Assembly: GCA_041697335.1 (NCBI GenBank)
Contig: JBGUGD010000002.1
Coordinates: 128,001 to 192,000 of the forward strand
Length of the DNA stretch: 64,000 nt
Direction: 5' to 3'
Source: Vampirovibrionaceae bacterium NZW_1234
GTDB lineage: Bacteria > Cyanobacteriota > Vampirovibrionia > Vampirovibrionales > JAGQHJ01
Shown here: one piece after another, positions 1 through 64,000 of the stretch
Layout: the number at the start of each line of letters is the position of its first letter
Position numbering within the stretch: the first letter of the stretch is position 1
Translations under genes and position numbers: made by a program
Notes under the pieces: generated by a model
What the model was told of the DNA's origin: nothing
The model's database searches: none
Seen by the model: the letters and a program-made list of their open reading frames with translations, nothing else

Positions 1-338
1 ATGTCGCCGAGCTTCAACGCCATTAGCAGGCCCACAATGTCTCGGGGGCGCTCCAAGGCCGGGGCGGAGGTAATATGAACATCGGCACCCATTTCCTGGG
101 CCAGGACCAAGGCCATGGTGGTCTTGCCCAATCCGGGAGGGCCGTAGAGCAAAATATGATCGAGCGGCTCCTGGCGGTGTTTAGCTGCTTCAAGGCTGAT
201 GTGAATGGTTTCTTTTAGCTGGCTTTGGCCAATATAGTCTGCCAGCGAATGAGGACGAATGGTTTGCTCTTCTCGCAAATCAAATTCGGTTTGCTTGGAA
301 TCGGTGATGCCATGGCGCTGGCGGACAATTTCGGCCAT
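1..338 (-). CDS. ruvB: Holliday junction branch migration helicase RuvB, 5' part (runs off window start)
   Basis: Not in the ORF track. Manual translation gives MAEIVRQRH...[12 protein letters not shown]...[18 protein letters not shown]...[22 protein letters not shown] lies upstream of the ATG at 338. Confidence 0.95.
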
Positions 339-368
339 GATGGTCTGCCTCCTCGGGAAATGCTGCCG

Positions 369-1562
369 CTAGGACATTGTAACAGTGGGAGTATTATTGC
401 GGAAATAGCCGGCTCGTTCCAGGACTCGCTGAAGGGCAATCAAGATGGTTTCAACATCCTGAAGGGTGTTTTGTCGCCCAAAGGAGAAACGGAGCGAGCT
501 TTTGGCTTCATCTGTCGAAGCCCCCATTGCGTGAAGCACATACGAGCCTTCTAACTGGGCACTATGGCAGGCTGAACCGCTGGAAACACTGATGCCTTGA
601 AGGTCCATGCGGAGGACCAGCGCTTCGCCTTCCAGTGGCGCAAAAGAAACATTGATATTGCCAGGGACACGGTACTCCAGGTTCTTGGGGCCATTAATAC
701 GTGCTCCCGGGAAACGGTGGACGATGCCGGTCATCAGCTTATCCTGCAAGGTCTTCAGGTGATGCGTGGTTTGGCGCATATCGGTTGCTGCCAAAACCAG
801 GGCTGTGCTTAGGCCCACGATACCTGGAATATTTTCAGTGCCGGAACGAAGTTCATTTTGCTGTCCTCCGCCGTGAAGCCAAGGGGCAAGGGCTTTTTGC
901 GCCTTGGAGTTTGTATAGAGAAAGCCGATTCCTTTGGGGCCGTAGAATTTGTGGCCTGAGGCGGAAAGCAGATCAATCGGCATCGTGCGAACATCTATCG
1001 CTAGCTTGCCGATGGTTTGCACGGCATCGGTATGAAACAGAACATCATGTTCGTGGGCAATAGCCCCCAAATTTTCAATGGGCTGCAGTGTGCCCACCTC
1101 GTTATTGCCATGCATAATCGATACCAGCACCGTATCTTTTCGCAGGGCTGCTTTTAAGTCTTCCGGAGCCACAAATCCGTCGGTATCGACCGGTAACCTC
1201 GTAATCTCCCAACCCTGGGATTCCAGCCAGGCACAAGGCTCAAGGATGGCCGAATGTTCAATGCTGGAGGTGATGATATGGCGGCCTTTTTGTTGTAAAC
1301 CGAAAGCCAGGCCCTTCAATGCAAAATTGTTGGACTCCGTCCCACCACTGGTAAAGATAATCCCGTCTGCTCCATCGGCGTTTAAGATTTGTGCAATCTG
1401 GTCTTTTGCCTGTTTGAGTGCCTTGGCAGTTGCTCGGCCATGACTATGAAGGCTGGAGGGGTTTCCAAATTGCTCTGAATAGAAGGGAAGCATTGCTTCA
1501 AGCACTTCGGGGCGGGTCGGAGTGGTGGCTGCGTGATCCACATAAACAGCGGGTTTTGTCAC
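369..1562 (-). CDS. iscS: cysteine desulfurase (IscS/NifS family)
   Basis: YVDHAATTP, FGNPSS, FTSGGTESNN, SGHKFYGPKG (PLP Lys) and SSGSACHS (catalytic Cys). Confidence 0.9.
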   Translation of the reverse strand: MTKPAVYVDHAATTPTRPEVLEAMLPFYSEQFGNPSSLHSHGRATAKALKQAKDQIAQILNADGADGIIFTSGGTESNNFALKGLAFGLQQKGRHIITSSIEHSAILEPCAWLESQGWEITRLPVDTDGFVAPEDLKAALRKDTVLVSIMHGNNEVGTLQPIENLGAIAHEHDVLFHTDAVQTIGKLAIDVRTMPIDLLSASGHKFYGPKGIGFLYTNSKAQKALAPWLHGGGQQNELRSGTENIPGIVGLSTALVLAATDMRQTTHHLKTLQDKLMTGIVHRFPGARINGPKNLEYRVPGNINVSFAPLEGEALVLRMDLQGISVSSGSACHSAQLEGSYVLHAMGASTDEAKSSLRFSFGRQNTLQDVETILIALQRVLERAGYFRNNTPTVTMS

Positions 1563-1640
1563 GGGAGCTCCTCAATATTGCACCGGCTTTGGGACATGAT
1601 TATAATAGAAATTCGTTCGGAATTCTTCTTTTGGTCTGTT

Positions 1641-2606
1641 ATGAAGACAATTCTCATTGCTGTTGGGGGTAACGCTCTTTTTGATCTTGAAAACGGGAAC
1701 AATGTGGATCCCTATAAAATTGGGGCCGTCTGTTCCGAGTTGGTCAAAGCGGTTCAATTGGGCTATCAGCCAGTCGTTACCTTTGGTAATGGTCCTCAGG
1801 TGGGTAACTTGCTGGAGATGTCCGAAAAGTATACGCACCCCCCAAAGTGGCCTATTCCGTTAGATGTGTGCGTATCCTGGACCCAGGGCGAGTTGGGCTA
1901 TGTGCTCAGCAAGGAACTTCAGAACCAGCTTCGCCAGAATAATTTGCCTGGAAATGTGATTGCCGTAAACACTACCGTGATTGTGGATGCCGATGATCCG
2001 GCCTTCTGGAATGCGACGAAGCCGGTGGGTAACTTTTTTTCGGCAGCGGATGCCGAAATTCTGTCCAACGAGCGTGGCTGGCAGATGAAGCCGGATAGTA
2101 ACCGCGGCTATCGCCGAGTGGTGCCTTCGCCTAAACCGGTGCGTGTCCTGGAAGAGGAAGCCATTGGACACCTAGTTCGCGGAGGCAGTATTGTGATGGC
2201 TGGAGGTGGTGGTGGCATTCCGATTATTGAAGAAGATGGGGTTTACCGTGGGGTTGAGGCGGTGATTGACAAGGACTACACCGCCTGTATGCTGGCCATG
2301 CGGCTTAAGATTCAGGAGCTGCTGATTTGTACCGCAGTGGATCAGGTGTATCTGCATTACGGCACGCCCGAGCAGGAAGCCCTGGGAACTGTCGATCTGG
2401 TTTCGGCAAAGGCCTATCTCGCTGAAGGTCATTTCCCGCCTGGAAGTATGGGACCCAAGGTGGAAGCCTTGATTCAATTTATTGAGCAAGGTGGCGAACG
2501 TGCCACGCTAACTCGTCTTGAAAGTCTCAGCAAAGCCTTAATCGGGAAGGCCGGCACCCGCTTTGTGCGAGCTTCCGAAGGACAGGATGCTCAATTGGCG
2601 ATGTAA
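1641..2606 (+). CDS. arcC: carbamate kinase
   Basis: AVGGNAL, GNGPQVG, TKPVG, YRRVVPSPKP, GVEAVIDKD, GSMGPKVEA. Start moved to ATG 1641 (MKTILIA). Confidence 0.93.
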   Translation: MKTILIAVGGNALFDLENGNNVDPYKIGAVCSELVKAVQLGYQPVVTFGNGPQVGNLLEMSEKYTHPPKWPIPLDVCVSWTQGELGYVLSKELQNQLRQNNLPGNVIAVNTTVIVDADDPAFWNATKPVGNFFSAADAEILSNERGWQMKPDSNRGYRRVVPSPKPVRVLEEEAIGHLVRGGSIVMAGGGGGIPIIEEDGVYRGVEAVIDKDYTACMLAMRLKIQELLICTAVDQVYLHYGTPEQEALGTVDLVSAKAYLAEGHFPPGSMGPKVEALIQFIEQGGERATLTRLESLSKALIGKAGTRFVRASEGQDAQLAM

Positions 2607-2672
2607 CAGTATAATAGTGTCTAAGGCAGTTACTGGCGATAGACTCGCACATTGGAAAAGGGAGCTTGCACT

Positions 2673-2804
2673 GTGAGTGAATATATTTTCAAACTCAAAA
2701 AAGGTGATTTAGAGCTTGAATTGCGAAGCGATGACGCGAAGTTCATCGAAATGCAAATGGAAAACTGGCGTAATACTCTTGTCAATCAACAAGAACGTCA
2801 CTAG
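2673..2804 (+). CDS. 43-aa microprotein similar to the N-terminus of the downstream protein
   Basis: Below the ORF-track cutoff. GGGAG RBS plus GTG start; MSEYIFKLKKGDLELELRSDDAKFIEMQMENWRNTLVNQQERH. Confidence 0.75.
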   Translation: MSEYIFKLKKGDLELELRSDDAKFIEMQMENWRNTLVNQQERH

Positions 2805-2813
2805 ACCTGCTGG

Positions 2814-4565
2814 TTGGCCATGGATCTGACTGAGACCCACTACTATCAACTGGATCTGATTCAAGGCGATTTATGTCTTGAACTCGAATCAGATGATCGG
2901 GAATTTATTGCACATCACATGCAGCGCTGGTACGAGATGTTCGGCTACGGAGACGTTCCGGTGAAGACCCGAACAACCACCCCGGAAACCTCTATGGTGT
3001 CCATGTCAGGGCCTGCACCAGTACTGGCATCTGGGTTAGCTCCTGCTGCCGACACGCCTCTGCCCAGTCAAACTCAGTCTCAGGCAACTGATCCGGTGAA
3101 CCAGATGTTGTTGGAGCAGATCACTCAACTTCAGCAACAGGTACAGGTCCTCACGCAACAGCAGCAACTTCAAGTTCAATCAGGGACCGTGCTGCAGACA
3201 CAGGCGGCTTCGATTACGTCCTACTCTTCTATTGCTGCTATTTCTTCCATATCAAGTGCCATCAAACCTTCTCCCGAGGCCAGTGTAGATGTATTTGTCG
3301 CACCGGCACATGAGGAGATGCAAGGTGATTTTGACTCCTTTCTCTCCGTGAAGCCAGAACCGGAGGAAGCCGGGCCAACTTTTGAACACCCTGTCGAAAA
3401 CCCGACAATTACTGTCGAAAATGAAGTAACAATCGTTCCTGAATTTGTACCTGAACCCCAGGAAGCACAAGACTCTTCTGAAAACTTAATGAACTTTCGA
3501 CAGCCTGTTGAAAACATGTCAACTGTTGTCGAATCGTTACAGAGCGAGCCTCCTGATCAAGCCGTATTGGAAGCCCTGCCTGCGCAATCTGTGCCCGAAC
3601 ATTCCGAAGAAGAAGATCTGGATTTGATTTTGGATTCTCTGGCGTCGGATCTGGAAGCACCTTCTGATAACGACCAGCCACCTCCTTCTGTTGAGTTGTC
3701 TGCTGAATCGGTGGAGGGTCCTGTTATTGATTCAGAGTCTCCTGTTGACGACATTTTGGGGGTGCTTGCTCAAGACTTGGAATCCCCCCACATTGATAAA
3801 GAGCCGTCCCGGGTTGCGGAATCGGTTCAGACACTTCCTGATCTCTCAGAATTTATGCCTTCTTCACCCACGCCGGACCTTCAAAACAATAATGAACAAG
3901 CCTTTGATGAGGCTCTGGCAAGTGCGTTTGATCAACAAGGCAGCCCCCCGTCCCTCCCTGAGAAAAATGATGATGAGGAGGAGAAACCGCCTTATTCAAG
4001 ACCGGAAGTGGACTATGATTTTGGTATTCCGCTTCCGGATCCTCCAACGGATCCGGCTGTTCAGAACTTGAGCCTTGAAGTGCTTGAAAACCAAGAGGCC
4101 CAGCCTTTTGAATCTCCCTTCCCCAAGCTTTCTGAAGATGGAGAGGAACTGATAACGCCTGAGCCTGTCAAGGTGGCTCCGCCTCCTCCTATCCCAACGC
4201 CTGAACCCGTGATGATCCCACAGGCCGATCCTCAAAAAATCGCGAGTCTGAATTCCCTTCAAGTGGAGACCTTGGCCGATTTGTATGAAATGGCCCCAGG
4301 AGCTTCACCAGGGTTGGATTATCTGTTGTTATCCGCTTATTATCTTTCCTCGTTCAAGCAAATGGAACGCTATGCACTGAAAAACCTGAATTCGCAGTTA
4401 CTGGTGGCGGGCCTTACCCCTGTTAACCATGGCACTGTGGAAACAGCCGTTTCAAAGGGTTTCATTGAGCTAATCCCCGATACGGTTGGAACAGCACCGG
4501 CTGCTGAATACGCTTTGACGGAAACCGGTATTAATTACGCCTGCTCGCTGATTAAGATGTCTTGA
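2814..4565 (+). CDS. hypothetical protein: short N-terminal domain, long acidic Pro/Glu-rich disordered linker, C-terminal winged-helix-like domain
   Basis: 583-aa ORF. The C-terminus ...AVSKGFIELIP...EYALTETGINY resembles a wHTH wing. Confidence 0.8.
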   Translation: MAMDLTETHYYQLDLIQGDLCLELESDDREFIAHHMQRWYEMFGYGDVPVKTRTTTPETSMVSMSGPAPVLASGLAPAADTPLPSQTQSQATDPVNQMLLEQITQLQQQVQVLTQQQQLQVQSGTVLQTQAASITSYSSIAAISSISSAIKPSPEASVDVFVAPAHEEMQGDFDSFLSVKPEPEEAGPTFEHPVENPTITVENEVTIVPEFVPEPQEAQDSSENLMNFRQPVENMSTVVESLQSEPPDQAVLEALPAQSVPEHSEEEDLDLILDSLASDLEAPSDNDQPPPSVELSAESVEGPVIDSESPVDDILGVLAQDLESPHIDKEPSRVAESVQTLPDLSEFMPSSPTPDLQNNNEQAFDEALASAFDQQGSPPSLPEKNDDEEEKPPYSRPEVDYDFGIPLPDPPTDPAVQNLSLEVLENQEAQPFESPFPKLSEDGEELITPEPVKVAPPPPIPTPEPVMIPQADPQKIASLNSLQVETLADLYEMAPGASPGLDYLLLSAYYLSSFKQMERYALKNLNSQLLVAGLTPVNHGTVETAVSKGFIELIPDTVGTAPAAEYALTETGINYACSLIKMS

Positions 4566-5440
4566 TCTTTGGGTAACGGTTCCACATGGATTGTGATGAG
4601 GGAATTGGGGAAGGCATTTTCGAGAGCAGCTTCCAACTGATCGCAATATTCATGGGCTTTTGCCACAGTCATTTCGGGAGAAACCTGTAAGTTAAAAACG
4701 ATCAGTCGATGAGATCCGGAGCGTCGGGTGCGGAGAGAGTCAATCCGGATGGTTTCGTGCTGAGGCATGGTGTGGTGAACAATATCAATGATTTTTTGCA
4801 TTTCCTGTTGAGGTAGGGCCGTATCCATGAGGTGGCTGAACACCTTGCGAATAATATTCACACCGATAGAGAGGATAAGGCCTGCGACGACCAAGGCCGT
4901 GAGGGGATCAAAGATACTATTGCCGGTCACCTTCACCAGAATTAATCCAATGATTACCGCAACGGAACTGAAAACATCAGTACTCAAATGGTGGGCATCG
5001 GCCTCCAGTGCTGTCGACTCTGTTTCTCGAGCAATTCGAAAAAGAACTTGACTCACGATGAAGTCCAGAATCAGCGAAACCACCATAACAATGATGCCGG
5101 CCATCGGTTCCACTGTGATGTGTTGGGGCACGATAAACTTTTGGACCGCCTCCCAGATAATGAAACAGGCGCCGACAATGATGAGCACCGCTTCACAGAG
5201 CCCGGCAAAGTCTTCAAACTTACCGTGACCAAAGGGGTGCTCGGCATCCGGCGGCTCTTCTGCAGCTTGGATCCCGTAAAAGGCGAATAGTGAGGCAACC
5301 AAATCCACAATGGAGTCAATGGCCGAGGCAAGGACACTAATGGAGCCACTAATAATGCCAACCGCCAGTTTCATGGCAATCAAAAAGCAATTCAGGCCAA
5401 CAGAGAGAATAGCACCGAATTGCTTTTTGGAAAGAGTCAT
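4535..5440 (-). CDS. cation diffusion facilitator family transporter (FieF-like)
   Basis: SAIDSIVD, PPDAEHPFGHGKFE, ADAHHLSTD and C-terminal IHVEP; six hydrophobic segments. Confidence 0.93.
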   Translation of the reverse strand: MTLSKKQFGAILSVGLNCFLIAMKLAVGIISGSISVLASAIDSIVDLVASLFAFYGIQAAEEPPDAEHPFGHGKFEDFAGLCEAVLIIVGACFIIWEAVQKFIVPQHITVEPMAGIIVMVVSLILDFIVSQVLFRIARETESTALEADAHHLSTDVFSSVAVIIGLILVKVTGNSIFDPLTALVVAGLILSIGVNIIRKVFSHLMDTALPQQEMQKIIDIVHHTMPQHETIRIDSLRTRRSGSHRLIVFNLQVSPEMTVAKAHEYCDQLEAALENAFPNSLITIHVEPLPKDQDILISEQA

Positions 5441-5455
5441 TGCTTGAATGCCTTT

Positions 5456-6634
5456 TTAGGCGGTTTGTGGTCGTGCCGAGGAGGACGAACCTTGGTTGGA
5501 CCCTTCTTTTCGGCGACGCCACCAGGCCAGGAGCGAACTGGCCACAAAGATGCTGGAGTAGGTTCCCGTGACAATCCCCAGAATCATGGCCAAAACAAAG
5601 TTTCGGGTAGATTCTCCGCCAAAAAAGTAGAGTGCCAGAAGGGTGAGTAAGGCTGTCATGGATGTATTAATACTTCTGGCCAGGGTTTGATTGAGGCTGA
5701 TATTGACAATCTCAGCAAAGGGCAGCTTCTTAGTGTACAAGATCCGCATATTCTCACGAATCCGGTCGAAAACAACGATGGTGTCGTGAACACTAAAGCC
5801 AACAACCGTCAAAATGGCCGTCACGAACATGCTGTCCACTTCAATGTGGAAGTAATAGCCCAGAATGGAGAAGGCACCCAACATAAACAGCGTGTCATGT
5901 ACCAACGCCACAATGGCCATCATTGCAAAGTCCAGCTGGAACCGGAACGTGAGGTAGATAACAATAAGAGCGTAAGCCAGCAAAAGGCCCCAGGCGGCTT
6001 TAATGAACAATTCTTTGGCAAGGGTCGGGCCAACTCGATTTTTTTGCAACAAAGCAAAGTCGCCAAATTGATTCTTCAAGGCCTTCTGCATGGACACGGT
6101 TTGTTCGGTACTGAGGTCTTGGGTTCTGATGGAAACAATCGACTTAATGTCGGCTTCTTTAGGCGCATTGGCTTCAGAAGCGGCTTTACTGGCTTCTTCT
6201 TTGAACATATCCCGGACGGATTGCGCCTGCTCGGTCGCAGATCCATTTGCTGTTACAGCTTTTGCCGGTGCTGTGTCTTCCTCAGGCTTCAGCTCAGTGG
6301 AAACATTCGCGACGCCTTTCATGCCTACTTCGGCTTTTTGGAGTTGGATAATCGGATTGCTGATACCGGACTTTTCCAGAATGCTGCGCATGGTGGGAAT
6401 GTCTTTTTCCTGATCCAGCTCTTGCATAAAGCCATACTGCAACAGAGTTCCTCCCGTGAAGTCCAGTCCGAGGCGCAGCGGGGCATGGTTGGGGTACTCG
6501 GCCATGGACATCCCCATGACAATTAGGCCAGGAATGGTGACGACCAGAGAAAGAATGATGTAGAGCCAAAACTGTTTGACGACATCAATGGGACCTTTCG
6601 TGTGGACAGTGGCGGTTGATTTTTCTTCAGACAT
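5456..6634 (-). CDS. secF: protein translocase subunit SecF
   Basis: LGLDFTGGT, VGPTL, GFSVHDTIVVFDRIREN, GTYSSIFVA; directly downstream of secD. Confidence 0.96.
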   Translation of the reverse strand: MSEEKSTATVHTKGPIDVVKQFWLYIILSLVVTIPGLIVMGMSMAEYPNHAPLRLGLDFTGGTLLQYGFMQELDQEKDIPTMRSILEKSGISNPIIQLQKAEVGMKGVANVSTELKPEEDTAPAKAVTANGSATEQAQSVRDMFKEEASKAASEANAPKEADIKSIVSIRTQDLSTEQTVSMQKALKNQFGDFALLQKNRVGPTLAKELFIKAAWGLLLAYALIVIYLTFRFQLDFAMMAIVALVHDTLFMLGAFSILGYYFHIEVDSMFVTAILTVVGFSVHDTIVVFDRIRENMRILYTKKLPFAEIVNISLNQTLARSINTSMTALLTLLALYFFGGESTRNFVLAMILGIVTGTYSSIFVASSLLAWWRRRKEGSNQGSSSSARPQTA

Positions 6635-6651
6635 AGTCGGTCCTTTCTCCC

Positions 6652-7905
6652 TTAAGCCGTTTGTTGGGGAATATCACGATGACGAAGGCCAAACAGGCCG
6701 GGATGTTCCAGTTTGCCGTGTTCGGGCATGAAGTTTTTCATCAGGGTTCGAGTGACCACGATGGCGGTAAAGAAGCTGACGATGACCCCCAGCGCCAAAC
6801 TGAAGGCAAAGCCTTTTACCAACCCTGTGCCCATCACGTACAGAATCACACAGGTGATGAGCGTGGTCATGTTGCTATCGAAGATACTGGAGAACGCTCG
6901 CTCAAAGCCCAATTCGATAGCTTTGTCGACGCTACGACCCAATTTGAGCTCCTCTTTGGTTCGTTCAAAGATGAGGATGTTTGCGTCCACGGCCATCCCG
7001 ACACTAAGAATCAGACCGGCAATCCCGGCAAGAGACAACGCTGTCGGGGTTAATTTCAATACGCCGAACAACAGTACGGCGTAGATAATCAGAGCAATGT
7101 CAGCAAAGAGCCCAGGGAGGCGATAGTAGATGATCATAAAGAGCATAACAATCACAATGCCGACCAAACCCGCCTGGATACTCTTTTCAAGAGAAGCCTT
7201 ACCCAGAAGAGGACCGATGCTGCTTTCTTCAATGATGGCAATATTGACAGGCAAGGCCCCCGCATTCAGGATATCCACGGTGGCTTGAGCCTTTTCTCGG
7301 GTAAAGTCTCCGGTGATTTCGGCATGCCCTCCGGCAATGGCGTCGTTTACATGGGGGGCCGACTGGAGAGCGCCATCAAAGAAGATACCTAAGACGCCGC
7401 GAGACGGGGCAAGCTTACGGGTGATTTCAAAGAATTTATCTGCACCTTGGGCGTTGAAATTCAACAGAATCTTCCACCGGTTGTTCATATCTGGAACCGC
7501 CTTGGCGCTGGCCAGGTCCTTGCCGGACAGGCCTGTAAAGACATATTCCTGGGTTTGCGGATCCAACGCACGAAATTCCAGATTTCCGGTTTTCCCAATA
7601 CGTTGCTTGGCCTCTTCAGGGTCTCGGGCACCTGGGATCTCTACCAGAATTCGGTTGCTGCCTACTTTTTGAACCAGGTTTTCTTCAGTCCCGGTTGGAT
7701 TGACCCGGCGATCGATAACGGCATGCAGGGTATCCATAACTTCCGGGGTAATTTTAGGCACTGCGGGGTTGGTTTCGGCCTGCAACAGGAACCGCACGCC
7801 GCCGCTTAAATCCAAGCCAAGCTTGGTGGGACGGTTGCCGATAACCCAACCTGCTGCAACCACGAGAACCAAAACCACAATCAACCAAATTCGGTGTGAT
7901 TTCAT
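6652..7905 (-). CDS. secD: protein translocase subunit SecD
   Basis: LGLDLSGG, LNAGALP, IGPLLG, GMAVDANILIFER, IFDSNMTT. Start set at MKSHRI. Confidence 0.96.
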   Translation of the reverse strand: MKSHRIWLIVVLVLVVAAGWVIGNRPTKLGLDLSGGVRFLLQAETNPAVPKITPEVMDTLHAVIDRRVNPTGTEENLVQKVGSNRILVEIPGARDPEEAKQRIGKTGNLEFRALDPQTQEYVFTGLSGKDLASAKAVPDMNNRWKILLNFNAQGADKFFEITRKLAPSRGVLGIFFDGALQSAPHVNDAIAGGHAEITGDFTREKAQATVDILNAGALPVNIAIIEESSIGPLLGKASLEKSIQAGLVGIVIVMLFMIIYYRLPGLFADIALIIYAVLLFGVLKLTPTALSLAGIAGLILSVGMAVDANILIFERTKEELKLGRSVDKAIELGFERAFSSIFDSNMTTLITCVILYVMGTGLVKGFAFSLALGVIVSFFTAIVVTRTLMKNFMPEHGKLEHPGLFGLRHRDIPQQTA

Positions 7906-7912
7906 GTACTTA

Positions 7913-8848
7913 TTATCCTTCTCGCATAACAACTAAAGCTGATTTAATAGGCCGTTTGACACGATTCTGAGACTTGTCAAGCTTGCCGTAAAAGGTTTCA
8001 CCACCAACCCAAAGTGTTGAAGAACTTCCTCCATCCAAAGACAGGGCCTTTGTTGCACCCAGCTTGGACATGATTTCACTCATCTCACTCAAGGAAACGC
8101 CGGATACCTTATTTTCAGTGGGGATCATAGAGACCATCGCCAGAATTGCGTCGCCCTCGGGAGTAATGCCAATGGCGCTGCGGGCGTTTTTTCGGTCCAC
8201 TCCGATGGGATCCCGAACCCGTTGCTTACCTTTATAGGCCACAAAGGCTTCTCCTTCCATGGCTGTTGGGTCAAACAAATTGGGCCCGGCTTGAAGGGCA
8301 TGGACAAGTTTGCAGCGGTTGGGCACCTTGGTGAGGTGGGTGGTAATGTCGTAGGTCCGTTTGCCATTGCATTCCAGGACCCGAAATTCGGAGCGATTCA
8401 GCATTTTTTCGATGTAGGGAAAGAGATCGGGGTTTTCAACAAAGCGCTGATTGTTGACTGGGTTTGCCACGGTTTTGTTGTTGATAATGACATAGGATGT
8501 GGTCAGCTTGTTGGAAGGGTCAAAAAAACCGGCATTAATGGCGGCCACGGCTTTGTCTTTGACCGGGGTCATCATCTCCGGCAATAAATCCAGCTTATGC
8601 GATAGAACAGGTTGAATACGATAAAGGGAATTGGCTGGTACATGAATATAAAGAACTTCGTAATTAGGGGTTTCTAGTTTTTGAAGGGGTAAATCGCTAC
8701 TTTGAGCTTGCGATTTAACGCTCATAATGGATAAGACTGTTGCTAAAAGCGTCATTAGGATGGTTGCCCAATGGATTGGTAAACGAACGTGCATCTCTGT
8801 ACCCGCTATCGATATGTGACTGCATTTTAGGTGAAAGATACTCACCAA
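7913..8848 (-). CDS. phosphodiester glycosidase (NAGPA/DUF2233-like) family exported protein; start uncertain
   Basis: AAINAGFF, AGPNL, ARSAIG, ALSLDGGSSSTL; hydrophobic N-terminal segment. Confidence 0.8.
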   Translation of the reverse strand: MVSIFHLKCSHISIAGTEMHVRLPIHWATILMTLLATVLSIMSVKSQAQSSDLPLQKLETPNYEVLYIHVPANSLYRIQPVLSHKLDLLPEMMTPVKDKAVAAINAGFFDPSNKLTTSYVIINNKTVANPVNNQRFVENPDLFPYIEKMLNRSEFRVLECNGKRTYDITTHLTKVPNRCKLVHALQAGPNLFDPTAMEGEAFVAYKGKQRVRDPIGVDRKNARSAIGITPEGDAILAMVSMIPTENKVSGVSLSEMSEIMSKLGATKALSLDGGSSSTLWVGGETFYGKLDKSQNRVKRPIKSALVVMREG

Positions 8849-9200
8849 TCAAACCTGACGCTGCAATGTGATCCAGAGTTCCTTGCCAAAGCATGTAATC
8901 GACATCATTCAATCGAGATGTATAATGCTCTTTGGCATTGGCACTGTGTCGAAAGAGCAAGGCGAGCACTTTATTTTTCCGGTTGCAACTAGTTGAGAGT
9001 TACTCTCAATAAGAGGATCAGGGAAACAGGTTCTTAACAATTCTTTGTACTCCCTACGCCAAAACCATCGAACCGCTACAATAAATTTTGGAGTCCTCGT
9101 GTTCATCCCCATTAAAACACGAGGATGCTGTCATATTGGGTCTTTAGGGAATAGCACAAAAAGTTATGTTTGGGTTTTATATAGCTGTTAGCATTCACTT

Positions 9201-10019
9201 ATGGGCAAAGTCTGCCGTACCAGGGGATGGGGGATTGCCTTGAACATAGCACCACAACACAATCTGCGCTTTAAATCGTCGCTGCCCATAGCCAGCCGAC
9301 TGCTAAGCCCCCGTGAGCTTCTGATTGCCGGAATTGTTACCCGCATGGCCAGTGGTCTGCTTCGGATTGAAGAAAATGTGCCTACAGAAAACCGCAAGCC
9401 TCAACTATCCAAAGAGCAAAAATGGGCTTCCTTGTGTGAGCGAATCTTTATGGAGGCTATCGGAGTCCCCTTTCATGTGCTGACCTTGTACTTTTTGCAG
9501 GAGCCGGTGTCAAAACTTTTTGAACGCTCCCCTTTTCTCAAGCCTCCTAAGGTCACAGGGCTGCTGGGTGAAGCCAAAGTCCATCAAAAAGCTATCAATA
9601 CTATTCTGCGTCGTGCCTACGCACCGAACTTGGCTTCTATCCCCCACGGCATCGTAGCCAAGCAGATCTATAATCGGGCCGATCTGGTTCAAAAAGTTGC
9701 CAATGTTCGCTCGTTAATTGCAGAAAAGCTCGGTTCTGCCTTTACACCTCAGGTTAAGGCTGCTGTGAATGCCAGTCTTATGAACTATCAGCGACGCTTA
9801 TGGGTTGCCGCCGCCGCTACCATTGGTGTGGGTGTTGTTGGCGCTGCTTGGTTGTCAGGATATGTGCTGCAATTGCTCAATGACACCCTGGTGTCCAAAA
9901 AAGTCATTCCGGCCATTTTGGATTGGTGCGGGTTGTCATCCGGGAAAAAGCCAAAGACTGAAGCCTTTATTCCAGGCCCTCCTCCCAGTGAAATGCAAGA
10001 CAAGACGTTTCGGATGTGA
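9201..10019 (+). CDS. hypothetical membrane-associated protein; start possibly TTG at 9240
   Basis: 272-aa ORF with hydrophobic segments; stop overlaps the start of the next ORF. Confidence 0.7.
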   Translation: MGKVCRTRGWGIALNIAPQHNLRFKSSLPIASRLLSPRELLIAGIVTRMASGLLRIEENVPTENRKPQLSKEQKWASLCERIFMEAIGVPFHVLTLYFLQEPVSKLFERSPFLKPPKVTGLLGEAKVHQKAINTILRRAYAPNLASIPHGIVAKQIYNRADLVQKVANVRSLIAEKLGSAFTPQVKAAVNASLMNYQRRLWVAAAATIGVGVVGAAWLSGYVLQLLNDTLVSKKVIPAILDWCGLSSGKKPKTEAFIPGPPPSEMQDKTFRM

Positions 10020-11077
10020 TGCTTATGAGAGTGCCTGTGACGCCACGTTTTGCCGCAACACCCATGAGTTCTTCCGTAAGACTTCTGGTCAAAAACTCGG
10101 GTACGTTGCTGTCTGACTTCGCATATGGACGCATTCATAACATTCAAAGCTTTCGAGATAATGCCTTTATTTTTTCCTCGCTGATTCAAGTCTTATCCCG
10201 AATTTTTGTCGCCAATCGCTCAGCTCAACAGACCCGGAACACCCCTGAAGGACCCTACCGTTACTTGGAAGCGGTGAAAACCACTTTTAGAGAGGCCATG
10301 GGCTTTTGCCTCAGCTATCTGGTGCTTCGGGCTTTCCAGCGGGGAGCCATTGATTTCTTTCGTAATTTTCTTCATGTGCGTTCCGGCCTCTCGGCAGCGC
10401 CCACCCTCTTTAATGGTTTGTTCCGTCGCATGTTCAATGCTCCGGCTTATGTGTCCTCGAGCAAAGGTTATTTCCCTTCCTTCTTTGGGACACTGAAGCA
10501 GATTGGTCAGGAGGTGGGTCATTACTTCCGCGGCACTCAAAAGTCTTTGTCCTTGAAACCCATTGATCACCTCTTCCCTGATGTAGTCAAAAATCAGGAA
10601 ATTGTCTTTAATCCGGCGCGTTACAAGAAGCTCTCCAGTCTGGTTGAGGTGGTCAATCGGGTTACATTCAGCGATATGAAGGCTTCTCCGGCACAAAAAT
10701 TAAAGGTCTTTTTTGATTGGGTGCCCGTTCTTTTAGGGTCCATCCCGACGATTCTGCTGAGTGGGTTGTGGTTGGAGCGCTTCAGTCAAACCAAGGCTGA
10801 GCCCTTGGCTAAGAAAATAGCCAATTTTATGCAGCCGGTTTCCGCTCAACAGAAGCCTGCTCAGGTTATTGACGTAGAACCGCCCCAATTGTCCAATTCC
10901 GATGCCCCGCTTGGCGCGCTTGATCCCAGCGACTCTGTTGCGTATGCTAATAATGCTCCCGTTCCGGTAATTCAAACCCCTGTTGCGAGTTTTCAATATG
11001 GCCCAGCCTTTCGAACCGGATTCCCTTATCCTCCCGCTCTCTGGGCGTGGGGGCAACGTTATTTGTCTCGGCGCTGA
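10016..11077 (+). CDS. hypothetical membrane-associated protein, possible distant paralog of the upstream ORF
   Basis: 353-aa ORF coupled to the upstream gene, with a similar E-A-x-G helix and C-terminal LSGxxL segment. Confidence 0.7.
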   Translation: MMLMRVPVTPRFAATPMSSSVRLLVKNSGTLLSDFAYGRIHNIQSFRDNAFIFSSLIQVLSRIFVANRSAQQTRNTPEGPYRYLEAVKTTFREAMGFCLSYLVLRAFQRGAIDFFRNFLHVRSGLSAAPTLFNGLFRRMFNAPAYVSSSKGYFPSFFGTLKQIGQEVGHYFRGTQKSLSLKPIDHLFPDVVKNQEIVFNPARYKKLSSLVEVVNRVTFSDMKASPAQKLKVFFDWVPVLLGSIPTILLSGLWLERFSQTKAEPLAKKIANFMQPVSAQQKPAQVIDVEPPQLSNSDAPLGALDPSDSVAYANNAPVPVIQTPVASFQYGPAFRTGFPYPPALWAWGQRYLSRR

Positions 11078-11462
11078 TCTGGTTCACATTCCCCGAATAG
11101 AGGCCATCTTATCGCGCTTTGGGGATCGGTTCTTAGAAAAGGTCCTGACAAATCAGGAGCAAGCGTTCTGCAACACTGCCAAGGACTCTAAAACACGAGT
11201 GAATCGAGTCGCCAGTCGGGTAGCGGCCAAGGAGGCTGTGTTAAAGGCTCTGGGGACGGGGGTGGCTATGCTGGGGCATGCGGAGAAAGGGGCATGGTGG
11301 ACCAATGTCGAAGTTGTTCGCGAGGAAAAAGAAGCTCCCCGGATTCAGCTATATGGTCGTGCGCAAGCTGTCGCTCAGCAGGCTGGGATTGGGCACTGGT
11401 TGATTACCTTGACGCACGACGGTGACTACGCCATGGCTGTCACAATGGGGCTTGCTCCCTAG
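10998..11462 (+). CDS. acpS: holo-[acyl-carrier-protein] synthase
   Basis: LGADLVHIPRI, RFLEKVLT, ASRVAAKEAVLKALGTG, ITLTHDGDYAMA. Confidence 0.92.
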   Translation: MAQPFEPDSLILPLSGRGGNVICLGADLVHIPRIEAILSRFGDRFLEKVLTNQEQAFCNTAKDSKTRVNRVASRVAAKEAVLKALGTGVAMLGHAEKGAWWTNVEVVREEKEAPRIQLYGRAQAVAQQAGIGHWLITLTHDGDYAMAVTMGLAP

Positions 11463-11484
11463 ATTTATAAAATAGACTCTTCAA

Positions 11485-11518
11485 AAGAAAGCCTCCTAGC
11501 AATCTAGGAGGCTTTCTT
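11485..11518. terminator. bidirectional intrinsic terminator
   Basis: AAGAAAGCCTCCTAG-caat-CTAGGAGGCTTTCTT between convergent genes. Confidence 0.85.
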
Positions 11519-11543
11519 CATCTTTTTCCTGCGAAGAAGAGGG

Positions 11544-11885
11544 TTATTCCTCAACGGCGGCTTTTTTCTTGTTAGCCTTTTTCAAGGCATCCAGTTCCGC
11601 TTTCAGGGAATCGTATTCTTCACGGGTGACCAAGCCCAGGTTTTTGACAGCGGCTTTGGTGTAGGTTTCCACGGAATCGCGGACCTTGGATTCAAACTGT
11701 TCTTTTTCTTTAACGGCCCGGTTTTTCAGATCTTCGGTGAAACCCATGGCATCCTTTTGGGTCATTTCACCCCGCTCAACCAGTTCGTTGGCCAGGTCCT
11801 GAATTTTTTCAACGGTCACCGCTGTGGCGCCGATACCGATTAAAAAGGCTTTCTTCCACATTTCAAAGGGATCTTTTTCCGCCAT
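11544..11885 (-). CDS. phasin-like / PHA granule-associated family protein
   Basis: KKAFLIGIGA...ELVERGEMTQKDA...LGLVTREEYDSLKAEL pattern. Start set at MAEKDP. Confidence 0.75.
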   Translation of the reverse strand: MAEKDPFEMWKKAFLIGIGATAVTVEKIQDLANELVERGEMTQKDAMGFTEDLKNRAVKEKEQFESKVRDSVETYTKAAVKNLGLVTREEYDSLKAELDALKKANKKKAAVEE

Positions 11886-12058
11886 GTTGAGAGTTCCTTT
11901 CAAACTAAATGCAAGCAAACACGGTTGTACTTTATTGTGACATATTCTTCCGGTTCCGGCCTCAGGTTTCAGAAGGAGCTGTTGTCTGATTTTTTTATGG
12001 GGTCTATGAAAGTTATCCGTGACAATACTGCTCTTCAAGGAAAAACCTGGGGGCGGAT

Positions 12059-12643
12059 TTACATGTCAACCTCGGGCGCACGCTGGCTTTCCTGGGGCGG
12101 ATTATAATAGGCCCTGGGTTTGGCCTGAAACGCCATGGCGGTCAGGTTGGTCGGAAAGCGTCGAATCAGGCCGTTATAGTCTCTTACCGCATTGTTGTAA
12201 TCCATGCGTGACACCGCAATACGGTTTTCTGTGCCTGCCAGTTCGTCAATCAATCGAGTGTATTGTTCGTTCGCCTTCAGGTTGGGGTAGTTCTCCGCCA
12301 CGACCAGTAATCGTCCCAAGGCACTGTTAAATGCGCCAGATGCTTCGGCCACCCGGTTGGGATCGTTGCTCCCCAAGGCGCCACTCATCCGGGCGCGGGC
12401 ATCAGCAATGTCTGAAAAAACGGTTTGTTCATGGCTGGCGTAGGATTTCACGACTTTCACCAGGTTCGGAATCAGATCGGAACGGCGTTGTAACTGGCTT
12501 TCGACCTGGGCCCACTTGTTATTGATGTCTTCGTCCATGGTCTGGATTTGGTTATACCCGCAGCCTGAGAACATCAGGGTCATCATTAGGGCACAGGACA
12601 TTAGGGCCAACGTGAAATAACGAGAGATTATATTGTGCTTCAT
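12059..12643 (-). CDS. lemA: LemA family protein
   Basis: WAQVESQLQRRSDLIPNLV, AENYPNLKAN, ELAGTENRIAVSRMDYN; lipoprotein-like FSGC. AAGGAG RBS before MKHNII. Confidence 0.95.
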   Translation of the reverse strand: MKHNIISRYFTLALMSCALMMTLMFSGCGYNQIQTMDEDINNKWAQVESQLQRRSDLIPNLVKVVKSYASHEQTVFSDIADARARMSGALGSNDPNRVAEASGAFNSALGRLLVVAENYPNLKANEQYTRLIDELAGTENRIAVSRMDYNNAVRDYNGLIRRFPTNLTAMAFQAKPRAYYNPPQESQRAPEVDM

Positions 12644-12656
12644 CGGGGACGTCTCC

Positions 12657-13418
12657 TTAGGCTTTCGATACAGCAAATTCGTGGCATTGATCCACGAAGT
12701 GGGTCACTAAATCCAATTGTTCCAAGACGTCATGGCAGATGGTCATAACCTCGGCCGAAGCAATGTGGCCTTTGACTTCCTTGGAATGCAGAATTTTTTC
12801 AAAGGAGCTTTCGTTAAAGCCCGGGACAATGTCTTTTAGCATGGTGAGCGTATCCAGGGCCGTTTGTGGGACCTCGTTGTGAGATCGCTTTAATCGGATT
12901 ATTCCCCGAAACAAAGCCGTGTAGCTGCTGACATGATGCTGGAGCATATCCAGAATAACTTCAGGCTTGTCCCGATACAGGAGTAAGCGCTGGCGCAGAT
13001 AAACCAGTTTTCGGTGCAACTCAAGCTCACAGACCAAGCGCAGGGACTGGACATCCAACTGGGTCTCGGAATACAGATCTTTACCGAAGGCGACATGGTG
13101 ATTATCCCGAATGTCGGCATATTCCAGGGCAAAGGCATCGGCAGAACGCCCCCATTCTTCTTCGGACATAAACACGGGCAGGGCGTGTGCTGTTTTCTCC
13201 CACCACTTGGAAATTGAAGAGGCTTTTTCCAGATCTTTGTAATCAATCTCGCTCAAGATCACGAGGACATTGATATCCTGAAGGTGTTTTTTCTGGGCCG
13301 GTTGAGCGTCTCGTTGCAGTGCGGAGCCATAAACACAAACTGAGACGAGGTGAGTGTCAAAGAGATGTTGGAGTTCATAGACCAAGCGTTGAACTTTGGT
13401 TTGGACGTCTGGGTGCAT
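12657..13418 (-). CDS. nucleotidyltransferase-fold hypothetical protein
   Basis: VSVCVYGSA...DINVLVIL resembles the Pol-beta NTase hG[S]...DxD motif; lies between TPM and lemA genes. Confidence 0.65.
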   Translation of the reverse strand: MHPDVQTKVQRLVYELQHLFDTHLVSVCVYGSALQRDAQPAQKKHLQDINVLVILSEIDYKDLEKASSISKWWEKTAHALPVFMSEEEWGRSADAFALEYADIRDNHHVAFGKDLYSETQLDVQSLRLVCELELHRKLVYLRQRLLLYRDKPEVILDMLQHHVSSYTALFRGIIRLKRSHNEVPQTALDTLTMLKDIVPGFNESSFEKILHSKEVKGHIASAEVMTICHDVLEQLDLVTHFVDQCHEFAVSKA

Positions 13419-13449
13419 TGTTTCATCACTCCTTTGTGCTTAAAAGCTA

Positions 13450-14208
13450 TTACCAGCTTCGGGAAGAACCCCCGCCGCCGAAACTACCGCCACCGAAGCC
13501 GCCAAAATCGATGCCGCCGCCTCGGCCGCCATAGTAACCTCCGCCAAAGCCACCGCCTCCGCCCCAATAACCACGAGGACGAAAGAGAGACAGCAGGATA
13601 AAGAAGCCCAGAAACATCAAGATGACCCAAAAGGGTAATTCAGGCTTTTCCGGTTCTGTTGGGGCAGGTGTCTGGACGGTAACCCCATCGAGACTGGTGA
13701 GCGTAATTTGGCGATCTTTGGCAATGGTGTCGGCGTAGGCCACCATGCCGTTGTAGATACCGGTGTTGTAGTCACCTTGCCTGAAAAAAGGCAGCATATA
13801 GCGGTCTTGAATCGCACCGGATAGCCCGTCCGGGATGATGCCTTCCAGGCCATAGCCCACCTCGGTCCGGAGCTTTCGATCCTGGACCGCAAGCAGGATC
13901 AACAGGCCCGTGTTTTCTTTTTTCGAACCAATGCCCCATTGGCGGGCCACTTGAAGCGAGGCTGTTTCCAGAGGGGTGCCATCCAACGTCGTCACTGTTA
14001 ACAGGGCCATCTGGGCACCTGTTTTTTGATCGACTTCCTGGGCCAACTGGGTCAGCCCGGCTTCGACCTCGGGTGAAAGAACATCTGCCGTATCGTTAAT
14101 GTATCCGGTATAGCGGGGAACTTGGAAAGCTGCATGGACCGGTAGGCTCAGGAGGGTCAAAAGACAAGCCAACAATCCGAACATGAACCATTGCGTGCGT
14201 CGAGCCAT
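13450..14208 (-). CDS. TPM-domain (YgcG-like) membrane protein
   Basis: INDTADVL, WGIGSKKENTGLLILLA, EVGYGLEG; TM helix and Gly-rich tail ending GGGSFGGGGSSRSW. Confidence 0.92.
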   Translation of the reverse strand: MARRTQWFMFGLLACLLTLLSLPVHAAFQVPRYTGYINDTADVLSPEVEAGLTQLAQEVDQKTGAQMALLTVTTLDGTPLETASLQVARQWGIGSKKENTGLLILLAVQDRKLRTEVGYGLEGIIPDGLSGAIQDRYMLPFFRQGDYNTGIYNGMVAYADTIAKDRQITLTSLDGVTVQTPAPTEPEKPELPFWVILMFLGFFILLSLFRPRGYWGGGGGFGGGYYGGRGGGIDFGGFGGGSFGGGGSSRSW

Positions 14209-14340
14209 GGGTGAGCCTCTCCAAATTTGCTGGCATGGTTATAGCACAAAGTCGCTTGAATAAAATGAGGCACCGGGACACTGAGTCACCGGTGCAATGT
14301 TCATCCCCACATTTATCCTGCTAAATGCTTTTTATGCTGG

Positions 14341-15105
14341 TTACCACCCCGGGTAGGCGCTCATCAAGGAGCCGGGAAAGCCAAACCCCATCTGGGGAGG
14401 TAATCCTCCGAACGCAGAGATGCTGCGGCTATGGTAGCGAGAAAAAGAGTAGTCGCTCGGGATACCACCGCTTCCAAAGCCAGGAGTGTTAAAGCCTCCA
14501 AATCCATAGGGGTTTGTTCCAAAGCCGTTGCCCCAGGAAGAATTATAGAAAGGCGAACCTCCGAAGCCCCCGAAGGGGTTATTAAAGGCTCCGCCAAAAC
14601 CACCAAAGGGGCTACCAAAAGCTCCGCCAAAACCAGGGCTGCCAAACCCACCGAAAGGTCTATTAAAGCCTCCCCCGAAGCCAGGACCGCCAAACCCACC
14701 GAAGGGGCTATTAAAGCCTCCGCCAAAACCAGGGCCGCCAAACCCACCGAAGGGGTTATTAAAGGCTCCGCCAAACCCACCCAAGGGGCTATTAAAGCCT
14801 CCCCCGAAGCCAGGGCTGCCAAACCCGCCGAAGGGGCTACCAAAAGCTCCGCCCAAACCAGGGCCCCCAAACCCGCCAAAAGGTCCATTGAATGGCCCTC
14901 CGAAGCCGGGGCTGAAGGAAGTGAAACTGCTGGAACTCAGGGGGATACCTCGTCCGCTGAAGTTGCCGTAGCTGAATCCGCCATAGGGGGTTCCAATATA
15001 ACCACCGAACTCCGGGCGAATTTGAGGCAATACCCGGATCGAGCCACTGCGGAAGCCCGGATCAAAAACCGTGCGGCTTGTACGACTGTTTACGGAAAAC
15101 GCCAT
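14341..15105 (-). CDS. Gly/Phe (FG)-repeat low-complexity protein
   Basis: Tandem PFGGFG(G/S)PGFGG(G/A)F(N/G)S units; non-repetitive N- and C-termini. Start set at MAFSVN. Confidence 0.8.
   Translation of the reverse strand: MAFSVNSRTSRTVFDPGFRSGSIRVLPQIRPEFGGYIGTPYGGFSYGNFSGRGIPLSSSSFTSFSPGFGGPFNGPFGGFGGPGLGGAFGSPFGGFGSPGFGGGFNSPLGGFGGAFNNPFGGFGGPGFGGGFNSPFGGFGGPGFGGGFNRPFGGFGSPGFGGAFGSPFGGFGGAFNNPFGGFGGSPFYNSSWGNGFGTNPYGFGGFNTPGFGSGGIPSDYSFSRYHSRSISAFGGLPPQMGFGFPGSLMSAYPGW
14560..14915 (-). repeat. imperfect coding tandem repeat (~48-nt and ~33-nt units)
   Basis: Recurrent ccgccaaacccaccgaaggggctattaaagcct on the + strand. Confidence 0.85.
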
Positions 15106-15157
15106 GCGTAGAATACCCCCAACCAAACGTCTTTTCTATGTCTGTCCTGTGTCCAAC

Positions 15158-15190
15158 TGCATAAAAACCAGGAATCTAAATTTTTTGTTA
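15158..15190 (-). promoter_or_regulatory. conserved upstream motif, copy 1 (TAACAAAAAA-N13-TTTTTATGCA)
   Basis: 30/33 identical to 31651-31683; same orientation relative to the downstream gene. Confidence 0.7.
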
Positions 15191-15334
15191 ATGTTTTTAT
15201 TTTTTTACGAAAAAAATTTATATAGACGTCAGTTTTGTATGCTTTTTCTACGCTCTGGGCTTATTTTGAGACAATGAGGGTGTATTGTGAGCTTTTATAC
15301 TTGTCTCTGAAGGGGTGTGCTGGTATCCGAAGTT

Positions 15335-15490
15335 AGAGGAACGGAAAACTTTTCCGTTCCTCTTGAGGGATCTGCTGACTAGAACGCGGGTTGGCAAAAC
15401 AAGAATGGCAAATCCACCAGAGATCCCACTCGCAATAGGACTCGGTCGCTTGGGGGGCGATTGGGGTGTCAAAGGATGTTTTACTTTTGA
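15335..15490 (+). ncRNA. structured nadA leader, candidate NAD+-I-like riboswitch
   Basis: 13-bp perfect hairpin (15335-15363), then a GGGAUCU..CUG/CAGAGAUCCC stem enclosing an 8-nt junction and a GCGGGUU/AAUCCAC stem (15367-15427), then a hairpin and U-rich tract. Confidence 0.45.
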
Positions 15491-15556
15491 TTCCAGTTTC
15501 AGTACAGTATCAGTACTCAATTCGTTTTTTATGGCCTGCTACGAAAGGGATGATGT

Positions 15557-16549
15557 GTGATGATGGCTGCCGAAACAATGCTTCCCCCTGCATTTGGCTC
15601 GATTGAACAGAAACAGAGCCGACTGGAACGCCAACGTCAGCTGGAAACTGAAATTCAGCAACTCAAAAAAGAACGAAACGCCGTAATTCTGGCCCACTTG
15701 TATGAGCGCCTGGAAATTCAGCTGGTGGCCGATCACGTGGGCGACTCCCTGGGGTTAAGCCAGGAAGCTGCCAAGACGGATGCCGATATGATTATTTTTT
15801 GCGGCGTCCATTTTATGGCCGAAACCGCCAAGCTGCTGTCTCCTCAAAAGAAAGTGTTCCTGGGCAATAAAAACGCCGGCTGCCCGATGGCCGATATGAT
15901 TACCCGGGATGACCTGATCAAGTTCAAAGCCCAGCATCCCGGTGTCCCCGTGGTGGCCTATGTGAATACCACGGCGGAGGTCAAGGCTGAAAGCGACGTC
16001 TGCTGCACCAGTGCCAACGCCGTGAACGTGGTGCGAGCCTTGGGCTCTGATAAGATTTTATGTGTGCCCGATCAGCATCTGGCCAAGTACATCCAATCCC
16101 AGGTTCCCGAAGTCGAGGTGATCTGGTGGAACGGCTTCTGCCCCACCCATTTACGCATGCTTCCGGAAGATGTGATTGCCTTGAAGCAGGAATACCCGGA
16201 AGCCATGATTCTGGCCCATCCGGAGTGCGATGATCCCATTAAAGATCTGGCTGATTTTATCGGAAGCACTACCAAAATTCGGGAAACCGCCATGAAGAGC
16301 AACAAGCGGGTCTTTATTGTCTGTACCGAGGACGGGGTGCGTCAGCGCCTCAGTTATGACTGTCCAGACAAGCTGTTTTTAACGCCGACCCGGGCTTGTG
16401 CCGTTTGTCCCAACATGAAGCTGACCCGGCTTGAAAACATTCGCAATACCCTGCGGGATATGGATCCGGCCGATGAGATTATTATTCCGGACGACATTGC
16501 CGTCAGGGCTCGCAAAACTCTTGATATGATGATGGCCATCCACGGCTAA
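15557..16549 (+). CDS. nadA: quinolinate synthase A
   Basis: AVILAHLY, VGDSLGL, FCGVHFMAETAK, AGCPMAD, YVNTTAEVKA, CTSANA, AHPEC, CPNMK. Confidence 0.96.
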   Translation: MMMAAETMLPPAFGSIEQKQSRLERQRQLETEIQQLKKERNAVILAHLYERLEIQLVADHVGDSLGLSQEAAKTDADMIIFCGVHFMAETAKLLSPQKKVFLGNKNAGCPMADMITRDDLIKFKAQHPGVPVVAYVNTTAEVKAESDVCCTSANAVNVVRALGSDKILCVPDQHLAKYIQSQVPEVEVIWWNGFCPTHLRMLPEDVIALKQEYPEAMILAHPECDDPIKDLADFIGSTTKIRETAMKSNKRVFIVCTEDGVRQRLSYDCPDKLFLTPTRACAVCPNMKLTRLENIRNTLRDMDPADEIIIPDDIAVRARKTLDMMMAIHG

Positions 16550-16560
16550 AAGGACACGTT

Positions 16561-17838
16561 TTGATGTCTGACACCCCTCGTATTGCTGCCTCGGAGCCCC
16601 AGTCTCGTGTTCTTCTGGAGCCGAAAGTAGACAGTCGGTTTCAGGTGCGCCAGATCATTCCGGAGGCCTCCGGCTTGGAATTGCAACGGGTGCAGTTTGA
16701 TGAAAGCTACCGGCAGGTGGCTGAAAAGAAGTTTCACCATCTCGTTATCAAGGCATCCGCTTTATCGGCTCCCGGGGCCAATATCCTGAAGCAGACCTGC
16801 CTGACTCTGGGGGCTGAAGCCGGTGTGCATCGCGGTGCAATAAACTGTACGGTGGATCGGGAGGCCGTCCTGATTACGGCAACCCAGGCTCAGCTGGAAC
16901 GCCTGATTTTGAAGTTACGACCTCAGCCTTTTGGGTTGAAGCTTTTGGCGGAAAGTATCAGTCGCATGCTCCAGCGGCAAAGGCATCTTGGCCAGAAACA
17001 GCTGGAAGTGATGGCCATTTTGAATATGACCCCGGATTCCTTTTCCGATGGCGGACGTCTCGCTTCCATAGACGCCGTGATTCAAGCGGCACAGACCGCA
17101 TTGGATGCCGGGGCAAAGATTTTGGATGTCGGAGGCGAGTCGACTCGTCCCGGTGCCTCTTGTGTGCCGGTCGAGGAAGAGCTGGCACGGGTTATTCCCG
17201 TGGTTCAAGCCTTACGGCAAACCTTCCCCCAAGCGAAAATCAGCATCGATACCCGGAAGGCCATGGTGGCGCTGCGAGCCGTGGAGGCCGGGGCAAATTG
17301 GGTGAACGATGTTTCCGGGTGCACCTTTGATCCGGACATGATGCTTACCGTCATTGAAACAGGGGCTTCCGTCGTGATGATGCACAGCCAGGGGACACCG
17401 GAAACCATGCAGCAGAATCCCCACTATGACGATGTGGTCGGGGAGATTGCCCGCTTTTTTTACCAGCAATTGGATGCTTTTGTCTCACTTGGGGGCTCGC
17501 CCAACCAAGTCATCCTGGATCCGGGCTTTGGCTTCGGTAAAACCCTGGACCATAACCTGGAAGTGATGCGGCGATTGCCGGAGTTGGTCTCGATTGGCTT
17601 TCCCGTGCTGGTCGGGACATCCCGAAAATCATTTTTGACCCTGGGCCGTCCCGATGACATTCCCGTAACCGAGCGGGAAGCCCTGACGGCAGCGTCACTG
17701 GCTCTTGCCATTCAGTCTGGGGCGTCTATCCTGCGTGTCCATGATGTTTCGGTATTGATGCCTGTTATTCAATGGGTGCAGCAGGTCCAGACGTTTCCTC
17801 TGCCGTTAGTGGTGCCGGAGGAAGATACCCAGGACTAG
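16561..17838 (+). CDS. folP: dihydropteroate synthase with N-terminal extension
   Basis: MAILNMTPDSFSDGG, DVGGESTRPG, SIDT, VNDVSG, ILDPGFGFGK, GTSRKSF, LRVHDV. Confidence 0.95.
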   Translation: MMSDTPRIAASEPQSRVLLEPKVDSRFQVRQIIPEASGLELQRVQFDESYRQVAEKKFHHLVIKASALSAPGANILKQTCLTLGAEAGVHRGAINCTVDREAVLITATQAQLERLILKLRPQPFGLKLLAESISRMLQRQRHLGQKQLEVMAILNMTPDSFSDGGRLASIDAVIQAAQTALDAGAKILDVGGESTRPGASCVPVEEELARVIPVVQALRQTFPQAKISIDTRKAMVALRAVEAGANWVNDVSGCTFDPDMMLTVIETGASVVMMHSQGTPETMQQNPHYDDVVGEIARFFYQQLDAFVSLGGSPNQVILDPGFGFGKTLDHNLEVMRRLPELVSIGFPVLVGTSRKSFLTLGRPDDIPVTEREALTAASLALAIQSGASILRVHDVSVLMPVIQWVQQVQTFPLPLVVPEEDTQD

Positions 17839-18687
17839 TCCGGCAGTGGCCAGATTCATCAGGGCCGTGATGATAGGCTGAGGAGACCCGATACGCTTAC
17901 CAAACGGGTAGGTTAGTGCACAGAGCACCCCTGCAAGGGCTCCTCCCAGATGACCGAAGAGATTGAGTGGATAAGGGCTGCTAATATTCAGTACAACCAT
18001 GACCAGAATATAGCCGATGAGGCTTTGCAGAGTTTTTCCAAAGCTTTGCGACCGATAAACAAGGGCAGCTCTGGCTGATAGGATGATATAGGCCGTTTGG
18101 AAACCATACAGGATTCCAGAGGCGCCTACGGAGTGAGGCACTTGAAAATATAATGTCAGCCAGTCACTGCCCACCATTGCGGTGAGTCCCCACAGCACCA
18201 TAACCCGCCAGCCAATGAGGGACTCTAATAAGTAGCCGAAAATCAGCAACGCAAAGGTGTTGAAGAACAGGTGCTCCCAAGAAGCATGTGAAAAATTGGC
18301 GGTGACAAGACGCCAGTACTCCTGCCGGGTTATCACGCCCGTGAAGTCAAGGTTTGACCATTGGAGAAAGGTCTCTGTGGGCTGACCAAACTGGGGATAA
18401 CTACCGGCCAGATACACCAACACCAGGACAAGCGCAAAGATCATGGTGAACGGCGTATGGATTAACCCTCGAAAGAGGTTTTCATCTTCCCCTGAAAGAG
18501 CCTGATTCGGGGTATTTGATAGATCGGAAACAGGACCAGAAGCGTCGGTCAAGGGGATAACGGCATCCGGGTCCTTTAAGCAGCTGCGGCAAATCATGGT
18601 GCCGTCACTCATAATCAGGCCTAAATCGCCTTGAAGGGGTTTATGGCACCGGGCGCATTGAAATGAGGTTGGGGGGATACTGCTCAT
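17806..18687 (-). CDS. rhomboid intramembrane serine protease with N-terminal Cys4 zinc-ribbon-like segment
   Basis: YWRLVT, HASWEHLFFN, VGASG (Ser), GHLGG (His); CARC...CRSC at the N-terminus. Confidence 0.9.
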   Translation of the reverse strand: MSSIPPTSFQCARCHKPLQGDLGLIMSDGTMICRSCLKDPDAVIPLTDASGPVSDLSNTPNQALSGEDENLFRGLIHTPFTMIFALVLVLVYLAGSYPQFGQPTETFLQWSNLDFTGVITRQEYWRLVTANFSHASWEHLFFNTFALLIFGYLLESLIGWRVMVLWGLTAMVGSDWLTLYFQVPHSVGASGILYGFQTAYIILSARAALVYRSQSFGKTLQSLIGYILVMVVLNISSPYPLNLFGHLGGALAGVLCALTYPFGKRIGSPQPIITALMNLATAGLVLGIFLRHH

Positions 18688-18733
18688 CAGTCCGATTTCG
18701 ATCATTGTCTTGTCTATGGGACATTCTTAACGC

Positions 18734-18763
18734 AAAAAGCACCATTTTCAAACAATGGTGCTT
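18734..18763 (-). terminator. intrinsic terminator closing the rpsE-rpmJ operon
   Basis: AAGCACCATT/AATGGTGCTT stem with an A-run on + (U-run on the minus strand), downstream of rpmJ. Confidence 0.65.
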
Positions 18764-18862
18764 CGATAAATATCCGGCCATGGCGGTCAACACAAAAGAT
18801 CGGGAGTGAAGGACCATCCCCGTTGATGATGTGTCTATCGCTGTCGACAGTGTATCGTCAGA

Positions 18863-18976
18863 CTACCCTTGGCGTTGCTTGTGCTTGGGGTTCTCGCAAA
18901 TAACAGCCACACGGCCGCGACGACGAATGACTTTACATTTGTCGCAAATGCGCTTCACCGAGGTTCTGCATTTCAT
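18863..18976 (-). CDS. rpmJ: 50S ribosomal protein L36 (zinc-binding type)
   Basis: Not in the ORF track. Manual translation [37 protein letters not shown]. Confidence 0.97.
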
Positions 18977-18997
18977 GGGCTTCTTTCCTTCTTCGTT

Positions 18998-19216
18998 TTA
19001 TTTCATCCGGTAAGTGATTCGGCCCCGGGTGAGGTCGTAAGGTGTCAATTCCACTTTGACACGATCGCCGGGCAAAATCCGGATAAAGTTCTTACGTATC
19101 TTACCAGAAATATGAGCCAAAATCGAAACCCCATTTTCCAACTCGACGCGAAACATGGCATTGGGCAAGGATTCTTGAATGGTGCCTTCAATTTCAATGA
19201 CGTCTTTGCTGCTCAT
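18998..19216 (-). CDS. infA: translation initiation factor IF-1
   Basis: [30 protein letters not shown]. Confidence 0.98.
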
Positions 19217-19983
19217 GAAAATTTTGTCCGATCCGTAGTAATGAGGGGGCCATCTTCTGTGACTATAACTGTATGCTCAAAATGCGCCGATGGCAAGCCA
19301 TCTTGTGTGACAACGGTCCAATTGTCGTCAAGGGTGTAAACATCTTCGGTGCCCATATTAAACATGGGTTCAATGGCAAGAACAACCCCAGGTCGCAATT
19401 CCGGACCTTTGTTACCAGTGCGGTAGTTGTGAACAAAGGGTTCTTCATGGAGCTTTTTGCCAATGCCATGACCGCCATACATCCGTACCAGGCCATAGCC
19501 ATATTTCAGACAGACATCTTCCACAGCCCCGGAAACATCTTCCAGATAATTGCCGGCAACCATCTTATCAATGGCTGCATACAGGGACTCGTTGGTGGCG
19601 TCGAGCAGCTTTTGGGCGTCTTCGGAAATCTTGCCGACACCAATGGTAATGGCGGAATCGCCACACATGCCCTTGTACGTGGCACCACAGTCCAGGCTGA
19701 TCACATCGCCTTCTTTCAGAATCTTGTCGGCACGGGGAATCCCGTGTACCACCTCGTCATTCACCGAGGTGCATAAGGTCCCGGTGAATCCGTGGTAACC
19801 CTTAAATGTGGGCACGGCACCGGCCTTGCGGATCTGCTGTTCGGCAATCTGGTCCAGGTCCAATGTGGACATCCCCGGCTCAATGACCTTAATCAGGTGG
19901 AGCAGGGTTTGAGCAACGATTTGGCCGGCCTCTTGCATCAAGGCGAGTTCATGGCGACTTTTACGTTCGATGGGCTTGTTCAT
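19213..19983 (-). CDS. map: type I methionine aminopeptidase
   Basis: [35 protein letters not shown]. Confidence 0.97.
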
Positions 19984-20672
19984 ACCACCATTGTATCTGA
20001 GGTTTTGAAGAATTTATCGACGTGTTGACGGATATCTTCAAATACGACATCGATAGCTTGGTCAGCATTAATGCGCTGAAGCAGGCTTTTCTTGTCGTAA
20101 TAGTCCACCAAGGGCGACGTTTCTTCCTGATACGCTTTGAGTCGGTTTTCGATGACCTCGGGACGATCGTCCTTGCGAGTAACCAGCTCACTTTGGCACG
20201 CGTCGCAGGTGTTTTCCTGCTTCGGCGGCTTAAGCTTAAGGTTGTACTTGGCATCGCACTTCGGACAGGTCACACGGTAGGCCAGGCGATCCATTAAAAT
20301 CTCATAGGGTGTTTCCAGATACAATACGGAATCCAAGGTCAAACGCAGTTCCATCAGGACTGCATCCAAGCCGTCCACCTGGCTCAGGTTACGGGGGAAA
20401 CCGTCAAATAAATACCCGGCTTTATTTTCAGGAATGCGAACCATGGCAGCCTTAATTACTTTCATAACCAGTTCAAAAGGAACCAATTCGCCTTTATCCA
20501 CGTAAGCCTTGGCTTCTTTGCCCAAGTCAGACTCAGAGGCAATTTCCTGACGTAAGCTTTGACCGGTATCAATGTGAAAGAGTTTGTAATGCTCTGCCAT
20601 TCGCTGAGCTTGGGTGCCTTTACCGACACCGGGCATCCCCAGAAGAATAAGGACTCGCTTTTGCTGTGTCAT
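19980..20672 (-). CDS. adk: adenylate kinase (zinc-lid type)
   Basis: GMPGVGKGTQA, LFDGFPR, CPKC...CDAC lid, RKDD. Confidence 0.97.
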   Translation of the reverse strand: MTQQKRVLILLGMPGVGKGTQAQRMAEHYKLFHIDTGQSLRQEIASESDLGKEAKAYVDKGELVPFELVMKVIKAAMVRIPENKAGYLFDGFPRNLSQVDGLDAVLMELRLTLDSVLYLETPYEILMDRLAYRVTCPKCDAKYNLKLKPPKQENTCDACQSELVTRKDDRPEVIENRLKAYQEETSPLVDYYDKKSLLQRINADQAIDVVFEDIRQHVDKFFKTSDTMVV

Positions 20673-22021
20673 GGTTTCAAGAACCCTTCATACTGCCGTG
20701 CTAACAAATTGACTTTGATCTGATTCACGAAGTCCAAGGCAACCCCCACCATAATAATGAGCGATGTGGCCCCAAGCCCTCGAAAGACCATGACACCCGA
20801 AGCTTGACCCAAGGCCGATTCGATACTGTTCGGAACCAAGGCCAGAAAAGCCATAAAGGCGGCACCAATAAAGACAATTCGAGACAACATGGTCTGCAGG
20901 AATTCGGAGGTGGGACGCCCCGGCTTAATTCCCGGAATGGAACTGCCGTATTTCTTCAGGTTGTCGGCAATGTCTTTGGGTTGCATGTTGGGCATGATGG
21001 ATGCGTAGAAAAAGGTGAAAAAGAAGATCAACAGCACTTCCAAGCCGATATAGAGCCACCCGCCCTGAGACAGATATTTGCTCAAAAACAACACGACCGG
21101 CTCAAAGCTCCCCATCTTGGCGTTACTGCGAACCAACATATTCAGCAAGGTAACGGGGAAGGCCAAAACCGAGAATGCGAAGATGATGGGCAATACCCCG
21201 CCCGGATTGATTTTAAACGGAATATGGGTGCTCTGACCGCCATAGACTTTGTTCCCGACCTGACGCTTGGCACTCACAATAAAGACCTTGCGGGTAGCCT
21301 CCTGTAACACAACAACAAAACCAATGGTGGCAAAGAAAACCAGCAGGGTTAAGAGCAACATAAAGGCATCGGCTGGGGTTCCAGAGGCAGCAGCGGCTCC
21401 AATCTGAGAAAAAGTCACCGGCAGACGGGAGATGATCCCGATAAAGATCAGCAATGAGCCACCATTCCCGACACCGCGATCGGTGATGAGTTCGGCCACC
21501 CATAAACTGAGAATAGCGCCCGCTGTCATCGAGAGAACGCCGACGACGGCAAAGACCGCAGGATTGACGCCGGGCAACATGCCCCCGAAACGCATTACGA
21601 AGTTAATAATGATGAACGACTGCATAATCCCCAGAAACACCGTTAAGTAGCGGGTGTATTGGGCAATTTTACGGCGTCCTTGCTCACCTTCTTCCTTTTG
21701 CAAGGATTCCAGGTGGGGAATAACCACGGTGAGCAACTGAATGATAATCGAGGCGGTAATATAGGGGCCGATACCCAACCCCACGATAGAGAGCTTACCC
21801 AGCGCCCCGCCGGAAAACATATCCAGAAAACCGATGAACTGGGCCGCTGCACTGTTGGCAAACACCTGGGGATCAACTCCCCAGATAGGTATGTGAGCGG
21901 CGAATCGGTACACGACAATCATCATCGCCGTGAAAATCAGTTTTTCTTTCAGCCCGGAGGCATTCCAAATCGCCAATAAATCATCTTTATTGGGAAGTCG
22001 TCGAGGTGCTGTTTTTGCCAA
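20669..22021 (-). CDS. secY: preprotein translocase subunit SecY
   Basis: LGIGPYITASIIIQLL, GVGNGGSLLIF, GVLPIIFA, IPGIKPG, ATSLIIMVGV. Confidence 0.98.
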   Translation of the reverse strand: MAKTAPRRLPNKDDLLAIWNASGLKEKLIFTAMMIVVYRFAAHIPIWGVDPQVFANSAAAQFIGFLDMFSGGALGKLSIVGLGIGPYITASIIIQLLTVVIPHLESLQKEEGEQGRRKIAQYTRYLTVFLGIMQSFIIINFVMRFGGMLPGVNPAVFAVVGVLSMTAGAILSLWVAELITDRGVGNGGSLLIFIGIISRLPVTFSQIGAAAASGTPADAFMLLLTLLVFFATIGFVVVLQEATRKVFIVSAKRQVGNKVYGGQSTHIPFKINPGGVLPIIFAFSVLAFPVTLLNMLVRSNAKMGSFEPVVLFLSKYLSQGGWLYIGLEVLLIFFFTFFYASIMPNMQPKDIADNLKKYGSSIPGIKPGRPTSEFLQTMLSRIVFIGAAFMAFLALVPNSIESALGQASGVMVFRGLGATSLIIMVGVALDFVNQIKVNLLARQYEGFLKP

Positions 22022-22040
22022 TTGTCTCTACCCTTACCGG

Positions 22041-22559
22041 TTATGCGTCACACTGTTGACCCAAAAGTTTTACCTGGCCACCTGCGGCTTCAATCTTTTG
22101 ACGGGCCGAAGGGGTTACGTGATGCGCTTCAACCACGATTTTTGCTTTGATCTCGCCGTTGCCCAAAATGCGGACACCGTCAAAGCGATTGGGGTTGAAA
22201 CGACCGACCAGTTGAAGTTTTTCATAGGTCAACTCGGACTCACCCGGAATTAGGCAATCTTCCAAATCACCGACGTTGAGCTCAACCCATTGCTTGCGGT
22301 TGATGAGCTCAAAGCCATCGATGTGAGGCAAACGACGGTACAGGGGCATTTGACCGCCTTCAAAACCTCTTTTCTTGCTCAAGCCAGAACGCTGGCCTTC
22401 ACCGTTGTGACCCCGATTACTGGTTTTACCAGCACCGGAGGCCCGGCCGCGACCAACCCGAAGTTTATTCTTGGTAGCGCCTTTGGCGGGCTTCAAATCC
22501 CCAAGGGTCAGTCTTTTTTCAGGGGCTTGAGCGGTAGCTTCTTTTTTTGCACGAGCCAT
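22041..22559 (-). CDS. rplO: 50S ribosomal protein L15
   Basis: RVGRGRASGAGKTSNRG, GFEGGQMPLYRRLP, KIEAAGG. Confidence 0.97.
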   Translation of the reverse strand: MARAKKEATAQAPEKRLTLGDLKPAKGATKNKLRVGRGRASGAGKTSNRGHNGEGQRSGLSKKRGFEGGQMPLYRRLPHIDGFELINRKQWVELNVGDLEDCLIPGESELTYEKLQLVGRFNPNRFDGVRILGNGEIKAKIVVEAHHVTPSARQKIEAAGGQVKLLGQQCDA

Positions 22560-22561
22560 GG

Positions 22562-22750
22562 TTATGCAGCCTCCACTTTCACGAGGTAAGACACTTTGTG
22601 CAGCATACCCAGGATGATGGGGGTTTCAAAGTGCTGTACCACTTGGTTCGTTTTATATAAACCCAACGCACGAACAATTTTTTTGTGCTGTTCGGGACGC
22701 CCGATGACACTTTTCACCAGGGTCACTTTAATTTTTCTTGGTTCTGCCAT
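22562..22750 (-). CDS. rpmD: 50S ribosomal protein L30
   Basis: KVTLVKSVIGRP...ALGL...GMLHKVSYLVKVE; lies between rpsE and rplO. Confidence 0.95.
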   Translation of the reverse strand: MAEPRKIKVTLVKSVIGRPEQHKKIVRALGLYKTNQVVQHFETPIILGMLHKVSYLVKVEAA

Positions 22751-22763
22751 GGTTGGTAGACTC

Positions 22764-23399
22764 CTAACTGATCATTTCTTTCACGGTCAACCCGCGAGCT
22801 TGCGCCACTTCCTTAAACGTCCGCAATTGGGACAGGCCTTTGATGGTTGCCCGGGCAACGTTCAAGGGCGAGTTGGACCCCAGGGACTTGGAGAGAATGT
22901 TGTGAACCCCGGCCAATTCGAGAACGGCACGAGCAGCACCACCGGCAATAACACCGGTACCTTCAGAGGCTGGACGCATGACAACAAAGCTGCTACCGGC
23001 TTTGGCCTGGATAGAATGAGGAATGGTCATGGCATGGATGGGAACGTTGATTAAGCTCTTCTTGGCGGCGGCAACACCTTTTTGGATGGCACCGATAACT
23101 TCGCTGGATTTGCCAATCCCAAGACCAACTTGACCTTCGCCATTGCCAACAACAACAACGGCACGGAAACTGAGCTTCTTACCGCCTTTAACAACCTTGG
23201 TTACCCGACGGATTTGAATAACTTTTTCTTTCCATTCGCTACTTAACGCTTCGGTAGCGGCTTTATCAGTCTCAAGGCGTTGCATTGCACGTTGGTTCTG
23301 AGGAGATCCTGCTCCAGCATCACCACCCTGTTTGGGACCTTGGCCACCAGGACCGCGACGTCTTTGTTGGTTGTCTCGTTTTTCCATTTGTTCATCCAT
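22764..23399 (-). CDS. rpsE: 30S ribosomal protein S5
   Basis: [42 protein letters not shown]. Confidence 0.98.
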
Positions 23400-23760
23400 T
23401 CCACTGATTACTGCTGAACTTGTTTACTCGGGGTTGGTGCGGGTGCTCCTTCCAGTCTATCCAGGAAAGGGAGCCTCCGAGAGGAAAATTTTTAAGCTGG
23501 CACACTGTGGTATCCAATTTTGAGGGAGGTTCGGGGCTGAAAGCGAGGACTTAACCCTTTCTGGACACATACAATTGTGCTCTATAGATTGTTGCAGAAA
23601 GGTAGTTGAAAGATCAAGCATGTCATCATTTTTTACCCATTGGTGGGATCATAGCCGGTTTTAGCCTTGTCGACAACTGACTCGTCTCGGGACCAGTGTT
23701 GTATTCCGTGAGGGGGCCCAGGTGTGATAGTGAGAGATAAACAGATGTGTCGGGTGTGAA

Positions 23761-24927
23761 TTACCGTAAGAAGCCAAGAGGGTTTACTGGGCGACCGTTT
23801 AAACGTACTTCAAAGTGTAAGTGAGCACCCGTAGAGAAACCTGTTGATCCGACATAGCCAACCACTTGTCCTTTGGAAACTTGCTGTCCGTTTCCAACAG
23901 CAATAGAAGACATATGGCCATATAAGGTACTCAGGTTCTGTCCGCCTCGGCTGCCATGGTTGATGATAACCACTTTTCCGTACCCACCTTGCCATCCGGC
24001 AGTAATAATCCGTCCACCATCAGCTGCCCGAATAGGGGTGCCATAGCCGACACCAAAATCGATGCCGCTATGAAATCGCATCGAGCGGAAGATGGGGTGA
24101 ACTCGATATCCAAACCCCGACGTAACACGCCCGCCAACAGGAGCCATGAATCGGCCTGTACTTCCGAGAACGGCACCTCCCCCGGAGGTCATTGACATAA
24201 TTTGGCGCTCAATGGTCATAGACTCTCGCTCAAGCTGGTTTTCTGCCATTTCATAGGCTTCCCGGCTTGTCTTGAGCTTCTCAACCAGCATCTTATCCAG
24301 GTGCATGGCCTCGTTGAGTTGCTCCTGATAAGACTCAATACGTTGTATCGTCCCTGCGAGTCTCGCTTTTTCCTGTATCAACGCACCTTTCTTTTTTTCA
24401 AGCAGCTGGGTTTTTGTAATGAACGAGGCATACAGTTCTTTGTCTTTGGCAAAGATCCGCTTCTTATAGTAGAACCTATCCAACATGGTGGAAATATCGC
24501 CGGCATCCAGGAGCAGATGGAGAAAGCTCATGCGCTCACCCATATAAAGGCTCCTTAATCGTTTCCCCACTTGTTGGGCGAGCCGTTGTTGCTGGGCTAA
24601 GAGGATGTCCAGAGATGCTTCCAGATCTTTAAGCTGGGATTTGGTTTGAACTAAAAGCTCCTGCTGGGCACTCATGGAGGTTTTACTGGATTCCAGACGC
24701 TTTTGGTTTTGAAGAATGTTATAGGTGACGTATTTCTCTTTCAAGAGAATCTGGTGTTTGAGCTGTTTGATCCGTTGAATTTCTTGTTGGGTACGTTTTT
24801 TCTTTTGCTCAAGGTGTTTAAGGCTAACAGCTTGAGCTTCAGGCATGAAAAATCCTAATGGCTCCCATGAAAACGTCAGAGCCACGAAAATAATTCCTAT
24901 TATCCATTGTCGGAGAAGGATGTTCAT
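23761..24927 (-). CDS. M23 peptidase with coiled coil (EnvC-like murein hydrolase/activator)
   Basis: Signal peptide, long coiled coil, HSGIDFG, YGH, GSTGFSTGAHLHFEVR. Confidence 0.93.
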   Translation of the reverse strand: MNILLRQWIIGIIFVALTFSWEPLGFFMPEAQAVSLKHLEQKKKRTQQEIQRIKQLKHQILLKEKYVTYNILQNQKRLESSKTSMSAQQELLVQTKSQLKDLEASLDILLAQQQRLAQQVGKRLRSLYMGERMSFLHLLLDAGDISTMLDRFYYKKRIFAKDKELYASFITKTQLLEKKKGALIQEKARLAGTIQRIESYQEQLNEAMHLDKMLVEKLKTSREAYEMAENQLERESMTIERQIMSMTSGGGAVLGSTGRFMAPVGGRVTSGFGYRVHPIFRSMRFHSGIDFGVGYGTPIRAADGGRIITAGWQGGYGKVVIINHGSRGGQNLSTLYGHMSSIAVGNGQQVSKGQVVGYVGSTGFSTGAHLHFEVRLNGRPVNPLGFLR

Positions 24928-25381
24928 TGAATTCGGTCTAGAACATCGACATCAAAAAAGGGATCAAGGCAGAAGCAATAAAAAGGACTGCAATCAATCC
25001 AGCAATCCACCGGGCCTGTTGCCGCAAAAAATCCATCATCACGTCATTTACTCTCGCTTTGGGCTGTGTCCACTCTCAAAAGACATTATGCATTATTTTA
25101 GCGCAGGAATGATATAGACAAAACCGGAACCCAGGCTGAGGGAAAAATGTATCTTCGTGTAAACCATTGTAACGTCTTATGTAAGGCTTAAGCCTAGAGG
25201 GTTTTGCCGACTTGGCCTAGTCAGTTGGGTCTCTTGAATGTAACAAAAGTTGCCTATTTTAGAAACTAAAACACACTGCAATTAAAGCTTTGTATCAATC
25301 AACCGATATCCCATTCATAAGCAATACGTTCCCCATTAATGACCCCCACGGATGAGGGAGCGGAAGTTGAGAGGTAAGAGT

Positions 25382-25549
25382 ATGCCCCCCAAAGATTTGT
25401 CCCAAGAGCGTATGCCAAGCCGTAACATCGCTCAACCCGTGTACTTTATCCTCAAAGGCGCTGAAAAAAGACGAACCATGGCCACCCGCAAAGCCAAGCA
25501 TTTGCAGCGGGAGCTCGGTGTCATTCCTAAACTGACCAGCGTCAAATAG
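25382..25549 (+). CDS. small basic hypothetical protein (55 aa)
   Basis: GAGGT RBS before ATG 25382; MPPKDLSQERMPSRNIAQPVYFILKGAEKRRTMATRKAKHLQRELGVIPKLTSVK. Confidence 0.5.
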   Translation: MPPKDLSQERMPSRNIAQPVYFILKGAEKRRTMATRKAKHLQRELGVIPKLTSVK

Positions 25550-25626
25550 AGTACGCTTCAAGCAGAATTATCTTTTCTTACTCGTTTTTCTTTTTCTTAT
25601 TTTTTAACCACCTAACTCAAAACAAA

Positions 25627-25729
25627 TGTGAGACCAATGCCTCACAGCGCCCACCGGCCCTCCGGCCGACGGCGCATCCTTAGGGTGTGGAAGACCGGGT
25701 TTTACGACTTTCGGTCTTCTATTTTTTTT
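25627..25729 (+). ncRNA. candidate small structured RNA or leader ending in an intrinsic terminator
   Basis: TGTGAG/CTCACA stem, GC-rich GCGCC-CAC-CGGCC/GGCCG-AC-GGCGC stem, then GAAGACCG/CGGTCTTC plus a T-run. Confidence 0.45.
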
Positions 25730-25794
25730 GTTTGCATATCTCATTTCGTTTGACTGCCTTGGCAGGTCGAGTGGGTTTATGCCATCATATCGGC

Positions 25795-27072
25795 ATGATG
25801 ACCCCTGAGCGAATTGCCTCGCTGATTGAGGCCGCCGAAGATGCACTCGAGCCCTATTGGGCTGAGCTGGAATCCAGGTGCCATACTAACCTGGAGCGTA
25901 TTTTAGATGCGTTTTTACAGCATGGCTTAAGTGAAGAGCACTTTTTTTCCGTGACCGGTTACGGGCACCATGATCGGGGCCGTGAGGTTACGGATGCAAT
26001 TTTTGCCCATGCACTTCATGCCGAAGCGGCTCTTGTTCGATTGCAGTTTGTGTCAGGGACTCATGCCATTGCCTGTGCCTTGCGTGGCTGTATCGTCCCC
26101 GGAGAAGATTCTCTGCTGACGGTGACGGGCAGCCCCTATGACACGTTGGAAGAGGTCTTGGGCCTTCGGGGGGAGAGCCCTTTGAGCTTGAGGCGCCAGG
26201 GGATTCCATGTGATCAGATTGATCTTTTGAATGATGGTCACCTCCGTACGACATTTACCGATGAGGAGTTTGCCGCAATTCAAAGTGCCACGACGATTTT
26301 TATTCAGCGCTCCCGAGGATATGGCTTACGGCCTTCACTTTCGTTGGCCGATGTTCGGGATTTGATTGCAGCGCTTCGTTCTGTAAAGCCGGTACTCAAG
26401 ATTGTGGTGGACAATTGCTACGGTGAGTTTGTAGACACCCTGGAGCCCCCGGCGGTTGGAGCGGACCTGATTGCCGGGTCCCTGATCAAGAATCCCGGCG
26501 GGGGGATTGTTCCCACCGGAGCCTATGTTGCTGGGAAAAAACAATGGGTCGCCGCTGCGGCAGATGCCTTAACGGCACCCGGCATTGGGGCTAAAGGTGG
26601 CTATACATTTGATTCAACCCGATTAATCCTTCAAGGGCTTTATTTTGCGCCTACGGTCACCAAGGAATCGTTAAAAGGAATGAGCCTTCTGTCTCATGTG
26701 TTTGAAGCCCTAGGATATGACGTCAGTCCCAGGGTGAGTGAAGGACAGGCGGATATTATTCAGGTGATTAAGCTGGGTGAAGAAGACAAGGTTTTGAAGT
26801 TCTGCAAGGCTCTTCAGTCCGTGAGCCCGGTTGATGCCCGGTTGACCCCGATTCCCTATGCAACACCCGGTTATGCTGACCCGGTCGTTATGGCCGGTGG
26901 AACATTTATTTTTGGCTCTACCATTGAGTTGTCAGCAGATGCACCTATGCGGCCCCCGTATGCTGTGTTTCTGCAAGGCGGCTTGACCTACAGTCATGTT
27001 CGCTATGCGGTCAAACGGATTCTGGAGTCGCTGTATGCGGATACGGCTGATGCGATGAGCTTGGCCTTGTAG
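25795..27072 (+). CDS. methionine gamma-lyase-like / aluminium-resistance (YnbB) family PLP enzyme
   Basis: TGYG, QFVSGTHAI, PYDTLEEV, IQRSRGY, VDNCYGEF, AGSLIKNPGGG, IELSADAP. Confidence 0.92.
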   Translation: MMTPERIASLIEAAEDALEPYWAELESRCHTNLERILDAFLQHGLSEEHFFSVTGYGHHDRGREVTDAIFAHALHAEAALVRLQFVSGTHAIACALRGCIVPGEDSLLTVTGSPYDTLEEVLGLRGESPLSLRRQGIPCDQIDLLNDGHLRTTFTDEEFAAIQSATTIFIQRSRGYGLRPSLSLADVRDLIAALRSVKPVLKIVVDNCYGEFVDTLEPPAVGADLIAGSLIKNPGGGIVPTGAYVAGKKQWVAAAADALTAPGIGAKGGYTFDSTRLILQGLYFAPTVTKESLKGMSLLSHVFEALGYDVSPRVSEGQADIIQVIKLGEEDKVLKFCKALQSVSPVDARLTPIPYATPGYADPVVMAGGTFIFGSTIELSADAPMRPPYAVFLQGGLTYSHVRYAVKRILESLYADTADAMSLAL

Positions 27073-27111
27073 GTGTTGAACACGGGTGGTTTGAACAAAC
27101 TAATCAAACTA

Positions 27112-28080
27112 TTAGGGTGCGTTTTTGACGAGTTCCGCATTCAGTTGGCGTTCGGCTTCTTCCAAAATTCGAACCACTTCGAGCCCATTCACGCCATCGC
27201 TTTTGGGTTTTCGGCCGGAACGAATGCAATTGATGAAATGTTGGCACTCCAGCTTCAAGGGTTCCAGGGTCAAGTATTCCGGTGTTATTTGCTCAGGAGG
27301 AGATGTGTTGTTATGAAACACCTTGAGTTTATCACTGCCGGTTAGGGTGTCATCCATCACCACAGTGCGCTCGGAGCCACGGACTACCAGCTTAACTTGT
27401 TTGACCGGGTGAACCCAGCTGTTGTGGATGTGGCCGGGAACTCCATTGGGAAATTCGATTTCAATGTGGGCAATGTCAACCAGGCCGTCGTTACTGGTGC
27501 GAGACCCTTGGACGGAAACGAGGCGTCTTGGCTCTTGGCCGAGAAGATACATCATCATGGAGAGATCATGAGGTGCCAGATCCCAGAAAACACTTCGGTC
27601 TGCTCGGTAAGGGTTGTGGTTAAGACGATCGCTTTCAATATAGCGAATTTCACCTAAATAACCCTCTTCAATCAGTTGCTTGAGACGAGTAATGGCCGGG
27701 TGGTACATCAGTAGGTGCCCGACCATCAAGGTTTTTTCCACACGCTCGGAAAGAGCATACAAGTCTTGGGTCTCCGTCAGACTGGTGGCAATCGGTTTTT
27801 CCACGTAAACGTGCTTGTCGGACAAGAGGGCTGCTTTGGCCAGGCGGTAATGGGTGTGGCTGGGCGTGGAGATAACAATGGCGGTAATGCTGGGATCGAC
27901 CAATAGGTCTTCGAAGCGGGACGTTGTCGTAATGCCGGGATACTGCTTCTTCAGCTTGCTAAGCATGTCTTTGTCCAGATCACAGATACTGGCCAGAAAT
28001 TCCAGGTTATAAAAGTTGCGAACCAGGTTTCGGCCCCAGTTTCCGCATCCTACGACGGCGACTTTAATGGGTGTTTCCAC
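27112..28080 (-). CDS. Gfo/Idh/MocA family oxidoreductase
   Basis: VVGCGNWG, KHVYVEKP, MVGHL, WDLAPHD. Confidence 0.92.
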   Translation of the reverse strand: METPIKVAVVGCGNWGRNLVRNFYNLEFLASICDLDKDMLSKLKKQYPGITTTSRFEDLLVDPSITAIVISTPSHTHYRLAKAALLSDKHVYVEKPIATSLTETQDLYALSERVEKTLMVGHLLMYHPAITRLKQLIEEGYLGEIRYIESDRLNHNPYRADRSVFWDLAPHDLSMMMYLLGQEPRRLVSVQGSRTSNDGLVDIAHIEIEFPNGVPGHIHNSWVHPVKQVKLVVRGSERTVVMDDTLTGSDKLKVFHNNTSPPEQITPEYLTLEPLKLECQHFINCIRSGRKPKSDGVNGLEVVRILEEAERQLNAELVKNAP

Positions 28081-28158
28081 GATTCATGTATCCACAAACG
28101 AGCGCTTCACAATACAATGTTAAAACATACCCTTACTCTACTACACGGTGATTCAAAG

Positions 28159-29292
28159 ATGAAGTCTTCGAGGCATTTGACCTTTCATACCCGTCGAGAT
28201 GCTTGGGTGGAGGTTAACCTGTCTGCCATTGAACAAAATACCTTGGCGCTTCGTCGTCATGTACCTGAGGGAATTGAGATTATGGCTGTCATTAAGGCCG
28301 ATGCTTATGGGCATGGGGCTGTGATGGTCCTACCTACCCTGGAAGCATCCGGAATTTCCATGGTTGGGGTGGCTTCGATGGATGAGGCTGTTCAAATTCG
28401 CGAGTCCGGCCTTCCTCTGTCGGTGATGGTCTTGGGAGTGACGCCTGATTGGGCCATGCACTATGCCTTGGAACACAATATTGAATTAACGGTTTTTTCG
28501 GAGCAGCACTTGGCTTCGCTGCAGCGGCTGTTTGAAACAACCCAAACCCCCGTTAAAATTCACATCAAGGTAGACACCGGGATGCATCGGATTGGAATTT
28601 CCTGGGACAAGGCTGCTGCCTTTATCAATCATTGCTTCACCCTGCCTTATGTTACGGTAGAAGGGGTGTTCAGTCACTTTGCACATACATCGGATTCCTC
28701 ATTTACTGATCTTCAGGTGTCTCGCTGGGAGCAGGTGCTTAGCCAGCTTAATCGCAGGCCTCAACGATGCCATTTGGCTAACAGTGCGGGAACCTGGCAT
28801 GGGCACTTTGGAGCGGGCAATATGATTCGTAGCGGCTTGACCCTGTTTGGATACACTGGTGATGACTCCCTGCAGGTGGAGGACTTGGAGCCCGCGATGA
28901 GTTTGAAAGCTCGCATTGTGCATCTGTTTGAATTGCCACCGGGTGAAGGAATCAGCTATGGGCAGACGTTTCACAATAACACAAGTGCACCTCGGCTCAT
29001 TGCAACCTTACCCTTGGGCTATGCCGATGGGGTCCCCCGAGGGCTATCCGGCAAAATTCATGCCCTCTATGCCGGGCAGCGCATTCCTCAGGTGGGAGTG
29101 ATTACCATGGATCAGCTGATGGTAGATGTGACGGGCGTCGACGACCCTCGGGTGGGTGATGTGGTTACGCTTATCGGCAAGTCTGGAGAAGAGCGGGTTA
29201 CATTGACCGATTGGGCGTCTTGTATTCAAACCATCGAGTATGAATTGATGTGCGGTCTGCGGGTTCGTCTGCCCAAGACCTATATTCGGTAG
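28159..29292 (+). CDS. alr: alanine racemase
   Basis: AVIKADAYGHG, HIKVDTGMHRIG, SHFA, GYADG, TMDQ, IEYE. Confidence 0.97.
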   Translation: MKSSRHLTFHTRRDAWVEVNLSAIEQNTLALRRHVPEGIEIMAVIKADAYGHGAVMVLPTLEASGISMVGVASMDEAVQIRESGLPLSVMVLGVTPDWAMHYALEHNIELTVFSEQHLASLQRLFETTQTPVKIHIKVDTGMHRIGISWDKAAAFINHCFTLPYVTVEGVFSHFAHTSDSSFTDLQVSRWEQVLSQLNRRPQRCHLANSAGTWHGHFGAGNMIRSGLTLFGYTGDDSLQVEDLEPAMSLKARIVHLFELPPGEGISYGQTFHNNTSAPRLIATLPLGYADGVPRGLSGKIHALYAGQRIPQVGVITMDQLMVDVTGVDDPRVGDVVTLIGKSGEERVTLTDWASCIQTIEYELMCGLRVRLPKTYIR

Positions 29293-29318
29293 ATCTTCTT
29301 CGGGTGTAAAATACCCCT

Positions 29319-30038
29319 ATGACGACTTTGATTTTACGCCATTCATCAGACAATAGCTTGGGGCATCTGGTCGAGGTACTGGAACGACGCAATTTGCCCT
29401 ATCTCTATTGGAATGTCCATGAAATGGCCTTTGGAGACTTTGTTTTGCCCGACAATACGTCGATGTTGGTGGTCCTGGGGGGCATGATGAATGTCGATCA
29501 GACTCGTAAATATGATTTTTTGCTCCCGGAGCGGGCTTTTATCCGCCAATGCTTTTTAGATGGGATGCCCATCTTTGGCATTTGCCTCGGGGCACAACTC
29601 CTTGCTCGTAGTCTTGAGGCACCCGTGACCAAAAATCCCACCAAGGAGGTGGGTTGGACCCCGATTCAGCTTACGACCGAGGGGTACTCAGACCCGGTTT
29701 TGTCCCGGTTGGGCGATGGGATAGCTCAGTTTCAATGGCATGAAGATACTTTTGCCTTGCCTCATGGGGCTTCTCATTTGGCTTGGAATGCCGACTGTCA
29801 AAATCAGGCGTTTCGCTTGACCCCCTACGTGTATGGGGTTCAATTCCATCCCGAAGTTGATTTCGATACGATCCGAGGTTGGTTGAACAGCTCGAAAAGT
29901 CTTTCACCCGAGCGTGCGGACGAAATTTGGTCTGAAACCCTGGCTCATTTTGAAACCAGGAAGAGGGCAAGCCAGGCAATGTTTGACGCGTTCTGCCAAC
30001 AGGCGTCACTTGCGCCATCCGTTTGTCAGGCAAAATGA
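29319..30038 (+). CDS. type 1 glutamine amidotransferase
   Basis: VLGG, GICLGAQL, QWHEDTF, GVQFHPE. Confidence 0.92.
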   Translation: MTTLILRHSSDNSLGHLVEVLERRNLPYLYWNVHEMAFGDFVLPDNTSMLVVLGGMMNVDQTRKYDFLLPERAFIRQCFLDGMPIFGICLGAQLLARSLEAPVTKNPTKEVGWTPIQLTTEGYSDPVLSRLGDGIAQFQWHEDTFALPHGASHLAWNADCQNQAFRLTPYVYGVQFHPEVDFDTIRGWLNSSKSLSPERADEIWSETLAHFETRKRASQAMFDAFCQQASLAPSVCQAK

Positions 30039-30051
30039 TTTTTTAAACTCC

Positions 30052-31581
30052 TTATACGGCAGCTTGCTCCCGATCTCGAGGATTTGGACGGTCCGCCTGA
30101 GCCACAAAGGCTCCGGAATGACAAGCGGTCATAAACAACTTTGCAGAGTGGAAGTCGGCCATATAGGTATTAAAGTAAGCTTTGAGCTGATCTTCGGTCA
30201 GATTGACGGGGCGTTGTCCGCCTCGACCATCCGGGACGTTTCCGATATGGACGTACCCTCGGAGGGCGCCTTGACGATGAGCCTCTTGCTGCGGTAATCC
30301 GGCTTCGACCCCATCGGTACTCCCATGCCCTAACACGGCGACTAAGGCTTCTGCACCGGGATTTCGAGATGAAAACTCCCGCATTCTTTGGAAAGCCTGC
30401 TGCATGGCTTCTGGCGTGCAATTTTCAACGACTTCAATATTGTCATCGGTAACCCCGTAGCGATCCTTGGTCATTTGTACTAGGCGTTGCCGATGATCTT
30501 GTAAAACGGCACCGTCACTATGGGGATCTCTGCTGGAGGTGGGGCCAATGAAGACGAGCACTCGCCGAGGGCGTCTCTCTCGCTGGTCCCACCCTTGGGT
30601 TCCCTGGCTCGACTGGACCGGGTGTTCGCAGGGCTGATGCCCCATTAAGGGTCTGGCAATAGTGCCTTGGCTTGCGGCACGATGTGCTTCATCGATGGTA
30701 TTGCAACGTCCGAGGGCATCCAGGAACATGGTCATACGATCCTGATTGCGTTCGGCTTGAACGTAGGTGACCTGGTCCTGGCCTGAGCTGGCTAAGACTT
30801 GGGTATTCCGAGGCCAACGATTTGTTAATCTGGAATCTTGTGTGTCCAGCTGGGTACGTTGTCCAACAAGCCCATATCGGCGCTGCAAAGAACCCATTGT
30901 GCTAATATTTGCCTGCTCTGATTGACGTGCGTCTTGAAGTGCTTCTGCTGCTTTGTTTCTGAATAGACCAATTCCCCAACGGAACAGGCCAGCCAACGGT
31001 TTTAGTAAGAGTGGTGGATTTTTCCACCAGTTTAAACGATTGTCCCACTTATTAAAGCGCTGTTCACAACTGCGCCGATGTTCACGCAATTGGGGGTATT
31101 CACTTCGAACACGGATTATTTCTTGATTCAGCCGTGCCGATTCCTGAACGAAGACATTTTCTGAGGTGTTGGCTTGCCGACCTTCCAGTTCTGCAAGATA
31201 GGCTTGATCAAAGTCACGATTGGCGAGTTGTGATTGTTGCATCGCTAAATCTGATGTCTGGCGCTGCTCAATGATTCTTTGAGCCAATGACGGGTTGTGG
31301 CTGAGTCGGGCTCGTATTTGCTCGGGTGAATAATAACGTGAAAAATCCAGTATGCTTTCTCCCGGAGCCAGACGCATTTGACCAGCTTCAATAGAGCGGA
31401 TGATGTCCTCATTCAGTCGGTTATAGCGGCTGGACCAATTTTGTTGGTTTTGAGCCAGATAACGTTCAATGGCATCCACGCGGGGGCCTACATCGCTTAC
31501 GGATCTGAGAGGATTCCCAAACGATGGATAGGGTTGCGATACTCGGCTGTGAAAGCTTGGATTAACCGTTCCCACACTCAT
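30052..31581 (-). CDS. helical N-terminal region fused to a circularly permuted caspase-like (clan CD) peptidase domain
   Basis: ALVAVLGHG (His) and LFMTACHSG (Cys) near the C-terminus; p10-like QVLASSGQDQVTY..FLDAL..TIDEAH..HQP lies upstream of RRVLVFIG. Confidence 0.7.
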   Translation of the reverse strand: MSVGTVNPSFHSRVSQPYPSFGNPLRSVSDVGPRVDAIERYLAQNQQNWSSRYNRLNEDIIRSIEAGQMRLAPGESILDFSRYYSPEQIRARLSHNPSLAQRIIEQRQTSDLAMQQSQLANRDFDQAYLAELEGRQANTSENVFVQESARLNQEIIRVRSEYPQLREHRRSCEQRFNKWDNRLNWWKNPPLLLKPLAGLFRWGIGLFRNKAAEALQDARQSEQANISTMGSLQRRYGLVGQRTQLDTQDSRLTNRWPRNTQVLASSGQDQVTYVQAERNQDRMTMFLDALGRCNTIDEAHRAASQGTIARPLMGHQPCEHPVQSSQGTQGWDQRERRPRRVLVFIGPTSSRDPHSDGAVLQDHRQRLVQMTKDRYGVTDDNIEVVENCTPEAMQQAFQRMREFSSRNPGAEALVAVLGHGSTDGVEAGLPQQEAHRQGALRGYVHIGNVPDGRGGQRPVNLTEDQLKAYFNTYMADFHSAKLFMTACHSGAFVAQADRPNPRDREQAAV

Positions 31582-31650
31582 GTACTGTACATCCCTCTTG
31601 TGTTTCTCTCTCGTGATCCATGCAATGCATGGAGCCTAGTCCCTCACATG

Positions 31651-31683
31651 TGCTTAAAAACCATGAATCTGAATTTTTTGTTA
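31651..31683 (-). promoter_or_regulatory. conserved upstream motif, copy 2 (TAACAAAAAA-N13-TTTTTAAGCA)
   Basis: 30/33 identical to 15158-15190; about 70 nt upstream of the ATG at 31581. Confidence 0.7.
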
Positions 31684-31889
31684 GGGGAGCAGAACAATAC
31701 TGATATGAGGCTAAATTCGGATTTTAGGAGGCTGAAATATTGAACTGCGTAATTGTTCAGTCTGGATTGTGGGTTCTCTTGGCTGGTTGCCTAATTTATC
31801 TTTCCATCAGGAGTGCTACGCTAGTTTCCAATGTACAGTTTACATACCTAACTTATGTGTAAGAAGACATTAATCAGGAGGATTCAGCA

Positions 31890-32174
31890 ATGGCAGTAAC
31901 TGAAAAACTGCAGTCCATGGGTGTGCAGGATACAGAAATGAAGGTCGGTGTCGATAAACCCAGCAATCACCTGGTGTACTGGACTTCGCTCGGCTTTATT
32001 GGCTTATCCTTGGCCTTATATTTGGGCCGAAAATATCAATCGGCCAACTTTATTGGGCTTTGGGTACCTTCATTGCTAGGCTTGGGCATTTATCTGAAGG
32101 AAAATAAAGTATTGGATCTACAGAAGAAAATGATTCAACAACAGCCTAATGTCAGCTCCTTGGGAATGAGCTAA
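31890..32174 (+). CDS. small two-TM membrane protein
   Basis: AGGAGGA RBS; two hydrophobic segments including ANFIGLWVPSLLGLGIY. Confidence 0.8.
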   Translation: MAVTEKLQSMGVQDTEMKVGVDKPSNHLVYWTSLGFIGLSLALYLGRKYQSANFIGLWVPSLLGLGIYLKENKVLDLQKKMIQQQPNVSSLGMS

Positions 32175-32391
32175 GGGCTGCTTTTCGGCAAAACGAGAAA
32201 GACCGAATCCGGACTCGGCAATGATTCCCATTGTATACTTTTGCGATATTCCTTCGAAGCCTGTCCATTGAGTGATTTGACGATGGGCAAGGTCCTTCAT
32301 AGAATGGAAGAATCAATATACTGCCTTAGCGCAATATCCTGGCTTGAGCTGTTTTATAGCGCTAGTAGGATTTGATGGGTTATTATTGCCG

Positions 32392-33495
32392 ATGTCCGTA
32401 TCCGGAATTTTGTTGAAGCCTGCCATTGCTTCAGGGTTGACATTTGCGAAACGTTCGCACGATTTGGTGCCGCTTCGTTTCGGTAACCAGCCAGAAGCGC
32501 GCTCGATATTGTTGGAAGGCATTCTCAATCGTGCTCAAAAGCCCCTTCCAAAAACGACCTGGGATGTGGTCGATCAATATCGCTTCTTAGGGACGATTCT
32601 AGTCTGTTCGTTATTTGCGAATCTTGCACATTTGGCCAGCCGACTGATTCCCTGGTTTAAGCGCTTACAAAACAAGTTGGAAAGCTGGGCCATTTTCCAA
32701 TCCTCATCTACAGCAAGTATTCAGAAGCTTGCTTCAACACGCCTGCGTGAGGAAATTGGTGAGGAACGCTACTTTACAACGCCTCAAGGGAACAAAATTC
32801 ATTATTGGTATGTTCCGGCAAAAGGGGATAAGCCAACCGTTCTTTATGCGCACGGCAATTTTGGTAATATGAATCATCGTGAGTATATTATTGACCAGTT
32901 TACCAAGGCAGGGTATGGGTTTATGATTTTCGATCCCCGAGGCTATGGCAATAGTACGGGGCAATCTTCGGAAGAAGGAATGTATGAAGATTACGAAGCC
33001 GCAAGCCGCCATCTGGAGAAGCGGCATCGGATTCCGTTAGCAAACCAAATTGCCGCCGGGGAATCCCTCGGAGGCGGAATTGTAACCCATGTGGCGCAGA
33101 CTCGAAAGTTCAAGGCTGTTATCTTATGTGCTACTTTTACATCAATTCCTGATGTGTTTCGGCATTTGAAGTCTCGATTTTCTTTACTGGGGTGGTTTTT
33201 ACCTTCAGAAGATAAAGTACAGCAGCAGTTTCGCTCCCTGGATAAGATTGCTAATATCAAATCCCCGCTGGTATTTATCCATGGGGACTTTGACGATGTT
33301 GTCCCAATGTCGATGACCAGACGGTTGTTTCAAGAGGCGCGCCAAACCCCGTTGAAATGTTATATTACGGTTCGAGGGGCGGAGCACTGTGTCAATGCAT
33401 TCCCCTTCGATCAATTAATCCCTCGCCTGGGTGCCTTTATCCAAAAGGTTGATGCCTTAAAAACCGCTAATAGGACTACGGATTCCGCCCGATAA
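32392..33495 (+). CDS. alpha/beta hydrolase (BEM46/ABHD13-like) with N-terminal extension
   Basis: YAHGN, DPRGYGNS, GESLGG (Ser), IHGDFDDVVP (Asp), GAEH (His). Confidence 0.9.
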   Translation: MSVSGILLKPAIASGLTFAKRSHDLVPLRFGNQPEARSILLEGILNRAQKPLPKTTWDVVDQYRFLGTILVCSLFANLAHLASRLIPWFKRLQNKLESWAIFQSSSTASIQKLASTRLREEIGEERYFTTPQGNKIHYWYVPAKGDKPTVLYAHGNFGNMNHREYIIDQFTKAGYGFMIFDPRGYGNSTGQSSEEGMYEDYEAASRHLEKRHRIPLANQIAAGESLGGGIVTHVAQTRKFKAVILCATFTSIPDVFRHLKSRFSLLGWFLPSEDKVQQQFRSLDKIANIKSPLVFIHGDFDDVVPMSMTRRLFQEARQTPLKCYITVRGAEHCVNAFPFDQLIPRLGAFIQKVDALKTANRTTDSAR

Positions 33496-33582
33496 TATCT
33501 CCTGCGTTATTCCGGAAGCAGCAAGTTATGCGCAACTTTTATCGCTTCTCCGGTTTTTATGCAGGTATAGCGTAGAGATAGA

Positions 33583-35745
33583 TTGTGTGTTGGAGTCGTG
33601 GGAAAAAGAGACCAGTTGACTTTTTTACGGGCGCAACGTCGACGAACACCTGTGTTATGGGCGTTACTTTTGGTATTTTTGGTCGCGCTGCCTTGGGTAA
33701 TTGAGGGGTTGGATAGTATTGAATTGCATCACTTCGAAGACCGCCAGCGTCAGATCCTTGAGAATCGTTATAATAGCGGGATTGTGTTAGTTGAAGTGGA
33801 TAATGTATCTCAAAATGACCAGACGATTCGCTCGCTCTTTGGACGTTACCCTTGGCGTCGTGAGATTTATGCTTATCTTTTGCGGTTTTCCCAACGGGCA
33901 CAGAGTAAAGCCGTTTTAATGGAGGCGTCCTTTACCGGCGGGGCTGATATTGATCATCCTGAGTCGGATCAGGCCTTTATTGATGCGATCTCTCCTAAGG
34001 TACCCGTGATTACCAGTTTAAGTGAAGCCAGCAAGGTTGATTTGGCGCCGTTCGAATCCGCCTCGGAGCGAGAAGCTATGTTTGAAGCACTGTCTCGTGA
34101 ATGGCGTAACATTGAAGGGCCACCCATTGTTGATGTGCATTTTTATGATGCATTTGAGGTCCCCTTTGAGAGAATTGTGCGTTCTCCCGCGTATTTTTAC
34201 CCATTGGATGATTTGGTTTTTGATGCCAATGGGAAGGTCCGTCAGGTCGTTTTGTTCGGGCGCGGTAAGATTCGCAATGGAATTCCAACTTGGCCGGTTG
34301 CCCCCTTTGTATTGAATCCATCAGCCAAAGTGGTGACGACACCGCAAGGTGAGCTGATTTTAGGGACGCATAAGGTTCATTTGCGAGGTGAAGCAAATCC
34401 TATTATTAATTGGTACGGCAATGTCTCCAAGTCGGGCCAAAAAATTTATCCGAGATACTCACTTTCGCACGTCGTGAAATCCCAGATGGCATGGGAATGC
34501 CGTCAAAATCCTAAGCTGTCTGTCTGTCATCGCTTTGATTATAAGAATACGCCGTTGTTGGATCCGGTGATCTTTCATCAACGCTATGTGCTGGTGGGGT
34601 ATAACTCCAGCTGGTTCGATTCACATACATACTCTACGCTATATGACCGGGAGAACCATTCTCAAAAATATCCAAACTTGTTTATTCAGGCCAATATCCT
34701 GGACAACTTGATCCATGACGATTTCATTGGCCGTCCTGGTTGGCGGATTCCAATTCCTTGGGGCCAAGGGAAATCCGTATCTCTCGTTACCGGATTGATT
34801 TGCTTTCTCCTATTTGTCTCTACTTATATTTTGGCCAATCGCATTCGCTCCGTATTATTCAGTTTATTTTGGGTTATTGTTTTGGGCGGCGTTTATAGCT
34901 GGTTGACTGTGTTTGCCTATCATCACTGGAATTTGTGGTTGAATTGGGCCTACCCTATTGCTTCCATGGGTGTGACTTATGTGAGTACATACCTGTATCG
35001 CTTTACCCAGGCCGAAAAGCGCAAGCACCAGTTACGCATGGCCTTTGCTAAGTACATGTCTCCCACCTCAATGGCCTATATCGAGAAGCATATGGATAGT
35101 ACACAGCTTCGCAGCCAGAAGCGCCAACTCACGTATCTTTTTTGCGATATTCGCGGTTTTACCACCTTTGCCGAGCAAAATCCTCCGGCTCGGGTTCAGG
35201 CGGTTCTGACAGAATACTTCACCCAGATGAATGCCGTCATTTTGCATGACTATCGGGGCGTGATTAACAAACTGATTGGAGATGCGATTCTGGCTTATTG
35301 GGGTTTTCCGATTGAAAGCAAGAATGATGCTGTGATGGCGGTCTCTGCGGCATTAGAGATGAAGGCCCTGAATCAGGCCTGGTTGGATGATCCGACCAAA
35401 CCGCCGCTTCGGATTGGTATAGGCATTAATACGGGTGAAGGTATGGTCGGGGATATCGGTTCTCAGGATTTTATGGATTTCACCGTCATTGGTGACAGTG
35501 TCAATACGGCAGCCCGCCTTGAAAAACTAAACAAGACCTTTGGTACGACCATCATTATTTCCAAGGCAACGTATGATTTGGTTAAGGATCATATTGAAGC
35601 CCGTTATTTAGGAACGGTTGAGCTTCCTGGCAAGTCTCAGCGTGTGGAGGTATACGAACCCTTAACGCTAAAAGCTCCCATACCGACGAAGGTGGGGAAA
35701 ACGGTCTTAGTCGGAAACCCGTCGACGGCTGACTCGTTTCATTGA
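33583..35745 (+). CDS. CHASE2-domain class III adenylate/guanylate cyclase; start uncertain
   Basis: YPWRR CHASE2 motif and three TMs; FCDIRGFT, KLIGDA, GIGINTG, VIGDSVNTAARLE. Confidence 0.93.
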   Translation: MCVGVVGKRDQLTFLRAQRRRTPVLWALLLVFLVALPWVIEGLDSIELHHFEDRQRQILENRYNSGIVLVEVDNVSQNDQTIRSLFGRYPWRREIYAYLLRFSQRAQSKAVLMEASFTGGADIDHPESDQAFIDAISPKVPVITSLSEASKVDLAPFESASEREAMFEALSREWRNIEGPPIVDVHFYDAFEVPFERIVRSPAYFYPLDDLVFDANGKVRQVVLFGRGKIRNGIPTWPVAPFVLNPSAKVVTTPQGELILGTHKVHLRGEANPIINWYGNVSKSGQKIYPRYSLSHVVKSQMAWECRQNPKLSVCHRFDYKNTPLLDPVIFHQRYVLVGYNSSWFDSHTYSTLYDRENHSQKYPNLFIQANILDNLIHDDFIGRPGWRIPIPWGQGKSVSLVTGLICFLLFVSTYILANRIRSVLFSLFWVIVLGGVYSWLTVFAYHHWNLWLNWAYPIASMGVTYVSTYLYRFTQAEKRKHQLRMAFAKYMSPTSMAYIEKHMDSTQLRSQKRQLTYLFCDIRGFTTFAEQNPPARVQAVLTEYFTQMNAVILHDYRGVINKLIGDAILAYWGFPIESKNDAVMAVSAALEMKALNQAWLDDPTKPPLRIGIGINTGEGMVGDIGSQDFMDFTVIGDSVNTAARLEKLNKTFGTTIIISKATYDLVKDHIEARYLGTVELPGKSQRVEVYEPLTLKAPIPTKVGKTVLVGNPSTADSFH

Positions 35746-35987
35746 TTTTTCTTGAATATTGTGACCTGTGTCATGCTTTATTTGAGGAGCAAAACTTAAT
35801 TGACGAACGCCCTTTTATTACTTGGTAATCGATAAGCCTATTTTAACAAAAGCAATAATAGGGTGTTACAAAGTAATGAAAAGGGAATGTATCACGGGTT
35901 TTATGCCCATACAGGAATATAATGGGACGTTGACTTCGTACATGGGTGTGAGGGAATAGTCGTCAGAGATTGGGAAAGGATATTTGT

Positions 35988-36935
35988 ATGGTAGCGATTG
36001 ATGGTAAAACCGGCCCGAAAGGGGCGGGTGTTGGCAACTACGGTTATAATGCCGGAGATGCATTGGTGAAGGTGCTGGACAAGTCACTCGAGGGTCCTAT
36101 CTCTAATGAGGACAAGGAGGTTATGAAGAAACTGACTGTGCGGTACAGTCCTGAAACCAAACCGACAGTGCCGGATTATGCAAACGTGTTCGGCATGACC
36201 CAGCGCTTAATGGAGCGCTTGGATAAGGATGGCGATGGGAATATTCAGCGAGGGGAAATTACCAATTTGTTGAATCGGAAGCTGTCTGGTGTAGAAGCTT
36301 TTGGCTTCGGTATTGTCGATGTTAACAATGACAAGCAAATCAGCTTTGAAGAGGCCGCAGCTACATTAATTCACCTGGATCAGAATAATAAGAATTTTGA
36401 TGGACAAATTGATGCAAAGGAAGCCACTGGGGGGATTGGCATATTTAGCGGAGCTAAGATCAAAAAGATTATGGAGTCACCAGCATTTAAGACGCAGTTG
36501 GCTGAATATAAAGAGGCAAAGAGCAAACCCTCGGTTAAAGCGGTCACTGTTAGCGATGAGAAGCCCGTCGCCAAACCTGCAGATAAACCCGCCGACAAGG
36601 CAACGGAAAAAAATGTCGATAAACCAGTGGCTAAGCCCAAAACACCAGCGACAATTACACCCATGGATCCTAAATTCATCCAATTTATGAAAGATTCGGC
36701 AGGCAAATCCAAGATTACCCTGAAAACCTTTACGGGATATGTGGATGAATGGAATAGAACTCATGCCGAGCGAGAAGGCAATGGCTGTATTACGGCTACC
36801 GGTAAAGATTTGCAGAATTTCTTTAAACAGCTTCGGAAGGGGCATAATAACTGGGGGATCGATCTTAGCATTACATCTCGAGATCTGGATTCGTTGTTGA
36901 ATAAAGCGACCCCGGAACAGCGCAAATATCGATAA
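35988..36935 (+). CDS. EF-hand calcium-binding protein, Lys-rich
   Basis: Loops DKDGDGNIQRGE, DVNNDKQISFEE and DQNNKNFDGQIDAKE; KP-rich linker. Confidence 0.8.
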   Translation: MVAIDGKTGPKGAGVGNYGYNAGDALVKVLDKSLEGPISNEDKEVMKKLTVRYSPETKPTVPDYANVFGMTQRLMERLDKDGDGNIQRGEITNLLNRKLSGVEAFGFGIVDVNNDKQISFEEAAATLIHLDQNNKNFDGQIDAKEATGGIGIFSGAKIKKIMESPAFKTQLAEYKEAKSKPSVKAVTVSDEKPVAKPADKPADKATEKNVDKPVAKPKTPATITPMDPKFIQFMKDSAGKSKITLKTFTGYVDEWNRTHAEREGNGCITATGKDLQNFFKQLRKGHNNWGIDLSITSRDLDSLLNKATPEQRKYR

Positions 36936-37076
36936 CACTGGTTTTTCTTACTTTAGGCCTTCTGCCCCGAACGACATCTATCGAAGTCTTTTGGGGCAAT
37001 ATGCTTCTCTTGGAATGGTTTAAGCCTAATTCTTAAAAAATGATTGTTAAATTTTTGTTGTAAAAGATATACCACT

Positions 37077-37110
37077 TAACAAAAAACTAATGATTGATCA
37101 TTTTTATACA
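37077..37110 (+). promoter_or_regulatory. conserved upstream motif, copy 3 (TAACAAAAAA-N14-TTTTTATACA)
   Basis: Both boxes and the internal GATT are shared with copies 1 and 2; 70 nt upstream of ATG 37180. Confidence 0.6.
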
Positions 37111-37179
37111 CATACGGTCTATTTGAAAACAATGTGGACATAGGTAATCAGTAAGGTCACACAAGGGAGTGCTGGGAAA

Positions 37180-38277
37180 ATGGTCAATCGCATGCTTTTA
37201 AATCCAAATGGTAATTTCGTCGGTGGTGCCGGCTTCGGCATGAACGCCAATTTACGCTTGAACTTGGCATTAAATGCAAGTCTTCGTTTTAATGGCAATT
37301 TTGGTACAGCCAGTTCGTTACCCATTGGTTTGGGTACCGGTTGGGGTAGCGGCACCGGTTTCGGGGTCAACCCGGGCTGGGGTAGCGGTATCGGGTTTAA
37401 TCCCAATCTGGGTATTGGCTTGGGTGGCAATGCTAGCTTCGGTATGAATCCGGGCTGGGGGCTGAACCCTGGGTTTGGAATGAATCCCGGCTGGGGCGTT
37501 AATCCCGGCTTTGGAATGAATCCCGGTTTGGCTGGTGGTGGTGCCGGCTTTGGCTGGGGTGGCGGTGCTGGAGGTTTTGGCAGCGTAGGTTTTAATCCTG
37601 GATTTGGAACCTCTGGCTTTGGTACCGGTGGTTTTGGTGTCACCATTAGCGGCAATATCAATTGGAATATGGCTGGAGGTATTGGCGGTCGTGTCAATAC
37701 GGGTGGCGGCATAGGCGGCACTGTGACCGGTGGTGGTACAGTGACGGGAGGCGGTACTGTCACAGGAACAATCCCAGCACCTCGCCCTCGTCGTCGTGAC
37801 CCCTTGGCCTTGGATATGGGCAGTGGTATCGGGGTTCAACGCACCAATAATGGCTTTGATTTAACCGGTCGTGGCAATCGTGCGGCCGAGTGGTTCCGTC
37901 CCGCAGGTGATCAGACTCCGGCCATTGTTGTTCGCCCTGATGCAGATGGTCAGGTTCGGGATGGTCGAAACCTGTTTGGAGATGCCAATGGGGATCGCAA
38001 CGGTTTTAATGCGCTGGCTCGCTATGATGATAACCGGGATGGCCGTGTGGACGCCCAAGAGGCCCTGCGTCACGGAATTGCTCTGTGGCAGGATCGCAAT
38101 GGCAATGGCCGTGTAGACGCCGGTGAAATGAGCAGCTTCGGCCAGCTTGGCGTAGCCTCTATTGATACGAATTACCGTGAGACCAATGATGAAGTTTTAC
38201 GGCAGCAAGGGCGTTTTACCCGGACTAACGGAACAACCGGCCTTGCGGCTGATGCTTGGTTGGCAAGCCGGTCTTAA
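37180..38277 (+). CDS. Gly-rich low-complexity protein with C-terminal FrpC-type self-processing (Asp-Pro) module
   Basis: D207-P208 in RRRDPLALD, followed by FD, DG..DGRNLFGD, GFNALARYDDNRDGRVD, LWQDRNGNG, LGVASID, QQGRFT..GTT..D, all in SPM order. Confidence 0.8.
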   Translation: MVNRMLLNPNGNFVGGAGFGMNANLRLNLALNASLRFNGNFGTASSLPIGLGTGWGSGTGFGVNPGWGSGIGFNPNLGIGLGGNASFGMNPGWGLNPGFGMNPGWGVNPGFGMNPGLAGGGAGFGWGGGAGGFGSVGFNPGFGTSGFGTGGFGVTISGNINWNMAGGIGGRVNTGGGIGGTVTGGGTVTGGGTVTGTIPAPRPRRRDPLALDMGSGIGVQRTNNGFDLTGRGNRAAEWFRPAGDQTPAIVVRPDADGQVRDGRNLFGDANGDRNGFNALARYDDNRDGRVDAQEALRHGIALWQDRNGNGRVDAGEMSSFGQLGVASIDTNYRETNDEVLRQQGRFTRTNGTTGLAADAWLASRS

Positions 38278-38301
38278 ACTTCTTATTCCTGGGAACACCG
38301 C

Positions 38302-38338
38302 GACATACCCGATGCTGAGATAGGTGTCGGGTATTGTC
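38302..38338. terminator. hairpin between convergent genes
   Basis: GACATACCCGATGC / GTGTCGGGTATTGTC imperfect inverted repeat. Confidence 0.55.
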
Positions 38339-38353
38339 CTGCTTAACCGAGAT

Positions 38354-39679
38354 TTAGGACACTAGGCAAGAGGGTGAGTTAAGTTCCGGGAGAACGTCTT
38401 CCACCATAATGGTTTGATCACGCTCGGGGCCGACGCTGACAATTGAAATGGGAACACCGGTTACTTCCGCCAAGCGATTCAGGAAGGTTTGCGCTTCCTG
38501 TGGCAGGGCTTCAAAACGACGGATGTCTCGAACGGAACCTTGCCAGCCTGGGAAGGTCTCGTAAATAGGATCCATTTTTTCCAGCAGGGCAATATGGCTG
38601 GGGAAGGTATTCACGACTTCCTGGGTTTCACGATTCCGGTAGGCAGTACACAGACGTAGTTCTTCGAGGCCTTCAAAAACATCAAGCTTTGTAATTGCAA
38701 GGCCATCCAAGCCGTTAATACGGGCAGAGTATTTCATGGCGACCGCATCAAACCAGCCGCAACGACGAGCACGACCTGTAGTCGTTCCGAATTCAGCCCC
38801 CACGGAAGCAAGGTGTGAACCGGCTTGATCGAACAGTTCGGTCGGGAAGGGGCCAGAACCGACACGGGTGGTATAGGCTTTAGCAATCCCAATAACCCGA
38901 CTGATGGCTTTAGGACCAATGCCGGAACCGGTACAGGCCCCACCAGCGGTAGGATTAGAGCTTGTGACGAAGGGATAGGTTCCATGATCCAAATCCAGCA
39001 TGGTCCCTTGGGCCCCTTCCAGAAGAATATTTTCATTTTGCGTCAATGCATCAGCCAATACGGAATCGGTATCACTGATGTAGGGGCTCAGTATGCCCCG
39101 ATAGTGATCGCATAAGGACATCATGCTGTCGACATTGATAGGCTCCAGGCCATAAGCTTTTGTTAGTACCGGATTCTTCTGAGTAGCAATGGTTTCGATA
39201 TGCTGCCGCAAGAGGTCTTTGGGCAGCAACAGATCACCGACTCTTAAACCGATACGGCCGACTTTGTCTTCGTATGTGGGGCCGATACCTCGGCGAGTGG
39301 TACCGATTTTTCCATCACCCATACTGTCTTCCTTGGCACAATCCATGGCAATGTGGTAAGGCAAAGTCAGGTGAGCCCGAGGGCTGACGAAAAGCCGACC
39401 CAATGTTTTGTTTCGTTCCTTAAGTTCGCGAAGCTCTTTTTCCAGAACCTCAACAGAGATGACGGTTCCTGGACCGATAATGCAGGTCTTGTCTTCATAG
39501 AGAATGCCGGAGGGAATCAAGTGAAATTTATAGGTTTCGCCGTTACGAACAACGGTATGTCCCGCATTGCAACCGCCTTGGTAACGCACAATATGCTGGG
39601 CGCGTTCGGCCAAGAGGTCAATAATTTTGGCTTTACCTTCGTCACCCCACTGGGCGCCGACGATGACAACGGCAGGCAT
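38354..39679 (-). CDS. purA: adenylosuccinate synthetase
   Basis: GAQWGDEGK, QGGCNAGHT, GTTRRGIGP, EGAQG, GTTTGRARRCGW, TKLD. Confidence 0.98.
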   Translation of the reverse strand: MPAVVIVGAQWGDEGKAKIIDLLAERAQHIVRYQGGCNAGHTVVRNGETYKFHLIPSGILYEDKTCIIGPGTVISVEVLEKELRELKERNKTLGRLFVSPRAHLTLPYHIAMDCAKEDSMGDGKIGTTRRGIGPTYEDKVGRIGLRVGDLLLPKDLLRQHIETIATQKNPVLTKAYGLEPINVDSMMSLCDHYRGILSPYISDTDSVLADALTQNENILLEGAQGTMLDLDHGTYPFVTSSNPTAGGACTGSGIGPKAISRVIGIAKAYTTRVGSGPFPTELFDQAGSHLASVGAEFGTTTGRARRCGWFDAVAMKYSARINGLDGLAITKLDVFEGLEELRLCTAYRNRETQEVVNTFPSHIALLEKMDPIYETFPGWQGSVRDIRRFEALPQEAQTFLNRLAEVTGVPISIVSVGPERDQTIMVEDVLPELNSPSCLVS

Positions 39680-39979
39680 TGGTTTGCTTCTCCATTTCTA
39701 GGCTGGTTGCATTTAGGGTAAGAAGAAAGGCCGTGATTCAGCTCATTCCTCCCCTTGGCAGTATAGGTCAGTCCATGGTCAGGGTCAACTCTATTGGGCA
39801 TGCCTTCGCTTTCCTCACAAACAGCCTATGACGCAAGCAATTAAACGAGTTGTCGACTACCTTAACTTGTGATTTTCTCAATCCTTTGGAGGACGTTCGT
39901 TGGAGGGTGATAAAGGCTAGCCAAGGTGGGGTAAGATAGAGAGTGACACCAGTGTGTATTGTATGCGAGGTTTTACGTG

Positions 39980-40417
39980 ATGATTGATCGTTTTTTCACA
40001 AAACTGGCCTTGAGTAGTGTTGCGGGCGTGTTGATGCTGATGACTGTAGCCATGGGGATTGTTTATGCTGATCATACGGCACAAAGCCACAGCGTATCAA
40101 CCTCTGTCGCTAAGTCCTGGCAGGACTGGCAGCAACAAGCTGAAGCTCTTGAACAACAAGCGTTCCAGCTGATTAAGGCCTCCAGTAACCCTAGAACTGT
40201 CTCCTATGCCAAAGCTGGAGCCTTGTACAAGGAAGCGATGCGGTATTACTCGCTGGCTCAGCAGGGCTGTCTTGATGAAGCCAAGGCCCGACCTGAAGCA
40301 TCATCCCAGCTTCTGGAACAAGCCGAGCAGTTTGATATTAAGTCCAGAGAGGCATTGATGAAATCCCGTACCGCCTCCGGTGTTGTTTACTTCCGGGAAG
40401 TTCGCGGCTTGCTTTAA
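39980..40417 (+). CDS. hypothetical exported helical protein
   Basis: Signal-peptide-like N-terminus ending VYA; GAGG RBS; followed by a terminator. Confidence 0.7.
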   Translation: MIDRFFTKLALSSVAGVLMLMTVAMGIVYADHTAQSHSVSTSVAKSWQDWQQQAEALEQQAFQLIKASSNPRTVSYAKAGALYKEAMRYYSLAQQGCLDEAKARPEASSQLLEQAEQFDIKSREALMKSRTASGVVYFREVRGLL

Positions 40418-40438
40418 GTTTCTACCTGAATCTAGAAC

Positions 40439-40476
40439 AAAAATCCCTGCCGATTCTGTGTCGGCAGGGATTTTTT
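40439..40476. terminator. bidirectional intrinsic terminator
   Basis: AAAAATCCCTGCCGA...TCGGCAGGGATTTTT. Confidence 0.88.
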
Positions 40477-40489
40477 CTGGTTTTTCTGA

Positions 40490-41380
40490 TTATACGGCCA
40501 CGCTGGCGGCATTCATGGCCTTTTGAATGGTTTCACCCAGGAGTGCTGGATTGTCGCAGACGGCGATGCCTGCTGCCCTGAGGGCGTCCATTTTTTCCTT
40601 GGCGGTGCCTTTGCCGCCAGAAATGATGGCTCCGGCGTGACCCATGCGTTTTCCTGGGGGAGCCGTTTGACCCGCAATGAAGCAAACCACCGGCTTGGTA
40701 ACATTGCGCTTAATATATTCAGCGGCTTCTTCTTCGGCGGAGCCTCCAATTTCACCGATCATGCAGATGGCTTTGGTTTCCGAGTCTGCCTGGAATGCTT
40801 CCAGACAGTCGATGAAGTTGGTGCCGTTCACTGGGTCGCCACCGATGCCAACGCAAGTTGATTGGCCAATGCCGAGTTGGGTTAGCTGGTGGACCACTTC
40901 GTAGGTCAAAGTACCGCTGCGGGACACGACGCCCACAGGACCCCGCTTATGGATATGACCAGGCATAATGCCGATTTTGCATTCATCCGGCGTAATCAGG
41001 CCTGGGCAGTTGGGCCCAATAAGGCGGGTGCGTTTACCTCGCATAAAGTTTTTCACTGTTAGCATATCGTTGACTGGAATGCCTTCAGTAATGCAAATGG
41101 CCAGATCCACATCGGCATCAACGGCTTCCATAATGGCATCAGCCGCAAATGGTGGGGGGACGAAGATGACTGAGACATTCGCTCCAGTGGCCTTTTTAGC
41201 TTCATGAACGGTGTTATAGACCGGTATTCTGTCCAAGACGGTAGTGCCGCCTTTGCCTGGAGTGACTCCGGCGACCACTTGTGTGCCGTACTTCAAGCAT
41301 TGCTCTGCGTGGAAGGAGCCTTCACGGCCGGTGATGCCTTGAACCACGATTTTCGAATTTTTATCTACCCAAATTGCCAT
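40490..41380 (-). CDS. sucD: succinyl-CoA synthetase alpha subunit
   Basis: [36 protein letters not shown]. Confidence 0.98.
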
Positions 41381-41401
41381 AATTCGTGTTCCTTTCCTCG
41401 C

Positions 41402-42580
41402 TTATGCCACAGTACTAACCGTTTTAACGGCCTCGGCCACTTTCTCAGCAGCTTCTTTCATGGTGTCGGCCACCAGGAACTTGAGGCTGGAGTTCTGGAG
41501 AATCTCCTTACCCCGCTCTACATTGGTGCCCTCCATGCGGATAATAATGGGCAGCTTGACGTCGAGCTTGGAGGCGGCAGCTACCACGCCTTCGGCCAGC
41601 AAGTCGCAGCGAAGGATGCCGCCAAAGATATTGATCAACACGGCTTCCACGTTTTTATCGGACAAAAGGATACGAAACGCATTTTCAATGGCTTCGGCAT
41701 TGGCGCCGCCACCCACATCCAAAAAGTTGGCTGGACTGGCACCGTAGAGTTTAATAATGTCCATTGTGGCCATCGCCAAACCGGCACCGTTTACCATACA
41801 GCCTACATTACCATCGAGTTTAATGTAGTTGAGGTGGAATTTGGAGGCTTCAACTTCCAAGGGGTCCTCTTCATCATAATCCCGCATCTTCTGAACGTCC
41901 GGATGACGGTATAAGGCGTTGTCATCAAAGTTAACCTTGCCGTCCAGTGCTAAAACGCGGTTGTCTTTGGTAATAACCAGCGGATTTACTTCCACCATGG
42001 CACAGTCTTTTTGCCAGAAGAGCTTGTAAAGGCCGGTTAAGAGTTTTACGGCCTCACGGATGCAGGGTTCGGGAATCTCTAAGGCATAGGCCACTTTGCG
42101 AGCTTGGAACGCTTGCAGACCAATGGTTGGATCAACCCATTCTTTGATGATTTTCTCGGGTTGGGTCGCTGCCACTTCTTCAATATCCATGCCTCCTGCG
42201 GCGCTGGCCATAATCAGAGGCTTGCTAGTGGCTCTGTCTAGAATGATACTGACATACAGCTCTCGATCAATGTCGGAGCCTTCTTCTACCAGGACAGACT
42301 TAACTTTTTTGCCTTCAGGGCCGGTTTGGTGGGTTACCAACTGCATGCCCAGGATTTGAGTGGCCGCAGACTTTACGTCATCAATGGATTTGACAACTTT
42401 GACACCGCCACCTTTGCCGCGGCCGCCAGCGTGAATTTGAGCTTTCACGACATAGATAGGGCCGTTTAGCGATTTTGCTGCGTTTACGGCTTCATCTGGG
42501 GTGAACGCAACTTGGCCATTGGGTGTGGGCACTTCGTAGGAGCGAAAGAGTTCTTTGGCTTGGTATTCATGAATTTTCAT
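41402..42580 (-). CDS. sucC: succinyl-CoA synthetase beta subunit
   Basis: [48 protein letters not shown]. Confidence 0.98.
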
Positions 42581-42915
42581 GGAAGCAATGCCTCTTATGA
42601 CTGTCTATCACGGTTGGGTTAGTAGTGATATAGTGTACCGCAAACATAGCCGAAGCAAGAAATATCATCCCTGCTTGCCTAAGTTGTCTTCATTTGACAC
42701 TTCGAAGATACAATAGTGACATTGTAATGTTTATCAAAGTTGAGTCTGGTTTTGATAAGCGGTTGAGCGTTTAGAGTTCAGGTTCGCCTGCAAGTGATGT
42801 TTTAGGCTTGAAGTTAGGCAAAATAGCTTGAATAGGAAATAGTTTCACTGTTATTCGAAAAAGCTGTTGTAAGAAATCATTGGCAATATGCAGTAGTGCA
42901 CGTGGCCTGTTTACT

Positions 42916-43929
42916 TTAATTGTTTGGGTCCAACAGCTGATGAAAGGTTTTGCCGAGGGCTTTTTCTGACTGGGTGACTTCTTTTAAGGCGGTTTTTAAC
43001 TCGCTTTGTGCAATACGGAGTTTGTGCTTGAGTTCGGATACCTGGTCCTGGTGGTGGCGGGAAGTGAAGGTGGCTGCCAAGACTGCCTGTTCCTTGCTTT
43101 TTCCAGTGATGGTATAGATGTAACTGAGACCGTTGCCACAATCTCTGACTCTATCGGCATTGTGGTATTGCTTGGATTGGAACACTTGATAGGCTTTCTT
43201 GAAATGATTTTCGGCTTTGGCCGCATACTCGAGGAACTTCACATCATTCCCAAAGCGACGTTTTGCAGACTTCAACATGCCTGTACTGTAGTCATTCCCA
43301 ATCAGCTCATACTCATAGCCTTTGGCTAATTTAAAGTGGATATCTGCGGTTAGGTTTTCATATTTCTTGCCCTGGGATTCCAGAATGGGAAGGGCTTGGT
43401 AAAAATGCTCTCTTGCCACCTGGAGTCGTTTGAGGGAAATGGCGTTGAATTGCTGATATTGGCCTGGGCTCATTTGAAACTGTACATGGAGTTGCGGGAC
43501 CCTGTTTGCTTCATAGAGTTCAGCCACACGTAAATGGGCTTCAGCCACTTTCGGATGCTTGTTACCGAGATGGGCTTGCCTGATTTGCAAGGCCTTCATA
43601 ATGCGAAACTCATCGCCGGAGAAATTGAACTTGGCTCGCTTCAGCAGTTCGTCAGCGATGGGCAGGCTGTCCGGTGGGCAACGTTTCTCCGTAGCAATGG
43701 CGTGAATTTCCTTTTCCAGGTTTGCCAGACGTGTTTCAGGAGAGATGTTTTGTGGGGAGACCTGAAGTGTTGATGCGCTGTAATCTGTAATGCAATATTC
43801 CGTGAGTGGTTCTCGAACAAGAGGAGCTTTTGGTGCCTCCAGGCTTTTGAACTGAACGGAGGCCGATGTCGGGCGGCGTGTCTGTCTATTCACAAATACG
43901 GGCATTGAGGTCTGAGAATACAGGCGCAT
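42916..43929 (-). CDS. TPR-like helical repeat protein
   Basis: KALQIRQAHLGNKHPKVAEAHLRVAELY (kinesin-light-chain-type TPR) and further A..F.KA helices. Confidence 0.7.
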   Translation of the reverse strand: MRLYSQTSMPVFVNRQTRRPTSASVQFKSLEAPKAPLVREPLTEYCITDYSASTLQVSPQNISPETRLANLEKEIHAIATEKRCPPDSLPIADELLKRAKFNFSGDEFRIMKALQIRQAHLGNKHPKVAEAHLRVAELYEANRVPQLHVQFQMSPGQYQQFNAISLKRLQVAREHFYQALPILESQGKKYENLTADIHFKLAKGYEYELIGNDYSTGMLKSAKRRFGNDVKFLEYAAKAENHFKKAYQVFQSKQYHNADRVRDCGNGLSYIYTITGKSKEQAVLAATFTSRHHQDQVSELKHKLRIAQSELKTALKEVTQSEKALGKTFHQLLDPNN

Positions 43930-44127
43930 TACTTATATTTCCCAATTCATTGACGTATTAACTTAACTTGTTGAAAAGGGGAGACAAGGACAAGGATCTG
44001 TATGGGAATATCGTTATAGAGTCTGCCTACCCAGGTTAACTGTTGCAGGTACTGACGAATCGGTTTTGGTATATCGGGATCGAGCCACTTTTTGCCATAC
44101 CCTATAGCGAACATTGTTGCTTGGAAA

Positions 44128-44517
44128 TTAGGACAAGCGCTTTGGGGCGCCTTCACCTGTTTCGAAACGGTCTCGAAGGATTTGAACACCCTTGCCTAAG
44201 GCTGTTGCTAGCCAAAAAATAGCAGTGGAGGGTGTTGAATAACTGCCGACAACCGGCTCAGCCAGGGGGCGCTGATGAGGGTCGATGATGTCGATTGTTA
44301 CAGATTGGGGGGGCGACTGGTCTCGGTTGTGATGCTGAACGTTCAGATGAATACCTTCGGCATCGAGTTGGTTGACAATGCTTGCCAGGGAATGACGTGC
44401 ATTTTGAAAATCCTGAATCAGTTGGGGCCGATGATGAGGATTATAGTCATCTTCATGGGCAATGGTCACTTTGCCAAAACGCGGCAAAGGCATGAGCGAG
44501 GGGGTAATGCGGACCAT
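44128..44517 (-). CDS. hypothetical protein
   Basis: 129 aa; AAGGAG RBS; N-terminal PLPRFG. Confidence 0.7.
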   Translation of the reverse strand: MVRITPSLMPLPRFGKVTIAHEDDYNPHHRPQLIQDFQNARHSLASIVNQLDAEGIHLNVQHHNRDQSPPQSVTIDIIDPHQRPLAEPVVGSYSTPSTAIFWLATALGKGVQILRDRFETGEGAPKRLS

Positions 44518-44558
44518 AATAAGGGCTTCTCCTTGAGTTATGTCAACACAATAGCGAG

Positions 44559-45212
44559 CTAATAGGGTTTCTCGGGATTGACATCCGGACGGTATTCAAG
44601 CGGGAGATTGGTGTCAGGGTGAATTCGTGGGCTGAGGCCCCCGATAGTTAGAGCAAAGCGTCGAAGCGCACTTGACATGCCCCCCAAAATACTCGGATCG
44701 TGGGTCTGAGCACTCATCGTTAAGACTTTACCTTGGTGTGTTTCCACCACCTCAGGATTGACCTTCAAGAGTTGCTGACGTCGTAACACTATGGCTGTGG
44801 GGAACAGACGAGGGAAATTGGCAAATTCGGTTTTAGCCTTTTGAATTTCGTTATCACTGGCACGTGAATAAATGCCGAGCTGGAATTCTGCCGTCGGGGT
44901 TTCAGACGGTTCCACCGGAAGCCATCGATGAATGAATGCTTTTAACGGGGCCAGGAGCTTCATATCTTCTTCATCGGTGGTGTGATCGATATACGTGCTC
45001 AGTACACGTCCTGTTGGAGTCTGTTGAATCCTGTACTGGTGTCGAATACTGTACTTTCTTGGTAAAACACTGGTAAAGGCATCCGAGGTCGGCAAGTCAC
45101 GCCAAGCGTCCAGCAGCTGCTTTTCATCCCGCCGTCGAAGGCCTTGAGGAAGTTGGATGCGAAACTCGCCACTACCAAACCTAGTCTTAGAACAAGAATC
45201 ATTTGTTTTCAT
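44559..45212 (-). CDS. hypothetical protein
   Basis: 217-aa ORF co-oriented with its neighbours; N-terminal KTRFG. Confidence 0.65.
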   Translation of the reverse strand: MKTNDSCSKTRFGSGEFRIQLPQGLRRRDEKQLLDAWRDLPTSDAFTSVLPRKYSIRHQYRIQQTPTGRVLSTYIDHTTDEEDMKLLAPLKAFIHRWLPVEPSETPTAEFQLGIYSRASDNEIQKAKTEFANFPRLFPTAIVLRRQQLLKVNPEVVETHQGKVLTMSAQTHDPSILGGMSSALRRFALTIGGLSPRIHPDTNLPLEYRPDVNPEKPY

Positions 45213-45438
45213 ATTTTGAATTTATCAGAAACGATATGCTGCGTCCCTTCCAAGCCGTGTTTTGAAAGCAGATATTTACGTTTATTCATAAACCCGCATC
45301 ATTTTTCCAGGGTTCGGTTTTATGTATGTCCCTAAGGGACGTGTGCCTTGGGTTGGGAATGTGTGCTAAGTAGACTCTGAGCTTAAGTCTCAGGGCATTT
45401 TGTATGCGTTGATGTAGTAATAATCAATAGGAGTTGAG

Positions 45439-46215
45439 ATGATGCGTTCTATACAATTATCGCCAGCCCTGGCTGGTCAGATGGCTTATTGCAATCGCAT
45501 GCCATTCACACCCAAAGAGCTGGGTTTTCGAAATATACCCGACTCCAAAGTTCTACTCGTTTCAAAAGAGGTGGGTCAGAAGTCCGACCCTGCTGTCCGC
45601 TTTGGATTAGGCCGACGCAGCTTTGTGGGTTTAATGAGTACTTTGGTGGGAGGTATGGTTTTTATCCTCTCCTCACTCATTGTTCCCTCAATCTATCGAC
45701 CTGTGGGGAATACTCCTGAACGTATTGTCTCAACCTTGCCGAAAGCAACGGGACAGGCGATTGATAACATTAAGGTGGCTAATCCCACCGGGAATCCAAC
45801 TTATAGTCAGGTTCAGGAGCAACTAAGGACAGCACACCAACAATTACAGAATGACTGGAAGCCTGGACAGGGTAATGCGATTCCCAATTTAGAAAAACTT
45901 TCACCGGCTGAGCAACGGGCCACCAATGAATCTCTAAACCGGATGCTTCGTTTGGTTCGGTGTCGCCATGCGGGTGACATTGATCTGGCTCGTAAAGAAT
46001 ATATTCGCTGGACCCAGGATGTCCTGGCAACTCGGGTGGATGCTGAAACCCTGCGAGCTGTTCAGGACTATGGCACTGAGGCACTTGGACCTGTGTCCAA
46101 CGAATTTGATGCCCAAGCCAGAGTATGGTTCATCATTGCGGCTGGTATTGGTGTTGCTGTTGCAGGGACGGCGGCCTACAAGCTCAATCGTTGGACAAAA
46201 GATGATGATATCTAG
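45439..46215 (+). CDS. hypothetical two-TM membrane protein
   Basis: AGGAG RBS; PAVRFG precedes the first TM; second TM at the C-terminus. Confidence 0.75.
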   Translation: MMRSIQLSPALAGQMAYCNRMPFTPKELGFRNIPDSKVLLVSKEVGQKSDPAVRFGLGRRSFVGLMSTLVGGMVFILSSLIVPSIYRPVGNTPERIVSTLPKATGQAIDNIKVANPTGNPTYSQVQEQLRTAHQQLQNDWKPGQGNAIPNLEKLSPAEQRATNESLNRMLRLVRCRHAGDIDLARKEYIRWTQDVLATRVDAETLRAVQDYGTEALGPVSNEFDAQARVWFIIAAGIGVAVAGTAAYKLNRWTKDDDI

Positions 46216-46230
46216 ACTGCGATAAATATG

Positions 46231-46265
46231 AAAAGCACCTGGGTTAAGGTAACCCAGGTGCTTTT
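46231..46265. terminator. bidirectional intrinsic terminator
   Basis: AAAAGCACCTGGGTTA-agg-TAACCCAGGTGCTTTT. Confidence 0.9.
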
Positions 46266-46283
46266 TGCTTTAAAAAGCTGCGA

Positions 46284-47819
46284 CTATTGCACAGGATCGA
46301 TTTGAGCCCGTTGCAGTTTATCACTGTAGTCGATGTAAACGGCCTTCCACTCGGTAAAGATGTCGAGGCATGCCTCGGCAGCTTCGCGGTGGCCATTGCC
46401 GGTATTTTTGGTACCGCCAAAGGGCAAGTGGACTTCGGCTCCAATGGTCGGTGCATTGACGTAGGTTAAGCCGGAATCCAGGTCGCGAACAGCTTGGAAG
46501 GCTTTGTTAACGTCCTTGGTGTAGATGGCAGTAGACAAGCCGAACTCAATGCCGTTGGCCACGTTGATGGCTTCTTGCAAGTCGTTCACTTCGATGACGG
46601 CAGTGACCGGCCCGAAGATCTCTTCCTGTGCAATACGCATGGTAGGCTTCACGTTGTCAAAGATGGTGGGTTGGAAGAACCAGCCAGGGCCAGCCTCAGG
46701 TGCGCGTTTGCCACCAAAGACCAGAGTAGCACCATCTTCCTGCTGACCGATTTGAACGTATTTTTCGATCTTCTTCAAGGAGGACTCGTTAATGACCGGG
46801 CCCACGTCCACTCCGGCATCCAGACCGTAGCCGAGTTTTAGCGTTTCAGCCCGCTTCACGAGGCGTTCAACCAGCTCTTTATGAATCCCTTTTTGAACAA
46901 TAACCCGGCTGGCTGCGGTGCAACGCTGACCGGCTGTCCCAAAAGCACCCCAAATGATGCCATCGACAGCCAACTCTAGGTTGGCGTCATCCAGAACGAT
47001 GATGGCGTTTTTACCGCCCATTTCCAGGGAAACTCGCTTGAAGGTGGGGGCGCACTTTTCGTTGACGTGGCGACCCACTTCGCAGGAGCCGGTGAAAGAT
47101 ACTAGGCGAACATCAGGGTGTTCCAAGATGGCATCACCTACGGCACCACCGCCACCGGTGACCATGTTCAGAACACCCGGGGGCAGGCCGGCTTCTTCCA
47201 GAATTTCTACAAAGCGTGTGGCTACAAGGGGTGTATCGCTGGCTGGCTTAAAGACCACGGTGTTACCACAGACCAGAGCCGGAGCAATTTTCCAGCTGGG
47301 AATAGCCATCGGGAAATTCCAGGGGGTGATACAACCAACCACGCCCAAAGGCACGCGCACTGACATGGCCCATTTGTTTTTCAATTCTGAGGGAGTCGTT
47401 TGTCCGAACAGGCGACGGCCTTCGCCAGCAGCGTAAAAGACCATGTCAATTACTTCCTGGATATCGCCGCGGGCTTCAGCAATAACTTTACCCATTTCAC
47501 GGGTCAGCTCACGAGACAGCTCTTCTTTACGCTCGATGAAAAGCTGGCCTGCTTTGAAAAGGATTTCTGCCCGACGGGGTGCCGGGGTTAAGCGCCATTC
47601 TTCATAAGCCTTTTTTGCGGCTGCAACGGCTTCATCCACGTCTTCCTTACCAGAAGCCGGGAAAATACCTACCACATCCGACGGATTAGCCGGGTTGGTG
47701 CTTTGGAAAGTTTTACCGGATTTGGCCGGTTGCCATTTGCCGTTAATAAAATTCTTAAATTCTGGCGGGTTGCCGGTTTTACCCGTGGTTTCACCAGCAA
47801 CAGTCTGCGTTCCAACCAT
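46284..47819 (-). CDS. aldehyde dehydrogenase family protein
   Basis: ITPWNFP, FKPAS, SFTGS, LEMGGKN, AGQRC, EEIFGP, PFGG. Confidence 0.96.
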   Translation of the reverse strand: MVGTQTVAGETTGKTGNPPEFKNFINGKWQPAKSGKTFQSTNPANPSDVVGIFPASGKEDVDEAVAAAKKAYEEWRLTPAPRRAEILFKAGQLFIERKEELSRELTREMGKVIAEARGDIQEVIDMVFYAAGEGRRLFGQTTPSELKNKWAMSVRVPLGVVGCITPWNFPMAIPSWKIAPALVCGNTVVFKPASDTPLVATRFVEILEEAGLPPGVLNMVTGGGGAVGDAILEHPDVRLVSFTGSCEVGRHVNEKCAPTFKRVSLEMGGKNAIIVLDDANLELAVDGIIWGAFGTAGQRCTAASRVIVQKGIHKELVERLVKRAETLKLGYGLDAGVDVGPVINESSLKKIEKYVQIGQQEDGATLVFGGKRAPEAGPGWFFQPTIFDNVKPTMRIAQEEIFGPVTAVIEVNDLQEAINVANGIEFGLSTAIYTKDVNKAFQAVRDLDSGLTYVNAPTIGAEVHLPFGGTKNTGNGHREAAEACLDIFTEWKAVYIDYSDKLQRAQIDPVQ

Positions 47820-48094
47820 GGTTACCATTCTCCTTAAAAAATACACGTGTACTCGAAAAATTCGACAGGCACATTGTACTGTAAAGGCACCCCGGTATCA
47901 AAATGATTCTCCTATCTCGGTTGTTGTTTAACTATATAATTACTTTTGTAATCAAATATGGCTTTAAGTTTTGTGTTTGATGGTGTGTCGGGGACTCTTG
48001 AGCGATTGGAGAAAAGGCTCGCCGAAATGCTTTAACACTCATTCTTTAATTGTTAACATGGGCTGTTCTGTTACTGTGAGATAGTTATTCTGGA

Positions 48095-48910
48095 TTAAGG
48101 GGTGGTATGGATGTCTTCAATTTGAATGGGCTTTTTGGGGTCTCTGAGAGTACTGGTGTCGAAAAACTGCTCGTTCATTGCGCCCGAAAAGCAGTTTTCA
48201 AAGATGCACACCGTATGATCGAATGCCTGGGAAGCATCCACAATCGGCTTAAAGACATCCTGTTCATGGACCAAGTGACTTTTCCGCCATCCCATCCGCT
48301 CCTCCTTGTTCCGATTTTGGAAGAGGAGAACGCTTTCCATATTGGGATCGGTATTTGGCATTTGAGGCGTATTTGCTTCATTGCTACTGGTGCACACATT
48401 TTGAGGCTTTTTGATACTCGAACGCAGGACTGTTCCATGCATGGTGGAATCTACAATTAAATGATCTCCCTCTTCTGTTTTGCCTCGTGTTTTGGCATCT
48501 GATAGATGCTTTTCAAATTCCTCGAAGGTATCGGCGGTTTTCACCTCGTATCCTAGCCCTTCATAGCGTTCGGTTTTTTCTTCGAGGCCTTTTTCAAACA
48601 TTGCCTTCTCGCTCGCATCATTGGGTTGACCGGCGACCAGGATGGCCGTGCCTTTGTTTTTACGATTTGGATTTGCAACCGTGTCAGGCAGAGGAGCCCC
48701 GTAGCTCTGCGGTGTTTGTGGGCTCTCAATCAACGACTCCGGAAACCCCTTTTGTTGAATGTCTTCATGGGCCTGTTTTAAGCTATGCCCATTCCGAATA
48801 CGTTCTGTTAGTGCACCGGAATAAACACCGCCGTGTTCATAATCCCCATGGGAGATTTGGTTAGGCTGGCTGGCAGTGAGAATCGAAATGCGGGGTGTGA
48901 CTTTATCCAT
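48095..48910 (-). CDS. circularly permuted caspase-like (clan CD) peptidase, tandem copy B
   Basis: N-terminal ISILTAS..GGVYSGAL..QTPQSYG, then TAILVAG..GYEV..GDHLIVDSTMHG..VCIFENCFSG. GAGGAG RBS before MDKVTP. Confidence 0.75.
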   Translation of the reverse strand: MDKVTPRISILTASQPNQISHGDYEHGGVYSGALTERIRNGHSLKQAHEDIQQKGFPESLIESPQTPQSYGAPLPDTVANPNRKNKGTAILVAGQPNDASEKAMFEKGLEEKTERYEGLGYEVKTADTFEEFEKHLSDAKTRGKTEEGDHLIVDSTMHGTVLRSSIKKPQNVCTSSNEANTPQMPNTDPNMESVLLFQNRNKEERMGWRKSHLVHEQDVFKPIVDASQAFDHTVCIFENCFSGAMNEQFFDTSTLRDPKKPIQIEDIHTTP

Positions 48911-49015
48911 AGCAATGCTCCTCTTGTATATTCCGTGGAAACGAACTAATAGAAACATCACTTTGATAATACTAATAGAAGAAAGCCGTTTGGTGGCATA
49001 TTTAGAAGAGTAATC

Positions 49016-49834
49016 TTACGGGCTCCTGTAAATATCGTCGTATTTGATGGGAGGTGTCGGCTGATTGGTTTCGGATTGCAGAAACTGATCGTTGAGAGCG
49101 CCCGAATAGCAACTGTCAAAAATACAAACGGTATGATCGAAAGATTCAGCTGCATCGACGATGGGTTTAAAGACATCCCGCTCATGTACAAGATTGCTAT
49201 CCTTTAATCCAAACTGTCTTGTCTCGTCTGGGTTTCTGAAAAGCAGGACCCCTTCCTGATTGGGATTTGGTGAGGGTGGTCTGGTAGCGGACGGTGATGT
49301 ACCGCTGATACTGGAGTTCAGCACGCTGCCATGCATGGAGGCATCTACAATCAGGTGATCGTTCTCTTCGGTGGCACCCCGGGCTTTTGCATCTGACAGG
49401 TGTTTCTTGAATTCGTCAAACGTTTCTGCTGTTTTGACTTGATATCCCAGACTTTCGTAAAGAGTGGTTTTTGTTTTGACATCGTTTAGAAATTTATCTT
49501 TATCCGCTGCGTGTTTGGTTTGGCCGGTGACTACAATGGCAGTGCCTTTGTTTTTGCTACTTGGGTTTGCGACTTCGTTAGGAACGGGTAAGCCATAGCT
49601 TTGGGGGCGCTGGTTGAGCGTTTCGTCGGGTTTGATTCCCTGCAAGCCACTTTGTACCAACTCCTGGTGGGCTTGTTTCAGGGGGTGTCCGTTTTGAATG
49701 CGTTCTGCCAGGGCTTGTGAATAAAGCCCGCCGTTGCCGTCACTGCGGTGATTTGCGACGCGATGTGGTTCACTGGCAGTCAGCACGGAAATTTTGGGAA
49801 ACGTTGGTTCCACAGCCAAATCCCTTTTAGTCAA
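49016..49834 (-). CDS. circularly permuted caspase-like (clan CD) peptidase, tandem copy A; alternative GTG start at 49813
   Basis: ISVLTAS..GGLYSQAL..QRPQSYG, then TAIVVTG..GYQV..DHLIVDASMHG..VCIFDSCYSG. Confidence 0.75.
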   Translation of the reverse strand: MTKRDLAVEPTFPKISVLTASEPHRVANHRSDGNGGLYSQALAERIQNGHPLKQAHQELVQSGLQGIKPDETLNQRPQSYGLPVPNEVANPSSKNKGTAIVVTGQTKHAADKDKFLNDVKTKTTLYESLGYQVKTAETFDEFKKHLSDAKARGATEENDHLIVDASMHGSVLNSSISGTSPSATRPPSPNPNQEGVLLFRNPDETRQFGLKDSNLVHERDVFKPIVDAAESFDHTVCIFDSCYSGALNDQFLQSETNQPTPPIKYDDIYRSP

Positions 49835-49857
49835 CCTGTCTACGCTAACGGTATATA

Positions 49858-49891
49858 GACATGAAAACGAAATATTGATGTTTTTTTATTA
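49858..49891 (-). promoter_or_regulatory. degenerate upstream motif, copy 4 (TAATAAAAAA-N14-TTTTCATGTC)
   Basis: Two-box match upstream of the tandem peptidase pair; the AT-rich context weakens it. Confidence 0.4.
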
Positions 49892-50056
49892 ACATAGTGT
49901 TAATGTGCGGTAATGATGGCTGGAGTGGGCTTTTCAAGACAATTAAGGCACGTACTTGGGTATTTGCTAAGGAAAGCTGTTGGCTACGAGACCTGTGCAT
50001 GCATTAGACACAGCTTATTCTAAGGAGAATATCTAATACATTCCAGGCAGTGATGG

Positions 50057-50310
50057 CTAATCTTTTATGAAACTATGGATGATTTCGAGTACCTGTGGGC
50101 CTGCATGCTCGACAAGGTGTCGTGAGAGAACTTTGTCCCGAGCTCTATCGCCCAGTTGTCTGCACAGATCGGGATTATCCTGAAGAAGGCAAATTTTTTG
50201 CAGGTAAGTTTCCAAGTCCAAATATGGAACTAACAATCCTGCATCAGACTCAACCAACTCTTTGGTACCATTTCCTTTATCAAAACATATAATAGGGTTG
50301 CCAAAATAGC
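50057..50310 (-). pseudogene. C-terminal remnant of a GT4-family glycosyltransferase
   Basis: Frame reads YFGNPIICFDKGNGTKELVESDAGLLVPYLD...RQLGDRARDKV. In-frame stop just upstream and no N-terminal part. Confidence 0.65.
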
Positions 50311-50502
50311 ATTTAGGGGGAGACTTTTAACTATGGTACGGGCTCAAGACCTTAGGGGAAAGATATCCAGTAACGTAAATGTAAATATAAAAATAAGTCT
50401 GTCTGATCTGTCTGAATTGATTCATAAGATTAATATTGGTTCAAATGCAAAATAAAATTACGAAGATCTTGGTAGGGATTTTGTTGTATCAATAAGCATA
50501 AC

Positions 50503-51567
50503 TTATACGATTTTTTGTTTATTCTTTGCTGGAAACAAATCATAAAGAATATTAAGTCGGGTGAAAGCATAATTATGTTGGCCAATGGTTAGTATTTCTT
50601 TGAATACCAAAAACCACCGCTTCCAAGTTAGTGAGGGAAGGCTTGTCAGTGTTTGCAAATGGTTGATGCGCTTATCTAAAATCAATTGTTTTTCCTGAGA
50701 GAAAAAGAACTCTGTTTGAGAAAGTAATTTTGCCTTAATGCTTTGTAGTTGGTTGAGCTGGTTAGTTTTTGCTGTCTCATATTTGTTCTTTTCTTTGGTG
50801 TAATCCGTTAGAAAGAAACTAAGCACTCGCAAGGCACGAGTTATAACAGTGTTTTTATGTCCTGCCCCGCCAAGATTTGAGTCATGTTGACGGTAATAAA
50901 GAAGGGGTTTGTCTATTATTCTGCAAGGAGCCACAGCGCTAACCATAATAGTAATCCACTGATCAGAAGCAATGCCACCTTCTAGAGTTCCCTTTGAAGT
51001 TATATGGCAAGGCATAGGGATTATTAGAGGCTCAAAACATTTTTTGAACGCTAGTGTTGCACCATAAGCATTTGGATTGAAAATTGCAGTAAAGAAATAG
51101 TCGTTATTATGATCTTTACTCCGGTTGAGATTTTTTGACGAGGCGTATTGAAAAACTTCTCCAAGAGAATTCTTACAAGTTGAGTCTGTAATAATCGCAT
51201 TACTAAAAACGAAGCCAATATCAGGATGATTTTCAAACTCATCCAGTATTCGAGCAATTCGGTCAGGGAGCATAACATCATCGGCATCGAGATTGATGAG
51301 GATATCGCCTTGAGCAGCTTTAATAATGTTGTTGAGTGTTGAAGAAAGTCCTCTATTTTCAACATTTTTTAAGATCTTAACGGGAAAAGGTGCCTGAGAA
51401 GAAAAGGCTTCCAGGATGTCTAGGGTTTTATCAGTAGAGCCATCGTCGCAAACAACAAATTCATCGGGCAATATAGTTTGCCCCAATAAACTATTTAGCT
51501 GCTCTTCCAAGAACTTTTCAGCATTGTAGGCAGCCATAATTGCAGAGATATTGTATCGATTACTCAT
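50503..51567 (-). CDS. GT2 family glycosyltransferase (AT-rich)
   Basis: SAIMAAYN, VCDDGSTD, LDADD, SDQW, YYRQH. Confidence 0.92.
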   Translation of the reverse strand: MSNRYNISAIMAAYNAEKFLEEQLNSLLGQTILPDEFVVCDDGSTDKTLDILEAFSSQAPFPVKILKNVENRGLSSTLNNIIKAAQGDILINLDADDVMLPDRIARILDEFENHPDIGFVFSNAIITDSTCKNSLGEVFQYASSKNLNRSKDHNNDYFFTAIFNPNAYGATLAFKKCFEPLIIPMPCHITSKGTLEGGIASDQWITIMVSAVAPCRIIDKPLLYYRQHDSNLGGAGHKNTVITRALRVLSFFLTDYTKEKNKYETAKTNQLNQLQSIKAKLLSQTEFFFSQEKQLILDKRINHLQTLTSLPSLTWKRWFLVFKEILTIGQHNYAFTRLNILYDLFPAKNKQKIV

Positions 51568-51828
51568 GAAGGCAATTTGATAAAGTCATTACAAACCAAG
51601 CTGGTTCGGGAACGCTAAATTTAGCGTAACTTTATTATACTAGCTTTATCTTTATTCTATAGAACGATTGCGTGTTCTTTTGGTTGTCCTGAAGTTAAGG
51701 GGTATATTCTGTGTATATGTAACAAACTATTACAACTTCTATATTAGATTGGATGAATTAAGCAATCTTGTCATTTATTTTGTTTTTATATTCATATAGG
51801 AATATACAGAGTTAATGGAGAAGCTAAC

Positions 51829-52911
51829 ATGTCTCTTGCTGCCAATATTCGTGGCAACCAAAGTTATCAGGCTGTTCCCTGGAACACGGGTGCATTTCCC
51901 AATTCACGGGCTGTTGCCGAATTTACCGGTCCTTTTGGTGTAGGTCAAGGCTTTATTAAAAACGGTGGTACGATTTCGATGGGTCCTGGTGGCCTCTCGA
52001 CTGAAGTGTCTTTTGCCCCCGGTTACTTTGCAACCCCGGCAAACACTGCGAACGGCTTAGGCTTGGCGTCGCCTTTTGCGACTACTAACAATTATCTCGA
52101 CCAGATTGGTCAAAACAGTTTCGGTATGAACAACCCCTACAGTCCGCTGTATGGGACGCCATATGATGTTCCCAATAGCGTTCTGGCGCTGGGTTCTTTC
52201 GGTGGCTACCAGGATGCATTCAGTCCTTACAGTGGCAGTGGTGTTCCCTCCCTCGATAATGGTTTTGGTAGTTTCGGCCCAACCGGCGGTGTACCCGGCT
52301 TTGGTGGCGCCCCCGGTGGTTTCGGTGGCGTGCCCGGCTTTGGGGGTGCTCCTGGCGGCTTTGCCGGCGCTCCTGGTTTCGGTGGCGCTCCCGGCGGTTT
52401 CGGTGGTCCTTCCGGCTTCGGAGGTGCTAACGCATTCGCTGGTGCTCCCGGTGGTTTTGGCGGTCCTTCTGGATTCCCCAGACCCGGTGGCGGTGGCGTT
52501 CCTGCCCAAAGCTTCCCTAATCTTTACAATAACCCTGCGATTTTTGGACGAGTTCCCAATAACGTTATTCCCGGTATTGGCCAGTCCTTTGTTCAACGTG
52601 GTGGTGGCTTCCAGAATAATGTTAACCTGGTTGAAGATGGTGTCGGTAGACTTCTGCTTCAATCCCAGGCAGATCCAAACACCCCGGTTACAACCCGTGG
52701 TGCCGGTGGTTACCTCAGAACGCCCTTCGGTATCTTTGAGACCGGAGTGGGCTGGTTGGGTGGTAACGCCAACGCAGGTATCCTGGGTGCGCAGGCATCC
52801 GGTATGGCTTGGGCGAAAGTCCGCAGTGCGGTTAACCCAGCGATTATTACCGGATATGCGAATCCCTTCTATAACAACTACAACTTTAACCAAGGCTTCA
52901 CCAACGCTTAA
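51829..52911 (+). CDS. Gly/Phe/Asn-rich low-complexity protein with central PGFGGAPGG repeats
   Basis: GGAG RBS, 360 aa, followed by a terminator; repeats at about 52285-52470. Confidence 0.8.
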   Translation: MSLAANIRGNQSYQAVPWNTGAFPNSRAVAEFTGPFGVGQGFIKNGGTISMGPGGLSTEVSFAPGYFATPANTANGLGLASPFATTNNYLDQIGQNSFGMNNPYSPLYGTPYDVPNSVLALGSFGGYQDAFSPYSGSGVPSLDNGFGSFGPTGGVPGFGGAPGGFGGVPGFGGAPGGFAGAPGFGGAPGGFGGPSGFGGANAFAGAPGGFGGPSGFPRPGGGGVPAQSFPNLYNNPAIFGRVPNNVIPGIGQSFVQRGGGFQNNVNLVEDGVGRLLLQSQADPNTPVTTRGAGGYLRTPFGIFETGVGWLGGNANAGILGAQASGMAWAKVRSAVNPAIITGYANPFYNNYNFNQGFTNA

Positions 52912-52934
52912 GCCACGGTTAAGCAAGAGACATC

Positions 52935-52962
52935 AAAAGGCCAACCGATCGGTTGGCCTTTT
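52935..52962. terminator. bidirectional intrinsic terminator
   Basis: AAAAGGCCAACC-gatc-GGTTGGCCTTTT. Confidence 0.88.
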
Positions 52963-53004
52963 ATATGTATTGAAATGTGAAAGAGTCTTCTGAATTTGAG
53001 TATC

Positions 53005-53349
53005 CTACGGCTGTTTTGACGAGAGTCGGAACAATCGGTAGGTTTCCAATGCTTTGCGAAACCGGGCGTAGTCCGTTTCTGAGTAATCCAAACAAGGATT
53101 ATAACCATGTTGTGCTTCGAGGTAGTCCATTTCGCGTTGATATCGCTGACGCGTATTGGAATCGAACAAAAAAACTGTGGGGTCAAAGCCCAATTTTTTC
53201 AAGCGAATCCTCACCAAAGGATGATTATGATGCTGTGGGGGCTGGTCCAATGTATTGGAGGAACACAAGCAGCTATTGGAACAAGCTTCAACAGGATTTC
53301 GTTTTTCCGGGTTTGATGCCCCAGAATCGTGTCTATCCGCAACTGACAT
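53005..53349 (-). CDS. hypothetical protein
   Basis: Converges on the bidirectional terminator; C-terminal half looks helical and protein-like. Preferred over the overlapping + ORF. Confidence 0.5.
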   Translation of the reverse strand: MSVADRHDSGASNPEKRNPVEACSNSCLCSSNTLDQPPQHHNHPLVRIRLKKLGFDPTVFLFDSNTRQRYQREMDYLEAQHGYNPCLDYSETDYARFRKALETYRLFRLSSKQP

Positions 53350-53604
53350 GTAGGACTAACTCCTATCCAATGTACTGGTACAGATGTACCAAGCATTACT
53401 GACTCTCCAGAACCGAGTGAAAAAGGAACCCAAGATGAATATGATATAGCCTAGATGATATATTTGTATAAAAACGTTGTTGGCCTGAAAGTTGTTAGTT
53501 ATTGTGGGGTTTTTTTCTTAATTCATCATTAAGAAGTAAAGCCCAGAAAGGGTTTCTGGAGAATGAAAGATGGAAGTCTCTGTGTTGGAAAGTGTTTGCT
53601 AGGG

Positions 53605-55098
53605 TTAAACCATTTCCATTTCATAACTGTATAAGTGGTGAACGTCTCCTTCAGCTTGGGCAGCATGGGTCCGTAATTCGAAACGTAGGTCACCATTGTA
53701 TAAGGCCTCGTGAAGCTGAGAAATGGTCCGTGTACCAATGTCTTGAAAGCCTTGTCGTATTCCTTGAATCAGATAAGGTACATAACTTTGGATTGACCCT
53801 TTGTCTATTACTGAGCCAGAGACCCCTTGAGCCACTTTGATTTTTTCACGGTCGGCAAAGTAGCGTTTTGCACCGCCATCATTCATGGCCTCGGTAGAAC
53901 CCATGCCCCGGTATTTCTTCAGACGGACACCATCTTTATAGAAGTATTCGCCGGGAGCTTCTTCGGTTCCGGCAAGCATTCCGCCCATCATGACACATGA
54001 GGCACCCAAGGCCAGGGCTTTGACGATATGCCCGATGTTGGCAATCCCGCCATCGGCAATGACCGGTATTCCAAAGTCCTTAGCATAGCGGGCGGTTTGG
54101 AACACCGATGTCGCCTGAGGGCGGCCTACAGCCATGACTTTCTGTGTGGTGCAGATGGAGCCGGCACCCATTCCAATGCGAAGTGCGTCTGCACCTGCGT
54201 CGATGAGGTTTTTGGCTTGACGCATCGTGACAATATTTCCGGCAATGATATCCAGCTGTGGGTGGTGATACTTTATGTGGGAAATCATTTCCATCTGGTA
54301 GATGGAGTCGCCCTGGGAAGAGTCAATCACAACCACATTCAACCCTTCTTTAACCAGCAGTTCCAGTCTGTCTCGATCATCCTGGCGGGTAGAGACGGCT
54401 GCTCCAACAAGAAGGCGTTTGTTTTCGTCCTTGGAGGCAAAAGGGAAGTCTCGGTTCTTCAGCAGGTCGGTCCGGGAAATCAAGGCAACCAGGCGGAAAT
54501 TTTTGTCGACGATGGGCAATTTCCCCTTCTTACTTTCTTTTAGAATGCGGTTGGCTTCTTCTAGTGACACCCCTTCGTTTGCCACGATTAGATCTGTGGT
54601 CATCACCTCTGAGAGAAGTTTGTCCCTATCCTGAACAAAGTCGATATCCCGGGTGGTGACGATTCCAACCAACTTGGAGCCCAGGCTGCCGTCTTCGGTG
54701 ATCGGTATTCCGGAGTATCCGTGGGTCCGCTTGATAGTGTCAATGTCTTTGATGCGATGATTAGGGCTGAGTACAATGGGGTCTGCAATAAAGCCGTTCT
54801 TGAAGCGTTTTACTTTGCGGACCTGTTCGGCTTGCTCTTCTTTAGTGTTGTTATAGTGAATGAAACCAATCCCACCCAAAAGGGCCATATTAATGGCCAT
54901 GCGAGCTTCGGTAACGGTGTCCATGGGGGAGCTGGTAAGCGGATTTTTAAGGCTGATATTGCGGGTCAGTTGGGTTTCAAGGCCCGTATCTTCCACGGCA
55001 AAGTCAATGTGACCGGGTAAGAGAATGAAATCGTCGTAGGTATAGCCATGACCTTTGTCAAAAATAGCGTCGCCGGAGAGTCCATCAAACAGAGACAT
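53605..55098 (-). CDS. guaB: IMP dehydrogenase with CBS pair, eukaryote-type signatures
   Basis: [55 protein letters not shown] before MSLFDG. Confidence 0.96.
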
Positions 55099-55323
55099 GT
55101 CACGAGTCCTTTTGGTTGGTTCTATGTAAGTGGTTTCCATAGAATAAACTAAAAACTCGGCCTCTGCCAAATTGCGCGTCCACTGGCAGTCTCTTGGGGC
55201 TAAGAAACCGAACAGGCGCTTTCACTGACCTCCAGGGGAAATCACAAAGTGGATGATGGCATGCCAATAAGGCACCAGAATCAGTGGATGCAGGTTTTTA
55301 GATGAATAAACGTTTGTTTATGA

Positions 55324-55707
55324 CTACCGGCTAGGGTGGTAGGGGAACCAATTGTTGGCCCAGACTTCGATGGCTTCGAGAATGGGCTTCATGGCGTGGC
55401 CTTTTTCCGTCAGTTCATACTCCACTCGCGGAGGAATGGTTGGGAATTGGTGGCGACTAATGAGGCCATAGCGTTCCAGGTGTTTGAGACGAGCCGACAA
55501 GGTCCGTGGTGAGATGCCGGAAACTTGAGATTCCAGCTCCACAAAACGCTGTTGCCCAAATTGGCTTAAAATCTGAATAATTTGAAAGGAATACTTGTCG
55601 CCCACTAAGGCCATGGCTCGCTCGACCGGCGATTCTAGTTGGTGAATCTCGTCGTTTATTAAACGATTTAGGTTTTCAGCTAATGAATCCAAGGCTTTCT
55701 GTGTCAC
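55324..55707 (-). CDS. HxlR family winged-helix transcriptional regulator
   Basis: RFVEL..GISPRTLSARLKHLE..GLI..PPRVEYELTEKG. Confidence 0.93.
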   Translation of the reverse strand: MTQKALDSLAENLNRLINDEIHQLESPVERAMALVGDKYSFQIIQILSQFGQQRFVELESQVSGISPRTLSARLKHLERYGLISRHQFPTIPPRVEYELTEKGHAMKPILEAIEVWANNWFPYHPSR

Positions 55708-55968
55708 AAGTTCAATCCTTCAGTACCTAATCACTATACTTGTTATAGTATAACCACCCAAAATAGCAAAATCAACACTTTGGTAAAGAATATAACAAGA
55801 ATGTTTTCGCTATTGAACGCTTTTTTACGATTTGTGTAGAATTACTACTTTTGGTTGTGGGCTTAAAAGCTAGTTGTGCCTTGCAATATCCCGTTATAGA
55901 GTCATTTACAATTGGTAAGTTTTGCACTACGCTAAACGCGGTATACCAGCAGAGGGAGGTTCTACGGC

Positions 55969-56910
55969 ATGGCTCCTCAGGAAGTCACTATTCAAAAGCA
56001 TTCCGAATTGGCGAACCAGGGTCGACTTGATGTGGCCTTGTCTCTGGCCGCGACAGAACATTCTGATACCCTAGTCCAAAATCTTTCTCGTTACCTTATC
56101 CCTACTCAAATAGGGCTTCATTTGCTCTATGTGGTTCCAACGCCTCAGGCTCACGACCGACGTTTTGAATCGCTGGATGAAGAGGTCTCGGCAGAGCTTC
56201 AGCAGATTGTTCATAAGCAGTTTGATGCCTATGAGGCGGTTCTTGCGAAGCAATTCCTGCCGGTCATCGATCAGACTTACATCCAAGAAGCCGAGAGTGT
56301 CGAAGAGGGTGTCCTCAGCTTTGTGGGCAATCATCAGCCGGATTTGTTGGTTTTGGGCCAGCACGTAGAGTCTCAAAAACATCAGGGTTGGCGGATTAGC
56401 TCTACGGCTTATAGTATTGCTACTCATGCAAAATCCTCCATTCTCGTCGTGAAGCAGCCACCTCGCTCAGCAGAACGCCTTCGAGTGTTCTTTGCCACTG
56501 ATGGTTCCCTGCATGCTGACAAAGCCGCAAAGGACCTGGTTCGGTTCTTGCCCAAGGAAAATACCGAGATCATTATCTTTTCGGCTGTTACAGTAAACTA
56601 TTATGTCCTGCCGCTTGTTGAGCCTTATGTGGATTATTCAGCTCTGGAGAGGGCAATGACGGGGGAGGCTGTCAACTTGATGGAGCGTTATCGTAAGCTC
56701 TTTGAACATGAAGGCTATATGGTGTCCGAATCTTACGTTCTGCTGGGCGACCCTGTGGATCGGATTCTGGAAGAATCTGAAAAGCAGCAGGCCGATTTGG
56801 TTGTTGTTGGTTCTCATGGGACTGGTGGCCGTATCAGTCGTTGGTTGTTAGGCAGTGTCAGCTCTAAAGTCCTTGAGTATAGTCCCATTTCAGTTGCAGT
56901 ATTGAAGTAA
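55969..56910 (+). CDS. tandem universal stress protein
   Basis: Two USP domains; ATDGS, GDPVDRI, ADLVVVGSHG, LGSVS. Confidence 0.92.
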   Translation: MAPQEVTIQKHSELANQGRLDVALSLAATEHSDTLVQNLSRYLIPTQIGLHLLYVVPTPQAHDRRFESLDEEVSAELQQIVHKQFDAYEAVLAKQFLPVIDQTYIQEAESVEEGVLSFVGNHQPDLLVLGQHVESQKHQGWRISSTAYSIATHAKSSILVVKQPPRSAERLRVFFATDGSLHADKAAKDLVRFLPKENTEIIIFSAVTVNYYVLPLVEPYVDYSALERAMTGEAVNLMERYRKLFEHEGYMVSESYVLLGDPVDRILEESEKQQADLVVVGSHGTGGRISRWLLGSVSSKVLEYSPISVAVLK

Positions 56911-56939
56911 GCTAGTTTTAATACTGGACAAAGTGTGGC

Positions 56940-57698
56940 CTACAGGTCATAAATCCGATGTAGGACATCTTTACGTAGAAATATGCCATTGGCTTCCAAA
57001 ACACAAGGAATCGGTTTTGCAAAAAAGGCTGGTTCGATATGAACCATTTCAAATTCTAATTCTTTTAAGTAGGTAAGTAAGTCTACTATTGTATCCTGAT
57101 TATCATAGACAGCCAGTAAGGCTAGTTCCAGCTCAATGCCTACTATATCAGGCAAAAGCGTCAATGCCCCTTCTAGTATTGGTTTTTCCATTCCTTGCGA
57201 ATCTATCTTGAGGAGGGTGGGTCTGGATTTTACCTTCAGTTCCTCTGCAAGGGAATCTAATGTAACCATGCTCACACATTGTTTTTCTGTGACTTGGGTC
57301 AGAGATTCCTGTTTTTTGAGGATAGGGGAGGTATTCAAGAAAGAACTTGATACCGAATTCGCTGCAACATTAATTTCAACGGTATCATCGATCCGGTTAC
57401 CCAGAGCTAAGTTTTGACATTCCCATAATGGATCGTTTTTAGCATTTTCCTGGAGCTGAATAAAGGCATTCGTCAATGGCTCAAAGGAGATAATATTTCC
57501 TTGATAGCCCTCTTCTCTAAGACTAGAAGCATATTGTCCTATATTGGCTCCTACGTCAATTACAGAAGCTATATTCAGGATTTCAATCAATTTTTGTCGA
57601 CAGTAGCTTAAAGTAAAGCGCTTCCTTCGAATATTAAAGCCTGCCCGTGAAAAGACAGAGACAATGTTATTTCTTAGGGTGCTTTGGATGATATTCAT
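56940..57698 (-). CDS. FkbM family methyltransferase (AT-rich)
   Basis: VIDVGANIGQY, ISFEP, TLDS, LLKIDSQGME. Confidence 0.92.
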   Translation of the reverse strand: MNIIQSTLRNNIVSVFSRAGFNIRRKRFTLSYCRQKLIEILNIASVIDVGANIGQYASSLREEGYQGNIISFEPLTNAFIQLQENAKNDPLWECQNLALGNRIDDTVEINVAANSVSSSFLNTSPILKKQESLTQVTEKQCVSMVTLDSLAEELKVKSRPTLLKIDSQGMEKPILEGALTLLPDIVGIELELALLAVYDNQDTIVDLLTYLKELEFEMVHIEPAFFAKPIPCVLEANGIFLRKDVLHRIYDL

Positions 57699-58005
57699 GG
57701 GCTATTAGACTTCATCAGTACTGTCTATAACGAGGTAACTTTATAGTGATCTTATACTAACTTGTTGTTCTCTGGTTCATATGTTGAGTTTAACTATCTA
57801 ACGGATGGGCAACTTGCTTCTATATGCACTTGAAAATAATATGCATAAGCAAAAAAAAGCCAGAACTTCGTGTTCTGGCGTATTGGAAAAACAGGGAGAG
57901 AGAAATGTGAGCCCATGGTGTGACGGAAGCCCTGTATTCTTTCCGGGGCTATCAAAATTGTTTGGTTGGCTTGATAGTGTTTAAGACGAGAGAGAATGAG
58001 TGGTT

Positions 58006-59700
58006 TTAGTCAAACAGGCGGTCAATGTAACTTTGAATTTCACCATCCTCCAATTCAGGGTTGTTTTGATTGATTTCGAGGGCTTGGGTGTAATACTCGG
58101 CAGCGTCCAAATTGCGGCCCATACTTTGAAGGGCACGGCCAATGTTGAAGCAGGCCAAGGTATAGTCAGACTTTAGGTTGTAGGCCTTTTGAAAGAGGGG
58201 CAAAGCCTTGGCCGGATCCGACTGTTCGTCCAGGTAAATGACACCTAAGTTATTGTGGGCGATGTGATTGGTCTGATCGAAGTGAATAGCCGTGAGATAA
58301 GCATCGATGGCTTCATCATTGCGATCCAGTTGCCAAAGAATGTAGCCGATGTTGCTGTAGCAATCGGTATTGTCGGGCATCATCTGGAGCAAGGTTTGGT
58401 AAGCTGTCAGTGCTGAATCCAGGTGCCCGCTTTCGAAGTACAGATCGGCTAGCATCGCCATGGTCTCGGCATTTTCGGGATTGTAATGAAGGGATTGCTG
58501 AAAATAGTCCAGTGCCTGGCCCGGATCATTGAAAATCTGGTAACTCATTGTACCTAGGGTTTGGGAGACAGTGGAAAGCCACTCCGGATCTGTTCCATAT
58601 TCCATAGCAATTTTGTATTCTTCGAAGGCTCCTTCCATGTCCTCCAGTTTGAAAAGCAGGAAGGCAATATTGCTGTGAAGGTATGGGTATAGGGGTTGGA
58701 GACGTTCGGCCTCTTTATAGTAGTAGAGGGCTTTGAAATAGGCTTGCTCTTCGGTATGAATCTGTCCTAATTGGTACAGCGTGTCAAAATCGTCGGCATC
58801 GACTTCGATGACCTGGTTGAGGGTTTCTACGGCGTTCGGGATGTCTTTGTTTTGAGCGTAGGCTTTGCCCAATTTTTTCATCAGGTTCAGGTTTTTGGGA
58901 TCGAGTAACAGAGCCTGACGGTAGTGCTCAATGGCTTGGGAGCGGTTTTGGGTATCGTAGAAATGCTCGTCGCCCAATAAATGAAAGAATAGGGGTTCTC
59001 TGGGCATCAAGTGTGCGCCCAGGCTGTAGGCGGCTTGGGCCAGACCTTGGAGACGAAGCTTTTTGCTGACTTTTGCCAGTCCTGTGAGGGCATATACTTG
59101 GGCATCCATAATTAGAGCTTCGGTTAGCAGCCCACAAGTTTGTTTGTCGAACGGCAGTACAGTGCAACCGCCCAGGAACTGCATGATACCCTGTGTGGCC
59201 AATGCGAACTGATTCCAGGGAGTATGAATATTGAGAGATTGCTTTAGAAGAGCGTTTCCTAGAGCGATGCGGGCTCTAGCGGATCGCAACGGTTTTTTAC
59301 GGATGGCGGTTTTGTATTCCTGAATAGCATCATCCAAAAATCCGGCGCGCTGGAGGAAGTAGCCAAGAAACAGATTCGCGTCAGCTTGTTTGGGATCCAG
59401 CTTTAGAGCGGTCTGGCAATAAAATTGAGCCAGTTCCAGGTTAATCGTGCCTTGATCCCAGAGGGCACTGGCCAATTGAATGTAGGCTTCAGCCATATTC
59501 GGCTCGATTTCTACAGCTTTTTGAAAATGCTGAATGGCGGCATCCAAATCTTGTTGGCGAGACCGGGCCAGATAGCTGTGGTATAAATTCTTCCCCATCT
59601 TCAGATGATATTCCGCTGTAACGTCCTGATGGACCGGGACCAGCGAAGAACCAGGTTGCATCGGTCCTTCTGGCTGTGGCGATGGATTTGACTGAAGCAT
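58006..59700 (-). CDS. tetratricopeptide repeat protein
   Basis: Many canonical TPRs (AIQHFQKAVEIEPN, AHNNLGVIY). GAGG RBS before MLQSNP. Confidence 0.92.
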   Translation of the reverse strand: MLQSNPSPQPEGPMQPGSSLVPVHQDVTAEYHLKMGKNLYHSYLARSRQQDLDAAIQHFQKAVEIEPNMAEAYIQLASALWDQGTINLELAQFYCQTALKLDPKQADANLFLGYFLQRAGFLDDAIQEYKTAIRKKPLRSARARIALGNALLKQSLNIHTPWNQFALATQGIMQFLGGCTVLPFDKQTCGLLTEALIMDAQVYALTGLAKVSKKLRLQGLAQAAYSLGAHLMPREPLFFHLLGDEHFYDTQNRSQAIEHYRQALLLDPKNLNLMKKLGKAYAQNKDIPNAVETLNQVIEVDADDFDTLYQLGQIHTEEQAYFKALYYYKEAERLQPLYPYLHSNIAFLLFKLEDMEGAFEEYKIAMEYGTDPEWLSTVSQTLGTMSYQIFNDPGQALDYFQQSLHYNPENAETMAMLADLYFESGHLDSALTAYQTLLQMMPDNTDCYSNIGYILWQLDRNDEAIDAYLTAIHFDQTNHIAHNNLGVIYLDEQSDPAKALPLFQKAYNLKSDYTLACFNIGRALQSMGRNLDAAEYYTQALEINQNNPELEDGEIQSYIDRLFD

Positions 59701-60256
59701 TACGACCTCTTCAAATAAACGTTTCAAATGCTGGTTCGGGAAGGCACAGCCCCTGCCTCTAGTTCTCTGTCCATAGAGACCCGTATGAGGGGTATCGACC
59801 ATGACGGGTTTAACTTTATAGTTTGGGCGAGGAGGAATTTCCTTTCTCCTCTATCGTAAGGAGTTTTTAAATTTCGTCAGGGATGGCACTACTGATTTAC
59901 AGACATTGCCATTGAAAACCTCCTAACCATCAGTGTTATACGAATTCATGTTTCAAAATGTGAAGCAAATCCGTAGAAATTGTTAGAAGATTCGATCAGT
60001 TTGGGCTTTGTTGTTTTTATATATATGTGTGTGTGAAATAACTTCTGCGACCGTGTCGGATGCACAGGTGTCGGCGGATATCTTGCTCTCCCTCTGTCTT
60101 GGGGTGGGAAAAGTCATCCGATGATATTGTGCTGAAGGTCTTCAGGGCAACTTGAGGGAAAAGGCCGCATGAGCTTGAATACAGACCTTTTTTGACCCCA
60201 TTATTTCTCATAATACCTATCGTGTTCTGTGTGTGTGCTTTAAAAGGAGTATGGTT

Positions 60257-60451
60257 ATGTTGCAAGCAAAATCTACGGATCTGACTTCCTCTTGGCTCGG
60301 AACAGAAAACAACTTTGGTGCGATTGCTCCAATGGCAAATGCTGGTCCCAAGGGGCCCCTAGGGACTGCAAATAATGCCTATGCCCAAAAACTTCTGGGG
60401 CAAACCTGGCCGATTAATATGAATGGCTACGGCCGATCATTTGGCATTTAG
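60257..60451 (+). CDS. small hypothetical protein (64 aa)
   Basis: AAAAGGAG RBS 7 nt upstream; hairpin downstream at about 60487-60506. Confidence 0.65.
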   Translation: MLQAKSTDLTSSWLGTENNFGAIAPMANAGPKGPLGTANNAYAQKLLGQTWPINMNGYGRSFGI

Positions 60452-60527
60452 ATCCGCTTACTGTGCCAATCTTTGATGTGATGACCGTCTTAGGAAGACC
60501 TAAGGCCACTGTCTCATCGAGCGTCAT

Positions 60528-61616
60528 TTATGTGGGCAAAGACTCACTGGTTGCTGGCTTCAGCGTTGTGACGTTGTTCTTTGGGAACGGATTGGCATGG
60601 TGAGGGATAATAAACGACACGGCTTTTGGCACTACGGTAAATTCCACTGGCGTTTTTCCGATGACGTCCCCATCAACTTCAGTACGGACCGCTTGGTCTG
60701 ATGTGATGGTTACTTTTTTTGCTTTGAAGTGGGTTACGCCGTCCAGAACTTTCTTCATCAGTTTCTGAGGGGAACTGGTGAGGAGCTGATATCCGATTTT
60801 GAGGTAGTCCATGCGGTTTTGCATTCCGAGGATGGCCACATCCAAAAGGCCATCATTGGGCTTTGCGTCCGGTGTGAAGGAAAAGGGGCCCAGGAGCTTT
60901 CCGGCGTTAGCCACAAGGACGGCAATGCCTTTCTTGCGAATGAGTTTGCCATCGTCGGTTTCAATGTTAAAGGTGACAATCGGACTTGAGAACAATTGGG
61001 TGAGTACGGATTTGACATAGGCCAGCTTGCCGAACCAGCGTTTTTCTGTGCGTGTGGTAGCCTCCATGATGTCGGCATCCAGACCGGCACCGCCCATCAT
61101 AATACAAGGTTCCTTGCCGTTGGCCATTAAAATGTCGGACTCGAAACGCTTACCGGTAAGTAGAGTTTGAAGTCCTTCTTTTAAAGAGGTTGGGATTCCC
61201 AATTCCGTAGCAAAAAGGTTGCCGGTACCTCTCGGCAGGACGCCAACCGCAATGCTGGGATCTTTAAGGGGTAAAAGAGCTTTAATAACCTGACGGATAC
61301 TGCCGTCACCACCAATGGCTACCACTGTATTCAATTTATCCTTGTGCTGGGCAATCAAGGTCTGCAAGTCTGCAGGGTTCGAAGTCGCTTTAACCACCAT
61401 AAAGCGGTCTTTATCTTTAGGGCGAAAGGTGTTAAGTTCGTCTTGGATTTGCTGATCGAGGGGGCTGTCGCCCACACCCCCGGCTTGGGGGTTTACCACC
61501 AACATGATCTTGTTTTTGCTGTGGACCTGTGGCGCTGGGCTCTGGCTTGCAAAACGGATGAGAGATGGGTTGGGTCTGATCTTTGTAAGGGCTGTTGTTA
61601 TTGGGGAAGTCGCCAT
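60528..61616 (-). CDS. diacylglycerol/lipid kinase (YegS/DagK family) with N-terminal extension
   Basis: VVNPQAG, IGGDGS, LPRGTGNLFA, GAGLDA, DGLLDV, VDGD. Confidence 0.93.
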   Translation of the reverse strand: MATSPITTALTKIRPNPSLIRFASQSPAPQVHSKNKIMLVVNPQAGGVGDSPLDQQIQDELNTFRPKDKDRFMVVKATSNPADLQTLIAQHKDKLNTVVAIGGDGSIRQVIKALLPLKDPSIAVGVLPRGTGNLFATELGIPTSLKEGLQTLLTGKRFESDILMANGKEPCIMMGGAGLDADIMEATTRTEKRWFGKLAYVKSVLTQLFSSPIVTFNIETDDGKLIRKKGIAVLVANAGKLLGPFSFTPDAKPNDGLLDVAILGMQNRMDYLKIGYQLLTSSPQKLMKKVLDGVTHFKAKKVTITSDQAVRTEVDGDVIGKTPVEFTVVPKAVSFIIPHHANPFPKNNVTTLKPATSESLPT

Positions 61617-61870
61617 GACGCAATTTATTCCTATATAGTTTCCTGTTCTATCAAAGTCCAATGTCCTGATCCATCAATGCGGCTCAAGGGAACTTTTTGA
61701 TAGCCAAGGGCGAGGATGTTACGACATGTGAAAACTTTTGTTCGTGTTTTGCCACGTTATCAAAATCTAATGAACGACATAGCCCGCTGGTTGTAGGATT
61801 AAGCCAGCGATTGGGGATCTTTTTGGGGATAAGGTCAGCGCTTGAAATCGTAAAAATGCAAACAGAACGT

Positions 61871-62275
61871 CTAATAGGAGGTTTGCCCCGGCTCTGCCAT
61901 CTGCTGGTTCCATGCCATTGGATTTTTGGAAATCCCGACGGGGGGGAGTAAAGGGATAACTTGTTCTTTTTGAAGCCCACGGCGCTTCAACTCTTCCTGA
62001 TGTCGAATATCCCGAACGGGCAGGTATGCTCGATTAACAACGTCTTCTCGCCAATTATAGGCCCATGTTTTCTGATGAATCGGGTTGAGCTTTAAGGGAG
62101 GTTGAACCGAACGCTGTGTAAACAAGTTCCTTTCCTTCATCGTGGGGTAGCCCGAGGGGATGTGTCGCGGATCGTCGTTCCAAGACCAAGCCCCTGCCGT
62201 TGGCAAAAGTGCGCCAATGACAAGTAACATCATTACGAAAAGAATCTGAACATGCCGCATGACCATCATCCCCAT
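61871..62275 (-). CDS. hypothetical exported protein
   Basis: Signal peptide ending AGA; 134 aa. Confidence 0.6.
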   Translation of the reverse strand: MGMMVMRHVQILFVMMLLVIGALLPTAGAWSWNDDPRHIPSGYPTMKERNLFTQRSVQPPLKLNPIHQKTWAYNWREDVVNRAYLPVRDIRHQEELKRRGLQKEQVIPLLPPVGISKNPMAWNQQMAEPGQTSY

Positions 62276-62458
62276 CGTGCGAACGGAGTACTAATCTCTT
62301 GCTCATTTAATCAAAGACCTGACTCAGCCGCTATTCCCCAGATGGTTAGCGGTAAAACTGCATGAGGCAATTTTGCCGGTTGAGGATTTTTATACAGGGA
62401 ATACACCTCCCCACTCGCTTTTTTGCTGTACTGTTCTTGAAATCTAGGAGAGAGTTTT

Positions 62459-62986
62459 GTGACGCGTTGTTCATTGTCTGTGGCCAGTGCTGTGCGTTTT
62501 GCAGCCAATCGCCAAGTGTTAATTGTTGACTCCTATGCCTCGAAACTGCAGAGCTTTAAGCAGTGTCTTGAGTACTGGGAGGCGAAAACCCCTCTTCCAA
62601 ATGGTGATAAGGTGGACGTCCAAGGGGCGACCACTCAGGAAGAGGCATGGCAGGTCCTTGAAACGAAACCAGTGGAGGTCGTGGTAACTTCCAGTAAATT
62701 GCCGGAGCTAGGTGACGGGTTAAGGTTTATTCGGGATATTCGGGCGCGGTTGGGGAAACAACCCTTGGTGGTAATGTGGACCTCGGATCCCTATATGACG
62801 GATGCTCAGGTGAAAAATGCCGGAGGTGACGCATTCTTTACCAGTATGAGTTCTTTTCGTGCTATTTGGACAGCATTATCATCGCATTTGCATAGGGGGT
62901 CCAATCAAACTTCAGATCGGGGCATCGCTGGATCTCAGGTTAAGAGAGAAGAGTCAGGAGATATTACAGGAGGCGATCTGGTTTAG
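62459..62986 (+). CDS. receiver (REC)-fold protein, probable pseudo-receiver
   Basis: VLIVD, EVVVTSSKLP..DGLRFIRDIR, VVMWTS, AGGDAFF. AGGAG RBS and GTG start. Confidence 0.7.
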   Translation: MTRCSLSVASAVRFAANRQVLIVDSYASKLQSFKQCLEYWEAKTPLPNGDKVDVQGATTQEEAWQVLETKPVEVVVTSSKLPELGDGLRFIRDIRARLGKQPLVVMWTSDPYMTDAQVKNAGGDAFFTSMSSFRAIWTALSSHLHRGSNQTSDRGIAGSQVKREESGDITGGDLV

Positions 62987-64000
62987 TGCGTCTTCGACGC
63001 GGTGTTTGACAAGCTCTGGGCCTAGAAGATGGAGGGTCTTACCGAGGTCAGCACCGTGGACCCGCCCGGTGACGGCGGCTCGGATGGCCCACATAATGGT
63101 TTTCATTTTAATGGGCTTAAGATCATTCGCAAAGGCTTTCACTTGGGCAGAAATCTGCTCGATGTCGTTGAAGTTCAGGTTGGGTAGCAGGGTCTCCTGG
63201 ACTTTCTTGAGGACCTCGATAGTTTCCGGCAAGCAAAGGACTTCTTGGGACAGTTCGGGGCTGTATGTTAAGGTGTCACCGAAAAAATAGCAGACGGCAT
63301 TGGGTAGGTCGGCCAAAGTAGTGATGGGTTCCCGGACTGCTCCCAGCATCAGTTCCAATTGGGCCTCGGAATAGCGGGAGAGATCAAAGTCCTTGAGAAA
63401 GGGCTTGCTTTCAGCAAGCAAGGTACTAAGATTCCTATTGCGAATGTAATAGCCGTTAAGGAAGTTAAGTTTTTCCTGATCATAGACCGCGGGGCTATGG
63501 GAAATGCGCTCCAGCGTAAAGTCCGGGGCAAATTTCTCTAATGTTCCAATGTCTTCGCCATCGGTGGGCGACCAGCCTAGGAGAGAAAGGAAGTTGCAGA
63601 AAGCATCAGGGAGATAGCCGCTTTGAATATACTCGGCCACAGCGGTTGCCCCGTGGCGTTTGGACAGCTTGCTACGGTCCGGGGCCAGAATCATGCTGAC
63701 GTGTGCAAAGGTGGGGCAAGGAGCTCCCAAGGCTTCGTACAAGAGCATTTGCTTGGGAGTGTTTGAGACGTGATCCTCACCTCGGATGACATGGCTGATT
63801 TTCATGGTCAAATCATCGACGACAACGGCAAAGTTATAGCTGGCAATGCCATTAGACTTGACGATAACAAAGTCGCCTATGAGGGCCGATTCAAAGGTGA
63901 CGGTTCCTCGGATCACATCGTTTAAGACAATGGTGTCTGGGTGACCCGGAATGCGAAACCGAATGGCCGGTTTGCGGCTGGGGTCTTGTTTTAGTTGTTC
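62954..64000 (-). CDS. gltX: glutamate--tRNA ligase, 3' part (5' end beyond window)
   Basis: YNFAVVVDD, SHVIRGEDH, KLSKR, LLGWS, IRAAVTG. Confidence 0.96.
   Translation of the reverse strand, partial: EQLKQDPSRKPAIRFRIPGHPDTIVLNDVIRGTVTFESALIGDFVIVKSNGIASYNFAVVVDDLTMKISHVIRGEDHVSNTPKQMLLYEALGAPCPTFAHVSMILAPDRSKLSKRHGATAVAEYIQSGYLPDAFCNFLSLLGWSPTDGEDIGTLEKFAPDFTLERISHSPAVYDQEKLNFLNGYYIRNRNLSTLLAESKPFLKDFDLSRYSEAQLELMLGAVREPITTLADLPNAVCYFFGDTLTYSPELSQEVLCLPETIEVLKKVQETLLPNLNFNDIEQISAQVKAFANDLKPIKMKTIMWAIRAAVTGRVHGADLGKTLHLLGPELVKHRVEDALNQIASCNIS

Follow-up and report, generated by a model that had tools for sequence, protein, structure and literature searches.

The window, a 64,000-nucleotide stretch of DNA from Vampirovibrionaceae bacterium NZW_1234, holds genes for low-complexity, protease-like and self-processing proteins that follow a common bipartite sequence. 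On the minus strand, a 254-aa Phe-Gly-rich low-complexity protein that belongs to no Pfam family (14341..15105) is preceded by a promoter-like site at 15154..15190 (TAACA box, spacer 17, core GTTTTTATG; 24.9 bits), whose predicted start at 15154, placed from the pyrimidine-purine (YR) peak described below, lies 49 nt before the ATG at 15105. Another minus-strand site (31647..31683; TAACA-N17-GTTTTTAAG; 24.5 bits), with a predicted start at 31647, 66 nt before the ATG at 31581, precedes a 509-aa protein (30052..31581, minus strand) that has no Pfam hit and contains a His-Gly ... Cys-His-Ser-Gly pair. By eye, this protein is a putative permuted caspase-like protease, and its nearest paralogue (C13:41200) is likewise preceded by a site. 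On the plus strand, the site at 37077..37114 (TAACA-N18-ATTTTTATA; 25.2 bits; predicted start 37114) lies 66 nt before the ATG at 37180 of a Gly-rich protein (37180..38277, plus strand) with a C-terminal FrpC-type Ca-dependent self-processing module (SPM), which retains the Asp-Pro site and matches PDB 6sjw (E 1.6e-14); both SPM proteins of the genome (2/2) have an upstream site. A weak minus-strand site (49854..49891; TAATA-N18-GTTTTCATG) precedes a tandem protease-like pair (48095..49813, minus strand; 53% identical) with PF00656 matches at or below the cut-off (E 0.0017 and 0.00023) and N-termini resembling the caspase domain's C-terminal half, the arrangement that circular permutation would give.

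These four sites had been proposed to share an upstream motif that acts as an alternative-sigma promoter or operator. The 33-mers at 15158-15190 and 31651-31683, both on the minus strand, are indeed identical at 30/33 positions, the sites at 37077-37110 and 49858-49891 are present as written, the latter weak at 14.7 bits, and each of the four has the same orientation as the gene that follows it. The SPM label was borne out by the FrpC-module match; the permuted-caspase label draws on sub-threshold Pfam hits and sequence inspection, and BLAST found no similarity between the 30-kb protease and the 48-49-kb pair. A further site claimed at 33552, before a CHASE2 cyclase, is a core-only match (33553..33561, plus strand; 9.9 bits) without an upstream box; because its score bin, with 68 intergenic and 11 genic matches, is indistinguishable from background, the cyclase site was dropped and is not counted as a member. 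Two strong sites had been overlooked: a GCAAT-class site (51760..51796, plus strand; 24.8 bits; predicted start 51796) before a 360-aa Phe-Gly-rich orphan protein (51829..52911, plus strand), and a 28.8-bit site (53461..53497, minus strand) with only short frames and no convincing gene on its 3′ side. Weak plus-strand candidates precede an EF-hand protein (35988-36935; site 35875..35911, 14.0 bits) and, with a spacer of 16, an orphan gene at 9201 (site 9152..9187, 13.1 bits).

A model trained on the genome of this uncultured Vampirovibrionales member, a non-photosynthetic relative of cyanobacteria, defined the recurrent bipartite motif as cTA(G/T/A)CA-N17/18-GTTTTTATA-N4-YR. The genome contains 199 such sites, 0 of them within called genes, and intergenic DNA yields 201 matches above 17 bits. 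The chance level was taken from genome-wide shuffles in place of a window-only expectation, and each of eight per-segment dinucleotide shuffles gave 0-2 matches, which upholds the expected enrichment over background (201 vs 0-2). The 14-17-bit bin contains 35 intergenic and 0 genic matches. Independently of the model, CA is found 19 nt 5′ of the G in 138/297 intergenic GTTTTTAT copies compared with 6/137 genic copies, and TA at +13 in 134/297 compared with 2/137. Between tandem genes, 66 sites point toward genes and 7 away, a strand bias that agrees with the original prediction; a first tally of 165 sites on the same strand as the gene and 33 on the opposite strand understates it because the gene caller misses low-complexity genes. 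The A-run stressed at the outset is real in the examples given, but represents just one form that the upstream box can take and is absent from a quarter of the sites. Two upstream-box classes occur over one core, GCAATT (46 sites) and TAdCAmAAA (153 sites); the likelihood gain for two -35 classes was 137, against 26-39 in permuted columns; the split may in part be a matter of A-run against T-run composition, a feature lost on permutation.

A YR step is located 13-14 nt 3′ of the motif G and peaks at +13 from the G in 78/89 gene-proximal TGTTTTTAT sites, and housekeeping TGn-TA..AT sites have YR at the matching offset in 53/136 cases (neighbouring offsets 20-36). Because this is where housekeeping promoters place their start, the motif reads as a promoter, which it very probably is. 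An intrinsic terminator follows within 160 nt in 5/29 gene-less sites, compared with 12/300 random intergenic windows (p 0.011). The evidence also favours the proposed dispersed set of matrix-like and protease genes marked by this promoter. Judged from sequence, the sites mostly precede genes without known function, and the regulon appears to be about forty times the size suggested by the window and conserved across families. A literature search of open-access full text did not find the promoter described in print.

The motif is conserved in four related families and was found in 32/32 genomes drawn from the order together with two sister families. The strict pattern is present in 17/17 genomes of family f2, 15/15 of f3, 2/2 of f4 and 29/32 of f7; elsewhere the counts are 0/30 (f5), 7/30 (f6), 1/9 (f8), 1/12 (f9), 1/2 (f10) and 0/1 (f11). 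V. chlorellavorus genomes contain 9 and 8 matches, compared with 1 and 1 for the reversed pattern. A footprint precedes the ribbon-helix-helix (RHH) gene in genomes G000, G110, G001 (two copies), G030 and G070; the RHH upstream regions of nine f9 genomes showed neither the motif nor a clear variant, and the MGxAASQAR hairpin family was not found in five motif-negative genomes. No variant motif emerged when 8-mers were searched de novo in G020 (f9) and G022 (f6), with 400 kb covered per genome; as the known motif likewise escaped this search in the G000 and G030 controls, the result is uninformative.

The candidate readers of this promoter are two paralogous sigma factors, sigma A (G000:C29:179872-180600), encoded directly after flhB-2, and sigma B (G000:C16:18950-19630), both divergent and missed by the Pfam region-2 model. 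In the tested genomes of motif-bearing families, A was present in 37/37 and B in 36/37; f6, f8, f9 and f11 have one divergent copy of the family, and none was found in f5, f10 or 80 other cyanobacterial genomes. Since the families are kin, the co-occurrence of motif and sigma pair amounts to about one event. The A/B profile has FliA as its best PDB match (1rp3; E 5e-20 over 206/210 positions), and the top Foldseek matches are also FliA; on TIGR02479 (FliA/WhiG), the candidate sigma scores 74.8 bits against a cut-off of 189.6, whereas the true FliA of the genome scores 270.9. Folded from its single sequence, sigma A gave a poor model (pLDDT 56); in the alignment-based model used instead, residues 107-166 are acidic, with pLDDT <50, and no ordered domain 3 is present. 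The predicted -10-reading helix, TA-x-[KR]-WA-[IV]-RNE-[LV]-R-x-R-[YH]-KW, is kept in A and B, changed elsewhere and invariant only in motif-bearing families; RNELRxRYKWY thereby takes the place of IDQLRxQDWVPR of FliA. The -10-reading residues of E. coli FliA, which we take to be D81, R84 and R91, lie in this DWVPR segment. Regions 4.2 of A and B differ (SSRVTR/PSRISR). These comparisons suggest that the pair is likely an undescribed FliA-derived offshoot, and A/B are the probable readers of the motif. The site before gene B scores 16.2 bits in G000, 20.2 in G110, 12.9 in G035 and 9.7 in G001 and was recognized by pattern in G059; it was not found in G017, G041, G004 and G087, and G030 and G123 gave a core match only.

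Sigma A adjoins flhB-2 in 27/30 loci, and the adjacency recurs in 3/3 f9 loci. A duplicate set of export gate, ATPase, MS-ring and rod genes is present, in which the second copies of FlhA/B, FliPQR, FliI and FliF are 27-51% identical to their flagellar counterparts; the scores of FlhA-2 against the FlhA and SctV families, 678 and 586, each fall below the cut-off. We did not find a second L/P ring, hook-junction protein, second FlgM or adjacent secretin for this system: the genome has one FlgM, without a paralogue by BLAST, and two secretins, neither on the contigs that carry second-set clusters. Both export sets coexist in the flagellated genome, and the second set therefore reads as an older, distinct paralogous system served by a sigma of its own. 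The sigma family and FlhA-2 are found in the same bacterial families, and no genome without FlhA-2 contains a member of the sigma family; f7 combines FlhA-2, the sigma pair and the motif without full-length flagellar FlhA (15/15), and in f6, f8, f9 and f11 a sigma-family member and an FlhA-2-like gene are present where the strict motif is absent. The apparatus genes of the second system carry no motif site.

The targets of the promoter are mostly orphans, with proteases and FrpC-type self-processing proteins; collagen-like, EF-hand, SPM, DUF4214 and microviridin-like proteins and stand-alone C39 proteases are also among them, and some targets, an RHH regulator and small RNAs, are clearly cytoplasmic. 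A Pfam hit was obtained for 11/78 targets compared with 36/66 controls (4/70 control genes were dropped as shadow frames over targets; E-value 1e-12 for controls versus 1e-5 for targets). An Arg-Phe-Gly leader class proved unlinked to the promoter (12/147 targets vs 258/3281 proteins, no enrichment); a looser Arg-Phe-Gly pattern is in slight excess (41/147 vs 327/1740). A signal-peptide-like start was seen in 1/147 targets compared with 196/1740 in the comparison set. The fraction of S/N/Q/G in the first 30 residues is 0.35 in targets, 0.23 in the comparison set and 0.25 in 30 Pfam-negative controls, and ranges from 0.20 to 0.50 in eight flagellar-type export substrates; depletion of acidic residues was not significant against the Pfam-negative controls (p 0.2). 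FrpC-type and C39-type proteins usually go with type I export; the C39 targets gave no match to a long C39-ABC exporter. Most targets are putative substrates of the second system, a proposal for and against which we find the case evenly matched.

Our leading reading, to which we give about half our belief, is that of a genome-wide directional promoter, read by FliA-derived A or B, that turns on, at a late stage, genes whose products leave through the second system. The motif G would be position -14, GTTTTTATA the -10 element (-14 to -6), TAdCA the -35 element and the purine the start. A and B would recognize the same -10 box through their shared helix, and their difference in region 4.2 would explain the two -35 classes over it; the GCAAT-class site that several genomes have upstream of gene B would place B under A in a cascade. 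With no site at the apparatus genes, substrates would be fired after the machine is built, as with sigma-28 in the flagellar hierarchy, and the second system would be a non-motility, flagellum-type secretion device with the targets as its late-expressed substrates.

The same promoter and sigma pair could instead control a developmental or surface programme (attachment pad, sheath or resting coat), in which the Gly/Gln/Asn-rich proteins either remain intracellular or are released through type I export or lysis, with the flhB-2 link reflecting only inherited gene order. We regard this as possible though distinctly less probable. The collagen-like, EF-hand, SPM, DUF4214, microviridin-like and C39 targets would suit such a programme, as would a composition bias that runs through whole target proteins, beyond their N-termini, and the fact that no filament, needle or outer-membrane exit could be assigned to the second system. 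It is at odds, however, with a sigma family that tracks FlhA-2 throughout, with the flhB-2 adjacency (including f9), with the retention of FlhA-2, pair and motif in f7 and with the missing exporter match for the C39 targets. 

Other rivals concern the reader of the site. Start geometry does not single out A/B, because the register is exact with housekeeping extended -10 promoters and off by one base for FliA, and an extended -10 variant (TGn-TTTTAT) whose reader is the group-2-like sigma X (G000:C5:218135), or RpoD helped by an activator at TAdCA, is an unlikely competitor. As in the RpoD extended -10 element (TGnTATAAT, present in the genome), the motif has TG at -15/-14 (T 0.73, G 0.93) and T at -12 and -7 (0.99 at the latter), so that 6/8 specified bases are common; its YR peak has the same offset, with a purine start seven bases after -7, and its upstream box resembles TTGACA at T-x-x-C-A. 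The sigma X clade (support 100/98), moreover, is confined to motif-bearing genomes and has a fixed WWIQQ change. Unlike the extended -10, however, the motif has T for A at -11 and -9, its core is almost invariant, and its upstream box is obligatory and lies two bases farther upstream than the sigma-70 -35. T at -11 has a frequency of 1.00 in the model, whereas in structures the region 2.3 residues of RpoD, kept in both RpoD and sigma X here, require A. From the end of the upstream box to the putative -12 base there are 19-20 nt, which would make a spacer of 19-20, with no TTGACA-like hexamer at 17 +/- 1, and housekeeping sites here show no -35 signal. The search for sigma X was also negative in G053 and G035, both incomplete and from the same genus, which hold 42 and 32 motif matches compared with 6 and 8 for controls. 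Among further sigma factors, sigma-54 was set aside (no PF04552 match at E <= 1 in the 95% complete genome and no -12 TTGC box; the upstream box resembles TGGCAC), as were a SigF-like sigma, not found in five motif-bearing genomes (G035, G041, G059, G064, G069), and an ECF (SigG-like) sigma, not found in four (G004, G035, G041, G069). Canonical FliA retains its usual residues and is served by separate TAAAG-N15-GCCGATA sites, one of them before fliS; the motif does not match this consensus and is absent from the flagellin upstream regions. In the FliA sites, the T of the -35 falls at -19, a position occupied by C in the motif, and 13/28 have YR at +14. The operator half of the original prediction, with a regulator such as the RHH protein, or an AT-rich by-product, is highly improbable. 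The examples first cited have a loose A-run/T-run dyad symmetry and the RHH gene itself carries a conserved site, but a palindromic operator is contradicted by the strand bias and the T-run class, and the 17/18 spacing, the fixed YR step, the sites without an A-run and the near-empty shuffles also count against these explanations; RHH was not found in motif-bearing G041 and G004.

Building on A/B-driven expression of exported proteins, we tentatively suggest that Vampirovibrionales and their gut sister families possess an independently evolved flagellum-derived delivery machine with a two-step sigma cascade and a promoter that serves as a substrate barcode; it would build an attachment pad or spike and deliver attack proteins, instead of the plasmid type IV system proposed for Vampirovibrio. 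If so, common gut Melainabacteria would also act on a host or prey cell, and the Vampirovibrio attack on algae would become testable with purified proteins and the cultured predator. A promoter with T where sigma-70 needs A would offer a first regulatory handle on the non-photosynthetic cyanobacterial sister group, in which sigma inventories would be undercounts because the standard region-2 model misses this sigma-28 offshoot, and the sequence tag would single out about 150 orphan genes that cannot otherwise be read and group them into one programme. Non-flagellated Gastranaerophilales keep flhB, fliI, flgG and other genes that have been read as leftovers of flagellar loss (PMC4040986, bioRxiv 10.64898/2026.04.24.720558), and secretion by the residual subset has been postulated (bioRxiv 10.64898/2026.04.24.720558); the accessible portions of both accounts, unlike our reading, name no promoter, sigma factor or substrates. 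The 'incomplete flagellum' of these gut bacteria would thus be recast as a second, conserved export system.

Several known systems resemble the proposed one in part. HrpL of Pseudomonas and Erwinia is an ECF sigma that reads GGAACC-N15/16-CCAC and serves an injectisome; as with the hrp box, a dedicated alternative sigma would be encoded with a type III system and the box would mark, and could list, scattered substrate genes, but here the sigmas are a FliA-derived pair and the apparatus genes, which include flagellar rod genes, lack the box. As described in PMC3627812, Bdellovibrio bacteriovorus has an expanded attack-phase regulon under an ordinary FliA with a canonical TTAAG-N16-CCGATA box. 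The likeness to that portrayal includes a sigma-28-related factor, a bipartite promoter with the same -35 to -10 distance that, in a predatory lineage, stands before many scattered genes for surface proteins, proteases and proteins of unknown function, and a sigma gene that adjoins a flagellar-type export gene; in contrast, canonical FliA and its boxes are separate here, the box is TAdCA-N17-GTTTTTATA and the candidate sigmas fall under the FliA cut-off without an ordered domain 3. Group 5 sigmas (TcdR/BotR/TetR/UviA), as presented in PMC4031146, use a -35 TTTACA and a -10 GTTATA and carry SRQ in region 4.2. Such a sigma was rejected as the reader: neither box is matched exactly, SRQ is absent and replaced by SSRVTR/PSRISR, the best matches of the candidates are to sigma-28, and no group 5 family is among the 25 NCBIfam matches listed for them. 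The candidates nevertheless share with group 5, as portrayed there, a small divergent sigma-70 protein, a -35 element ending in ACA and, in GTTATA, a -10 element that resembles GTTTTTATA.

The upstream motif is a real and conserved signal. Starting from 20 pattern matches, we iterated a two-box weight matrix, with a cut-off of 17 bits, over the genome of the bacterium (G000; 3.70 Mb, 50% GC, 95% complete; 3281 genes from a self-trained model), whose SecY is 78–80% identical to those of Vampirovibrionales genomes and 58–60% to that of Vampirovibrio chlorellavorus, placing it in the non-photosynthetic class Vampirovibrionia; the window is G000:C34:128001-192000. The iteration yielded 199 sites above 17 bits, 0 of them inside called genes, with the consensus cTA(G/T/A)CA, a spacer (17 nt in 162 sites, 18 nt in 34, other in three), GTTTTTATA, four bases and then a pyrimidine–purine (YR) step. 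The original prediction, of one signal shared by unrelated genes, had called for enrichment over background and strand bias, and both were evident: intergenic DNA held 201 matches above 17 bits versus 0–2 in each of eight shuffles, and sites between tandem genes pointed toward the genes in 66 cases and away in 7. Because iterating can create its own signal, we also examined all exact GTTTTTAT copies independently of the matrix, which revealed CA at −19 in 138/297 intergenic versus 6/137 genic copies and TA at +13 in 134/297 versus 2/137. A frame of at least 50 codons started within 260 nt of 170 of the 199 sites (median distance 71 nt); in the opposite direction the same test gave 105/199, mostly at long distances. 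In the window, the four predicted sites (15158, 31651, 37077 and 49858) face their genes, the best pair being identical at 30/33 positions; three score approximately 25 bits each, the 49.9-kb site is present but weak (14.7 bits), the supposed member at 33552 before the cyclase drops out at only 9.9 bits, and two strong sites had been overlooked. Core-like opposite-strand matches at 15193 (+) and 49880 (+), of 16.3 and 13.0 bits, overlap the 15168 and 49868 sites; both lack the upstream box and are possibly divergent overlapping promoters or chance.

Conservation in related genomes, another check proposed originally, was borne out by a strict pattern present in 17/17 and 15/15 genomes of the order's two other families, and in 2/2 and 29/32 genomes of two further families (f4 and f7). 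In other families it was found less often: f5 (0/30), f6 (7/30), f8 (1/9), f9 (1/12), f10 (1/2) and f11 (0/1); match totals against reversed controls, by our own tally, were 67 to 9 in f7 and 8 to 5 in f6. A looser pattern gave 9 and 8 matches in two named V. chlorellavorus genomes versus 1 control each, and a weak 9 to 6 in MEL.A1. Judging by names on 60%-identical proteins, f7 probably represents the gut Gastranaerophilales. A ribbon–helix–helix gene keeps its site in G000, G110, G001, G030 and G070, and has none in nine f9 genomes. In the f9 genome G020 (C6:1-400000), an abundant palindromic intergenic repeat with words such as GTCATTGCGAG / CTCGCAATGAC dominates upstream k-mer counts.

Counted from the G of the core, the YR step peaked at +13 in 78 of the 89 gene-proximal TGTTTTTAT sites, and housekeeping TGn-TA..AT sites had YR at that same offset in 53/136. 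With transcription predicted to start accordingly, the core would span −14 (its G) to −6, and CA would fall at −33/−32; we are highly confident that the motif is a promoter. A terminator lay within 160 nt after 5/29 gene-less sites versus 12/300 random windows, and several gene-less sites have a CU-rich tract at the start of the downstream unit, one of which is complementary to a GAGTTAGGAG tag in target leaders, where it is enriched (GTTAGGA in 18/147 targets versus 14/2404 others). Motif sites at G000:C7:68347 (−), C26:143567 (+), C34:80666 (+), C37:112811 (−), C37:114582 (−) and C14:161091 (+) lead into short CU-rich units free of genes, most of them ending in a terminator, which probably encode small RNAs directed against ribosome-binding sites. 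Both C37 units are identical from just past the predicted start up to the U-tract.

The Pfam region-2 model matched eight sigma-70 proteins in G000. Among possible readers of the promoter, sigma-54 is absent from G000, a SigF-like sigma was not found in five motif-bearing genomes and an ECF sigma not in four. Canonical FliA, present in all motif-bearing genomes checked, was set aside: it keeps its usual recognition segments (E. coli numbering) and has its own TAAAG-N15-GCCGATA sites, 14–29 in G000 (for example C28:27839, C7:68451, C2:61588, C29:195764 and window position 59818 (−)), one of them before fliS and others before several prepilin-like genes. The three flagellin genes of G000 have no clean FliA box. 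The group-2-like sigma X (G000:C5:218135-219175) belongs to a clade restricted to motif-bearing genomes, carries a fixed WWIQQ change and shows conservation across f4, f7 and the greater part of the order; against it, the A-11 pocket residues are kept, and searches of G053 and G035, with 42 and 32 motif matches versus 6 and 8 controls, did not turn it up. The RpoD-like sigma of 719 aa at G000:C2:10943-13102 has a long extension and begins with a leader of 'xFG' type; it could be a sigma that is exported to act on a host plastid. G004 and G053 also encode long RpoD-like proteins (607–631-aa frame).

We favour, with reasonable confidence, a divergent FliA-derived pair, sigma A and sigma B, as the best candidate reader. 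Sigma A, a ninth sigma of 242 aa with Pfam matches from region-4 models only, was found among the neighbours of the second flhB, which it directly follows in 27/30 loci; sigma B is its paralogue (42% identical). Across 80 genomes, A (54–72% identity) occurred in 37/37 and B (37–50%) in 36/37 genomes of motif-bearing families, f6, f8, f9 and f11 carried one divergent copy, and f5 and f10 none; 80 other cyanobacterial genomes had none either. The sigma A model comprises a region-2 bundle, a disordered stretch (107–166) and a region-4 helix-turn-helix (mean pLDDT 71). Its best profile and fold matches are sigma-28, yet far below the FliA cut-off, and databases label it 'sigma-70 family' only or wrongly. 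The motif system would operate in the manner of the substrate regulons of FliA or of HrpL with its hrp box, but the pair does not pass the tests for membership of the FliA family. The predicted −10 helix is identical in A and B throughout the four motif-bearing families and altered in others, and region 4.2 of A is unlike that of B. Over one core, the upstream boxes fell into two classes, GCAATT with spacer 17 (46 sites) and TAdCAmAAA with spacer 17 or 18 (153 sites), with a gain, which base runs may inflate, of 137 versus 26–39 under column permutation. GCAAT-class sites precede the sigma B gene in G000, G110, G035, G059 and weakly G001 (none in G017, G041, G004 or G087), suggesting a hypothetical cascade in which sigma A would switch on sigma B. 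Geometry by itself does not pick out the reader: the RpoD register fits the motif exactly, and FliA sites in G000 have their −35 T at −19, matching the motif's C, with a YR peak one base later.

G000 also encodes second copies of flhA, fliI, fliF, fliE, flgC, flgF/G, flhB and fliPQR, 23–51% identical to the flagellar ones and accompanied by fliH-, fliO- and fliM/N-like genes; searches there did not recover a second L/P ring, FlgK, FlgL or FlgM, and its two secretins lie away from this set. FlhA-2 occurs at 63–76% identity in 36/37 genomes of motif-bearing families and as a 42–49% homologue in f6/f8/f9/f11, and is absent from the f5/f10 genomes surveyed; 15 f7 genomes have FlhA-2 and no full-length flagellar FlhA. 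The apparatus operons have no motif site directly upstream. Away from both flagellar clusters, a FliJ-like gene, a 270-aa gene without assigned family and a short FlgE/F/G-like gene (G000:C30:50562-52826) may belong to the second system. In addition to FlhA-2, f7 genomes (for example G030:C3:317613-318692), G001 and G008 have an approximately 500-aa frame that covers just the cytoplasmic portion of a protein resembling FlhA, 25–33% identical to FlhA-2. In the available parts of the sources, a type IV system is proposed for the Vampirovibrio pad and spike (PMC4451040, where 'sigma' and 'promoter' do not occur), a subset of flagellar genes is described in non-flagellated Gastranaerophilales (PMC4040986; bioRxiv 10.64898/2026.04.24.720558, which postulates secretion), and the Bdellovibrio FliA regulon (PMC3627812) and group 5 sigma boxes (PMC4031146) are described. 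Supplements aside, where duplicated export genes might be mentioned, we found no literature on the motif promoter or the A/B sigmas.

The 147 targets, the first genes after sites, span 127 sequence families; gene duplication therefore does not account for the motif. Protein families join the regulon as wholes; sites precede 2/2 SPM proteins, 5 C39-like proteases and 2/4 relatives of the 30-kb protease. Pfam matched 11 of the 78 targets covered by this search (five C39-like proteases, two EF-hand, collagen, DUF4214, a microviridin-like precursor and RHH) versus 36/66 neighbours, the latter at a stricter threshold. Signal-peptide-like starts occurred in 1/147 targets versus 196/1740 genes elsewhere, and the S/N/Q/G fraction of the first 30 residues was 0.35 versus 0.23 elsewhere and 0.25 in 30 Pfam-negative controls (p 2e-5), relative to which acidic depletion was not significant. 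This profile resembles that of type III substrates but is also compatible with matrix proteins or with the cargo of type I systems; we rate the odds that the second system exports the targets as roughly even. Copies of a 110-aa MGxAASQARxLxLTARKSDLE family (G000:C7:123788, C8:98161, C10:10475 and C10:11173), some with the motif and one with a canonical FliA-type box, include one preceded by the top-scoring motif site (C7:123672); the family, not found in five motif-negative genomes, may supply a structural substrate for the second system. At G000:C30:129196-130406 and C28:12076 lie repeat precursors whose core is microviridin-like (PF12559); two of them follow weak motif sites.

Follow-up and report, generated by a model that had tools for sequence, protein, structure and literature searches.

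Results

A glycine-rich protein without lysine or cysteine is encoded next to purA

The window, a 64,000-nucleotide stretch of the genome of Vampirovibrionaceae bacterium NZW_1234 (assembly GCA_041697335.1, contig JBGUGD010000002.1, positions 128,001 to 192,000 of the forward strand), carries at 37180..38277 (+) an ORF for a 365-aa protein, in which a Gly-rich low-complexity region is followed by a C-terminal self-processing module (SPM), and a Shine-Dalgarno-like AAGGGAG, recognized from the sequence, lies at 37163..37169 (+), 10 nt 5′ of the ATG. A sequence-only reading of this DNA had described the product as devoid of Lys and Cys, with low complexity and no Asp or Glu over residues 1-206 and with D207 as the first acidic residue; the residue counts agree (Lys 0, Cys 0), and the GAC codon of D207 begins at nt 37798 within RRRD-PLALD. 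Residues 1-207 (37180..37800, +), the putative released fragment, are rich in G, N, F and W, and D, E, K, C, H, Y and Q are all absent before D207. The composition of residues 1-206 is G68 N24 F15 T14 L13 P13 A11 V10 S9 R8 I8 M7 W6, Gly thus making up about one third. Repeat scanning and motif counting located an 18-bp tandem array of 5.4 copies at 37436..37531 (+), which encodes G(M/V/L)NPG(W/F) hexapeptides (five exact units in the ORF), and two TVTGGG repeats followed by a Pro/Arg linker at 37713..37757 (+). A single-sequence model of the full-length protein was uninformative (pLDDT 34), the N-terminal fragment showing no confident fold.

Contigs from two metagenome runs cover the Asp-Pro site with identical letters (X1, 37781-38173, a run that may itself be the source sample of the assembly; X9, 37687-37837), and therefore an assembly error at this site is unlikely. 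No strain variants were seen in the matching metagenome contigs, and a promoter and terminator scan gave nothing exceeding shuffled sequences. On the minus strand, the ORFs at 37119-37763 and 37318-37839 were dismissed as shadow ORFs of the Gly repeats.

Upstream, at 35970..36935 (+) and separated by 244 nt, lies the gene of a 321-aa EF-hand protein with a Lys/Pro/Ala-rich linker and 12.4% Lys, which places it in the top 0.4% of ORFs; it matches the XopAW model weakly (30 bits against a cut-off of 120). On the other side lies a convergent purA, the product of which is 54-60% identical to those of Cyanobacteria, Gastranaerophilales, Vampirovibrionales and Melainabacteria, with closer relatives up to 80%. 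Past purA no synteny was found in three family genomes; the EF-hand gene has weak matches in two of four family genomes, and no SPM gene was seen within the 3-kb loci of those matches. The metagenome runs that match the window are labelled hot-spring or microbial-mat, and no RNA run was listed among the matching ones. Elsewhere in the window, a tandem paralogue pair (48095-48961 and 49016-49834, both minus strand) and a third ORF (30052-31581, minus strand) share His-Gly and Cys-x-Ser-Gly motifs reminiscent of caspase-like peptidases, and 33583-35745 (minus strand) encodes a 720-aa membrane protein that may be a CHASE2-type adenylate/guanylate cyclase.

The C-terminal domain is assigned to the FrpC-type SPM family

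In a phmmer comparison, residues 208-365 (37801..38274, +) align end to end with the FrpC SPM (6sjw; E 1.8e-14, identity about 33%). PF26745 is present in all 120 homologues among the matches listed, and the Atlas, at a score of 0.85 that serves as a lead only, labels this family as SPM. The Pfam profile search of the protein itself returned no SPM match, just EF-hands under the cut-off. A model of the domain built from a 70-row alignment reached pLDDT 89.9, and Foldseek placed it at TM 0.75 to 6sjx and 0.71 to 6sjw, the sole two matches at E ≤ 0.001. On sequence and modelled fold, residues 208-365 belong to the FrpC-type SPM family (PF26745), as first proposed from the letters, and the match extends over the full module. 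The family is large, with 14,022 representatives at E ≤ 0.001, and the identity of this SPM to any match is at best 47%.

The scissile site and port are retained and two Ca2+ sites are degenerate

The FrpC SPM is described as a cooperatively folding module with four Ca2+ sites, a Trp pair, a narrow port and a fifth, transient Ca2+ site formed by D414, D478 and D579 (PMC7078468). For comparison, 420 distinct SPM domains were gathered from the proteins and loci collected, and aligned. In the alignment the candidate scissile bond, within R204-R-R-D207-P208 (37789..37803, +), corresponds to FrpC D414-P415, and W238, L265, G267, D268, G275, W303 and D358 correspond to FrpC W451, L475, G477, D478, G491, W519 and D579 (FrpC numbering as in PMC7078468); F266 is also kept.

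Two of the four Ca2+ sites, the EF-like loops 283-294 (38026..38061, +; FrpC D499-D511) and 305-316 (38092..38127, +; FrpC D521-E532), align as intact. The site at 212-217 (DMGSGI, 37813..37830, +; FrpC D419/D421/D423) had already been called degenerate from the sequence, and indeed the first Asp alone is left, such a loss of two of the three acidic ligands recurring in 4 of 128 Asp-Pro domains. The EF-like loop 252-264 (37933..37971, +) is degenerate too, with R252 in place of FrpC D462, N264 in place of E474 and R260 in place of D470. The column of R252 holds Asp in 99% of Asp-Pro homologues and that of N264 holds Glu in 95%; both equivalents are lost together in 0 of the 128 other Asp-Pro domains and in 5 of 419 domains overall, none of these Asp-Pro. 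R252, R260 and R263 may stand in for a lost Ca2+.

The port signature occurs in 98 of 128 Asp-Pro domains and also in 86 of 257 non-Asp domains, and is therefore weak evidence on its own. Arg-Arg right before the site was counted in 48 of 130 Asp-Pro modules versus 0 of 251 others, kin among these not being independent, and this lead-in would speak against decay of the module. The residues named as blocking before Asp-Pro are D, G and P, Arg not being among those listed in the available text, which also reports that a short SPM cleaves more slowly (PMC7846742); the 365-aa protein stops near FrpC 586. Judged from the sequence, Ca2+-triggered cleavage at D207-P208 is predicted as somewhat more likely than not, and it would expose the predicted neo-N-terminus PLALDMGSGIGVQR.

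Because sequence and fold both bear out the SPM homology, and neither the scissile site nor the port is damaged, Ca2+-triggered clip-and-link is taken as the leading reading of the protein. The worn loops bear on another reading, wherein the module no longer cleaves, or is decaying, and binds Ca2+ as the terminal cap or assembly domain of an exported low-complexity protein, the Asp-Pro being a leftover of a cleaving ancestor. We regard this as possible though doubtful: the equivalents of the near-invariant D462 and E474 are gone together with two first-loop ligands, whereas the Asp-Pro, the Arg-Arg and every port residue survive in a module that elsewhere has diverged so far that no match exceeds 47% identity.

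Relatives of the module within and beyond the family

Five other SPM-like domains were found in this genome (G000), all Ser-Pro, five Thr-Pro ones in family genome G001 and three weak Ser-Pro ones in G004, while none were found in G002 (56% complete) and G003, so that the 365-aa protein is the sole Asp-Pro member among the 14 SPM-like domains found in the family. That 13 of 13 others are Ser/Thr-Pro counts against clip-and-link, as do the short C-terminus and the presence of two degenerate Ca2+ sites in a module reported to fold cooperatively (PMC7078468). Four of the five G000 paralogues likewise carry the SPM at the C-terminus behind a low-complexity N-terminus, a point for a non-cleaving cap. 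So is the wider distribution: the residue before Pro is not Asp in 257 of 385 domains scored (query excluded), and therefore the SPM fold appears to be used widely without the cleavage chemistry. No paper was found on the role of this majority form (257 of the 420 domains).

In a quick tree built on 46 selected rows, with the lead-in motif trimmed, the domain fell among stand-alone Asp-Pro modules (SH-aLRT 87), apart from its own Ser-Pro paralogue and on a long branch (1.38), and in a quick tree of 106 rows its placement was not resolved. Grouping with RTX-type modules bearing RR-DP was not rejected by an AU test (p 0.27), and the two quick trees disagree on an origin by transfer. The long branch fits a module released from cleavage; Asp-Pro has nevertheless been kept along it, which suggests selection.

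When residues 1-260 were searched against 8000 candidates with lengths of 200-639 aa, nothing matched at 1e-5, the genome contigs yielded no orthologue, and the 29 loci from metagenome contigs were all generic SPMs or short EF-like matches. SPM matches were present in 6 of 41 related genomes, none with the Gly-rich N-terminus at the loci examined. That these collections gave no orthologue is a further point against clip-and-link. Among 123 Asp-Pro protein matches the module is C-terminal in 66, and 64 of these lack GGxGxD, a count in which some entries may be partial and to which one search limited to 200-639 aa contributed in favour of small forms. Small non-RTX SPM proteins thus seem to be common in databases, whereas the structural paper (PMC7078468) describes the SPM as "exclusively present" in RTX proteins of large size.

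Two further kinds of SPM-fold protein were observed. A divergent Ser-Pro form lies at the protein end in G000:C29:192792-195677 and in the G004 loci L050, L052 and L054, all four with an N-terminus that, by motif, we take to be pilin-like. Giant adhesin-like proteins (P0122-P0269, L018, L019, L023-L030) carry at least two SPM-fold domains with Ser, Ala, Thr or Pro before the Pro, often near the C-terminus.

Lysine absence exceeds chance and is not specific to the SPM

Set against the proteome, zero Lys is far beyond chance, with 0.11 ORFs of at least 150 aa expected at the genome Lys content of 4.8%, but 24 of 2545 such ORFs (crude ORF set) are Lys-free, as are 8 of 1454 of at least 300 aa. 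The others include an RTX-repeat protein, repeat proteins rich in Asn/Ala and numerous low-complexity proteins made up of G/P/F/N/Q, and none is among the SPM matches of the genome. Lys-free SPM domains are no more frequent with Asp-Pro (9 of 131, query included) than with Ser-Pro (11 of 108; Fisher p 0.48), and a Lys-free N-fragment occurs in 5 of 66 C-terminal Asp-Pro matches, one of them just 8 residues long. Therefore, the absence of Lys is beyond chance, yet neither required by nor specific to the SPM. The earlier suggestion that it avoids self-ligation is accordingly not established, the Lys-free class being mostly without SPM, the Asp-Pro domains showing no enrichment, and the fragment's own alpha-amine being able to react with the SPM anhydride (PMC7846742). 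One point may favour that idea: where the query domain has 0 Lys, each of the 10 paralogue domains counted in the family has 5-12. The missing Tyr is a further favourable point, also for clip-and-link: among 23 comparable Gly-rich stretches that are free of Lys and have at least 15 aromatics, Tyr is absent from just 1, repeats making the Lys-free and Tyr-free counts non-independent. GC bias was discarded as a cause (GC3 0.47 versus 0.48-0.57 in neighbours), and Lys auxotrophy is not supported, lysA, one gene of the pathway, being present over the cut-off.

The reactivity of alpha-amines also opens a route by which the N-terminal amine would join the D207 anhydride head to tail, giving Gly-rich rings or polymers from which a matrix or adhesive pad could be made. 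Residues 1-206 hold no D, E or K, as this route would favour, but uncharged Gly-rich stretches of 170-430 aa are found in many SPM-less proteins of the genome and hydrolysis would compete, and we consider it highly improbable.

The Lys-free ORFs are a class in their own right (e.g. G000 C37:85725-87194, C26:43180-44379, C8:7624-13996, C28:52853-55240 and C34:142344-143135), mostly of low-complexity G/P/N/F/Q or Asn/Ala repeats with no evident signal peptide. The RTX-repeat protein (G000:C8:175564-177738) has 708 aa and no Lys, and runs past the contig end.

Possible export routes

The sequence-only reading had seen neither RTX nonapeptides nor a Sec signal; the GGxGxD count in the ORF is zero and, by inspection alone, no Sec-type hydrophobic stretch is present. 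No export signal was identified on the 365-aa protein. The genome encodes a type I cassette on contig C16 (HlyD over the cut-off, with C39-ABC and TolC matches), unlinked to the ORF, and two FlhA/SctV-family type III export sets, the second with its own ATPase and FliH-, FliF- and rod-like genes; this equipment speaks for clip-and-link. The genome, which is 95% complete, yielded no member of the VirB4 family.

The second type III set lies at G000:C32:9387-20950 (L149:7388-18951) and comprises an FlhA/SctV-like gene under both cut-offs, a FliI/SctN ATPase, FliH-, FliF- and FlgF/G-like genes and a lytic transglycosylase, the flagellar FlhA being on C2. Of 21 genomes in the order, 20 have two FHIPEP genes (19 of 20 relatives), the exception being 56% complete, and no literature on the second set of this order was found by title.

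Discussion

Based on the homology, the fold and the site residues seen here, from which we infer export, cleavage, ligation and target, we propose that the 365-aa protein may be an exported, Ca2+-activated clip-and-link protein that couples its Gly-rich chain to another protein, a reading from sequence and model that we hold at somewhat short of an even chance. First, the protein would stay unfolded in the low-Ca2+ cytosol and leave the cell without a Sec signal, presumably by a type I or type III route. Outside, the C-terminal SPM would fold on the D207/D268/D358 site together with the two EF-like loops left intact, with Arg salt bridges possibly replacing Ca2+ at the worn loop. Upon folding, the D207-P208 bond would break, and the 207-residue Gly/Asn/aromatic chain would depart with an Asp anhydride, which could couple to an amine on another protein, either in the surface or matrix of the cell itself or on a prey or neighbour cell. 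The Lys-rich upstream protein is a tempting acceptor, noticed post hoc and a candidate only.

The cleavage step could also be sufficient in itself, releasing or maturing the Gly-rich chain, which would then self-assemble or be delivered, with the anhydride mostly hydrolysed and linking without a role. The anhydride reacts quickly with water and efficient ligation needs a docked target (PMC12538545, PMC7846742), the fragment is without a folded binding domain, and type III-secreted MIIA proteins are reported to autocleave upon Ca2+ (PMC6506597). Against this stand the fragment's lack of side chains able to quench the anhydride and, post hoc, the unusually Lys-rich gene directly upstream, and we think such a clip-only function unlikely.

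Among known systems, the protein most resembles the FrpC SPM of Neisseria meningitidis (6sjw/6sjx), with which it shares the fold, the D-PLALD start, the Trp pair, the port, the D478/D579 equivalents and two EF-like loops; FrpA and ApxIVA are related SPM proteins. Unlike the FrpC and ApxIVA RTX exoproteins, it has 365 rather than >1000 aa, a C-terminal SPM and no GGxGxD repeats, and unlike FrpC it has two degenerate Ca2+ sites, a low-complexity N-fragment, a Melainabacteria-like environmental host and, as far as seen beside its gene, no FrpD-like lipoprotein. By analogy, it most likely works as FrpC does, though not an RTX protein. The nearest relatives by identity (40-47%) are stand-alone C-terminal Asp-Pro SPM proteins (P0002 and P0008, Pseudomonas sp.; P0153, P0167), which likewise have 250-600 aa with the SPM at the very end and no GGxGxD, but differ in their acidic N-termini, mostly present Lys and intact Ca2+ loops. 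The Ser/Thr-Pro paralogues (G000, G001) share the fold, the mostly C-terminal position, the low-complexity N-termini and the lack of an evident signal peptide, but differ in their Lys content and, because Asp is missing before Pro, would not perform the anhydride chemistry. The MIIA domains form a separate family, in which the classical Ca2+ motif is absent. Their autocleavage site is Asp-Pro. The likeness to MIIA of NopE1 and VIC_001052 lies in the mode of working, that is, disorder, Sec-signal-free secretion and Ca2+-induced folding with autocleavage (PMC6506597).

The active SPM homologues tested, as far as the cited papers' available text tells, come from Neisseriaceae and Actinobacillus. 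In a literature judged mostly from titles and abstract openings, with few subscription journals, we found neither a non-RTX SPM protein nor an SPM of this lineage described. Pfam already marks small non-RTX SPM proteins; what appears new from the sequence is a small Asp-Pro SPM protein that lacks both RTX repeats and Lys and in which two Ca2+ sites are eroded. Going further, a hot-spring Melainabacterium could here possess a minimal "protein glue" that is RTX-independent and nucleophile-free. An SPM with two Ca2+ sites, Arg replacing the lost ligands, would staple an anhydride-armed Gly-rich chain to partners rich in Lys, the upstream protein for instance, or to itself head to tail. It would thereby cross-link the Lys-free low-complexity proteins of the genome into an attachment pad or a matrix, and the protein would represent a large group of small clip-and-link proteins outside the RTX class that has been overlooked; this extended picture we put forward as speculative and improbable as a whole.

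Because no Lys is available for side reaction, the Lys-free SPM of a hot-spring mat organism could serve as a NeissLock-type reagent. The attachment pad of V. chlorellavorus, described as "of unknown composition" (PMC4451040), may offer a testable context. If the module is dead, the protein would be one more orphan of low complexity that ends in an SPM-fold cap. If it is active, it would reveal which SPM Ca2+ sites are dispensable, and natural anhydride cross-linking would be extended to the building of environmental surfaces and matrices.

Follow-up and report, generated by a model that had tools for sequence, protein, structure and literature searches.

The window, by which we mean the whole stretch of 64,000 nucleotides that was analysed, contains two adjacent genes on its minus strand that code for caspase-like proteins. 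Their parts and catalytic residues, together with a third and distant family member encoded elsewhere in the window, are collected in Table 1. The preliminary description of this DNA announced two paralogues of about 270 amino acids: both open reading frames are present on the minus strand, but gene 1 is seven codons shorter than it was first read, starting at GTG 49813 and not at TTG 49834. The GTG is the most likely start since a purine run lies 7 nucleotides upstream of it, and since the N-termini of the two proteins then align; gene 2 is preceded by a Shine-Dalgarno-like run at the same distance, and the database protein P0003, likewise 265 amino acids long, agrees with this choice. The order of motifs given for the two chains, LTAS, GG(V/L)YSxAL, LKQAH and PQSYG, followed by GTAI, MHG and C(Y/F)SG, is found in both ORFs; their ends, placed about 25 residues past the catalytic Cys, lie in fact 30 and 31 residues past it.

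Table 1. Features of the gene pair and of the third family member, in window positions.
Feature	Position	Strand	Remarks
Gene 1 (P0003)	49016..49813	-	Permuted caspase-like protease, 265 aa, GTG start, without leader or signal peptide
Gene 1 p10-like half, residues 8-74	49592..49792	-	Strand, two helices, strand; Pfam C14 positions 161-222; DSSP E8-12, H30-40, H45-55, E71-74
Gene 1 linker, residues 75-89	49547..49591	-	Joins former C-terminus to former N-terminus; from model and sequence
Gene 1 p20-like half, residues 90-238	49100..49546	-	Alignments to metacaspases
Gene 1 His161	49331-49333	-	Catalytic His by alignment
Gene 1 Cys235	49109-49111	-	Catalytic Cys by alignment
Gene 1 predicted S1 residues Asp111, Ser159, Asp233	within p20-like half	-	Alignment to metacaspases and available text of PMC4357240
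Shine-Dalgarno-like purine run	49821..49828	-	7 nt before gene 1 GTG; from sequence, putative function
Spacer, gene 1 TAA to gene 2 ATG	48911..49015	-	105 nt, in frame, stop-free; contains predicted gene 2 ribosome-binding site (48918-48925)
Gene 2 (P0001)	48095..48910	-	Paralogue, 271 aa, ATG start
Gene 2 p10-like half, residues 8-71	48698..48889	-	Pfam C14 and half-profiles
Gene 2 p20-like half, residues 87-243	48182..48652	-	Half-profiles
Gene 2 His158	48437-48439	-	Catalytic His by alignment
Gene 2 Cys240	48191-48193	-	Catalytic Cys by alignment
Gene 2 S1 positions Gly108, Thr156, Glu238	within p20-like half	-	Alignment
Third, distant family member, 509 aa	30052..31581	-	N-terminal extension of ~250 residues, then permuted domain with His and Cys; domain model pLDDT 89.3

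The two proteins are identical at 54% of the positions of an alignment of 271 columns and, to judge from the sequences, arose by a recent tandem duplication. Over 260 codons, the genes differ at 82 first, 58 second and 162 third positions, a concentration at third positions that points to selection on both. The neighbouring genes, an aldehyde dehydrogenase and a glycosyltransferase according to Pfam, give no functional clue, and scans for promoters and terminators around the pair return counts at chance level. Upstream of the pair, at window positions 50000-52000, the GC content drops to 38% in the surroundings of the glycosyltransferase gene; that of the protease genes is about 49%. The DNA of the window is found in public runs from hot springs and microbial mats, probably representing few independent samples: no RNA is listed among these runs, and for the contigs of four of them no difference from the pair is listed.

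The preliminary description also proposed that both proteins are circularly permuted proteases of clan CD, in which p10 stands ahead of p20, and profiles, a structure model and the family at large all support this reading. Pfam Peptidase_C14, a profile that assumes the ordinary order, scores the pair below its cut-off of 21.4 bits (21.3 and 18.0 bits, E 2.3e-4 and 2.4e-3) and matches only the N-terminal part of each protein: the first 54-78 residues align with profile positions 161-222 of 233, the end of the profile. Twelve of 20 family members match C14 at E<=0.1, the best of them at 2.7e-11, and two match C25 weakly. With none of the 20 matching C13 or CHAT at that threshold, membership in the legumain or CHAT families is rejected. 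Half-profiles were then built from 26 relatives, with the pair and its clade left out. The p10 half-profile falls on residues 6-76 of both proteins, with 30.5 and 40.3 bits, and the p20 half-profile on residues 85-247, with 44.4 and 38.0 bits; the best scores obtained from 400 shuffled controls are 2.7 and 5.0 bits.

Comparisons with other enzymes give the same picture. The 20-row family profile aligns crosswise with GSU0716: profile positions 100-231 correspond to residues 29-150 of the chain (E 5.5e-8), and profile positions 11-71 to residues 205-266, a segment that is not significant alone. Metacaspases and caspases, like GSU0716, are matched in their p20 part by the second half of this profile. 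The best sequence matches of a 34-row profile are metacaspases, from E 5.5e-10 (metacaspase-4) to 1.3e-5, and the p10 profile of the family matches nine ordinary ORFs downstream of their p20, with 10-16 bits.

Gene 1, as modelled by AlphaFold (pLDDT 89.3, pTM 0.90), has six core strands and short loop-3 strands. Strands 8-12 and 71-74 precede the four p20 strands; in this alpha/beta core, His161 comes after strand E153-159 and Cys235 after strand E227-233, and the C-terminal tail is ordered, with pLDDT 77-90. The top four Foldseek matches of the model are engineered permuted caspase-2 chains (E 2.6e-8 to 1.8e-7), aligned over 265-279 columns with TMq 0.55-0.58; natural-order chains, among the matches listed, align over about 155-200 columns with TMq 0.30-0.35. 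VIA-align, applied to 48,161 chains, aligns 190 residues of 8vp4_A to model residues 1-236 with Z 17.2 and rmsd 2.8; for the natural-order caspases, metacaspases and legumains, Z does not exceed 8.3, and most of the alignments begin at residue 76 and so cover p20 only. No structure of a type III enzyme is among the matches. Neither program thus finds a known natural-order family that is collinear over the whole chain, and the N-terminal part would complete the fold, as had been expected of it: it contributes two strands and two helices, which match the small subunit of permuted caspase-2. From this superposition we infer that His and Cys are juxtaposed in gene 1. A homodimer prediction scored 0.00 with controls that did not fold, and the score counts neither for nor against a dimer. 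Altogether, it is close to certain that both genes encode clan CD proteins whose p10 half lies ahead of the p20 half with His and Cys, a natural circular permutation of the caspase fold.

The catalytic dyad is intact, as first described: both proteins have the His-Gly and Cys-x-Ser-Gly motifs, and the 34 members of the family alignment, whose mean column identity is 18%, all have the Cys, 33 of them with the His. Of the residues expected in the S1 pocket, Asp111 of gene 1 aligns with the Asp of the GCxND motif of metacaspases, and Asp233 with the Asp that precedes their Cys. Gene 1 keeps the whole Asp/Ser/Asp triad, gene 2 has Gly, Thr and Glu in its place, and both aspartates are found in just 12 of 34 members, so a specificity for Arg or Lys cannot be family-wide. 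On these alignments, gene 1 probably retains a pocket of the Arg/Lys type and cuts after these residues, and is very likely to be catalytically active; the substitutions in gene 2 suggest divergence after the duplication, and its specificity is probably shifted, or its activity lower. The positions that carry the S1 Arg and Gln of caspases proper (C14A; roles taken from the available text of PMC4357240) hold no conserved Arg or Gln in the family, being acidic or Gly, and membership in that group is rejected.

Calcium-site positions were mapped through alignments to type I, type II and bacterial enzymes and through spacing, not through a type III sequence. The SGCxD-type Asp of p10 is found in none of the 34 members, and the Asp at Cys+7 in gene 1 alone; another position of the site is acidic, a Glu, in 32 of 34. 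A loop-3 pattern is found in 0 of 55 permuted and 7 of 63 ordinary proteins, which is a weak test.

A six-frame search of the host genome yields ten permuted paralogues. The third member in the window shares 13-14% identity with the pair, and the top four Foldseek matches of its domain are again the engineered permuted caspase-2 chains. One host paralogue (L055, G000 C34:31634-32779) carries Glu where the catalytic His would be, with a hydrophobic segment upstream, and is a candidate pseudo-protease; in another (L026, G000 C14:35979-37214), p10 and p20 are separated by a long insert of some 130 residues that is charged and probably helical. The pair itself has no leader, with only 4-5 residues ahead of the first strand, where its closest relatives have 3-39; at the other end, several relatives stop 6-8 residues past the Cys. 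The window also contains Gly-rich low-complexity ORFs with short repeats, at 51829-52911 and 37180-38277, the first of which has no Pfam match.

Two further features of the host genome concern protein export. The motif [PVIL]-x-F-G, often PRFG, occurs at the N-termini of 160 of 2200 proteins longer than 200 amino acids, versus 41 in an internal window, and is a candidate export signal; its instances in the window are at 44128-44517, 44559-45212, 45439-46215 and 32344-33495. A typical flagellar-type export set lies on one contig (G000 C2; L142, L246), and a divergent second set on three others (C32:10110-19485, L144; C8, L247; C29, L248). The latter, possibly a flagellum-derived secretion system, has an FlhA below the curated cut-off, FliI, a FliH-like protein, FliF and FlgB/C, while FliP/Q/R and FlhB are encoded at other places. 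The gene table of V. chlorellavorus likewise lists two FlhA genes.

The PurA protein of the window groups with records of Melainabacteria and Gastranaerophilales (SH-aLRT 99, in a quick tree of one gene), which makes the host a member of the Vampirovibrionia. One record titled Gammaproteobacteria (L069) has its PurA inside the Melainabacteria clade, and is either a mislabelled bin or a case of transfer. Within the class, the 34-row profile matched 135 of 301 genomes; loci were read in 51 of these, while 84, including 75 of group f5, were left unread. The permuted order was read in 32 genomes, that is, 32 of 301 in the class and 32 of the 51 read: the host's own, and those of groups f1 (4/4), f2 (2/19), f3 (9/25), f6 (8/30) and f9 (8/12). 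Eighteen others showed the ordinary order only, among them 13 of f5 with one or two loci read per genome, and the last one a fragment. For 15 proteins, in which p10 scored below threshold, the order was called from a reading of the upstream sequence and from a chain ending soon past the Cys. Three long ORFs of f5 or cyanobacteria, whose matches start near the beginning of the profile, looked like possible intermediates with tandem domains; the loci that were read proved to hold ordinary single domains. Other tandem or near-tandem permuted pairs were noted in related genomes (G056 C1, G102 C3, G164 C138), as was, in another phylum, a tandem array of nine genes with ordinary caspase domains (G601 C96:329000-348500).

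Outside the class, none of the 54 caspase-like ORFs read has the permuted order; these are samples, 14 ORFs coming from 13 of 18 matching genomes of a phylum sample and 40 from around three other genomes, with one gene counted twice, and a distant permuted family could escape them. With the pair as query, 1.84 billion representatives gave 12 matches, of which the ten that are full-length and non-self are all permuted. Single-sequence searches recovered only the pair, with nothing significant among PDB sequences; when the 34-row alignment was the query, a protein search retrieved no proteins but those of the host genome. Phage sequences gave no significant match, plasmid sequences one weak and unrelated match, obtained with a relative as query, and two metagenome scans no confirmed relative. 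The look-alikes in the ESM Atlas belong to C14 clusters at 0.95 and have low counts of shared features.

Trees were computed on p20 alone, leaving out eight permuted rows; no tree includes a type III sequence. IQ-TREE separates 55 permuted rows from 62 ordinary ones with an SH-aLRT of 84.9, a support that is not starred, and FastTree places 54 of the 55, with one ordinary row, in a clade at 97, the remaining permuted row falling outside. Since the family was gathered with iterated profiles, such clustering of permuted rows was favoured from the start. The two genes pair with a support of 99 within a clade of metagenomic proteins that have no leader (86), and are closer to proteins of f6 than to the other paralogues of the host genome. 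The permuted proteases thus form an expanded lineage family in bacteria; their layout is in itself already known from algal and engineered enzymes.

What could such a permutation achieve? In caspases, the loop that follows the Cys needs cutting or reordering (available text of PMC4357240). Here, each gene would encode a single-chain cysteine endopeptidase with a His/Cys dyad, in which the N-terminal half presumably completes the six-stranded core, and the loop that caspases must cut would already be open-ended, because the chain stops about 30 residues past the Cys, or 6-8 in several relatives. The enzyme could then fold active without linker cleavage, as does the engineered permuted caspase-2, in which the subunit swap permits active folding without cleavage and confers constitutive activity (PMC7760212, in the part available). 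On this analogy, it is reasonably likely that cleavage of a linker is not needed for activity. However, the algal enzyme GtMCA-III, with a natural p10-p20 order, requires millimolar calcium and removal of a prodomain (PMC9626678 and PMC8455989, in part): natural enzymes of this order are not simply always on, and the analogy is limited. Most calcium-site aspartates being absent, and the pair having no prodomain, calcium-independent enzymes are favoured, probably without a switch of the metacaspase type; restraint could come from substrate access, or from the ordered C-terminal tail. The lack of a leader would place the pair in the cytoplasm, a location that we hold to be somewhat more probable than not, where they may be specific processing or signalling proteases. 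The permutation would have arisen once, early in part of the Vampirovibrionia, from an ancestor resembling orthocaspases or metacaspases, the pair being a later tandem duplication. Taken as a whole, a reverse caspase that is activation-free, cytoplasmic and of independent origin is a likely explanation, and the best one we have.

By a rival reading, the permutation is only apparent. The two genes share one frame, parted by a single TAA and 105 stop-free bases (a spacer free of stops occurs in 9.4% of shuffles, or about 3% when the frame is considered); a fused gene, split or read through at its stop, could then form an ordinary unit with the p20 of gene 1 and the p10 of gene 2. A Pfam search that ignores the stop does match profile positions 17-210 across the junction, with 31.2 bits, and the public contigs, from four runs, never span the TAA. 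However, any tandem pair of permuted genes yields such a match, each gene has its own predicted ribosome-binding site, gene 1 alone folds with high confidence in the model, and the same order recurs in dozens of single-domain relatives, several of which end 6-8 residues past the Cys. A fused gene is thus very improbable. It is also rather improbable that either gene, or both, encodes a pseudo-protease or a scaffold, with gene 2 perhaps regulating gene 1. An intact dyad is no guarantee of activity (PMC5756287, in the part available), in gene 2 the first S1 Asp is gone and the second is replaced by Glu, and one host paralogue has lost its His; against this stand the two motifs kept in both proteins, and a dyad that is nearly invariant in so divergent a family.

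More elaborate is the idea that the whole family, including the pair, consists of exported proteases, pre-activated by permutation, that act outside, or in a host or prey cell, after passing through the second flagellum-derived export apparatus. Most relatives have variable N-terminal extensions of 85-390 residues, several with the xxFG-type motif or a hydrophobic segment; the motif is enriched genome-wide; the host genome has two sets of FlhA, FlhB, FliP, FliI, FliF and FlgC; and V. chlorellavorus, a cultured relative, is a predator of algae (PMC4451040, in part). Two full FlhA genes are found in four of five genomes tested, the fifth having none and belonging to a family in which only ordinary caspases were read, and in one genome, G121, some 3 kb separate FlhA from a permuted gene. 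But the linkage to FlhA is seen at this one locus, G004, which has two FlhA genes, yields no match to the family, the pair begins 4-5 residues ahead of its first strand, and both a predatory host and the motif as an export signal are suppositions. We consider this export reading unlikely. Only slightly less doubtful is the broader conjecture that non-photosynthetic cyanobacteria independently invented reverse caspases, diversified their S1 pockets, and mostly export them by leaders through the second system into prey or host, the leaderless pair being the minimal catalytic module. The G121 locus (C134) also encodes, between the permuted gene and FlhA, a protein of 685 amino acids with a divergent His-Gly/Cys region resembling clan CD (L244:3059-5116); a protein of 526 amino acids made largely of helical repeats of about 30 residues is encoded at this locus as well (L244:80-1660).

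Finally, the pair could be bacterial relatives of algal type III metacaspases, by shared ancestry or by gene transfer. They have the p10-p20 order in common, metacaspases are the best sequence matches of the profile, gene 1 has the S1 triad and the Asp at Cys+7, and nearly all members have the acidic residue at the other calcium position. However, type III enzymes keep eight calcium-binding aspartates in two sites, some of them in p10 (PMC9626678, in part), which are mostly missing here; the core of the model has six strands, against eight in type I metacaspases (PMC4357240, in part); and the p10 half has about 67 residues, against 95.5 in type III (PMC3734836, in part). The lack of most calcium-site aspartates and of the extra strands makes an origin independent of type III likelier; we regard such an origin as quite likely, and kinship as rather improbable.

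The preliminary description knew of no bacterial family with this arrangement, and a literature search that left most subscription papers and bioRxiv supplements outside its coverage found no description of the family. In their available text, Choi and Berges detect no type III enzymes in bacteria (PMC3734836), and Klemencic et al. report no p10-first protein among 11,208 prokaryotic p20 sequences, at a p10 cut-off of 30 bits (PMC6426788); eight of the about ten Melainabacteria rows available in the latter's table all have at least 95 residues past p20. A term search of PMC4933709 gives nothing, the available text of PMC8195603 has no bearing on the family, and the words 'caspase' and 'C14' are absent from the V. 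chlorellavorus paper and 12 supplements (PMC4451040), one scanned file lying outside this coverage. Profile surveys miss the permuted family because each half scores below cut-offs. Its small single-domain proteins make it possible to test whether natural swapping of the halves dispenses with cleavage and calcium, and to ask whether the p10-first order evolved repeatedly; with their varied S1 pockets, these compact proteases could also serve as tools, and they suggest that a poorly known lineage has biology still to be explored.

Among known systems, legumain and PIGK (C13), CHAT and the paracaspase MALT1 belong to the same clan, and their p20 regions superpose with Z 5.4-8.1, but they match gene 1 only from residue ~78-87 onward. 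The bacterial orthocaspases and type I metacaspases (GSU0716, PDB 3bij; MaOC1) are closest in p20 sequence, at E 1.8e-8, and are the likely ancestral stock; unlike the pair, they have the ordinary order, each of the 54 ORFs read outside the class having at least 93 residues past p20, and are mostly fused with large extra domains. The engineered circularly permuted caspase-2 (JF1cpCasp2; PDB 8vp4, 9c2y) is the best structural match of gene 1 and has the same subunit swap, but it was made from human caspase-2, shares 13-16% identity with the pair and is Asp-specific, whereas the predicted S1 pocket of gene 1 is acidic. The type III metacaspases (GtMCA-III, PtMCA-IIIc; MEROPS C14B) are alike in having p10 ahead of p20 in one chain and a His/Cys dyad, with the S1 triad of gene 1 as well; they have a prodomain, which the pair lacks, and they come from algae with secondary plastids. 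The p10-before-p20 layout has been treated as specific to these algae, a boundary that a bacterial family of such proteases overturns.
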